From Reclinomonas americana ATCC 50394 (lineage: Eukaryota): DNA of 43,617 nucleotides. Below, piece by piece: positions 1 through 43,617 of the stretch. The notes beneath the pieces are model-generated. The model saw only the letters and a program-made list of their open reading frames with translations, was not told the DNA's origin and did no database searches. The stretch spans positions 281,787 to 325,403 of the forward strand of contig PS015014.1 in the NCBI GenBank assembly GCA_048213135.1. Reading direction: 5' to 3'. Both the position numbers and the translations under genes were made by a program. Each line of letters begins with the position of its first letter. Position 1 is the stretch's first letter.

Positions 1-2751
1 GAATCGTTGGCCAGCTCAAAACACCGAGCGATGAGCTGCTGGCACTTTTGCGTTCGCGCCGCATTCTCTGTCTCGTCGCCGTACAGTTCGCCAGCTCTGA
101 GCAACGACGTGAGAAGACCATGAGATAAACTGCAGAAAGAAAGCTCAACTCAACTGCTTGAGAAACTCAATGGCCTCCGCCACCAGTCCATCGTTGAACA
201 GACATGCTCCAAAGTTGTAAAAATGAATTCCGAGCATGGTGCGGCACGACTGCTGCTCCAGTAACCGGTGCAAGTGCTCGTCGTTGATGACACACCACAG
301 CCACGCACGCACTTGGTCGACGTGATTCCTGTTCGTGGTTCATAAAATGGTGAGTGATTTCCCCACAAGGAATGCTGGCAGTCATCGACACGCACTTGAG
401 GCGCTGCTGACCGGCAGCCGCCGCATCAGTGTCCACAGGCGCTGGACTGTCCTCTCCAGAGTGCTGCCCAGAGTCATCATCGTCGTCGTCGTCAAACATC
501 TCTGTGTCCTCTTGCGATGCCAGCGCATAATTCAGCGCTCCTTCCCCTCCGCCACTCTGACTGCCAGCGTCCTCTCCGGCACTCCCCTCTGCACACGTCA
601 CATCCACCAGAGCTCCAACGGCATCGAACAAAAATGCCGAAAGCTGCTCGAGCTGTTTTTGCCAGCATGTTAGCTTGTGCATGACTCCGAGACGACTACG
701 AGGTCACTGAACCTGCTCACGCATTGCCTTGTCGGCGGTGGCTGAGGAGGCCAATGCCGCACGATAGGCCTGAACGGCACATTCCAACAGCATGCTTAAC
801 CGGCGGCGATGTGTGGCCGATTGCATGCGGATGCACTGCTGGGTGGCCTTTCGTACCGAGCCGCCCATGTAACGCACGACACCGCGGAAAACCTTGCACA
901 GCAACTGCGGAACCTCATCCCGACTTGCACCGCTGTCGATTTCGCTGCACAGCTCACTGAAGGCGGTGATCAGCGGTTCGAGACGCTCAACTGCACACGC
1001 CATGGATGAGTGGAAATGAGAAGAAAGTTGTGACCAGCAAAGCAGCGGGTGACAAGATTTTGCGCACTTGTGGCCTCACACTCATCCACGCTGTCGTCCA
1101 ACGATGACCCGGTCAGCTCCTCCAACGTGACCGCCAGTGACCATATCAGTACGCGCGACTACACATCACACACATGTAAGCAAAACATGTCGTTGCTCCA
1201 GTGTTGCTCCCGCCTGCACCACGCAACATCAGTGCCGAGCCCCTCCACCCAATTCTGCCAATGGGAACTGCTCGAGGCGCTTCTCCACACGGTACTGGCG
1301 TGCTCGAGGCAGCGAAGCATGGGCATGACAGTGGTGGGAACCGCAGACAACAGCGGCTGACCGAGTTTGAAAAGCTGATCGTAAAACGCAGCACACACGC
1401 TCCACACTGCGCATTGGATCTGGTCAGTCACACGAAACGAATCATAATGAGACACACCCAGACACGCACCGGCGGATGTGGCCGGCGCCTTTTGTGTCAG
1501 AAAGAGGGCGTACTTGAGACCCTGTTCGAAGAACACAGGGTCGGTGCCCTCTGAGTTGCCCGCCAGCACATGGTCGACGTGAAACTGCAAGCCGAGCAAG
1601 CGAAGGCGAGCGGGTAAAGGGAGCACTGGAACTGCGTCGCCTTTCCGCCGCTTTCCACCGCCGCTCTTGCTACTGCTTGCAGTCGACGACGCGGGTATGG
1701 CAGGAAGATCTGCACACGCGTCGGAGGCTGAGGCACACTTGAAAGCAATCCTAAACATGGCGTCCAACTCGCGCATGCTGTCGGGAGAGCCGGCGGTTCT
1801 TGAACGCAGTTGCAGCCATTCGGCGGCCTGCATGAGAGCAGTCTCTGCAGCCGTAAGGTCGTCAGGAGTTGCTGCACCGGCTGCGGCCTTGGCCCACTGC
1901 AGAAGTGCAGTCACGACCAGAGCGCTGTACGAGTTGGTGTCCGTGACCGCTGCGTCGTCATCGAAAGAGAGTGAGTGAAGCAGACTCTCTCTTCCCTTTC
2001 GCCTTCCCCCCTTACCATTCGCTCCTGCTCTCTGCAGGTCACCACCACGCACACTAGCGAGTAGGGCGCATGCGTGTTGACTGCAGTCCACGCGCTCATC
2101 GCCGGCGTCCGTGCATCGTGCCGACAAGTTGATCCACAGCTTCGCCACATCCAGCGCATCCAGCTTGGTGTGCTCTCGCCACTCCGTCAGCAACGCCAGC
2201 GAGCGGCGTGTGATGTACAAGAGTGCTGCCATTCTACTCTTGCCGGCTGCGAGAAACGCATGTCAGTGACTTTGTCAGCGCACGACGCGGAAACAACACG
2301 CCCCACCTGCCGAAGCCGCCACTGCCGTCTTTCCCCATTCAGCCACTCCGCGCAGGCACCCCTGCACAACCTTGAGCAACACCGACGCAACCTCGCTGAC
2401 CAGCGTCCTACACAGCGTCATGTGAGTGGTCAACTTCTCACGTACACACTGACAGTCGATGCTCAACTTGCGCGCCCGCGCGTCGTCTTGAGAGGCGGCC
2501 GAGTGCTGCTCGGCGGCATCGAGAAGCGAGTCGAAGGGCCCACAGAGCGATTCGACATCACCGGGCTCCTTGACGAGTCGGAGCACACTGTCGAGTGCGC
2601 GACCCCGATTCTCCGCATCACCGAGCGAAAGAGTTTTCCGCGACAGTGATGACGATGAAGACGAGGAAGATGATGATGATGACGACGATGGTGCTGCTGC
2701 TGGCAGGGCGTCTACGTCACAGCTCTTGCCTTTGCCACGGCGTTGCGCCAT
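1..2751 (-). CDS. Multi-exon protein of unknown function (predicted helical, Ala/Leu-rich); 3' end runs off the window
   Basis: ATG at 2751 (MAQRRGKGKSCDVDALP). Long minus-strand ORF blocks (2275-2751, 1159-2232, 704-1003, 167-682) are separated by short GT..AG segments. No family motif recognised. Confidence 0.6.
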
Positions 2752-2834
2752 CGTTTCCCTCTTTTTCTCACACAATGTGACAATTGGCGCGAGTAACGGT
2801 CGACAGGACACCTCGAAGTGCAACACAAATTGTT

Positions 2835-4650
2835 TTATTGAGGAACGTACCCGAGGAACCTATTTAGTGAAGGTCGACGGTCTTGTCCGTCTCGGCCGTG
2901 CTGATTCACGGCCACACTTAATGCGGAGCTGGCCGACGAAGCCGACGAATCGGGTCGTGGCACATCGAGGTGGTGATCGACGCCACCGCCCCCTGCTGCG
3001 GCTGCTGCACCTGCAACGTCATGGATTGCGCTGCCATAGAGAGGCTGCAGAAGAAAGAATTTTAGGCACCTGGCACAGGGATTCGGGCCCCCCAAGAAAA
3101 CAAAGACAGCGGTCACGAAACATTGACATTGTCATCGTTGGCATCGTCCCATGCTACCACGCGCTCCGCTTGCGCCACATCTTCGACAGCCGCGCGGCCG
3201 CCACTGGATGCTGATGCACGATCGTCCAGCTCGACTCCTTGTTGCTGATCCTGATCTTCGGGGTCGGCGACCGAGTGTGGGTGCGAGGCATCACTGAGTT
3301 CGTTATCGCTCTCGTCGAGTTCATCTTGCAGCACTTGCTGGAGTCGGTATCGTGCGCGCTGGTTCGCGTCCACCAACGACCCAGAACGGCCGTGCGGCGC
3401 AGATGCGAGTCGCGCCAGAGCCGGCGACGATGGAGAAGACGGCAGGGGCACAACAGCCGCCGACGCAGCCATTCCAGCGACGGCCGGCGACGCTGCCGAC
3501 AGTGGTGACGGGTCTTGGACCACCGACGGCAACGCGTATGAGGGTGACGACAGTGCATCGTGCAGCGCAGGCGACGACCCGCTAGACACGAGTGAGGCGG
3601 CAATGGCCGCGCGAACCTCCGCATTGTTGAAGTCGGCGTCGTCGTCCAACTCGAGGTCGGTGAGCGCACGTGGACGCGCAGCCGCTGATTGTGCGCCGAG
3701 GAATGCACCACCGATGGGCGGTGCAACGTACACCGGCAGCCGCGGTACGGCCATGTCGCCGACTGTCGCCTGAATCTCGGCCAACTCGGCAGGGCTCGCG
3801 TTGTCGCGATCGGCAAAACCGCGTCGCACACGACGCAGATAGCCCGGCACCTCGTCGCCAACCTGCGCAGGCGGTGGCAACGGTGCCGCTGGCTGACGAG
3901 CAGCGCCCAGATAGTATACGCCGGTGTTGTGCGCTCGCTCAGCGGCCGACTTTTGGCTGCGGCGTCGGTGTCGTCGCACGCACACGACAATCACCACAAT
4001 CAGGACGATGAGAGCGACACCGCCACCGCCGGCGGCACCTGCAATGAGAGGAATGCTGATTCCACTGCTGCGGCTGGTGGTCGTGGAGGTGGAGCTATTG
4101 TTCGAGGAGGCTGCACGGCATGCGCGTGTGTCAGAGACAGAAAGAAACATGATGAAGCGAAATAGACAAGGATGCGCACAATCGTTGCTCGGCGGGCTCG
4201 AGCCAGCAGAGGGATCGGAGGGAGTCGGGCTGGTGGGTGTGGTCGGTGTGGTCGGTGAGGTGGGTGTTGACGGCGTCGATGGCGTGGAAGGTGTGGAGGG
4301 CGTGGATGGCGTGGATGGTGTGGAGGGCGTCGATGGAGTTGACGGAGCCGGGACGACGGCCAGGGTGGAGGCAGACTGCGACGGACCGAAAGGACCCGTA
4401 CCACTCGAATTGACGGCTTGGCCGCGGAACTGTGAAAAGATCGACACGCTTCCTTGTTGGCGCCGCATGGGAGAGGCATACGCAGACATGGGGAAGGCGT
4501 CTACTCACGTAGTACGTGGTTCCAGATGTGAGGTTTGGCACCGTTGCTGTGACCGACGCCGAAGCACGCGCAGTGATATCACCGCGGCTGCTCCGGGTGC
4601 CCGTGGTCTGTGTGGGAGTGACATTGACTAGTCCGAGGCTGTGCGCGCGC

Positions 4651-4686
<36 letters not shown>

Positions 4687-7600
4687 AAGAAACATATGAT
4701 CAGAGGATTGGGTGGGATANNNNNNNNNNNNNNNNNNNNNNNNNNNNNNNNNNNNNNNNNNNNNNNNNNNNNNNNNNNNNNNNNNNNNNNNNNNNNNNNN
4801 NNNNNNNNNNNNNNNNNNNNNNNNNNNNNNNNNNNNNNNNNNNNNNNNNNNNNNNNNNNNNNNNNNNNNNNNNNNNNNNNNNNNNNNNNNNNNNNNNNNN
4901 NNNNCTGGTGTTTCCTGTCTCACGCCCCGAGCTACCAACCGTTGACTGCGTAAGTGATTGCGTCCGTGGGCTGACTGAACACGGCAGACTTTGCGCGCAC
5001 TCGCAGGTACATGGTGCTGGAGGCTGCAATCCCGCTGATATTGACCGACACGGACGTCGTCGAGGAGGTCACTTTGGTGCTGCCGGAGAAGTCGGCGGCC
5101 ACAGCATACTCCAACTCGTACGTCTCCGTCAATGACTGCGTGTAGCGAGGTGGTGAGCGAGTGCGTCACAGACGAAATACACGATTGACATGTGAGTGTA
5201 CCAGCGATGCCGTGCGATACGAGGCTTGCCAGCCGACCGTGAGAGTGGAGCCAGACAAGTTGCGTACGCACAGAGACAGTGGCCGATGCGGCGCAGATGA
5301 GCTTGTTGCAGCTGTGTTGATATTTTGGAGAAGGTCAGAGACGAGGAAATAGTAAGACAACAGGTGCAGCAACATGCACACACCGGTGGTGACTGCCGTG
5401 GCCACCAGAGACGGTGGTGACTCGCCAAACGAATTGATCGCAATCAAACGGAAGTAGTACACAGTCGAGGGTTGCAGATCAAAGGCCGTCACTGTCATTG
5501 ATCCCGACGAGCGTGTCACAGTCTGGTGTGGTGTCGGCAGCAGATGAGCAACAAAACGACGCTTTGGAGAAGGAGGTGAGGACAAGCGCCGAACACACCA
5601 GCGAGTTCGTGATCGGCGCGAGACCCGTGGCAGGCGGGAACGAAGCCGACGTGGACCATTCCAGTCGATATTTGGTAGGCATGGGCGACAGTGTATCGGC
5701 ACTCGTCCACGTGACATCGGTGGTGGTCGCCGCCGGCTGACGCGCAAAAAAGAAAGAAGAATAACAAACACAAGGTGAGTAACTACACGTTAGGTTGGTG
5801 CACAGCAGTGTTGCGCGGCCTCACCGTGGGCGTCGTGGTCAGCACGGGTGCCGATGGGACCTGACCGGCCACTGGCACCGCCGGACCGACAAAGGCACTG
5901 CGCGAACTAAGGGTGCCGGCATTCGTGTACTCGACCTTGAAGTAGTACGTGGAGCCGGTGGTGAGTCCGGTTACATCAAACGCCATGACACCACTCGCCG
6001 TCCAGCCAGAGTTGTTGGCGACTTGCGACGTGATCAAACTGTTGTCGTTGGCACTCGAGTAAATGTACACGCGACGTGAGGAGAGCGCAGTGTACAATCC
6101 GCCGGAGAACGACGGCACGGAGGCGACCAGCGTGACTGAGGTGGCGGCGATACTGGCCACTTGCGGGAGCGTAATCGCCGCCGGTGCCACGGCAATGTTG
6201 GCACCGGACACGACCAAACCGAACGACTGCGGCGCCTGCAGCACCTTGGTGGCCACCACACGCACCGTGTAGACGCCCACAGCAGGCGACGTGAGAATCA
6301 CTTTCTCGGCCGTGTTCTGATTATCTGTTGAGCTCTGCGGGATTGAGAAAGAGAGGGAGAGGGAGAGGGAGAGGGAGAGGGAGAGGGAGAGGGAGAGGGA
6401 GAGGGAGAGGGAGAGGGAGAGGGAGAGGGAGAGGGAGAGGGAGAGAGGGAGAGAGGGAGATTAGCAACCGTCGTCGTGCGGTGAAGGGCGAGTGGAGTGC
6501 ACGAAACAGCGTAGCCAAAGAGCTGGTTGCCCGTCTGCAGCAACGCGGCCGAACTGACAGTGGTGCCACTGTACACGGCCAGATCGAGGTCGGCCTGCAG
6601 TGCGGCTCCCGGAAAGTCGGTCCAGCACAGCGCAACGCTGACACTCGCACTGGTGCCGGTGACTGCAAACTGCGCCGTAAATGTTTGTCCCTGCGACAGC
6701 AGCGTCTCCTCGTTGGAGAGCACCAGTGTTCTGCACAATGGTCAGTCAGTCGACCGGTAACAAGCCTATCACGTGAGGAGCGACGCACGAAGACACGGTG
6801 CTTGGGTCGACATTGGAGCCCGTGGCAGCGACGGCCGACATGACATTGTCGAGAAGGACGCGACCAAAGCCTTGCACCGACGAGTTGACCTTGTCGGTGA
6901 GCGTCGAAATTGAAATCGGCGAGTCTGTGCGACCGCAGGTGAGCGCACAGTTTACAAAGAAAGAGGTGTGCTGCTGTCGGAACGCACTCTGATTGCAGCA
7001 AGTGCCGGAGATGCGCACAGCCGAGTTGATGAGCATGGCCTTGATGAGTGCGGCCGAGGGTGTGGCAATGGCCAACGACGACGCGCCGGTGCTGTCGGCC
7101 GAGAACGGGTACTTGGTACGCAGCCACTGCCGCACAAGTGCTGATGCGGACACAAACGGGTGAGAATTTGCACACACACATAGGGAACAAAAGGACGACA
7201 ATAGTAGGCAACGCACAAGCGGCACCAGCAACACCCGGCGTGGCCATACTCGTGCCTGCGGCGAGAGGGAAAGGATGAGAAAAAGTGGGCTGCTCGAATG
7301 TCTCACATCGGCAATACGTACCCTGCAGCCCGGTCGTGTGATTCGCCACATTCGTCACTGCGATGTGAGGTGCACGCAGTGAGCAGGAGAGTAGATAGAC
7401 AACGCCCTTACGAACATCAGCACTGCGTACCATCGGCACGAACACCAGTGCCACATATGTCGGAGCCCGGAGAAGTGGACTGTGAGAGAGCGGAAAACAA
7501 AACGCCCCTGCGCGGCAGACGTGTGTCAGTCACAGCTGACAATGCACAAGGGTCGACTCGGAACGTGACACGCAACGGACTGACGACGTGGACGCCAAAT

Positions 7601-10043
7601 CGGCCTTCCGGAGTGGGACCTGCGAGGCGAGTCAGATCTCGCTCGTTTCAGTTTCGCGTGCGACCGAGTGCGTGCACACACCTCGTGATGAAAAGTACAT
7701 CATGTTGCTGGCGAGGGTTTTCCAGTTCGTTGCACCCACACTCAACACGTTCTTTGCCGACGCTTGCGAACTGCACGGGAAAAAGAGTCACTCAATGTAT
7801 CTCGCGCGGACACAGTGGCGACAGTCACGCAACGAGACGGAGGAGGTCTTTGGGCCCGAGTTACCAGCCGCGAAAATCACCAGCGTATCCTACAATTCAA
7901 ATGGGGGTGGCGTGGGTACAACGTTGGATGCACAGAAAGGGAGGCTGGCGGCACCACGCACTCGATTGTCCCAGGCGAATTCATCCAAGTCGGTGGACAT
8001 GGAGTCGTACGAGCCGGCGCCGCCGCCCCACGAGTTCGAGATGATGGTGGCGCCGCTGGCTCGCATCACCGACAAGTACGCAGCATTCACATCCACCGGC
8101 AAGTACAGCGACGACTGTGGTAAGCAAAAGACGGTGAGCAGGCAATACCACCTCTACACCTGGAGGCGGGGCGGCGGTCTCACCGACGATGACGGGCACA
8201 CAGAGTTTGTCATAAACAAACAGTCGCACTGAATGGTCGAGGGGCACTGGCAGCCGCCAGGTTGCATGCACCCCACGTCGTAGAACATGATGCGTGCTCC
8301 CGACGCGACGCCGTTGTAGGACGCCAGTGCGGGGGCCGACGACACGGCAGCACCGAGTGCGGTGCCAGACTGCACAGGGACAGCGATGGATGAGCCCGCC
8401 GGTGACTCGAGCATATACACGACAGTGTACGCAACAACATGAGTGCCGTGACCGCCTGTGATGCCGTCGACCGAGTCCATGAAATTAAAGTAGCCCTTGA
8501 CTTTGCGATGTGTCGACGAGAACACGGTGGACACGGAGTTGGAGTACGAGATCGATGTCGACGAGTCGTAAAAGTAGCAGGATCTGGAGAGAAAAAGGAA
8601 AGGGTCACAGTGAGGCGCGCGGGAGAAGAAGAAGAGACTGCAACGAGACGAACCCAGTGTCGAGGCCGGAATCACCAACACCTGTCGAAGACATGGCGCG
8701 CGTGTTATGGTCACGCAATGGTTTTCCTTCGAGGTGCATCAGCAGCGTACTCACCTATGACCTCGCTGGAACCGGTGAGCACGCTCGAGTATGGCGTGGA
8801 GCCGGAGACATTGGTTTGAATCACCCAGCGCAAGTCTGTGTTGAAGTTGGAGACGATTCGCCGTTCCTACAATACACCACACACACACATTGATTGAGCA
8901 GCCAGCACCGACAATCATGTTGAAGGCAGCTGCGTACGCACATGCACGACAATCACGCGCGGGTGTGCCTCAAAGGGCGCAACCACCGCCGTCAAGTCCA
9001 CATCGGGTGCGAATCCGAAAATCACCCACGATCCACCGGCCACGGCCCAGCGACGAACTGCATTCGTGGTAGGTGAGACAGGCGGCGCACCCCGATCGGC
9101 ACCACGACAGGCGCACACACCTTCGATATTGCTGGCATGGAGCGCCTCGACAATCTCTGCTGCGAATTGCTCGTACAGTGGATCGAGTGTATCGGCCGCC
9201 ACATGCGCCTGCACCAGCAGCGCCGGCACTTCCTCTGTCTCCGACTCTGCACTCGTGGCAAGGGCTGTGCGAGGGAGTGGTGAGCGGCGAAGCACAAGAT
9301 GAGCAAGAAGAAAAAGGTGTGGCGTGACGAAACATTGCCGTCGTCGCATACGATCGGCCAGGTGCGTCGACACGCGACTGGGCACGACTTTGCTGTACTC
9401 GGCCACCCACACCGACGAGGCCAACCGATCGCGAATACGGATCATGGCCTGCCAGGGCCCGTACACCAAAAACGCATTGTCCGGCACATGAATCACCGTG
9501 AAGCGGCGATCGGGAGCCACATGACCCAGTGGATCCATCTGCGCGCACTGTTAGTAAGCCACCGGCAGACAAAGAAAGGAAAAAGCAACACCACTTGAGA
9601 AATCGAACCTCGCGCAGCACATTTACAATAGAGCGTCGTGTCTCCAGCGACACTTGCGCGCCCACCAGCGACACCAAGTACAGTCGCCGCTCAGTCAGCG
9701 ACTGTCGCGTGGTCTCCACTGCAGTGGCCAGTGCCGATGGCACCGCCGACGTGTCCACCACATGACCAGTGGCCGGCAGTCGAATGAACCGCTGGGATCA
9801 TCATATCACAAAACATGATGAGAATTGTTACTGACCATGGTTCTCTCATGCACTCACCTGCCCATCATCACTGCTGCGCGCAACATCAGCAGTGTCGCTG
9901 TCATGATCGTCATTGTCTCCTCTCGCAAATGGGTGTGAGGAGGATGAGACTGCTCTCGCAGACACCATGCTCACTGTTGCGATGATCATCAACGTGACGA
10001 CGAGCAGTGTCAGTCGCGACCATCGTGGTGGCTTGGGACGCAT
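2835..10043 (-). CDS. Type I membrane S8 subtilisin-like serine peptidase (KP-43/TagC-like) with FN3 repeats, PST mucin-like stalk, TM helix and cytosolic tail; about 20 introns
   Basis: Hydrophobic N-terminal signal (LTLLVVTLMIIATVSMV). Spliced catalytic motifs: GVGDSGLD, GHGTHVSGT, FAAGNSG, AKNVLSVGA, FSSRGPTPEGR, GTSMATPGVAG, PSAALIKAMLINSA, QGFGRV. KP-43-like C-domain (ALCWTD..DLDL). FN3 signatures (VTGLTTGSTYYFKV, LQPSTVYYFRLIAINSFGES). PST repeats and TM helix IPLIAGAAGGGGVALIVLIVVIVVCV followed by RRHRRR. Confidence 0.9.
4215..4350 (-). repeat. Coding tandem repeat (Pro-Ser-Thr)n, mucin-like stalk
   Basis: Translates as PSTPSTPST...PTSPTTPTTPTSPTPS, N-terminal of the TM helix of the S8 peptidase. 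Confidence 0.85.
6350..6460. repeat. (GGGAGA)n hexamer microsatellite inside an intron of the S8 peptidase gene
   Basis: Directly visible tandem GGGAGA array. Confidence 0.95.
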
Positions 10044-10341
10044 GTCTGACTCTGATGGGCGGAGGCAAGGGAGAGNNNNNNNNNNNNNNNNNNNNGAGAG
10101 AGAGAGAGGCGCGGAATTGCCACTCGTGCGTGCGCGTGTGTCTCACTCAGTCACGTGTGTGCGTGCGTGTGCGCGCGGACTCAGAGTTGACTGCACTCCG
10201 TGTGAGATCTCCGTCGCGGCGAGAAAAAAATCGAGGACATCGGACATAACCCATAACTTCACGCCCCTTCATTCGCAAACATCGTCTCTCCTCCTCCCTC
10301 CTCCTCCACAACAACAAACAACAAACAAAACCACACTCCCC

Positions 10342-11741
10342 TTAAAGCGACTGGTTCTTCTCGACGAGGACACGCACAATGCATCCGAGGCCGGCCTTGT
10401 CGGCGAGCTTCGCGTGCCACTTGAAGAGTTGACTGGCGCTGAGGCCCTTGCTCAGGCCCGCGTAGATCACCTGCGGGGGAGAAGAAGAAGAAGGAGAAGA
10501 AGAAGAAAAGGGGGGTGTCAGCGGAAGGGAGAGACGAAGGGAAAGGGAAGGGGGCAGGAGAGGGGAAGAATTGAGAGGAAAGGAGAAGGAAAGAGAAAGA
10601 GGCGAGGAAATGAAAGAGGCGAGGAGACAAGGGAAGAGAAGAGGAGGACGAGCGGAGAGGACAAGTGAAGAAGAAGAGAAGGGAAGAATGGAAGAGAACA
10701 GAAGAGGGAGGTGGAGACATAGGAGGCAGCAGAGAGGAGAAGAGAGTGGAGGAGAGAGAAAGAGAATGCAGCAGAGAGGGGAAGAGAAGAGAGGTGAGAA
10801 GGGACGGGAAGAGAAGGGAGGAGTAGAGAAGAGAAGAGGAGAGGCGAGAAGAGAATGCAGTGAGGAGAGAAGGAATGACAGAGAAGGGAGGAGAGAAGAG
10901 AGAAGAGAAAGAGAATGCAGTAGAGAGGAGAAGAGAACGAAAGACAGGAAGAGGAAAAATGAAGAAGAAGAGAAGGGAGGAGAACAGAAGAGAAGAGGAG
11001 AGGCGAGTATGCAACATAGATCAATAGAAAGAGAGGCCCAGCATGCAGACTTCCCACTGTGACCGACCTTCATCAACACATCCTGCTCCTCAATCGACAG
11101 ACCATCCAATGCACGATCAATGTCGCTCTCCTTGGCCGCCGCCAGCGCCATCACTACTGCTGCCACTGTCTTCTCCTGCACTCACACGAGATAATAATAA
11201 TAATAATAATAAAAAAAGGCGTGAGTCATTCCTTCTCTCACTCTCGCTTGTTCATGCACACACGGACCTTGATGTCCGTCGACTCGGCGTATGGTGGATT
11301 CGAGAGCAGCACATGCAGCGCCTGACCAATGTCACCACTGCGAAGAGAGAGAGAGTCAATCAATCAACTCCTCCACAATCAACTCGACACATGCGCACAC
11401 ACACATATGATGCTCGCATGTGAGTGAGACAGACGAGAGTGGCAGTGTGCGTGTGCGTGTGAGAAAGAGCAAGTGAGTGAGTGAGAGAGGAAAAACCCCG
11501 AAGGTCATGTCATCACACACACACGCGCACTTGCACACCCGTGCACACACACACAAGCGCTGTCAGAAAGAGCGCACAGAGAGGCACACGCGAGTGCGCA
11601 CACAGACACGTGCGCGAGTGTGTGCGTGTGTGTGCGACATGCCGACTCACTGCAAATAGAAAAAGCCTATCAAAGAGAGTCATGCACTCACCCGCCTGCC
11701 GCCTTGCGCGCCTCTGCCTCTTTTACTCGCACGCCGTCCAT
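10342..11741 (-). CDS. ARPC5: Arp2/3 complex subunit 5 (p16-Arc), 3 introns
   Basis: Spliced product MDGVRVKEAEARKAAGG|GDIGQALHVLLSNPPYAESTDIK|EKTVAAVVMALAAAKESDIDRALDGLSIEEQDVLMK|VIYAGLSKGLSASQLFKWHAKLADKAGLGCIVRVLVEKNQSL. D.LMK.IY.G and L..WH......G.G.IVRVL are ARPC5 hallmarks. Confidence 0.93.
10471..11067 (-). repeat. 597-nt ARPC5 intron that is mostly a polypurine/polypyrimidine low-complexity tract
   Basis: GT(cggt)..AG boundaries. The plus strand is almost only G/A, with a recurring GAGAATGCAG unit. Confidence 0.85.
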
Positions 11742-11774
11742 TAATGCTCGCACTGTGAGAAACACGCGCAGATG

Positions 11775-12178
11775 GGGGTGTTCGAGCATCAGTCACCCTT
11801 GAATTTTTCGCACGGGAACCCTTAAGTTTTCCATGTCACCCTTAAGTTTTTGGCATCCTAGTACGTCATGGATCCCGGGCAGCTGCAGCCTCACCGCGGT
11901 TCAAGTGCCGTCTTGTGTCCACGGATGTGGAGGAATGCATCGTCACAACTCCACTGGCCGCGCGCAGCGCGCGCTCTGTGGACACGAGTCACCCTGTGCT
12001 GAGCTATCGACACCGATGCTGTTCAAGACTCACGTGCTAGAGCAGCTGGCCTTGCTTGACTGTGGAGATCGCGCAAGTCTCACTGTTCTCCAAGCAGACG
12101 AGGAGGAGTGTGCATCTTCTCTCCTGCGGAGATGTTGCGTTTGCGCCAAACTTGTTCAGTAACCACTGCAACTGCACG

Positions 12179-12220
<42 letters not shown>

Positions 12221-14399
12221 CACTCAAGCACACAAGCACATGCACAGCTGGCACAGTGTTAATTCTCCGCACATTTTGCGGCTCACTGCATTACTCGTCT
12301 CCAGCCTCCCATGCAGGGCGAAGCATGCAGGCCAACAGTATGACTATGACCTTGTACCGTGGCGACCTACCTGGCAAAGTGACCTCCTACAGCAGGCACA
12401 GAGGTCGGTGCTGTTCCTTGTCGGTGAGTGGTGGCTCATTTGCGTCTGTGGTTCCGCTGTCGCACTCAAATCACAACAGTGGTCTGCACTGCTGCTCCAC
12501 GCGAGCGCAATGTCAACACCGTACTGTCTTATCGTGGTGGAGCTGGTGGTGGCTCCATATGCATTGGCAAGCGCGTTCGCGAAGGAGACGGCGATGAAGA
12601 TGGGCAGCAGGAGAAACGCAACTTCGTCGCAGTCGAACTCCTCCGGGTCCGCCTCTGGCTCTGGTTCCTCTTCGTCCTCCAGGGTCGATGCGGCTGCCGC
12701 AGCTATCGCAGAGAGATAATCGAATTCCGAAATCGCAGCAGCAACGAGAGCTTGCTCGTCTGATCTCGGATTTCAGCAACTCTCCGCAGGTCCGATCGAC
12801 GGGAAGTATGCACCGTCTGCATCCAAGGGCACCATCTGGCGGTTTGTCATCGGCAAGACAATGGCACCTTTCAACCAACTATCTCAGCGGACCGCAGTCG
12901 TCGGGTGCGCCCGCTGCGCCCGTTGCACATCCCCGGTTGGCTGCCAATCGGGACACACGGACTGCCGCTGCCGCGGCGCTCGCCGCTGCGCCGACCGCAC
13001 AAGCATCTGCGTCGGGATCGACGCCTCAGCCCTTGCTGGCAACGCAGCTGCAGCGCCCTTTGGCGGCGGTCGCAGTTTCTCGCCAAATGCAATGACTTTC
13101 ACCGTCGGCCGGTCGCATTGCCCTGTGCTCATTCCTGCATGTGGCAGGGGTGCAGCGCTTCAGAATGCCATGGGTAGCCAGACAGTTCTGGTTCCCGTCC
13201 GCCGCCCTAGCCCTGTCGGCTCTCATGGCAAGCAGGCGGCACCGTTGTCGGCACTGGTTCGCAGTATCGATGTCGATCGGTCGAGTCCAGGGCTGGCAGC
13301 ACCAGTACCACCGCTGCAACTGCAGCCGGCGCCTGCGCCTCCACTTTGGTCACCGTCCGTGCCACGGCCACCACCGCCATCGCCGCCACCACCGCCANNN
13401 NNNNNNNNNNNNNNNNNTTCTCCATTGACAAGTCTGGCTCTTCGCCGCTGCAGCTGTCCTCGCTGTGGTACACCGCCGCCGGCCGCGGGTCGACGCCTGC
13501 AACACCGTATGCCGGCGTCGGAGGGAGATGCGTCAGCCTCGCAGCAGCAGCAAGCGCCCCTGCACTTCCAGCTGCCCCCGAGCCACCNNNNNNNNNNNNN
13601 NNNNNNNNNNNNNNNNNNNNNNNNNNNNNNNNNNNNNNNNNNNNNNNNNNNNNNNNNNNNNNNNNNNNNNNNNNNNNNNNNNNNNNNNNNNNNNNNNNNN
13701 NNNNNNNNNNNNNNNNNNNNNNNNNNNNTATCCGCGAAGCGAAATTTTTTACCTCAGCAAGAGCAGATGTTTGAGCAGATGATGCTTGTCGATGAGGAGT
13801 AAATTGGCCTCTTGGCTGTTGAACTGTGCAGTTGAATTGATGCAGAACCGTACCGATACGAACAGAATAGAATGAATGATCATGATCGATCGGTCGACTG
13901 GAATGCTGGAGAAGTTGAGTCTTCTGTAGAGGCTCCTGTTTGCAAACCATCACAGCCAACCATCAGCAACGCTATGAGTGATTGCTGTGAGTTAAATGCA
14001 AGGCATGGGCATTCTCACCGGGAAGATTTCATCGAAATACAAGCTTGAAACGCGCCAGAACTGGGCGAATTTGGCCGCCGAAACGGCCTGCCTGGCTGGT
14101 GTGGATTCGTTAGTTACCCCTTGACTATTTTGCCGTAGTGACCCTTAAGTTTGCTGGGTTCGGGTTCCAATGGGCCTCAGTTACCCCCAAAGAAAATGTG
14201 AACCAGCCGTGGTTTCTCTTATAATTAAGCTTGCAAAATTCGGAACGCCAGCATTAGCCATCTCGATTTTTTCTCGCTTTTCTCGTGATGTCTGAGTTTC
14301 TGGTGCTCACTCAAGATGGTGATCATCATGTAGCTGTGTTGCTGTTTGGATTAGTAAAGTTGTTGTTGTTGTAGGGACACGCTCGAGCTCGAACACCCC
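11775..14399. mobile_element. Putative DNA transposon, apparently non-autonomous: 13-bp TIR GGGGTGTTCGAGC, 4-bp TSD GATG
   Basis: GGGGTGTTCGAGC at 11775-11787 and its exact reverse complement GCTCGAACACCCC at 14387-14399. GATG lies immediately outside both ends (11771-11774, 14400-14403). Subterminal ACCCTTAAGTTT repeats at 11818, 11838 and 14141. Confidence 0.8.
12016..13802 (+). CDS. Possible spliced Pro/Ala/Ser-rich gene or gene remnant inside the TIR element
   Basis: Plus-strand ORF pieces (MLFKTHVLEQLALLDCG; AGQQYDYDLVPWRPTW; P/A-rich block ending EQMFEQMMLVDEE*) with intron-like spacers. No DDE transposase motif recognised; two N-gaps. Confidence 0.3.
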
Positions 14400-14468
14400 G
14401 ATGACAATCACGGCCAATCACTGGCGCAGCGAGCACCGACTGTCCGTCTTGTCTCACTCTTCGCACAC

Positions 14469-16534
14469 ATGGACGTGTCCTTTGGAGGAGCCTCTCTGAG
14501 CATCCTCGTGTGCCAGAGTGTGTATGCAGCGCTGCTGGTTGCCGGTTTGTCGTGGATGATTGTGTGGAGAAAGGTGTGTTTTTTTTCGCGCGCGCGTGTT
14601 ACTCTTTCTCTCACTGCAGCTGTGTGTGTGTCTCTCATAGAGACCACCAGTGGCACAGCGGTCTGTGTGGCTGGTGTCCGGCTCGGTGATCGGACTCTCC
14701 ATGTTTATCTGCTTCTCGGTGTTTTTCCGCGCCAATGCCAACGGACCCACACTCAGTCACACCGCCGACTTTATCTCCGACATTGGTGGGCGCTCTCACC
14801 ACACGCTCACACTCTCTTCCTCTTCTCCTTATCGCGTATATTCATGTGCAGGATTCACGTGTTATTTGGCAAGCACATTTCTGCGCATTTATCGCCTGCG
14901 TGTGCTGTACGATGCCAACATTGAGAAGGTGTTGATGAATGAGCAAGAACATGGTGCACTGGCACAGCCGCACTCCTTGGATGCAGCTGGAGCTGGTTTG
15001 TAAGGAGCGCGACTACCAATTATGCGATGCATATGTGATTTGCGTTGGTCGCCTGAAACATTGCGTGCGCATGCAGCGGATGTCAGGCGGAGTATGCAGG
15101 CGCGCGGAGCTGCTGCGATTGCGAGTTACCTGGCGGTGCACAAGCGCAAAATAAGACCGGCAGTGCTCTGGTTTTGGTTCTTGGCCATTATGTGCATACG
15201 CATCTCCATGGCTGTGTTCGGCTTTTTCCGCACGGATCCGGTGCAAGTTTCGCCGCTTGCATGCTGCAGCTGTGGTGTTTAATGGTTGACCGTCGTGCGC
15301 AGAATGTGTTCTCGTATTTGGACACGGTGATGGGCTCGCTGACCTCGGCCATCTTCATCGTTGTCTTCATCATCTACTCGTACCGGCTGCGCGTCGTCAA
15401 CGACGCATTCGGGCAGACGCTTGAGCTGTACACCACGTCCACTGCCAGTATCATCGGCTGTGCCATTGATCAGTTTGTGGAGTGGGGTGACACGGCCACG
15501 TGGGCCGACTGGCTCTTCGAGGCACTGCAGCTGCTGCTGTTCGTGCTGGCCGTTGGTGTGCCCATCTTCGTCAGCTTCAAGTACGTACAACATCGCCTTC
15601 TCCATCTTTCCCCTCTCCCACTCACTCTACTCTCCGCAGATGGGCGCGGCACAGCACGCTGCACACGATCCGCAACACCAGCCTGCAACGACAGCGATCA
15701 CGAGCCGCGTCCGGCTTTTCTCTCACCGAATCGCTCACGGAGAGTGTACTACCGATCCTCGAGGACTCCGAGGGCCGTGCAGCACTGCACGCGTTCCTCG
15801 TACGCGAATTCAACGTCGAGTTGCTGTATTTTTATGGTGCGTATCGATGAAACTAATTTTGTTTACTAAGTGTGCTCACTTATAATACGACTGCGACTCG
15901 GGGGCGCACAGACGACGTGGTGCGCTACAAGAAGCTGGGTGAGTGAGCGCACGTGTTCTTTGTCTCCCTTCTCTCTACAAAAAGTAACATGCGCGCGCGT
16001 GCTGCCAGCGGCTGAATCTAACAACTCGGCGACGCTGCTGTCGACGGCCAGAGTCATGGTGGCCAAGTACTTTGAGTTGGACAGCGTCATGGAACTGAGT
16101 TGCGTGATACGCCACGTCTCGTCTCACTCGCCGCGGTGCGCCCGCACCCTCATTGTGTGCATCGAATGAGCAGATATTTCGGCGGCCGAGCGGGACTCGG
16201 TCATGAACGCTGTGCGGGGCGGAGTTGTATCCAAGTCCACCTTTGACAGGTTTCGTGAGCGCGCGCGTATGTGAGTTGTAACGAGGGCGGCGACTCAGCG
16301 TCAATGTGTTTGCGATGGTGCAGACCGTTTCACTCGATCATGTTGACCATGCATCAAGACACGTATCCTCGCTTCGTCAAATCGGCAGAGTACAAGAGCA
16401 GTCTCCAACGGAGTCTGCTGTCCAACGCCCGACTCAACTTCCTCCAGGGAAGCGATATGGAGCTCAGAAAAATCATCATGGACGAGGACGCTGAAGAGGA
16501 GGAGGCAGCTCGCGTTCTCGGCGCGAGGAGATAG
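14469..16534 (+). CDS. 7TM-RGS protein (seven-transmembrane domain fused to a C-terminal RGS GAP domain)
   Basis: Seven hydrophobic segments after splicing (e.g. LSILVCQSVYAALLVAGLSWMIVW; WLVSGSVIGLSMFICFSVFF; VLWFWFLAIMCIRISMAVFGFF; WLFEALQLLLFVLAVGVPIFVSF). RGS motifs ILEDSEGRAALHAFLVREFNVELLYFY, AKYFELDSVMELNIS, IMLTMHQDTYPRFVKS. Confidence 0.9.
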
Positions 16535-16572
16535 CGATTTCCATTACACAATTTACTATAATACCATATTGC

Positions 16573-17976
16573 TCAGTCAGGTGATCGCGCCTCGAACAGA
16601 GTGGTGTACACCTCTGTGGTGCCTGCTGCGGGTCCACTCAGCAATGCGTGGGCGCGTTCCAGTTCAGCGACGACACGTGGTAGGGTGTCGCGCGTCAGGT
16701 GGCGAGCGGCATTCCACCCCGGCGCCACGGGATCCTCCACCGCAAAGAGCCAGGCCTTGTGGTCGCGCCGGAAATCGGTCTTGGTGCCAAGCGCTCCGCT
16801 GGTCACCGACAGGACGTGCTTGCGCATGTCAAAGGCGCCGCCGACGAGGAACTCAAAGAAGCCGCGCAACAGCGCACCGAGTGTCAGGCCGCTCTCATCC
16901 AACTCGCCAAACAGCTGCTGCCATCGCCAATCGTCGTCCTCGTCTTGCTCCTCCTCCCCCTCCCCCTCCCCCTCCCCTTCTCCCTCTGTGTCCTCAACCT
17001 CCGCGTCCACACACTCGTCGTAGTCTTCGTAGGATGACGCCATGCGCGTGTCGACAGGCGGCAGACCGTGAATCACTTGCAAGTATGCTGCGCATGTACG
17101 GACATGAATGATGTTTCTCGGGTTGGAAGAGCACGCCGCCACGAACCAACAGCTATCAAGCTCCAGCAGTACGAGGTGGGCGTGCCGTCACGCGAACAGT
17201 TGATTGCTCGCCGCTTGGCCCAGTGTCTGCAGCAGGTCAGCTAAAGGAGAGAACGTACGACAGCGGAGGAACACAACGCACTTGACCAGCAGGATCAGCA
17301 ATCTCGCGACTGCAAACTCCTCGACAAAGAGGCGCAGGAGGTGCGTGTTGCACAGCGCATCGGTGTTGTTGACACTAACATCGGCATCGAAACCACTATC
17401 GGAAAAACAAGAAGAGACAACTCAGTTGCTGCAAAAGAGAGATGCAACAAGCTTCCAAGGCCGCAACGTCTGCGTATCACGAAAGCGCACAATAGGCACG
17501 CGAGCCTCATCCACGAGCTCCACATTCTCAAAAGCTCCGCTCTCCGCGCGTCTCTTGCTGACCAATTGCGCGCGCACCTGCTTCAGCACGCGGATCTGCA
17601 TGTCGACCGAGTGCCACTCGCTGTGCACGATGCACACGTCGACATCGACGTTGCCACGCAACGCCATGCCCGAGATGAGACTGCCAAAGACGTGCACGCG
17701 TGGAGCGCTCCGTGCTGAGCTCATAATTAGCTGCGGACAACACGCTCTTTGTCTCTCACCCTCTCTCTCTCTCTCTCACACACACGCACCTGCAAGCTTG
17801 CTCGCGGCAGCCTCCACCAGTGGCCGCACACGACGAGCGACAAAGAGCAGTGCTTGTCGTCGAGTGCGCCAGGGTTCGGCGACTTGGCGCACCACTGCCC
17901 GCACATGCGCCTCCAACTCAATGGGATCACAGGCGACTGCCTCTGCTACTCTCCGCCTGCTGCCTCCACTGGCCAT
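16573..17976 (-). CDS. Non-canonical poly(A)/poly(U) polymerase, Cid1/Trf4-like nucleotidyltransferase
   Basis: Pol-beta NTase motif VHVFGSLISGMALRGNVDVDVCI; ARVPIVRF; third Asp in DADVSVNN; KHWAKRRAIN...TSYCW; PAP-associated motif AVEDPVAPGWNAAR. Confidence 0.88.
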
Positions 17977-18082
17977 TCAGAGAGCGTTGTTAAAGCGGGG
18001 GGAGACACGATGGATTTTTAATTTTTCCTGGTTGGTTGGTTGAAGAAGAACAGACCGAAGACGTATGGCGCGCGGGGCACGC

Positions 18083-20013
18083 TCAACGCCGCGTCTGCTG
18101 TTGCCGCAGCAGGGCCTCGGCAAAGCCCTCCAGGTCCTGCTCGATCTCGCCCGTTCTTGTCTTTACCCACTGGTCGAGCACCGTCTGCTCGTCGCGCAGG
18201 AATTGCTGGAGAGCCACGTCCACTGTGTTGCGACTGGTCAGCATGCGGCAAGCGAGAGGGAGACGTGGGGGAGACGGCAAGGAGAGAACCTTGCTCGAGG
18301 AGCTGCTTCCGATAGGCGTCCACGCGTGACTCGGTTTCATGCGCAAACTCCTGGCTCTTCTGCTTGAGATCGGAGAACAAAAACTCGCGCCGCTCCTGCA
18401 ACTTGCGCTGTCCCAACATGTCCAGGCCCTGCACACACACATACACAATGAGGACGCAGCATTCCGGCAGGATGTCATGTGGAAGGCTGGTCGCACCGAC
18501 ACTTGCGGCAACCGCGGTACCGGCGGCAACGAGGCCGGTGCCATGGGTGCCGGCAACAGTGAACCGGGTGCCTGCCTTGGTGCCACCGCTGGCATGCCCG
18601 CCGACATTCCACCCTGCAAAATCGACGCGCGTGGGTAACACAGGAAGCCGAGCACGCACCACACGATGCAGGCGTACACGCAAACCATGCCAAACGATTG
18701 CGGTGCGGCCGAGTGCGCACCGCCCATGAACCCAGTCGCCACTGAAGGTGCCCCTGCCTCTGTTTGTGATGTGCACGTGAGTAAAGCAAACCACCATCGA
18801 CCGAAAAGACGCCCAGCGACGCACGGTTGCGCATGAACGGCATGCCGGGTGCCACCGAGCCGCCCATTGGATCGTGAGCCTGCGTGGCAAGCAAATGAGC
18901 GTCGACACTTCCTCACACACTCTCTCGCTCACTCACCTGAGGGAAAGGAACAGCTGGCGGCATCATGCCTGGTGCGCCCATGACACCACCCACCGCGACA
19001 CCCATCATGCCTCCATGCCCACCCATCATGGGGAACTGCTGCTGCTGCTGCTGCTGCGGCATGGTCATCGCCGCGTTGGCTTTCCGCAGCACCGTGATGC
19101 TCAGTGGCACCGCACTCAGCTCCCCGCTCGTCGTTTTCGCTGACACACACAGTGAGCCAAACGACAACGCAAGGGCGAGAGGCCGAGAAGGAGAAGAAGA
19201 ACGCACTGGGATAGCCGACCACGGTAATGACATCGCCGGGGACCAAGCTGTCAACGACACCGCGCAGATCTCCACGAAAGTCACTGACGCGCACACACCC
19301 ACACACATTGAGCGTGGAAGGATGGAGCAATTGGCGCGCGCACACACGCAACGTCTGATCACACATGAGCTGAAACTTGACGACATCGTCGCCCTTGATG
19401 TCGACGAAATGCAGACGCTGGTTCACCGTTCGCTTGCGCGTCACCGTGCCTACACACACACATACAAGTCAGTGCACACAGAGATAGAGAGAAGCACGCG
19501 CGCGCGCACGCACCTCCAATCGTCTCCACGCACTGCCGCCGTCGCTCATTGGCCACCACCGACGCGTACTTGGTGCGAAACTCCTCCAGCGACAGACGCC
19601 CTCCACTACCACCACCTCCACCATGTCGCTGCACACATACACACCACTCAACACACACATGTGCGCGCGTGTGCATCACTCTCTCACACACTCACCTGCA
19701 CAGCAGCCGCGGCCGCTGCAGCCGCTGCTGCAGCAGCAGCTGCCTGTTGCGCCGGCGTTGTTGTTGTTGTTGTTGCCACTGCCACTGCTGCAGCACCTCC
19801 ATTCATTTTTCGCTGCTGCTGCTGGGGAGCAGCAGGTGCTTGCTGGTCAGTCTTTTGTCGCTTGAAATGAGGTTCGCGACTGTCATCCTCCTCCTCCTCG
19901 TCGTCCTCGTCTTCGTTATGGTTCCTCTCGTGGTCAGCCTCCTCCTCCTCCTCCTCTTCTCCTTCTCTTGCTGGATCGTCGTCTTCTGCGTCGTCACGCA
20001 ACGCTCTCTTCAT
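18083..20013 (-). CDS. Protein with LysRS-type anticodon-binding OB fold, acidic N-terminus, Q/M/P/G-rich linker and C-terminal coiled coil; no synthetase catalytic domain
   Basis: Spliced LSLEEFRTKYA..ETIGGTVTRKRTVNQRLHFVDIKGDDVVKFQLM..LVPGDVITVVGYPTKTTSGELSAVPLSITVL resembles the LysRS N-terminal OB fold. It is followed by low-complexity sequence and LQERREFLFSDLKQKSQEF...LLRQQQTRR*. Confidence 0.72.
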
Positions 20014-20089
20014 TTGTGTGTGTGTGTGAGTGAGTGAAATTTTGCACGATCACTGCAGCGTTGTGTGTGTGTGTGCGTGAGCGCGCGTG

Positions 20090-20537
20090 ATGTTGATCCC
20101 TGTGCGGTGAGTCATCTTGCGTTCGTGCTGCAAACGAGCGCGCGCGTGTGTGTGTGTGTGTGCCTGCGCGCGCGTGCGTCACATGTCGTGCTCATCGCTC
20201 TCTCTCACACGCGCACAGGTGTTTCACGTGTGGCAAGGTTGGATGCTTTGTGTAGCTCGTTCATGCCTCCCCCTGCGCCGCTCACGCATGCGTTGCAGGT
20301 CATTGGCAACAAGTGGGAGCTCTACACCAAGTTGCTAACAGAGCAGGACTACCCCGAGAGGTTTGTCGTCGTCGTCGCATCCCACTCTCTCTCACACACA
20401 CGTGTGTGTGTTTGACTGTGAGCGTGTGTGGTGTGCGCAGTGAGGCACTGGACGAGCTGGGACTGCGACGATACTGCTGCCGTCGCATGTTGCTCACTCA
20501 TGTGGATTTGATTGAGAAGTTGTTGCAGTATCGCTGA
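20090..20537 (+). CDS. RPB10: RNA polymerases I/II/III subunit RPABC5 (Rpb10), 3 introns
   Basis: [64 protein letters not shown]. Confidence 0.97.
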
Positions 20538-20682
20538 TGTGTGCTGCTGCTGCACGCGTGAAATGAATCGCACCGCCCACAAGGCCCTGTTTAGTGACCC
20601 CCTCCTCTGGCACACACGTCGTCGTCCACGCATGTTCCAAGTTGAACAAGACGTCGTCCTGCACGCACCATTGAAACCGACG

Positions 20683-21329
20683 ATGAGTGGAGACGGCGAT
20701 CGTGCGGCTGCTCGCATGGCAGAGGCCATTGGAGGGCGCACGGGTGTGCCCGGTCGCACGTTCGGGCAGCGACTGCGCGCTCATCGACTGCAATTCGCCA
20801 CTGTTGCGCAAAGAAGCAACACGCTACTCCCTCACACACACACTCACTCACTCACACACGCATGCGCAGGCGGCACTGGCGGGTCTGTCATTCGGCCTCT
20901 CCTTCCAGGTGTACATGCGCTCGCGGCGCGTGCAGGAGCTGGAGGGTGAGCTGGAACGCGAGAGATACGCAAGGTCGGTGATTGCATTCCACTGTCTCTC
21001 TCTCTCTCGTGTGGCTCACGGAGGAGGGACGGTGGGGCAGGCAGCAGACGGCGGCGGTGGCCACCGATGTGGCTCGTGTGCTTTCGGAGACGGCGTCGAC
21101 GGGTGAGGCCGGCGAGCGGGGACGACAGGCGCTGCGGATGCTGGAGCGCATTGACGACAGCATGCAGCAGCAGACGACGGCCGTGTTTGACCAGCAACGC
21201 AGTTGCGTGGACACGCTTGTATCGTTGTTGACTTATTCGCGCTCATCAAGAGCAACAGGTGCCCCTCCTCCTTCGGCCTCGCAATTACCCCCGAGCGACG
21301 GACAACCCAAGCCCGTCCGCATGGTTTGA
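20683..21329 (+). CDS. Small hypothetical single-TM coiled-coil protein, 2 introns; start uncertain
   Basis: MSGDGDRAAARMAE...LQFAT|AALAGLSFGLSFQVYMRSRRVQELEGELERERYAR|QQTAAVATDVARVL...; splice phases are consistent. Confidence 0.55.
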
Positions 21330-21466
21330 TCTCTCTCTCTCTCTTTCCCCTTTTCTTCTCCCGCACATCAATCGTTTAGAATGCCCGACATATACATTGA
21401 GTGGTAATCGCCTTCAAACTTTCTACGGGACTGGCAAAACATAGTTGATTAGGGGGTGGGAGTGTT

Positions 21467-23896
21467 TTAGCGGAAACCGCGGTAGCTGGCAACCGGCGGC
21501 AGGTTGGAGGCAAAGTTGCCACCGCCACCGCGGCCGCCGCCGCCACCACCACGGTAGCCACCATAACCACCACCACCACCGCGACCGTAGCGGGGATTGC
21601 CCGACGGGCCACGCGACGACATGGCCATGGACTGCAGGTCCGGCGGCACCTCACCACCGGCCTCACGCAGAATCTTGACAATGTCGCGTGCCAGCTTGGC
21701 GTCCTTGACGCGGTCAAAGAACGAGTACGACACACCACGGGCACCAGCACGGCCTGTGCGGCCAATGCGATGCACGTAGTCCTCGGCGTTGTTCGGCATA
21801 TCGTAGTTGACCACGTGTGTGATATCCTTGACATCTGCACAAGGTGAAGCGAACGCACAAGGCGCACAGCAAAAAAAGAGACACAAGAATGGCACACGAA
21901 TTAACAACAATGACGACAACAGCAACACCAATGACGCAGCAAACACACACACACACGCACAAAAGCCCATGAACAACAGACACACAAAGGAAAGGAAGAA
22001 GAACAAGAGAAGAGAGAGAAGGAAAGTGAAGAACGAGAGTATAGAAATACACAGCGAGAAAGGAAAAGGCACCACCACCGCCCAGCCCGCCACAAAACCA
22101 CCATCCGTCGTCGCCACCACCACCACTGCCACCAGCCACCACCGCCAATCTTTTCTTCACGGCGCGCGCGCGCGCGCGCAAGCCGAGGTACACGACGTCG
22201 ATCGTCGTGCTCGGCTCCAAAATGCGCGCAACGCAGGATGGAAGGAAAATAAAAGAGCGGAAAAAAAGGCGAGCAAAAGAGAGAAAAAGGACTCGGACTA
22301 CCGACAGGATCCAATCTCACATCGTGAGGGAATGCAGTAGCCAAATCACTCGTCTCTCCCTCCCACCTCCCTCCACTCTCCTCCTCCTCCACCCCGGCAC
22401 GCACGAAACTTGCGCGACACATCAAACGAGTGCGCGCAAGCGTGCGCGCACACACACATAAAGGCGGTGGCTGGGTCGAGTCGGCCCCCAGCAGGCCGAC
22501 CAAGGCAGTGGGCGTCTCGTACCTCGAAGAGCAGCACAGCACACGGTGGCGCCGGACCGACACACAGCAGTGTGCCGGCGCATGCCGGCCGCTCTTCGAA
22601 TCAACAATAACAGTGGCGGTTGGCAGTGCGTGCACGCGCGCGCAACCACCGCTGCTGCCGATGCCTCGAGGCAGCAAGCAAGCAATGATCGCGCGCGCGC
22701 GCGCATGCACGCATTCATGCGCCCAGAGAGAGGGCGCTGACAACGGATTCTTCGAGGGGTGGCCAGAGGCTCCGGCAGCTGCAACAACCACGCACACACA
22801 CACATGCCCAACGACACAAATCCCCACACACATAGATTCAACCCGCCCCACACTTACCGAGACCACGAGCAGCCACGTCCGTCGCCACCATAATGGGGTG
22901 AGTGCCGGTCTTGAACTCGGCGAGCACCCAGTCGCGCTCCTGCTGCGTCTTGTCACCGTGAATCGCCAGCGCCGGGAAGCCGTCCATGCGCAGATCGCGA
23001 GTGATCTGGTCGGCGTTCTTCTTGGTCTCGCTGAAAATGATGACCTTGGACTTGCTGGAGGGCTGCATCACCTTTTCCAGCACCTTCATCAGGCTGTGGG
23101 AGGCGGAGAGGAGAGGTAAGTATTGTGCAGCAGGAGGGAAGAAATGAAAAGTCGATAGAAAGGCACGCACCACCCGCGCTTCTGGTAGCCGTCGACAAAC
23201 TCAAACAGCTGAGTCACGTTGTGGNNNNNNNNNNNNNNNNNNNNNNNNNNNNNNNNNNNNNNNNNNNNNNNNNNNNNNNNNNNNNNNNNNCGGCAGCTTC
23301 GACAGGTCCCAGTCGCGAATGTCGCGCAGGTTGGCGCCCAGCTGGCTCATAGAGTCGCCGCCGCCGCCAAAGCCACCGCCACCATAGCCACCACCGCCAC
23401 TGCCACCGTAGCTGCTGCCGCCGCCGTAGCCTGTTAGAAGAAAAAAGAGAAAAAGTGAGGACATGTGCAGATGCACATGCGCGTGGAGGAACAACACCAA
23501 AAAAAGCAAGCAAGCACGCACCACCACCGTAGCCACCACCCGAGGAGGAGCCACCACCATAGCCACCACCCGAGGAACCGCCATAGCCGCCAGCGCCGCT
23601 GCCGCTGCCGCCTGTTCACATAAAAAAGAGTCAGCGCCCGATTTGGAAGCACACACACACAGAAAGGGAGCGCAACTGCCATAGCCGCCGCGCGAAGACG
23701 ACGAGCCGCTGCCGCCAAAGTCGCGGTCAGGGGAGCTGCGGAGTGAGCTGTGGTGACGTAAGCAAGAGAGAGAGAGTGAGTGATGGACATGGATCAAGTT
23801 GGAAATGACCCCCACTTCAAACCTCTTGCGATCAGAAGAGCGCGAGTAGCTGTCGTACTCACGGTCGGAACGTCCACGGTAGTCGCGATCAGACAT
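21467..23896 (-). CDS. DBP2: DEAD-box RNA helicase DBP2/DDX5 (p68); N-terminal RecA domain falls in an assembly gap
   Basis: RGG/GYG-rich termini; [101 protein letters not shown]. Confidence 0.95.
21835..22857 (-). other. 1023-nt DBP2 intron in helicase motif V containing several hairpins
   Basis: GTAAGT donor at 22857, AG at 21835-21836; interrupts ARGL-D in phase 1; about 15 times the typical intron length in this window. Confidence 0.9.
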
Positions 23897-24170
23897 GTTT
23901 GGAGAGAAGAGGGATTTGTTGTCTGTGTGCGTGGAGCGCGCGAGAATTCAGTGATCACACACACTCAACGGGAAAAAAAGACACACGCCCACGCGAGTGG
24001 GAAGGGAGGCAAGGGAGGGAACGCACTGGAAGAAAGTTGAAGTTGGAAGGGTTTCGCAAGTCGGAGGATGCGAAGGGATAACGAGCGCGTGCACGGGGCA
24101 GCAAATGATAACTGAGTCGGTTGATTCGGCGGACGTTCGAAATCACTTTTTTCACACACACTCACAAGCA

Positions 24171-25196
24171 ATGGCGGCATCTGCATCGAACGGCGGCATG
24201 GAGGACCTGCCCGACTTTGAGGACCTGGACGAGTTGTTGCAGGGCCACGCCGAGCCGGAGCTCGTTGAGAAGAAGTTCCGTCACTCTTTATCTCTCTCCT
24301 CTGTTGTCTCTCGCTCTCCGCTGTGAGCATTCCTACACGCTCCTTCTTTGTATCCGGGTGTGTATGTGCTCCTGCGCACAAAGGGAGAAGTGTGCGTGTG
24401 CGTGTTTGTGCGTGCGCTGTCTCGGGAAATGGCAAACCCCGTCTTCTCCGCACCCGGCTCCTGTGCTTGCTGCCCGTGTTGCGTTGTGCCCGCCGAAGTA
24501 GTGTGCGGAGAAGAGGAGGAGAGGGGAAGGGGCGTGGGCCACAGTGCGTGCAACTGAACCAGGTCCAGTTGGTGTTGTCCGTCACTGTGGAACTCGCCCC
24601 CCCCCCCCCTCCTTCTCTCCTTGCACTGTTCGTTGAGCTTCTCGGGGCGCGCACCTTTTCCTCCATGCCTCCTCCTCTTCCTCCTCTCCTTTCTTTTCCT
24701 GCGACAACACACTTGTCGTTGTTGTGTCTTTCGTCCCGACATGCCGCCATGCACATGTCCGCCGCCTTCTCTCTCTCCTCCTCGCCCTCCTTCCCCCTCG
24801 TGCCACTCACCACACTCTGCTGCAACACACAGGGCTAATGCCTATNNNNNNNNNNNNNNNNNNNNGCTCATTGTGCGTCGGCGGTGCTGCTGCCGTCGTT
24901 CACGTCGTCCGCCCAATGAGTTCACTCACTTTTTTGCTTGCTTGCGCATGCAGTTGACCAACACGGGAACGCTGTCGGCGGTGCTGACTGTGGTGTTCTT
25001 TATTGGCCATGTTGCGTGTCCGTGGCGCGCCGAAACGCAAACCTTTCGTCGTCATCTAACTCGCGGACCTGTGCTGCAGGCGATTGCGTTGAACATGGAG
25101 GAAAAGTGGCACCTCAGCGGCCGCACGTGGGTCTGGACGGTGCACATCTGCCTGGCGCCGTTCTTTGTCGAGCCTCTACTGGCGCTCATCGGCTGA
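24171..25196 (+). CDS. Hypothetical small membrane protein; internal exons uncertain
   Basis: N-terminal MAASASNGGMEDLPDFEDLDELLQGHAEPELVEK. C-terminal hydrophobic exons LTNTGTLSAVLTVVFFIGH|AIALNMEEKWHLSGRTWVWTVHICLAPFFVEPLLALIG*. One short N-gap. Confidence 0.5.
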
Positions 25197-25231
25197 ACAA
25201 TACACACATACACACAGTAGTGCTCCATCCT

Positions 25232-28200
25232 TTATATATAGACGAGTTTCTCGGCGCGTCCCGATCGCTCGCCACGCCGCTTCGGAGGCGCCAGGAAGCC
25301 GAGATGCATGAGCTCGCCCACCGCAAAGAAGAACCTGGCTGTGCAGAAGCGTCGTCGTTATGGATAGCAGAGGTGATATTAACGAAGGCGAGGAGTGGGA
25401 GAGCGGTCGGCAAAGGATATTGTAAGGTGGCCTGCTTCGACGCCTTGCCCTTCGACTGTGAGGCTGCCTCGTCGCGCCGTTGCTGTGCGCGGAGTTCTGC
25501 GTCAAATGCGCGAAACAGGTCGGCGAGGTTGATCTTGCGGCCAGCCTCTTTGTACAACTTGAATCTGTGGGAGGCAGCAGTCAGCGCCACGGGGGATGAA
25601 GATTAGGATGAAAACAAGCAAACTTGTACGAAGCAGCAACGCAGTGTCGACATTGGGGAATTGGACAGCCAACTCGATATCGTGTTGCACATCGGGCAGC
25701 GAGCTGGCCAGAGCCGCGCGCGTCCAGTAGCGAAAGTCGGGATTGAACATCTGGGTGGGCACAGCTGTGTGAAACTCGCACATGTGCGCAACCAACGCAT
25801 CGAAGCACGCACTTGCTGCAGTGTACGTGGCGCGGCGTAGAAGCAGAATTCGTTTGCCAAGAACCGCTCGCCAGTCGGGAGCGACAGGATCCGTCTGCGT
25901 AGGCCATTGTCAGACAAAAAACGACAAGTGACAGTGGTGTTCCTGTTCTCAGACGCAGCTGGAAGAATGCGCGCACAGTCGCGACAATTTCAGTGACTAT
26001 GCGACCTGGATCGTCCTCCGCTCGAGCACCACCACCAGCACCAGCACTGCCACCACTTATTCTGTGTGCATTGCGCGCCAGTCCGTTAGTCCCATCGACG
26101 AAAGAGTTACCGAGTTGCATGCAACACAACTTGGAACGCTTCTTCGCTGGCTCGTCAGCATCGGTGTCGCCTCGTGATCGTCGACGACGGCGCTGGGACA
26201 AAACAATTGTCGATTAGTGGATGTGAAGAAAAAACAAGGAGAAGAGTGAATACACCAAGACAGTCAAGTCAGCACACACCCCAACGCCGTCGGCACTCGC
26301 TGTCACCTCGGCTTGTCGATCATCAGCACCGGCGTCTTCACCTTCGCCCCCAGCATCGGCATGTGCTTCTGCGGCAGCCAGAGAAGAGCTGGCGCGACTA
26401 CACAGGCGCACCAGTGGTTCATATTGCGTCGGCGCATACAGTGCATCGCCGCTGTTGGTGGTGGCCTCTTGCAACCTCGACAACAGTGTCCTGAGTGCCT
26501 GCACGCATTGCGAAGCAGGCCGTTTGCTGCAAGGCGCACTGAGTGTGAGCAATCGAGATGGACAAGACAACAACGGCTGCACGCGCAAAACCTCAGTGCA
26601 TCCATGTGTCGCTGAATCAGAGTGTGCCAGCCAGTGTCGGACTCGTTGTTCACTACACACACAACTCGTCAGTGCAACACTGACGGCAACGCACCCCGAA
26701 TTACGCACCGGCAACACCACTGGCATCTTCGCCGGCCAACGGACGCCGTGTGATGAACGACGTAATGTGCGCCTCCAATACTGCGCAAGTGTTTTCAGTA
26801 AAGACAGCCGACAACATTCGTATAGCGCGCAACGCACATTCCGGTTGCGACGCCTTGAGCCGCTCCCGATGATCACGAGCTGCCGTCACGACCAAGGCCG
26901 CGTAAATGTCACTCGCGGCGACCGGACTCTCTTCGTCGCCACACTCGCTCAGAAAATCGGCGCACAGATGGATGGAGGCTGCGCGCTGCATCGCCACGTT
27001 TTCCCAGTCAGCGACCATCACACCAGTGCATGCTGGCGCTCTCTCGTCGCACCTGTTGGTGTTCACGGGCTACCATCGTCACTGCCTCCGGCATCGCCTT
27101 TCGCAGTGCAATGTCGTCACCAAAGAGCACCAGCTGGCGATCGGCCTGATCGGCCAGGCTGCTCAGCCACCTGGAGTGCAACGCGGGTGTTAGGTCTGCG
27201 ATCTGCACCATTAAGACACACACACACACTCTCTCTCGTAGACGCACTGTCGGAAGCTGACAGTCCGCCGGAAGCGCGACAAGAAGCGGCGTGACAAGGT
27301 GTGGCACACTTGCTGCACCGAATTCAAGTCGTCCTCCGCCAGTCGAACAGCCAGGAAGGCGAGATCCGAGTCCTCCAGCAGGCGATGCCAGCAGTACTGA
27401 GGACGCACGCGACGAGATGAGGGGATGAAGAGAGGGTGCGTCACCACTGCCGACGCACCTTGGTCATGTGTATCAGCGACTGCACTGACGCAGTGATGCA
27501 GTCGTAGGTCTGCAGAATGAATTCGGCAACAGTGGGGTGGAGTGCCAGTGGTGAACGGCTGTCGTACATGCAGTGGCCGACGACAGCATTGCGCAGTCGG
27601 CGTGGAACGCCAGTGCAATCAATGGACTGCACGCGAGTGCGAAAGACGTGACGCGACTCGCACAGAGCGGCTGTTGTCGGATCACTGCCGTGTGCCAGCA
27701 CAGTGACCACCACCACGAATGGAATCGAGGCGGCGTACAGACCCAGAGTGTAGACCAGGTCCGACAGAGCGCCATACTCGAAGATCTCCGTCTGCAGCAC
27801 CGTGATCACCACATCGTCGCCTGCTCCCACCAGCGTCAAAACACAGAAAAAAAACATGGCACACGCTGATAATGTAGGAAGGCGAGACACACCATTGCCA
27901 CATTGCCCATACAACGCAATCAAGTCGTCAATGTCCATGTCGTTGGGGTCCATCTACAATTGAAAAGAGTGTGTGGGTGGCAACACCAATACCATGGACA
28001 GCAGTGATCGTGAAACCTTGCTGCCACGCGCAGCCGGCCGACCTGCTGCCGCCACAGAGCGATCCACCAGGGTGCGGCCGACTTGCGACACAATCTCTTG
28101 CAGGCACGACCCGGCATCGGTCCACACACGATGCGAAGGCAATTGCACTTGCAGTGGCGGATGAGCCCCGTACGCGCCGTGAAGAAGCACGGTGCCCCAT

Positions 28201-29398
28201 GCACTGGCGTCGAGTGCCGACGAATCTGCACCAATAGTTCTGCACGAGAACGCGGAAGATGGTGTATGTACCCCGTCGCGCGCACACACCTGTCAGCAGC
28301 AGAGCAACACGCACACGTTCTGCAGAGGCAGCGCCCGACAACTGCAAGAATTGCCGCAGTTGTGCGGCAGGCCCGCGAGTGGCATCCACGTAGCTGGCCT
28401 ACATGACGTGCGGCGTGTTAGAATCGACAGTGTAGCCGACAAGCACAAGCATACGCACCTCCACTGCCGCATCCAGCCACTTGCACACCACGTCAAACGC
28501 CGCCGACCGCATGCGTCGCATGATGAGTTCTGCGTGCACAGCAATGAGCATTCACGCCATTCGAACAGTTGCTTTCGTGCGACGCACCTGAGGCACGATG
28601 CGTAGCACGCTCCTTGGCGTCACGCAGACGCCGCCGTCGAACCACTGCTGTCTCCTCCTCCTCCTCCTCTTCACTGTCGTCACTCGACATGTCGGAGCTC
28701 GTGTCGTCTTCTTCCTCGCTGCTCTCCTCGTCGTCATCGTCGCTGCTGTCGTCGCTGCTGTCGTCCTCATCATCATCGTCATCGCTGCTGTCCTCATCCT
28801 CATCCTCATCATCGTCACTGCTGCTGTCATTGTCACCACTGCTACTGCTGTCGCGAACACGAAGCGGTCGACGACCAGGAACAACGCGACGACCGCGACC
28901 TCGACCGCGACCACGACCACGACCACGACCACGGCGACTGCTGCCGGCAGTGGCCGCCGTCGCCGCTGTCACTGCAGTTGTCGTTGTCGTCGCCGCCTTG
29001 GGTGCCACCACCACTCGACACGACGACGACGCCGCCGACACTCGTCTCCGTCGCGGCTCAATCTCGACCACATCCATCTCCTCCAGCAGGCGATCCACAG
29101 CCTCCTCGCCCGTCACCGACTGCTGCGTCAGCATCATTCCCGTCGACTTTCGTCGCTGTGAGCCTGCCGGTGTCGATGGCCCTGTGCCTGCTGCAGACGA
29201 CGAGGTCGACGCTCGTCGATGCGCACGCAGAGTCTGCCGGTGCGGATCGTGGTGCACTGCAGCGCGTTCGCTCTCTGTCAGCAGCGCCAGCAATCGCTGA
29301 CCCTCCCTCACACGCTTGCGACGAGTGTGTGTCCCATCCGCCTCTCCACCACCACCACCTGGTGGTGCGGGAGGAGGAGGAGGAGGCGGAGGCTCCAT
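25232..29398 (-). CDS. ORC3: Origin recognition complex subunit 3 with long N-terminal disordered extension
   Basis: Spliced segments match ORC3 motifs as I recall them: RVALLLTG; VVITVLQTEIFEYGALSDLVYTLGLYAASIPFVVVVTV; VAEFILQTYDCITASVQSLI; FLANEFCFY; C-terminal winged helix FKLYKEAGRKINLADLFRAF...LQARFFFAVGELMHLGFLAPPKRR. Confidence 0.85.
25341..25420 (-). other. U12-type (minor spliceosome) AT-AC intron, 80 nt
   Basis: 5' end ATATCCTTTG; branch-like TATCCATAAC about 16 nt from the 3' end; terminal AC. Removal gives in-frame TLQ|ARFFF. Confidence 0.88.
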
Positions 29399-29475
29399 AT
29401 CGCGTTGTGAAGAAAGTGTTGCATGTGGAATTTTCATCATCATCCTCTTCATCAACGCACGCGCACGCACACACC

Positions 29476-30127
29476 ATGTCTGGCCGCGATCACGGAAAGA
29501 AGAAGCGTTGCGTGTGCTCGTGCGCGCACANNNNNNNNNNNNNNNNNNNNGCGCTGTCGGCCTGCCTGCACGACGAGAGTGCGGTCGACGCCATGCGCGT
29601 GCTCCGGCGCCTGGCCAAACGCGAACCCGACCTGCGCAAGATCATCTCCCGCGACGAGGCCGCCGTGCATCGCCTCTTTGAGCTGCTCGACAGCGCACGG
29701 CACCAGGCCGCCCGCACACTCGGATCGCTGGAGACGGCGCTCATGGCGGTCGGCGAGCGGCAAGTGGCGGCCGTGGAACGCGCAGTTGGCGACGCCCAGA
29801 GCGCGCTCACGCCGGCCGTGAACGCCCTCATCGCCCGCCTCTTTGCGCATCGCGTGGCGCGCGACTCAGAGACGCTTCTCGCCGCCGTCTCGCGCATGGC
29901 CGACCCCGCGCACTTTCCCGTGCATCCCACGCGTCGCGCGGCCGCGCACGCCGTGCTGCGCTTCTGGGAGATCTCGCTGCGCGACTGTGCCGACGAGGGC
30001 ATTGCGGCGGCGCGTCGCTCGCTCGAAGCCGTCGGTGGTGTGGATGCTATGCGGCGGTTACACGCCGACGCACTGGAGCGCAACGACAAGGAGGAGAAGG
30101 AGTGGACGTCGCGTTTTCTGCGACTGT
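29476..30127 (+). CDS. ARM/HEAT-like helical protein, partial (runs into N-gap)
   Basis: MSGRDHGKKK then ALSACLHDESAVDAMRVLRRLAKREPDLRKIISRDEAAVHRLFELL...LEAVGGVDAMRRLH; amphipathic helical repeats. Confidence 0.5.
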
Positions 30128-30484
30128 NNNNNNNNNNNNNNNNNNNNNNNNNNNNNNNNNNNNNNNNNNNNNNNNNNNNNNNNNNNNNNNNNNNNNNNNN
30201 NNNNNNNNNNNNNNNNNNNNNNNNNNNNNNNNNNNNNNNNNNNNNNNNNNNNNNNNNNNNNNNNNNNNNNNNNNNNNNNNNNNNNNNNNNNNNNNNNNNN
30301 NNNNNNNNNNNNNNNNNNNNNNNNNNNNNNNNNNNNNNNNNNNNNNNNNNNNNNNNNNNNNNNNNNNNNNNNNNNNNNNNNNNNNNNNNNNNNNNNNNNN
30401 NNNNNNNNNNNNNNNNNNNNNNNNNNNNNNNNNNNNNNNNNNNNNNNNNNNNNNNNNNNNNNNNNNNNNNNNNNNNNNNNNNNN

Positions 30485-30900
30485 AGCGAACAGTGGTGGC
30501 GGTGGCTCGTCGTCGTCGTCGTCGCCCTGCAGCAGCTCGTCCAGGTGCTCCACCGCTGCGCGCGCCGCAGGTGAGCGAGCGAGTGATGGAGAGAGTGGAA
30601 TGCACACTTCACATACCATCCTCCGAGACCACCACAAAGGCGAGCACCATCAACGCCGACTGCCGGTGCCGTGGCTCGCCCACTGCCGCACTCAACGTGT
30701 GCACCAGGGCGCCATCACGCCACCGCACGACATCCGCCCGCTCCGCGTGTGTCGCCACTGTGTTGCTGGTTATCAAGTGTTGTCGAGAGACATCCACAAG
30801 TGTACGCACCACGCAACGCCTCACACAGCTGCTGCAGTGCCACCGCACGCTGCTCGGCATCGACCGCAGCTGCGGCGGCCACCATCACTTCCTCGAGCAT
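30485..30900 (-). CDS. 5' part of a hypothetical helical protein running into the N-gap
   Basis: MLEEVMVAAAAAVDAEQRAVALQQL.., ERADVVRWRDGALVHTLSAAVGEPRHRQSALMVLAFVVVSED|AVEHLDELLQGDDDD, with GT..AG spacers. Confidence 0.45.
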
Positions 30901-31178
30901 CGTTGGAGACAAGTGATTGAAACACAATGGAAGGATCGACCAACAAAAAAAGAACAGCGCAGCGCCATAGCCCCTTTTTCACTTCCTCCCTCTTCCACCA
31001 ACTGCATCGTCGCTCAGCCACCACAAGCACGCACGCACGCACAACTAGCAAAGAGAAAAAAACGCAAGAACGAATACACAGTGAAGGAAGAAGAGAGACA
31101 CAAGAGAAGCAAGCTGCACTGCCACTCCTCCTCCTCTCCCCTCCTCTCCCCTCCTCTTCCCTCCCTTCGTCATCTTCG

Positions 31179-31774
31179 TCACTCCCTTTGCGTGGCGAGC
31201 TTTGCACGCTCCCGCCACTCGGCGAGCAGCGAGTACTTCTCCTCGAGCGCCTTGCGCATTCTCTCCAGCACCTCCTCCAGTCGCGTGGTGTTCTCGCGAA
31301 TCGCCGGCAGCACCTCGCCTACTGTGCGCTCCACCAGCACACCGCCCACCATGCGGAAACACCGCCGTGCGCCATCGAGCTTCTCCAGTTGTCCCATCAG
31401 CGTACTATATAATGTGAAGGGAGTGGCATGTGTGTGCGTGAGCGATCAAGAGTGTGTGTGTGTGTGTGCTGGGGAGAGCGGTTGAGTGTGTGTGTTGTGT
31501 TGTGTATGAACATGTCGGTGAGCGCACGCAACTGGTGCTCGCTGCGTTCCCGCTCCAGGTCTTGCACCTTTTGCGAGTGCGACGACACCTCCTTCTGCAG
31601 CGCCTCGTACTTTTGCACCACCTCCTCAGGGCTCATATCCTCAGCATGTGCAGAAGATGATGATGATGATCCTGAGCCAGATCCGCTGGCTCCTCCTGCT
31701 GGTGATGATGCTGCAGGTACGACTGCTGCTGATGCTGCTGCTGCTGGTGCTGCTGGTGGCGCCGCGTCGCTCAT
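31179..31774 (-). CDS. PFDN2: Prefoldin subunit 2, 1 intron (31405-31532)
   Basis: EVVQKYEALQKEVSSHSQKVQDLERERSEHH|TLMGQLEKLDGARRCFRMVGGVLVERTVGEVLPAI; RCFRMVGGVLVERTV.EVLPA is the PFDN2 signature. Confidence 0.93.
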
Positions 31775-31866
31775 CGTTGTTTGAGTGAGTGTGTGTCGTG
31801 ATCCACCGGTTCAGTCGGGTGAACGAATCGCGTTCATTTCCCCCACCCGCACAATCAACAGCGAAA

Positions 31867-33088
31867 AGTGCGTCTGCTCTCTGTGGCCTCTCGCGGGTCA
31901 CTGCCCGCTCTCTGTCTCCGTCTCTGCGTGTGTGTGTGCGCCTGTGTGTGTCGTGTGTTGTGATGGGCTTGTGCGTGTCTGTGTGCGTGCGTGTGTGCGC
32001 CATGCGCATGCCGTACATTTGCATGGCCACCGCCCTCGCTCTCCCCGTGCCCCCCTCTCCACGCAGTTTGTGTGTCTGCGTGTGTGTTGCGGGGTGTTTG
32101 TCTCTCTGTGGAACGAAAAACTGGCTTCTCTCTGTCTCGAGTCATGATGGGGCGCTGATTGTGTTTGTTTGTTTGCAGTGGTGCGACACAACAACATGAT
32201 CCCCAATGCCCACTTCCACAAGCAGTGGGACCGCCGCGTGAGGACGTGGTTTGACCAGCCGGCCAAGAAGGTCGCTCGTCGCCGCGCTCGTGCCGCCAAG
32301 GCAAAGCAGGTCAGCATATCAAATGATGATGGTGGATGACAGATATCAAGGCCGCTGACTCCTTCTCTCTGTGTGTTTGCTTGTCAAGATCTACCCGCGA
32401 CCTGTGCAGGGCCCCCTGCGCCCGGTGGTGCGCGCACAGACTGTGCGCTACAACACCAAGGTGCGCGTCGGCCGTGGCTTCAGCATGCGCGAGCTGGCGG
32501 TACGTGGATGATGATGTTGGATGATGGCGAGTAGGCCCTGCAGCGCGCTCAATCGGCGACTGTCTGTCTTGTGTGTGTGTGAGAGTAGGAGGCTGCCATT
32601 CCCAAGCGCTTTGCACGCACCATTGGCATCTCTGTGGATCACCGCCGCAAGAACCGCAGCGCCGAGGGTCTGCAGACCAACGTGCAGCGCCTGAAGGTTT
32701 GTTGTTGTGTGTGTGTGGTGGAACGGCAGTGCAGGCAGGTGCGGGTCCTCAATACGTGCTGTGGTGCTAGGCATACATGGCCAAGCTGGTCCTGTACCCG
32801 ATCAAGAAGAACAAGCTGCAGGCTCGCGAGGTCGCCCCGGCTGAGTTCAAGACCCTGGGTCAGGCCAAGGGTGCTCTGCTGCCGCCCAAGGGCCCGGCTC
32901 CCCGCTCGATGGTACTGCTCGCACACCTCTCCTTCCCACGTATACGCATGAGGATCTCATTGTTGTTGTCGCAGTCCCGCGCCATCACCGACGCTGACAA
33001 GGCATTCAAGGCATACGGCACTCTGCGTAACGAGGCAGCCAATGCCCGGCGTGTGGGCAGCCTGCTCAAGCGCCGCAAGGACAAATAA
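31867..33088 (+). CDS. RPL13: 60S ribosomal protein eL13; start codon split by intron 1
   Basis: [113 protein letters not shown]. Confidence 0.96.
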
Positions 33089-33350
33089 TCAGACTACTGA
33101 GCAGCCTCTGGCTCGCGCTACTCTTGCTGTTGTCGTTGTGGGTGCGCATTCCAGCTTGCGCGGCTGCCTGGGAGGTCACCTCGCACTCACCGCCATTGTG
33201 TTGGTGGTGGAGGTGTGGTGGTGAAGTATCTTGTGTGGCTGTGTAAGTGAAGACATGCGTTTCTATGCACGTGGTCTTGCGCAGGCGCACACTCTGCTCT
33301 CCGTTGACAGTGTCGTGTTTGTAGGATTTTTCCCTTCATTTTTTCCTCGC

Positions 33351-34230
33351 TCACATGAACACGGACGTGTATGTGGGCACCTGCACAGCAGCCGCGCGGT
33401 GAGCAACAGAAGAGGCGGGGAGAGTGCACAGCTGCCGGCGTAACCTTGGATTTGATAATGGGGCACGCCTCGGGTCCACCGTGCTCCTCGAGGCACTGCA
33501 GTGTTTCTTCGATTTTCGGCTTGAGCTTCTTGTCAAAGGCCTTTTTCGATATTTGACCCACGATTTGCACGAGATGCTCATTCAACGACGGTCCCACCGC
33601 GCGCGACAGCGACTGAATGGCGTCGAGCGCCGACAGGAACGTCTCCTGATCGGCACCCAGCAACGACACGCGCAGTGGTCCCACCAATTTGTTCAGCAGC
33701 GGCGTTACCTTTTCCTCGGCCGCCTGCCCCTCGCGAGTGAGACCCAGGCCCACCACACACACAGACGCGATGCAAAAACTGACCGTGGCACCCATCATAT
33801 CCTTCCACGCCAGTCGCGCCATGGTCACATACGGATGCTTGGTTTCGCGCAGCCCATCACATACCGTCACCAGCAGCTGCGAGTAGTCCAGGTCCACCAG
33901 CGGCACATCCCACGTCAGATACATACTCGACGAGGTGTGCTGAATGCGTGCCGGGATGGATCCGGCATTGTAGGCGGCCTGGAACGGCGTGGCCTTCTTG
34001 GAGGGCGCCGCAAACGGATCTTACCAATAACAAGAACAATGACAATCAGGGCTCTGCCATACACACTCATTCCCTGTGCCGACAACAGAGGGACGCACTC
34101 ACCGACGACCTTGTGCGTGTCATACCGCGAACGTGAGATGCGAGTCGCCGCCGCAGCACCACTGCTGCTGCCAGCGCCACCATCATCCTCTGTGCAAAAA
34201 ATCAGGACAAGGCAGTTGGTGGTCACTCAA

Positions 34231-34278
<48 letters not shown>

Positions 34279-35067
34279 NNNNNNNNNNNNNNNNNNNNNN
34301 NNNNNNNNNNNNNNNNNNNNNNNNNNNNNNNNNNNNNNNNNNNNNNNNNNNNNNNNNNNNNNNNNNNNNNNNNNNNNNNNNNNNNNNNNNNNNNNNNNNN
34401 NNNNNNNNNNNNNNNNNNNNNNNNNNNNNNNNNNNNNNNNNNNNNNNNNNNNNNNNNNNNNNNNNNNNNNNNNNNNNNNNNNNNNNNNNNNNNNNNNNNN
34501 NNNNNNNNNNNNNNNNNNNNNNNNNNNNNNNNNNNNNNNNNNNNNNNNNNNNNNNNNNNNNNNNNNNNNNNNNNNNNNNNNNNNNNNNNNNNNNNNNNNN
34601 NNNNNNNNNNNNNNNNNNNNNNNNNNNNNNNNNNNNNNNNNNNNNNNNNNNNNNNNNNNNNNNNNNNNNNNNNNNNNNNNNNNNNNNNNNNNNNNNNNNN
34701 NNNNNNNNNNNNNNNNNNNNNNNNNNNNNNNNNNNNNNNNNNNNNNNNNNNNNNNNNNNNNNNNNNNNNNNNNNNNNNNNNNNNNNNNNNNNNNNNNNNN
34801 NNNNNNNNNNNNNNNNNNNNNNNNNNNNNNNNNNNNNNNNNNNNNNNNNNNNNNNNNNNNNNNNNNNNNNNNNNNNNNNNNNNNNNNNNNNNNNNNNNNN
34901 NNNNNNNNNNNNNNNNNNNNNNNNNNNNNNNNNNNNNNNNNNNNNNNNNNNNNNNNNNNNNNNNNNNTGGGGCGCGCCGAGGCCGCACTGCCAGCGCCAC
35001 CACGTGCGCCTCCAACAGGACCCTCCATCACCGTGCTGGAGCCAAAGGAGACTCGCCGCGATGCCAT
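33351..35067 (-). CDS. PACRGL: PACRG-like protein (ParcG family); part of the N-terminus lies in an N-gap
   Basis: FQAAYNAGSIPARIQH..LTWDVPLVDLDYSQLLVTVCDGLRETKHPY..AVGPSLNEHL..LEEHGGPEACPIIKSK|VPTYTSVFM. The start at 35067 (MASRRVSF) is assumed across the gap. Confidence 0.85.
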
Positions 35068-35142
35068 CTTTCCCCTTCTGCACACAGACTGGAACAACGA
35101 AGGACGACGATCAGGACATCATCGTACCAATACGTAGCAGAG

Positions 35143-36891
35143 ATGCGCGGCACACGCGCGCTCGGCGACTGCACGTTGCCGATCGTGGCGCTGTCGATTG
35201 TGGCGCTGCTGTCGTTCATGGGCCTGGTATGGGTCGGCTTTCCATCGTCGCCCACGCAGCGCGCATCATCGTCGTCGTCGTCTGCGTCATCCGCGTCTGC
35301 GTCATCATCGCTGTCGCTCACGCCACCACCACCATCGCCTTCCGATGCCTCTCGATCGGGCAAGGCCGCTGCTGCTGGTGGTGGTGGTGGAGCGACAGGT
35401 CGTGCTCGTGGCACCTCTGCGCAACAACAGCAGTCGCCAAAGCAGTTTCCGCTCTCTGCCAGGTGGCGTGATCTGTGTCCGCTCGGTCGGTGGCTCGAGG
35501 CGCAGCCTGTGGTCACTGAGCAGCGTTGCGTTCGGAGGCTGGTGCCCCGCTCGCGCCGTCTTCCTCGTCTCTCACTCGTTGCGTGCATGCGCAGTCTTGT
35601 CACGCATTGGCGAAAACTGTGCGCTGATTGTGCGCTACCTCGCACCGTGGATGGAGAGCGGCATTAGCGGGGCGGCAGTGGACACGGCACTGGCCAAGTT
35701 TGCGCCGAACAAGTCGCGTCTCGTGGTCTTCTTCTACAATCACGAGAGCAACACGCTGGAGTGGGACGTGATGCATCCGACCGCCGACGGCAAGTCGACC
35801 AGCGATTACCGAGTGTGCGTTTGTTGTTTGTTTCCCCAGCGCCCTCCCCTGACTCCCTCCCTGACTCTGCTCTCTGTTTGTGTGCCTGGCCGTGCAGGAA
35901 AAATATCGCGCGCATGATCCTGCGCGTGATCACTGCCGGGCCGCCACTGTCGCATTCGTTTGTGTTGCCGGTGGAGTGCGACGATGTGCCGAAGCAGCGC
36001 AAGAGTCAGTGGGTGCCGTCGGAGCAGCTGCCGATGCCGCCGTTCTCGGCGGCGTTTCTGGCACACGAGGAGTACTACGATGTGCCGCTGCCGGATTTTG
36101 CGTTTGAGAACTGGGAGGCGGCGTCGTTGGAGGACTACGAGGAGGAGGTGCGGCGAGTGAAGGAGCGAGCCGACAGCACGCCGTGGGAGCGGCGTACGCC
36201 AAAGGCCGTTTTCCGTGGCTCGCTGTCGTCGGGATGGTGGGGCGATGAGCCGAGTCCACGTGCACTGCTGTTCGAGCAGTGTGCCAACGTGACGAGTGTG
36301 TGCGATGTGCGTGAGGCGCGCAAGTGGGCCGGCGCGGACGCCGGTGACGAGGCGGAGCAGAAGCGGCAGGCTGGATATTTGTCGCTGGCCGAGCACTGCG
36401 ATTACCAGCTCATTCTCTCGCCAGAGGGCAAGACGTGGACCGCCCGCACCAAATACCACATGTGGTGCGGTTCGGCCTTGGTGGTGCCACGCCATCGCTT
36501 CCACGAGTACTGGTGGCCGTTGGCGCGTCCGGGTGTCGACTACCTGCCCGTGGAGTACGACTCGCGCACGCTCGTGCAGCGCCTGGAGCGCCTGCTGCTG
36601 CCGCCACCCGCACCCTCAGAACCCAACAAGCAAGTGACGGTGGCCGGCACTGGCACCGGTCAGCCGCCGCCCGGCACCGAACTACGGCGACTCGGTCTCA
36701 ACGCTCGCGCGCTGGCCGAGCGACATTTGACCCGCGAGGCCGCCCTGTTGTACCTGCGCATGATGCTGGAGATGATTGGTGCGCTGGAACAACTCGGCGG
36801 TTTCGATGTCACTCGGCGGCTCAGCGGCCGCCCTGTGCCCGTCAGCGAGCTATTACCGCGGTCTCGCTCAAAAGGGCGCGGCGATGGTTGA
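35143..36891 (+). CDS. Glycosyltransferase family 90 (CAP10/POGLUT-like), type II membrane protein, 2 introns
   Basis: Signal-anchor IVALSIVALLSFMGLVWVGF; DVPLPDF; PWERRTPKAVFRGS; LSLAEHCDYQLILSPEGKTWTARTKYHMWCGS; EYWWPLARPGVDYLPV. Confidence 0.88.
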
Positions 36892-36995
36892 TATTAGAGA
36901 GAGTAAACTTGGCCGAAATTTGCAACTTCCGACGTGCAAACAAACGTCCTGCGTCCCGTGCGGCCGTTTAGGCGACGGAGATCTTAGGCGATTGA

Positions 36996-39525
36996 ATGAC
37001 GTCTTTTGAGCTGGAACACGCCATCGGCTTCTCTGGCAACGTGCCACACAGTGTGCACTTTCACCCCAATGGCCAGGATTTCGTGTATGTGGCGGGCGGA
37101 ACCATTGGTGCGTTGCGCAAATCTGTTTTTCTCTTCTCCTCTCTTCCCTCCTCCATTGTGCTCACTGTGCACACACACATAGTGATCTGCGACCTCAATG
37201 ACTCCCACAATCAAGTGTTCTTGCGCGGTCACGATGACGAGATCACGTGCCTTGCGATTTCATCGTCGGTCAGTGCTTGTCAATCACCCTCCTTTCCCTT
37301 GTCTCTCTGGCATCTCCACTGAGTGTGGAATCGTGTGGATAGGGTCGGTATCTGGCGTCGGGACAGCGAGGCGACAACTCCGACGTGATTGTGTGGGATT
37401 TCGAGGCGCGATCGATGCTGTACCGCTTCAGTGAGCACGATCATGGGATCTCGTGTGTGTCGTTCTCGGAGGACGAGGTGCATCATGTCGCCTTCTGCTG
37501 CTGTCTTCTTTTAGGTTGCCGCTAACAGCTATTGATTGCGACAGAAACTGCTGGTGTCGGCCGGCGATGCGCACGATCGTCGCCTGATTGTGTGGGACTT
37601 GTCGTGCGGTGGCATGGTGGCGTTCCAGTCGGCTGTGGAACCCGTGGACACGGTGACCATGGGCGGTTTCGAAAAGGGTACGCTTCGCCTCTCTTCCAAC
37701 CCAGCAGCGTGGTTGTCGCGCTGAAACGAGAGAGATGAGTGCAGATGTTAAGCGGCGGCCGACTCGCAATTATGTGATCGCCACTGGCGGCAACAAGAAG
37801 CTCACGCTGTGGACGCTGGATCCGTACGGTGGTGAACTGCGGTCCGATATCGTTGCGTTGTGCAGGCGCGCGGCATGCGTTTTCCACGTGCAGCGCCTTA
37901 TCCCCTCCCCCATGCAGATCAACATTGCTTCCATCACGCGCGACTATCGTGCACTGCGCTTCTCTGCCGACGGCGAATTCCTCTACGCCGGCACCGACTC
38001 GGGCGACTTTGCCGTGATTCAGATGAAGAGTCTGGTGTTTGCCGGCACGATTCGTGCGTCGGCCAACGGCATCAAGTCGCTGGTGAGCTGCGCCAAGCGC
38101 ACACTCTTCGTGCCGCATGTGTGGATGTATGTGCTTATTTTTCCGTCCGTCGCAGGTCACACTGCGCAATGGTGGTCTCTGTGTGGGCGGAGGCGACGGA
38201 TCGCTGGTGGCATATTCAGGGCAGGGCAAGGAACTCACGGAGGACTCGCGCACCTACCTACAGGGTGCCGTCATGTCACTCAGTGTGACACACGACGAGG
38301 TACGTGTGGATCTTGGCGATTGTCGTCTGACAGGCACACTCACTCTCTTGTGACGCAGGTGGAGCTGCTGGCCGGCACGTCACGAGGCTTCTTGCATCGC
38401 GCACGAATTCGTGATCTCATGGATCTGGTGCTGCTCGAGGCGCACTCGGCGCCGGTGACCGCAGTGGCGTACAACAGTGGCTTCTCCGATCGATTCGTTA
38501 CCGTGTCCGCGGATGGCTCGTTCCGCCAGTGGGACTCCTCCGACTACACCACCGTGTGCAAGGGCGAGACGCACGGCTCACCCGCCACCTGCGTCGTGTA
38601 CTTGACCGAAGTCATTCTCGTTGGCTGCGAAGACGGCAAGATCCGGTTCGTGCGCGCTTCCCATCGTGCTCGACTCCCTTCGCACCCAGTCGACTGATCT
38701 CTGCAACGCAGGTGTTTCCACTCCGACACTGGCGAATTCTTGTGGGATCTCACGGCACACAGCCGAGCCAAGATCACGGCACTGGCGGCGTCGCGCAACG
38801 AAAAGTTCTTCATCACCGGCGCCGCCGATGGTGAGATTCGTGTGTGGCTGCTGCGGTCACGGGAGATGGTGTCGAGTTTCCGGGAACACTCGTCGGGCAT
38901 CACACAGGTACATTTTCGCTGGTTGCATATCTTGGTCTGCACCCTCGTCGCCACCTCACGTGCGTGCGTGCGTGCGTGTGCAGCTGAAAATCTTTGAGGA
39001 CGACGCGCATGCACTGTCGAGCAGCCGTGATCGCTCGATGTTTGCTTGGGATCTGCGAGTTGCGATGACCCCGTCAATGTGTCACGATTTCTGTCCATCG
39101 TGTTTGACCGTCTTGTATGTTCTCGCAGGCCGAGCGCCGTGTCAACACCATGTCGCAACGGCAAGGAGCCATCAATGACTTTGCGCTGGTTGCTGATCAA
39201 ACACAAGTGCTCTCTGTCGGTCAAGACAAGCGCATCTCGTTGCGTCGTCGGCCAGTGGTGTGAAGCCGCAGCGCTGCAGCGACTGACTCGTGCGTGTAGA
39301 TACTGGGACTTGCGAACGGCGGCCCCCTACAAGCTGATTGACGCGGCGCACTCGGATGACATTCGGACGATCTCAGTTCGTTGCTTGGCGTGCATGTCCC
39401 TGTGCTTCCATTTTGCGTGCTCACTAGCGTGTGCAGTTGAGTCACGGCAATGCCTACGTGGCCACTGGCAGTGCCGACCAGATTGTGAAACTGTGGGACT
39501 TTGAGGGTGCTCTCCTCTCCGAAGG
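36996..39525 (+). CDS. CFAP52/WDR16-family ciliary WD40 protein (orthologue or paralogue); C-terminus runs into N-gap
   Basis: MTSFELEHAIGFSGNVPHSVHFHPNG..FLRGHDDEITCLAISSSGRYLASGQ..VIVWDF; many WD repeats; SVGQDKRISYWDL; YVATGSADQIVKLWDF; about 13 short introns. Confidence 0.85.
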
Positions 39526-40080
39526 TACACCAGCAGCTGCACACACGCACACACTCCTTCACCTGTCTCCGTCGTCGTCCACTCACGCACTTANNNNNNN
39601 NNNNNNNNNNNNNNNNNNNNNNNNNNNNNNNNNNNNNNNNNNNNNNNNNNNNNNNNNNNNNNNNNNNNNNNNNNNNNNNNNNNNNNNNNNNNNNNNNNNN
39701 NNNNNNNNNNNNNNNNNNNNNNNNNNNNNNNNNNNNNNNNNNNNNNNNNNNNNNNNNNNNNNNNNNNNNNNNNNNNNNNNNNNNNNNNNNNNNNNNNNNN
39801 NNNNNNNNNNNNNNNNNNNNNNNNNNNNNNNNNNNNNNNNNNNNNNNNNNNNNNNNNNNNNNNNNNNNNNNNNNNNNNNNNNNNNNNNNNNNNNNNNNNN
39901 NNNNNNNNNNNNNNNNNNNNNNNNNNNNNNNNNNNNNNNNNNNNNNNNNNNNNNNNNNNNNNNNNNNNNNNNNNNNNNNNNNNNNNNNNNNNNNNNNNNN
40001 NNNNNNNNNNNNNNNNNNNNNNNNNNNNNNNNNNNNNNNNNNNNNNNNNNNNNNNNNNNNNNNNNNNNNNNNNNNNNNNN

Positions 40081-41490
40081 CGGCCCGTGAGCTGCATATG
40101 AAGAGAAGAAGGCGGCGGTGGCGTTGCCTGCTGGTGTCGTCCCGATCGCATCGTCGGGCAGTGGCGGAGTCATGGCCGACGACAGCGAGCGGCAGTCGTC
40201 CGACAACGAGCGGCTAATGGTGGTGGTCGCCGTGGCCGCCGTGTCGCCGCGCAAACTACCGTGCGCCACAATGAGGCCGATGCTGGACTGGAGATGCGCC
40301 AGTCGCTGTGCGCCACTGTCGTGCCGATCCTCCATCATGTCGGTCTCGCTGTCGGTGTCCTTGTTGTGGCCACCGGCACCGGCCACGTGGCCACCTCCGC
40401 TCTCAGCCTCGTCCACCGAACTGTTGCTGGCGCTGTGCCAGCGCAAAAACTCGGCGCGTGTCGCCGCCCGACTCAATGCGTCTGCCAACAACGCCCCCGG
40501 CGACGACGACGTAATGGACAGCAGTGGTGGTGTGCTGGCATCCAGCTCCGCGTCAGCCTCTGTCTGTCCGCTGCGCCGCTGGTCTGCTGCTGCTGCTGCC
40601 GCAGTGGTACGAGCACTTGTGGTCGTCGAGGTCCGTGAAGAGCGTGCGGCAAGGGGTGGAGGCGCAGCGGCCTCCTGCTCGCGGAACCAGCCGTCTATTC
40701 GCTCCGTCATACTCAGCTTGCCGAGCTGCGCCAGTCGGTGGCGATTGAGACGCAGCGAGGGACTCAGACCACGCCACACTTGCCGCGATCCACCAGGCGA
40801 CATTTCCACCTCCTCCTCCATCACCACGACGGATACATCGCCGCCCGCCGCGGCGCCGCCCGTGCCCTCCAGCTCTGCCTGATCAATCGAGTCCCTCACC
40901 ACATGCTCTGGCACACAGAGTTCATCCGACACACGAGCCGGCGGTGGCGATGCACTCCGCACCATGCGCCGCCGCCGCCGCGCCAAACACGAGGCATTCG
41001 TCACTGCTGCTGCTGCCGCCGTCGGATGCTGCTTGAGGCGATCAACGGTGAAGCGTTGCGTGGGCGACTGCGTCTGCGGTGGTGGTGGTGACAGCGGTTC
41101 GACCGGCATTGACGGTGGCTCCTGCAGCGTGTCGAGTGGTGGTGGCGACGGCGACGGTGGTGGCACCAGAGGTGAGCACGGCAGCAGGGCCACCGAGGCC
41201 GCCGACTGGCTGGCCACTGTCGCCGCCGCCTGCGACGGACTGCTCATCAGCAGCAGCAGCGCCGCCTCGGCTTCCGGATCCAACCCCGACACCAGCATGT
41301 GTGGAGGCACCATCCGCACGGCATCGTGCTCGCTGCTGCAGCAGCTGTGATCCGCGGCGTGAAAGCGATGATCATCCTCCTCCTCCTCGTCGTCGTCTCC
41401 GCCATAAAAGCTGTCATCGTGGTCGTCGTCGTCCCCGTGAACCATGAACGACTGCTGCATGACGTGCTTGTGTCGGTGATGCTGTGCTTC
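40081..41490 (-). CDS. Low-complexity hypothetical protein fragment flanked by N-gaps
   Basis: Uninterrupted ~470-codon minus-strand frame rich in D/E/P/S/A; no recognised domain. Confidence 0.5.
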
Positions 41491-43217
41491 ANNNNNNNNN
41501 NNNNNNNNNNNNNNNNNNNNNNNNNNNNNNNNNNNNNNNNNNNNNNNNNNNNNNNNNNNNNNNNNNNNNNNNNNNNNNAAGAATCCGCCACTCCCGCCGT
41601 GTGTGTGTGTTGTCAATTAATTTGCGTGCCGATCCCGGTCAGTGTGTGGTTGCCTCGCACGTACGAGCACACAATGAAAGGGGAAAGAGAGAGGGGTATG
41701 GGGGAAGGAGGCACGAGATAAATTCCCGCCGAAGTGAAGCAGGGACAACTCGTAAAATGTGGCGAAAAAAAGAGCGGCAAGCAAGAGCGTGTGTGTGTTG
41801 AGTGACAGCAGCACACGTGCGCGAGAGAAGCAACGGAAAGAAAGCGAGTGGTGGTGGGGAAGAGTGCTCAGCCTTCGCTCGCCACAAAGCTGCAAAGAAA
41901 GAAAATGCAACAGTCTTTTGCAATCATGGCCTTCACACCGATCATGCATTTCCCGCTGATGAAGTTGTGCATTTTGCTGATCGTCAATCGTCGCCTCATC
42001 ATGCCCCTTGCTGCGGCAGGTGGCGTCCACTTGCACCGCGGCGCCTGCACGCCCCTCCACCACCTCGATTCCTTTTTTCTTTGCACGCGCGCCTTCTCCA
42101 AAATCGGCGAGAATCGCGAGTGCTCCGATTCGTGTTTTGCGCGCGAAATCATTTCTTTAGGCGTTTGTCGAGAGGCCGCAACCTCCGTTTGGGGTGTCTC
42201 TGTGTGTGCGTCTTGTTCTCTCTCGTTGCTGCCTCCCCCGTATCAGGTGGTGTGTGGTGTGTGAGAATCGGGCGGGTGCAATAACTGGAGCGCGTGCCAT
42301 CATCATCGTCATGTGCGTCCCGATTCGCTTTCTCGCTTTGTGAAATCGGTTTCCCGAGACGTTACATTGCTCATTGGCCTCGTTCTCCTCCCCTTACCTC
42401 CTTCCCCCTCTCTGCGCATCTCGTTCTCCAATTATTCTCCACTTCTCCCGTGTGTCTGTGCGCGTGCCTCCTGCTCTCCATGTTTGTGCGGTTGTGCAGC
42501 ATCGACATCACCTCAGTTTCACGCCATGGACTCGAGCGGCGAAGGCGATCCTGCTGCNNNNNNNNNNNNNNNNNNNNNNNNNNNNNNNNNNNNNNNNNNN
42601 NNNNNNNNNNNNNNNNNNNNNNNNNNNNNNNNNNNNNNNNNNNNNNNNNNNNNNNNNNNNNNNNNNNNNNNNNNNNNNNNNNNNNNNNNNNNNNNNNNNN
42701 NNNNNNNNNNNNNNNNNNNNNNNNNNNNNNNNNNNNNNNNNNNNNNNNNNNNNNNNNNNNNNNNNNNNNNNNNNNNNNNNNNNNNNNNNNNNNNNNNNNN
42801 NNNNNNNNNNNNNNNNNNNNNNNNNNNNNNNNNNNNNNNNNNNNNNNNNNNNNNNNNNNNNNNNNNNNNNNNNNNNNNNNNNNNNNNNNNNNNNNNNNNN
42901 NNNNNNNNNNNNNNNNNNNNNNNNNNNNNNNNNNNNNNNNNNNNNNNNNNNNNNNNNNNNNNNNNNNNNNNNNNNNNNNNNNNNNNNNNNNNNNNNNNNN
43001 NNNNNNNNNNNNNNNNNNNNNNNNNNNNNNNNNNNNNNNNNNNNNNNNNNNNNNNNNNNNNNNNNNNNNNNNNNNNNNNNNNNNNNNNNNNNNNNNNNNN
43101 NNNNNNNNNNNNNNNNNNNNNNNNNNNNNNNNNNNNNNNNNNNNNNNNNNNNNNNNNNNNNNNNNNNNNNNNNNNNNNNNNNNNNNNNNNNNNATACAGA
43201 GACACGCCCCCACTCAC

Positions 43218-43380
43218 CGCAGTAAACTGTTCGGCTGTCCAGATTGCCACCTGCGTGGTGTTGACAATAGCAGCAGCCACACACACACGTGTCAGAGACA
43301 AGAGAGAGAGAGAGAGAGGCGAGAGAGAGGCAAGTGTGTGGCCATGTGTGCGTGTGTACAAGAGCGCGAGACTCACCCAT
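43218..43380 (-). CDS. First two exons of a gene running into the N-gap, possibly an RRM protein
   Basis: ATGG|GTGAGT..CAG|GTGGCAAT..TGCG|GTGAGT gives MGGNLDSRTVYC; RTVYC(G) resembles an RNP2 motif. Confidence 0.35.
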
Positions 43381-43617
43381 TGCGTGAGAACTCAAAATTA
43401 GATCCGCGTCCAGTTGCGGAAAGCAGCAGTGGGCGCCAGAGAGAGAGAGAGAGAGAGAGGAGAGTGTGGAAAGAGAGAGAGAAAGCTCGCTGGACGAGCA
43501 AGTCACTGGCACGCGGAGCGGAGAAAGGAGACGAAAAAGCGAAAAAGGGAGCTGTTCCTCCTCGCTCACACGGTCACGCGAAAAAAATTGTACTCCCACA
43601 AAAAGCACAAAATTGTG

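Follow-up and report, generated by a model that had tools for sequence, protein, structure and literature searches.

Predicted introns with a GTTGCG donor and an intronic consensus displaced by one base in a genomic window of Reclinomonas americana

Introduction

A stretch of 43,617 nucleotides from Reclinomonas americana ATCC 50394 (contig PS015014.1, positions 281,787 to 325,403; hereafter the window) raises the question of how a 5′ splice site can be used when its conserved bases stand one position further from the cut than those of the main donor. The main donor in the window is GTGCGT, and the site in question is GTTGCG(T). Some human 5′ splice sites are reportedly read through shifted base-pairing to U1, in work attributed to Roca and Krainer in 2009, and a human register with a bulge at +2/+3 is likewise credited to Roca et al. 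in 2012. A preliminary description of the window listed 16 GTTGCG donors together with five related forms, all of which we found at the coordinates and on the strands claimed, and proposed that GTTGCG opens roughly one in seven of about 100 introns. Here we consider whether these donors are real, where the intron begins within them, and which mode of pairing with U1 would account for them, with all of the evidence coming from this one 43.6-kb window.

Results

GTTGCG is not over-represented across the window, where the two strands together contain 51 copies and shuffled sequences 44.65 ± 6.12, with 16 of 100 shuffles reaching 51, and its enrichment is specific to intron starts. The hexamer of the main donor, GTGCGT, occurs 93 times against 51.5 in shuffles, none of 100 of which reached 93. 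Introns were predicted with a gene finder whose donor model was flat, requiring GT only and combining it with a codon score, an acceptor position weight matrix, a branch motif and length (donor-blind). At a penalty of 7 this model placed GTTGCG at 11 of 174 donors, making it the second commonest donor hexamer, and at a penalty of 8.5 at 9 of 123, against a background of 51 among 5,440 GT sites (0.94%; binomial P = 1e-6 and 3e-6, respectively). Ten of the 16 listed sites were recovered donor-blind (1227, 7833, 16099, 17467, 20803, 23676, 25011, 37852, 39059 and 39239), comparison with homologues or with Pfam profile coordinates fixes seven at the level of residues (7576, 7833, 8435, 17467, 37852, 39059 and 39239), and the two kinds of support combined cover 12. 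A gene finder trained on the class with G at +5 only picked none of the 21 checked sites, comprising the 16 GTTGCG sites and the five related forms. Our best model, which is class-aware, contains 102 introns, and 15 of these begin with GTTGCG where 0.63 would be expected if donor positions were independent, and the proposed recurrence agrees with our own count.

Chance, or an artefact of the gene models, would offer a trivial explanation if GTTGCG were a common hexamer near true donors. The lack of window-wide enrichment and the 15 sense-strand GTTGCG copies that lie inside genes and are unused as donors are in keeping with this idea, but it is opposed by the donor-blind enrichment (P about 1e-6), by eight junctions that are fixed by homology and by the finding that a donor with G at +5 is not available in frame at most GTTGCG sites, and we regard it as exceedingly improbable. 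The gene predictions and homology comparisons confirm GTTGCG(T) as a real and frequent donor among the predicted introns.

Three of the GTTGCG introns lie in a subtilisin-like gene on the minus strand. The GTTGCGTA intron at 8370..8435 (66 nt) is in frame and stop-free and interrupts the catalytic His motif HGTHV/SGT (slashes mark junctions), which had been said to fix the junction. This was borne out by tblastn of the transcript-derived homologue P0153, which gave a 22-residue insertion exactly at this intron, and by the homology scan, in which donor 8435 came first (124 vs 116; GC alternative 119). The GTTGCGTG intron at 7771..7833 (63 nt) was recovered donor-blind, meets a stop on read-through and has a donor that also came first in the scan (64 vs 55; GC alternative also 55). 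For the GTTGCGTG intron at 7508..7576 (69 nt; junction HVVS/PGV), donor 7576 gave the best GT..AG pair against P0153 (32 vs 25), with 28 for the GC donor three nucleotides downstream. One of the related forms, a GTTGCAGT donor at 8644, did not survive this comparison: it scored 70 and lost to an in-frame GTTCGT donor at 8653 that scored 80 with the same acceptor, and junction 8644 is probably misplaced. It is replaced here by a putative GTTCGTCT intron at 8584..8653 on the minus strand (70 nt).

A FAP196/CFAP52-like WD40 gene on the plus strand carries three introns that were all recovered donor-blind and whose donors all came first in the homology scan. These are the GTTGCGTT intron at 37852..37917 (66 nt; 47.9 vs 39.2, GC alternative 43.4), the GTTGCGAT intron at 39059..39128 (70 nt; junction WDLR/AER; 73.2 vs 59.2, GC alternative 63.7) and the GTTGCGTC intron at 39239..39299 (61 nt; junction DKRI/SYWDL; 51.5 vs 37.3, GC alternative 42.3). 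A MAFFT alignment with 37 homologues contains no gaps at any of the three junctions. On the minus strand, the GTTGCGGC intron at 17396..17467 (72 nt), recovered donor-blind in a Cid1/TUTase-like nucleotidyltransferase gene, is placed by the Pfam profile MTPAP-like_central: residue 80 of the 81 in the upstream exon corresponds to profile position 112 and residue 2 of the downstream exon to position 116, so that the exons are joined through one split codon without a gap.

The related form GTTACG at 33444 was confirmed by homology, its donor coming first in the scan (113, with the runner-up at 98). The corresponding GTTACGCC intron (33381..33444, minus strand, 64 nt) stands ahead of the last nine codons of a PACRG gene; the resulting C-terminus, IIKSK/VPTYTSVFM, agrees with homologues P0154 and P0155, and positions 1-176 of the 183 in Pfam ParcG fall within the exon upstream. 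This donor carries G at −1. The GTTTCG site at 16250 has a competing GTGAGT donor at 16271. The GTTTCG site at 6507 stays a candidate donor after comparison with a single homologue.

Removal of GT...AG restored frame and collinearity with homologues at seven GTTGCG junctions and at the GTTACG junction, and the same tests were passed by ordinary-donor controls (7961, 7681, 38083, 38300 and the RPL13e and Helicase_C junctions). The preliminary description had placed the donor at GT and had named a cut at GC three bases downstream as one possible alternative (GTT/GCGTG), which would leave GTT exonic and turn these into GC-AG introns. A GC donor sharing the acceptor is in frame at nearly every site and would have G at +5. 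Nevertheless, GT outscored GC in six of six homology comparisons, those given above for the subtilisin-like and WD40 genes, and the profile positions at 17467 are continuous and gap-free. The margins equal one residue and are thus not proof, yet together these results make a cut at GC very unlikely.

Several further introns are predicted by the gene models. Recovered donor-blind and closed to read-through are the GTTGCGTG intron at 1159..1227 in an unnamed gene (minus strand, 69 nt), the GTTGCGTG intron at 16099..16173 in a multi-pass membrane protein, within its RGS domain (plus strand, 75 nt), where the in-frame alternatives to its acceptor are GC donors only, the GTTGCGCA intron at 20803..20869 (plus strand, 67 nt) and the GTTGCGCT intron at 23612..23676 in the N-terminal, Gly-rich portion of a DEAD-box helicase gene (minus strand, 65 nt). 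The GTTGCGTG intron at 25011..25079 (plus strand, 69 nt), found donor-blind at penalty 7 only and with an open read-through, is weakly supported. For donors 35525 and 31532 the support consists of frame logic and the later models. The former opens a GTTGCGTT intron at 35525..35594 in a glycosyltransferase family 90 gene (plus strand, 70 nt), predicted by the 4-mer EM and class-aware models, whose read-through is closed and whose acceptor has a sole other GT donor, 39 nt upstream. The latter opens a GTTGCGTG intron at 31405..31532 in a prefoldin subunit 2 gene (minus strand, 128 nt; junction SEH/H/TLM), where the frame joins in phase 2 only; exon 2 aligns with positions 37-99 of Prefoldin_2 and, from residue 59, with PDB PFDN2, and no PFDN2 match was found for exon 1. 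A candidate GTTGCGTG intron at 19284..19352 (minus strand, 69 nt) is in frame and stop-free, with models that read through it and an acceptor at 19284 that scores a weak −1.7, and at the candidate donor 29507 a run of N starts 24 bases downstream. A further GTTGCG donor, absent from the earlier list, opens a candidate GTTGCGTG intron at 21202..21258 (plus strand, 57 nt) that was found donor-blind at penalty 7 and by the class-aware model.

The 102 introns include 67 with G at +5 (class A) and 27 with GTT forms (class B), counts that derive from the class-aware gene model built here and carry some circularity; 15 of the class B donors are GTTGCG. The class A consensus is G/GTGCGTG, with G, C, G, T and G at positions +3 to +7 in 47, 38, 67, 46 and 27 of the 67 donors. 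The same bases occupy positions +4 to +8 in 20, 20, 27, 18 and 13 of the 27 class B donors, and the intronic consensus of class B is a copy of that of class A displaced by exactly one base. This match supports the earlier suggestion that GTTGCG(T) equals the main donor, GTGCGT, plus a single additional T. The inserted base is T exclusively, as none of the occurrences inside genes of GTAGCG (7), GTCGCG (52) or GTGGCG (65) is used as a donor.

Median intron length is 69 nt in class B and 68 nt in class A, and class B acceptors are CAG in 22 cases and TAG in five. Between −45 and −7, a branch-like CT[CGA]A[CT] motif occurs in 50 of the 67 class A introns and in 18 of the 27 of class B, compared with 14% of random 39-mers; the comparison is partly circular in that the model rewards the motif. 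A U12-type donor, [AG]TATCC, was found at none of the 102 modelled introns. In their sequence features the GTTGCG(T) introns are genuine U2-type GT-AG spliceosomal introns. Class B does not consist of copies of a single element: an all-against-all blastn-short search of the 102 introns for introner-like shared sequence returned a single match, a stretch of 15 nt shared by two introns of class A, and none within class B.

The two classes differ in the last exon base: G stands at −1 in 43 of the 67 donors of class A but in only three of the 27 of class B (Fisher P = 2.4e-6). The absence of −1G from GTTGCG donors, remarked upon before, was upheld by the models, in which none of the 15 has G where 4.86 would be expected from codon-position composition (P = 0.003). 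At 23 class B sites chosen blind to exon bases, the class A exon profile fitted better when moved by one base than when unmoved, by 8.6 to 16 log-likelihood units, and the moved profile was not superior to a uniform one (−95.4 vs −95.7). The class B exon data show a lost −1G preference and not a positive shifted exon signal.

This loss bears on a bulged register, in which U1 would pair with −1, +1 and +2, one U of +2/+3 would loop out and pairing would resume on GCGU. A bulge of this kind predicts the same displaced intronic consensus and, being degenerate beside an identical U, would explain why T alone is inserted; the available text of PMC4856993 describes it as validated in human cells, with 68 of 201,541 5′ splice sites predicted to bulge at +2/+3. 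However, the U1 partner of −1G would remain free under a bulge, so that the −1G preference of class A should persist, and this preference is instead lost in class B, where the unmoved exon profile is the worse fit. On balance we consider a bulge unlikely.

Discussion

The reading that we consider most likely is that U1 (and U6) routinely pair in a register moved by +1 while cleavage stays at GU, and on present sequence evidence we give it about even odds. Class B carries the whole intronic consensus of G/GTGCGTG one base further from the cut, with an extra T after GT, and its UGCGU core would be paired by U1, and later by U6, identically in both classes. With identical core pairing, the first intron G of class B would sit at the position of the last exon G of class A, and cleavage would stay in front of GU. 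The shifted register predicts the loss of −1G and requires no extra assumption to do so. The choice of paired snRNA bases and the character of this organism's U1 5′ end, ordinary or otherwise, are inferred, and a search for snRNA genes found none within the window. As a point against this reading, pairing of the class B sites with a human-type U1 5′ end, as printed in the available part of PMC4856993, gave a shifted lowest-energy duplex in only 6 of 27 and left +1G unpaired in 12 of 27, and the mean ΔG was −5.7 kcal/mol in class A but −1.9 kcal/mol in class B.

Such energies, poor on class B and moderate on class A, would be expected if the organism had a dedicated or altered U1, that is, an additional copy, or an atypical 5′ end, with complementarity to GUUGCGU, in which case two RNAs, or one RNA not of the human type, would read the donors. 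Class B, at 15 to 27 of 102 introns, is moreover too frequent to resemble tolerated weak sites, and a change in an snRNA is raised as a possibility for the GTGCGTG consensus of Ostreococcus in the portion of PMC2483917 available to us. A variant U1 with one inserted base, however, predicts an enrichment of −1G that is not seen in class B, and an altered U1 seems to us an improbable explanation.

The shifted register of U1 has precedent, since both it and the +2/+3-bulged register are described as proven in human cells in the available text of PMC4856993. According to the same text, human shifted sites resemble class B in having the intronic consensus one base further from the cut while being cut at GU, and resemble GTTGCG in that the last exon base is not G, as in the test oligonucleotide ACA/GUCAAGUAU. 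They are rare and atypical, whereas GUUGCGU accounts here for about 15 of 102 introns, or about a quarter with related forms. Human bulge +2/+3 sites share with class B an extra U right after GU followed by the normal consensus; by the predicted figure of 0.03% in PMC4856993, the share here is hundreds of times higher, and the −1G preference expected of a bulge is missing.

Class A also has a counterpart elsewhere, in the Mamiellophyceae green algae (Ostreococcus and Micromonas), for which the available parts of PMC2483917 and PMC3879977 give AG/GTGCGT(G) as the canonical donor. The unusual G/GTGCGTG consensus is shared with these algae, as is a CTGAC/CTCAC-like branch motif. The GTTGCGT class receives no mention in those parts of the two papers, and intron density is far higher in this window.

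More broadly, two 5′ splice-site registers might operate side by side as the normal splicing code, with about one-sixth to one-quarter of introns marked one base off the cut, an interpretation that we advance tentatively and regard as rather doubtful. If true, it would require a second U1 or an altered U1 5′ end, or else a U6/Prp8 active site able to fix the point of cleavage whatever register U1 adopts, and it would provide a natural system in which the marking of splice sites is uncoupled, genome-wide, from the choice of the bond to be cleaved. For gene prediction, the consequence is that single position-independent donor models miss or misplace shifted junctions. What is known of how the exact bond is chosen, as opposed to where U1 initially binds, comes mainly from a few unusual human sites and engineered reporters. 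A genome with GUUGCGU at about 15% of its introns would supply thousands of natural test cases, and would reveal whether snRNAs co-evolve with shifted donors.

Two classes of 5′ splice site

All results draw on the window, the homologues fetched for it and published papers. A two-class donor model was applied to curated gene regions only and yielded 102 introns. Numbering the last exon base −1 and the first intron base +1, this model placed 67 of them in a main class with G at +5 (consensus G|GTGCGTG, 21 with GTGCGT) and 27 in a second class that starts with GTT, lacks G at +5 and has G at +6, counts that are partly circular as the model knows both classes, independent support being provided by the donor-blind and homology results. 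The remaining eight introns have other donor forms. Second-class donors take the forms GTTGCG (15), GTTTCG (4), GTTGAG (4) and GTTACG (1), with three odd sequences, and their whole intronic consensus is displaced by one base: positions +4 to +8 (G20, C20, G27, T18 and G13 of 27) mirror +3 to +7 of the main class (G47, C38, G67, T46 and G27 of 67). Moreover, the forms pair one to one, GTGCGT with GTTGCGT, GTGAGT with GTTGAGT, GTACG with GTTACG and GTTCGT with GTTTCGT. With any base but T inserted, the hexamer never served as a donor within genes (GTAGCG 0/7, GTCGCG 0/52, GTGGCG 0/65). The two classes are alike in intron length, branch motif and acceptor, and an introner origin was rejected, as no sequence is common to the introns.

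A preliminary description had proposed GTTGCG at 16 intron starts, together with related forms (GTTTCG, GTTACG and one at donor 8644), and the motif is present on the correct strand at every one of these. Counted simply as a hexamer, GTTGCG shows no enrichment in the window (51 copies versus 44.65 ± 6.12 in shuffles), and GTGCGT does (93 copies versus 51.5). We parsed the sequence with our own gene finder, which combines codon log-odds, an acceptor PWM, the branch motif and intron length, using a flat donor model such that the parse is uninfluenced by donor sequence beyond GT. In these donor-blind runs GTTGCG was the second commonest donor hexamer behind GTGCGT, accounting for 11 of 174 and 9 of 123 donors at two penalties, compared with 51 of the 5,440 GT sites of the window (P = 1e-6 and 3e-6, respectively). 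EM training of a donor table, started from the donor-blind parse, left 18 GTGCGT and 11 GTTGCG donors in 101 introns, and under the class-aware model with 102 introns, the 15 GTTGCG donors observed compare with 0.63 expected under position independence.

Gene content of the window

The 43,617 bases (GC about 57%, twelve runs of N) are intron-dense eukaryotic DNA, in which modelled introns measure 57, 67 and 88 nt at the 10th, 50th and 90th percentiles, with a single intron of 1,023 nt. CT, CA and GT repeats occupy many introns and spacers, similar to the (CTCCCT)n tract at 6335-6507. Neither a tRNA nor an Rfam family reaching its gathering score was found in the window, and no snRNA appears among its Rfam matches even at E ≤ 1, these being sub-threshold miRNA-like and other matches only. 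A long hairpin-like inverted repeat at 24492-24638 matches several unrelated miRNA families below threshold, on either strand, with a top score of 47 bits versus a gathering score of 99, and is probably just a palindrome.

Gene identities were assigned from Pfam, PDB and homologue searches, although exon-by-exon Pfam scans returned no family in seven of ten short exons. A family-90 glycosyltransferase is encoded at 35143-36891 (plus strand), and a multi-pass membrane protein with an RGS domain at its end at 14469-16420 (plus; the last of its tested exons matches positions 95-115 of the 117-position Pfam RGS profile). Many membrane spans followed by a terminal RGS domain is the architecture of plant-type 7TM-RGS proteins. 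The DEAD-box helicase gene (23896-21467, minus) contains the 1,023-nt intron (21835-22857, donor GTAAGTGT), which exceeds the median length roughly 15-fold and is filled with low-complexity sequence. In the same gene, a 66-base run of N at 23225-23290 separates the Gly-rich N-terminus from the Helicase_C half; because the whole DEAD/Q-motif half is missing, this run must hide far more than 66 bases. The gene for ribosomal protein L13e (31963-33088, plus) has an intron at 32310-32388 that combines donor GTCAGC with an AAG acceptor; this odd pair seems to be real, as positions 38 and 39 of Pfam Ribosomal_L13e adjoin across the intron.

Homologues and profiles fix second-class junctions

The gene for an FAP196/CFAP52-like WD40 protein (37415-39592 and beyond, plus) carries GTTGCG donors at 37852, 39059 and 39239. 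A word-based homologue search with a 95-residue WD40 exon gave no match, and a HMMER search with a read-through ORF against 1.84 billion representatives recovered 150 homologues. When the spliced model was aligned by MAFFT with 37 full-length homologues, no gap was found over the three junctions. We also scanned each GT..AG pair between fixed anchors by the BLOSUM62 score of the resulting peptide against the homologues, a procedure that is blind to donor motifs and that ranked all three GTTGCG donors first, with 47.9 versus 39.2 (37852), 73.2 versus 59.2 (39059) and 51.5 versus 37.3 (39239).

For the subtilisin-like protease with fibronectin-like repeats (about 9989-4932, minus), Pfam gave no Peptidase_S8 match to the read-through piece, and the sole homologue found was P0153, a transcript-derived protein of 929 residues that carries PF00082. 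In a tblastn comparison with P0153, a 22-residue insertion falls exactly at the 8435 intron, within the motif HGTHV|SGT, and the junction scan against this protein ranked the GTTGCG donors at 8435 (124 versus 116), 7576 (32 versus 25) and 7833 (64 versus 55) first. In the Cid1/TUTase-like nucleotidyltransferase gene (about 17800-16573, minus), the MTPAP-like_central Pfam profile runs gap-free over the junction at 17467: the upstream exon reaches profile position 112 at residue 80 of its 81, and the downstream exon resumes at position 116 with its residue 2, a single split codon lying in between. This profile-continuity test works, since it is also passed by ordinary donors in RPL13e and by the long helicase intron (1,023 nt), over which Helicase_C positions 79, 80 and 81 are continuous. 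The GTTACG donor at 33444 yields a homologue-like C-terminus for PACRG (34277-33351, minus; 113 versus 98). Cleavage at a GC donor three bases downstream is disfavoured, as it scored lower by homology at all six junctions compared, by margins of only one residue's worth.

Of the related forms, the one proposed at 8644 is probably misplaced: GTTGCAGT scored 70 there, and the in-frame GTTCGT donor nine bases further upstream, at 8653, scored 80. This stretch of the minus strand (8644-8653) presents two in-frame GT donors, GTTCGTCTC and then GTTGCAGT, that share one acceptor and of which homology favours the upstream one; their alternative use would gain or lose three residues beside the catalytic Asp motif. 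The GTTTCG candidate at 6507 would open a 173-nt intron (6335-6507, minus) that is largely the (CTCCCT)n microsatellite, where comparison with P0153 picks no junction, and that at 16250 has a competing donor, GTGAGT, at 16271. The 19352 candidate is a 69-nt in-frame stretch with no stop and a weak acceptor, and the sequence following candidate donor 29507 runs into N. In the prefoldin subunit 2 gene (31636-31179, minus), candidate 31532 joins the sole open frames and exon 2 matches prefoldin 2; a PDB search with exon 1 gave no PFDN2 match and so did not fix the exon spacing, and the human sequence would agree with this junction. Five of the 16 GTTGCG introns (7576, 8435, 19352, 25011 and 37852) have a length that is a multiple of three and no in-frame stop, such that their retention would preserve the reading frame, a number too small to test.

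Exon bases and the register of U1 pairing

The main-class consensus is the unusual one described for Ostreococcus and Micromonas (PMC2483917; PMC3879977), the excerpted text of which mentions no GTTGCGT class. No description of such a donor was found in the open-access literature searched, noncanonical registers across species included, and the class, seen in one 43,617-base window, appears undescribed in that literature. According to PMC4856993, such sites are produced by either of two noncanonical registers of U1 that have been demonstrated in human cells, a shifted register and a bulge at +2/+3. The bulge is predicted there for 68 of 201,541 human sites, and any noncanonical register for about 2%, whereas GTTGCG alone accounts for about 15% of introns in the window.

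The two registers differ in what they predict for the exon. A bulge at +2/+3 would leave the U1 base facing −1 free, so that the preference for G at −1 should persist; however, G occupies −1 in 3 of 27 second-class donors versus 43 of 67 in the main class (Fisher P = 2.4e-6). A shifted register would place the +1 G on the U1 base facing −1, and the preference is predicted to vanish. The preliminary claim that exonic G never precedes GTTGCG was borne out (0/15, where codon-position composition predicts 4.86; P = 0.003). Among 23 second-class sites that were donor-blind or homology-verified and picked without using exon bases, −1 is A in seven, T in six, C in six and G in four (GTTGCG alone, 0/13 G). 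In this set the main-class exon profile fits better when moved by one base, gaining 8.6 to 16 log units over its unmoved form, and is then no better than a uniform profile. Counting against a shift, the lowest-energy duplex with a human-type U1 5′ end is shifted in only 6 of 27 second-class sites, and mean pairing energy is poor (−1.9 versus −5.7 kcal/mol for the main class). The exon data fit a shifted U1 register, which we favour at about even odds. We infer that either the U1 of this organism differs, or that proteins and U6 carry a larger part of 5′ splice site recognition.

Follow-up and report, generated by a model that had tools for sequence, protein, structure and literature searches.

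Among the described transposons closest to the locus reported here are the Sola2 elements, which make 4-bp target-site duplications of the AT-rich form AWWT (PMC3627910). The Sola2 elements of Dictyostelium fasciculatum (DFa-1/2/3; Bao and Jurka 2013, PMC3627910) have terminal repeats of 12-13 bp and 4-bp duplications, with a deleted transposase region on record, some members having lost most of that region and carrying other sequence; they also carry a Fanzor1/TnpB-like gene. The same paper describes unclassified viral Fanzor1 families, with insect viruses as hosts, that have 13-bp repeats, 4-bp duplications of the form TTAN and a Fanzor1 gene, and these were left unassigned by their authors because they are without a transposase. 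The choanoflagellate Salpingoeca rosetta has a Sola1 element, SrosS (Repbase reference Sola1-1_MonBre), which is about 3.3 kb long and present at a low copy number of 2, with 32-bp inverted repeats, a terminus beginning GGG, a 4-bp duplication, and a coding region interrupted by introns and low-complexity repeats, in which its authors report no recognisable protein domain (PMC6875170). Repbase places an element in the superfamily of a classified family if their termini differ by no more than one mismatch over positions 1-11 and their duplications are of equal length (PMC4455052).

The locus analysed here, at 11775-14399 of a 43.6-kb stretch of Reclinomonas americana DNA (the window, meaning the whole stretch analysed), is probably one copy of a non-autonomous class II TIR (cut-and-paste) transposon, inserted between the gene for ARPC5 and a downstream gene. 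Its ends are a 13-bp inverted repeat, complementary at 13 of 13 positions, which was read directly and recovered by mechanical scan, exact search and blastn: GGGGTGTTCGAGC at 11775-11787 on the forward strand, and its partner at 14387-14399 on the reverse strand (GCTCGAACACCCC on the forward strand). These are the only exact copies of the terminal 13-mer in the window, and alignment gives no inward extension of the repeat. Immediately outside both arms is the direct repeat GATG (11771-11774 and 14400-14403, by reading and scan), a putative target-site duplication, the span 11771-14403 being the element plus both copies. The left junction reads ...GCGCA GATG-GGGGTGTTCGAGC-ATCAG..., and the right junction ...CGCTCGA-GCTCGAACACCCC-GATG ACAATC..., where a tandem hexamer (GCTCGA GCTCGA, 14381-14392) has the inner part of the right arm as its second copy. 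The earlier note had described the same perfect repeats with an exact 4-bp GATG outside them, and this is what the sequence holds, with one ambiguity of length. There are five G at the left junction (11774-11778) against four C at the right, and the duplication may therefore be not GATG (4 bp) but GAT (3 bp, 11771-11773 on the left), the G run then being offset by 1 nt, both lengths being equally compatible with the sequence. Longer duplications of 8-10 bp, as in hAT or Mutator, do not fit, since the match between the flanks ends at 4 bp. The empty site predicted for the element would read ...GCGCAGATGACAATC....

Nine non-simple perfect inverted pairs (at least 13 bp, 200-10000 bp apart) occur in the window, and only the 11775/14399 pair has a flanking repeat of at least 4 bp. 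Order-3 Markov simulations gave a mean of 13.3 such inverted pairs per window, and in 27 of 300 simulated windows (about 0.09 per window) one or more pairs had an exact 4-bp flank, so that the inverted repeat and flank alone are weak evidence and not beyond chance. The same simulations bear on the suggestion that the intact ends indicate a young insertion, which we do not retain, a 13-bp repeat with a 4-bp flank being too short to date. When two mismatches are allowed, the terminal 13-mer has five matches in the window against 1.45 expected, and the three other than the two arms are at chance level. The simulated frequency of repeat and flank would suit ordinary intergenic DNA, in which the repeat and flank are coincidental and the motif described below is some regulatory or duplicated sequence local to the ARPC5 spacer; such a reading would also be served by the smaller number of inverted pairs in the real window than in the simulated mean, by the single copy, and by base composition, which has no sharp step at either boundary of the element. 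We nevertheless consider it rather unlikely, on account of the sequences near the two ends.

What raises the element above chance is the short repeats near both its ends. The 12-mer ACCCTTAAGTTT has three copies in the window, all near the element ends (two just inside the left arm and one 250 bp inside the right arm), against 0 expected in 100 shuffles. A 13-mer of the motif, with up to two mismatches, has four matches, all within the element, against 0.38 expected, and GTNACCCYT has five in the window against 1.17 expected, the element ends holding four of the five. From these counts and the repeat family itself, direct repeats about 15 bp long, resembling GT[C/G]ACCCTTAAGTTT, can be placed in three subterminal copies on the forward strand at 11792-11806, 11815-11829 and 11835-11849, beginning 17, 40 and 60 bp from the left terminus. 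Motif counts and alignments place two further copies, also on the forward strand, at the right end (GTTACCCCT at 14113-14121 and GTGACCCTTAAGTTT at 14138-14152), 247-287 bp from the right terminus, and a direct repeat of 34-36 bp links 11796-11829 with 14117-14152. The similarity stops there, which argues against an LTR-like reading of this direct repeat. Subterminal repeats are common in both ends of TIR transposons, and are not obligatory.

The relatedness of the two ends was also scored without reference to the motif. When the left 100 bp were compared with 486 tile-strands of the window, the best four were all at the right end (scores of 29, 29, 27 and 26); the next best reached 21, and the scores had a mean of 15.0 and a standard deviation of 2.2. 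Among control pairs at equal spacing, the observed inner score of 29 was reached by 17 of 810 when unmasked, a figure that favours the intergenic reading, and by none of 810 (maximum 27) when simple repeats were masked, which implies that the inner similarity is complex sequence and not microsatellite. It is true that the right-hand copies share the orientation of those on the left instead of being inverted, and that they are placed asymmetrically, about 250-290 bp from their terminus as against 17-60 bp, which favours the intergenic reading. However, the exact 12-mer is absent from the rest of the window, three copies of the motif directly adjoin the left repeat arm, and the joint chance of the inner similarity together with the 0.09 for repeat and flank is roughly 1e-4 to 2e-3 per window, all of which argues for a transposon over coincidence. 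Two other arrangements of the right end were considered and set aside: a nested 300-bp element at 14098-14399, whose candidate left terminus, aligned by eye, agrees with the 13-mer in only 6 of 13 positions, and a possible inverted motif copy 20 nt in from the right terminus, where the agreement of GTGTCCCTA with GTCACCCTT, at 6 of 9, is too weak.

Neither a second copy nor a fragment of the element was found in the window by blastn of the whole element, and blastp of 46 interior frames against 612 frames outside it in the window found no second copy. Either end, compared with a prokaryote genome collection, gave 0 matches, as expected. The window thus shows a single copy of a probable transposon, whose mobility is inferred.

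No protein that could move the element is recognisable inside it. The 61 frames of at least 30 aa overlapping the span gave no Pfam match below E 0.01 and no transposase-like domain, in keeping with the earlier note's failure to recognise a transposase; it should be said that Pfam is without any Sola model (PMC5751038). The searches of interior frames found no relative in protein families, sequence collections or solved structures. The longest N-free frame is the proline/alanine-rich one of 226 aa at 12720-13397 on the forward strand, an example of the gene-like P/A-rich frames that the same note had pointed out together with two N-gaps; it stays open across both N runs until a stop codon whose last base is 13802. 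This frame had no match in Pfam or PDB, no usable Atlas match, and none at E <= 0.001 among 3095 candidates in the sequence collection. On the reverse strand there is a stop-to-stop open frame of 142 aa (12347-12772), the only part of the interior whose host-codon score is locally positive; this frame had 0 matches among 1.84 billion representative sequences and none in PDB below E 0.77.

These frames raise the question of whether the interior is a lineage-specific host gene, perhaps containing introns and interrupted by the two gaps, that encodes a disordered proline/alanine/glutamine-rich protein and is either flanked by chance repeats or carried as cargo. Long frames are present on both strands, low-complexity proteins frequently lack detectable relatives, the intron-split host genes of this DNA would give short, exon-level signals, and one interior segment of 300 nt (12451-12750) passes the threshold for coding-like sequence, weakly. 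Against this, a codon model with 899 host codons as its training set gave negative scores for all but one of the eight interior frames tested (-0.22 to -0.56 per codon), including every tested frame of at least 100 aa (whole-frame scores of -0.22 for the 142-aa frame and -0.33 for the 226-aa frame); the exception is a 62-codon frame at 13210-13395, at +0.11 per codon, where the PACRG-like host gene scores +0.17. The Atlas recognition of the 226-aa frame is 1040, against the 2300 reached by 91 of 100 known-family proteins, and GC-rich DNA yields long non-coding open frames on both strands. Given this and the want of any Pfam, sequence, Atlas or PDB match, a host gene is decidedly improbable. 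Scans of the window with Rfam and for tRNAs gave 0 matches each, and a tRNA-derived element is accordingly not indicated.

The interior also holds a (CA)22 microsatellite (12175-12218), and this and the GC-rich interior stretches resemble non-coding DNA of the host itself, a point against the transposon reading. Repeats of the same kind as those of the interior are, however, carried by transposons of Salpingoeca rosetta, going by the supplement of PMC6875170.

Two assembly gaps, of 20 N (13398-13417) and 141 N (13588-13728), split the element, so that its interior length is approximate and its ends lie on different contigs of the scaffold. This opens the way to an artefact, in which a wrong join of three contigs across the two N runs makes the apparent element: the left end is on the contig 10096-13397, the right end on 13729-23224, and a contig of 170 bp lies between the gaps. 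A wrong join would not, however, yield a perfect inverted 13-mer, identical 4-bp flanks and a common subterminal motif, and both gaps are located in a CCACCGCCA-type repeat, which is a frequent cause of gaps, making an artefact highly unlikely.

The surrounding DNA is GC-rich and, by Pfam on 220 open frames of at least 100 aa, that of an intron-bearing eukaryote; in style it is like choanoflagellate sequence given in the supplement of PMC6875170. To the left is the gene for ARP2/3 complex subunit 5 (p16-Arc, ARPC5) at 10357-11348 on the reverse strand, identified from translations and PF04699 (E 1.3e-12 and 0.019), with exons at 10357-10467, about 11065-11181 and about 11265-11348, and its 5' end faces the element. 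To the right, on the forward strand, is an open frame of 151 aa (14469-14924) with a hydrophobic N-terminus and no Pfam match, which is directed away from the element; its ATG is 66 bp past the right flank, and a coding-like segment (14701-14940) is found at this frame. The element thus occupies a short spacer between divergent gene starts. Nowhere in the window is coding-like signal missing over longer distances than at 9541-12450 and 12751-14700, and except for 12451-12750 the element lies inside these two stretches. Elsewhere in the window Pfam finds fn3, a Cid1-type poly(A) polymerase, a DEAD-box helicase, ORC, RPL13e, a PACRG-like protein, GT90 and WD40. The PACRG-like frame has one relative, at 58% identity, and the Atlas clusters closest to it are those of animal PACRG-like proteins; for the GT90 frame nothing was found in the protein collection.

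The likeness to the Dictyostelium Sola2 elements lies in the short terminal repeats, the 4-bp duplication and the replacement of the transposase region by other sequence in some of them, and the difference in AWWT duplications as against GATG here, and in the Fanzor1/TnpB-like gene, of which Pfam finds no such domain in the element. The pointer to Sola2 that the earlier note had drawn from a 4-bp duplication and GRG..CYC termini gains no support from that length, since the Sola1 element SrosS, as described in PMC6875170, also duplicates 4 bp, and Sola2 duplications, on the account in PMC3627910, are AT-rich. SrosS resembles the element in its duplication length, its GGG terminus, its size, its low copy number and its lack of a recognisable domain, and differs in having 32-bp rather than 13-bp inverted repeats. 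When its first 11 bases (GGGTATCGCTC) are set by eye against those of the element, 3 of 11 agree in register and 5 of 11 with a 1-nt shift, and therefore by the rule of at most one mismatch at positions 1-11 the element does not fall with SrosS, the one Sola1 compared. Neither the 13-mer nor the subterminal motif occurs in any of the 20 S. rosetta families given in the supplement of that paper (PMC6875170). The viral Fanzor1 families have the same repeat length and the same lack of a transposase, and differ in their TTAN duplications, their hosts and their Fanzor1 cargo (PMC3627910). Dada-1_MB of Monosiga brevicollis (2719 bp; PMC3706591) is also set aside, Dada being without terminal inverted repeats and having 6-7-bp duplications.

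PIF/Harbinger had been excluded in the earlier note on the grounds of a 4-bp duplication, and this part of the argument falls, a 3-bp GAT being equally compatible. The family nevertheless has TWA as its target preference, and GAT is not TWA; moreover, DDE_Tnp_4 or Plant_tran domains are found in 0 of 61 frames, a protein criterion that a non-autonomous member would escape. The G-rich termini of the element, with their TGTTCG-like core, may resemble Tourist-type ends. The target duplication of Kolobok is TTAA. That of piggyBac is the same (PMC5199201), and the GATG flank fits neither. SrosHar, a PIF/Harbinger element of S. rosetta with 27-bp repeats and a 3-bp duplication, fits in length if the duplication here is GAT, and its terminus (AGAGGATTTCTG...) is unrelated to that of the element (PMC6875170).

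The description of the element as non-autonomous or cargo-carrying remains the best-fitting one, its ends being transposon-like and its interior without a recognisable transposase. As a working model, a transposase supplied in trans from elsewhere in the genome would bind the terminal repeats of 13 bp, with the subterminal motif GT[C/G]ACCCTTAAGTTT (12-15 bp) as a probable further binding site. It would then excise the element and join it to a target cut with a stagger of 4 nt (or 3 nt), whose repair would leave GATG (or GAT) on each side. The interior would be non-coding filler, or a lineage-specific low-complexity frame. In a bolder version, the element would carry cargo, would have moved recently and would belong to a DNA-transposon family present in no library, one with non-AT-rich 4-bp duplications, the 13-bp terminus and a subterminal motif centred on CCCTTAAG. 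Its home would be a protist lineage, flagellated and GC-rich, with barely described transposons, and it would have landed in a promoter common to two divergent genes; this version we regard as speculative and unlikely.

Existing knowledge of how transposons work is unchanged by the element. If real, it is one more non-autonomous DNA transposon in a protist genome that is apparently poor in such elements, and one of a type that surveys based on transposase proteins would overlook; in the S. rosetta survey, going by its main text, every family listed has a transposase gene (PMC6875170). Its insertion about 70 bp upstream of the putative start of one gene, and near that of another, could alter the expression of both, and its terminal 13-mer and subterminal motif would together provide a handle for finding the autonomous partner.

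The candidate element, a putative terminal-inverted-repeat transposon at 11771-14403, has ends that can be followed base by base in a direct reading of 11600-14600. GATG at 11771-11774 is directly followed by the left terminal repeat GGGGTGTTCGAGC (11775-11787), and the right terminal repeat GCTCGAACACCCC (14387-14399) is directly followed by a second GATG (14400-14403), exactly as described in the earlier note. The terminal 13-mer has no other exact copy in the window. Alignment of the two ends gives no inward extension of the repeat, and outside it the flanks show no identity past 4 bp. There are five Gs at the left junction but four Cs at the right, a detail overlooked previously, and because of this the sequence is equally compatible with a 3-bp duplication, GAT, and an offset of one nucleotide in the G run. 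Hence the reported GATG duplication is present, but its length of 4 bp is not unique. The ambiguity matters because superfamilies making 3-bp duplications had been dismissed on the basis of "4 bp". The inner hexamer of the right repeat is preceded by an extra copy, giving a tandem GCTCGA GCTCGA at 14381-14392 that forms a CTCGAG palindrome; at the left end GCTCGA is present as a single copy.

A mechanical scan of the window was made for perfect inverted pairs of at least 13 bp, 200-10000 bp apart, with a check of the flanks. It found nine non-simple pairs (166 with low-complexity pairs included), among which only the pair bounding the element has a flank of at least 4 bp. Another match, GTGTGTGTGTTTG at 20402/21952 (20402-21952) with flank ACAC, was rejected as an artefact of a GT/CA microsatellite. 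Order-3 Markov simulation of the window (300 runs) gave a mean of 13.3 such inverted pairs per window, and in 27 runs an exact 4-bp flank occurred on at least one pair (about 0.09 per window). The repeat and flank, which were the evidence offered originally, do not on their own clearly exceed chance.

The two ends are however alike beyond the terminal repeat. A subterminal motif of about 15 bp, GT[C/G]ACCCTTAAGTTT, has three copies just inside the left arm (starting at 11792, 11815 and 11835), one at the right end (14138) and a weaker one there at 14113. Its 12-base core ACCCTTAAGTTT occurs three times in 43.6 kb, always within the element, and never in 100 shuffles. Allowing up to two mismatches, a 13-mer of the motif has four matches, all in the element, against 0.38 expected, while at three mismatches the count of 4 equals the expectation of 3.98. 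When the left 100 bp were aligned to 486 tile-strands of the window, the top four scores (29, 29, 27 and 26) all fell at the right end, with the next best at 21 and a background mean of 15.0 (sd 2.2). As a control from real sequence, 810 pairs of window positions at the same spacing as the element ends were compared: 17 reached the inner score of 29 unmasked, and none with simple repeats masked, where the maximum was 27. Repeat, flank and end similarity combined would be expected by chance roughly 1e-4 to 2e-3 times per window.

We consider it rather probable that the element is a non-autonomous cut-and-paste transposon, moved by a transposase supplied in trans. This transposase would bind the 13-bp termini and the subterminal motif, and a target cut staggered by 4 nt (or 3 nt) would give the flank duplication. 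Two features count against this. The motif copies on the right point the same way as those on the left, and their distance from the right terminus is about 250-290 bp, compared to 17-60 bp at the left. Ordinary spacer DNA whose ends are a coincidence is a rival that we regard as somewhat unlikely.

No interior frame is recognisable, either as a transposase, in agreement with the earlier note, or as any other protein. Pfam gave no match below E 0.01, whether for the open frames of at least 100 aa or for the 61 frames of at least 30 aa overlapping the span. The proline/alanine-rich frame of 226 aa at 12720-13397 (+) shared words with 3095 candidates, but none of them reached E ≤ 0.001; it had no usable match in the Atlas (recognition 1040) and no match in the PDB. 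The 142-aa frame at 12347-12772 (-) had no matches among 1.84 billion representatives, and PDB sequence searches with four interior frames reached a best E of 0.57. That the interior holds no transposase is well supported but not absolute, because Pfam lacks models for Sola, Zator, Kolobok, Academ and Dada transposases (PMC5751038), and introns and gaps could hide exons. A codon model built from 899 codons of the window's Pfam-confirmed exons (GC3 0.77) scored seven of eight interior frames negative over their whole length (-0.22 to -0.56 per codon). The sole positive frame (13210-13395, 62 codons) scored +0.11, compared to +0.17 for a PACRG-like gene, though this is a crude model, and negative scores also occur for some long frames beyond the element. 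Only one 300-nt segment inside the element, 12451-12750, passes the coding-like threshold. A low-complexity host gene specific to the lineage, whether or not a real element surrounds it, is quite unlikely.

Within the window, no second copy or fragment of the element was found by blastn, nor any interior copy by blastp of 46 interior against 612 outside frames. Pfam identified no reverse transcriptase, integrase or transposase domain anywhere in it. Neither end matched the prokaryote genome collection, as expected.

In the earlier note the 4-bp duplication was linked with Sola2. Dictyostelium Sola2 families are described with 12-13-bp repeats and AT-rich 4-bp duplications, some having lost the transposase region (PMC3627910). 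A Salpingoeca rosetta Sola1 element (reference in Repbase: a Sola1 of Monosiga brevicollis) also has a 4-bp duplication, with 32-bp repeats, two copies and a GGG start (PMC6875170, Table 2 and supplement 5). Since Sola1 and Sola2 both make 4 bp, a duplication of that length points to the Sola superfamily generally and not to Sola2. The Repbase rule for non-autonomous elements (PMC4455052) asks for equal duplication length and at most one mismatch at terminal positions 1-11; against the single Sola1 terminus compared, by eye, the element matches at 3-5 of 11, too few for this rule. Its 13-mer and motif are absent from the file of all 20 S. rosetta families, and the Harbinger and MULE termini of that species differ from its own. 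TTAA-specific superfamilies, already set aside in the earlier note, are ruled out by the GATG flank. The element is therefore filed under no superfamily.

The window is draft sequence, a scaffold interrupted by 12 N runs (2728 N in total), and several of its long open frames (e.g. 29176-31485, 33574-35667 and 39583-41460) are open only by crossing N. Two runs lie within the element (13398-13417 and 13588-13728), so its ends are on different contigs and the interior length is approximate. A scaffold artefact, in which the ends would be joined wrongly, is nevertheless highly improbable.

The surrounding DNA is that of an intron-bearing eukaryote. Exon-level Pfam matches in neighbouring genes (5397-5573, 16723-17715, 21743-23089, 25432-25584, 32589-32699, 35965-36564 and 38413-38670) comprise fn3, Cid1-type poly(A) polymerase, DEAD-box helicase C-domain (divided between two frames), ORC winged helix, RPL13e, glycosyltransferase family 90 and WD40. 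The PACRG-like gene (ParcG, PF10274, E 3e-34) is a single open frame at 33442-33990 (-). A search of 5.8 billion clustered proteins gave as its best relative an unnamed protein of 175 aa (58% identity), and in the PDB it matches a single chain (E 7e-12). Sampling of the source lineage seems to be poor.

To the left of the element are ARPC5/p16-Arc exons on the minus strand (10357-10467, ~11065-11181 and ~11265-11348), with the 5' end facing it. The intron at 10468-11065 (~600 bp) is nearly all pyrimidine on the coding (minus) strand, with skews at 10800-10999 of 0.83 (GC) and 0.87 (AT), and translates in frame as a long S/L/F/P run. A stretch of 17 codons (11691-11741), which starts with an ATG at 11741 on the minus strand and ends at a donor-like GTGAGT, lies just 30 bp from the left flank and, judged from sequence, could be exon 1 of ARPC5. 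To the right, the ATG at 14469, 66 bp beyond the flank, begins a frame on the plus strand whose N-terminus is hydrophobic. Given these orientations, the element lies between two gene starts facing away from each other, and the window's two longest stretches without coding-like signal contain it, apart from the weak segment 12451-12750. Such a position is a typical landing place for transposons, and a small gene missed by annotation would fit there just as well. If the ATGs at 11741 and 14469 are true starts, we infer from reading that removal of the element would leave about 100 bp between them. If real, the element would be one more of a well-known kind.
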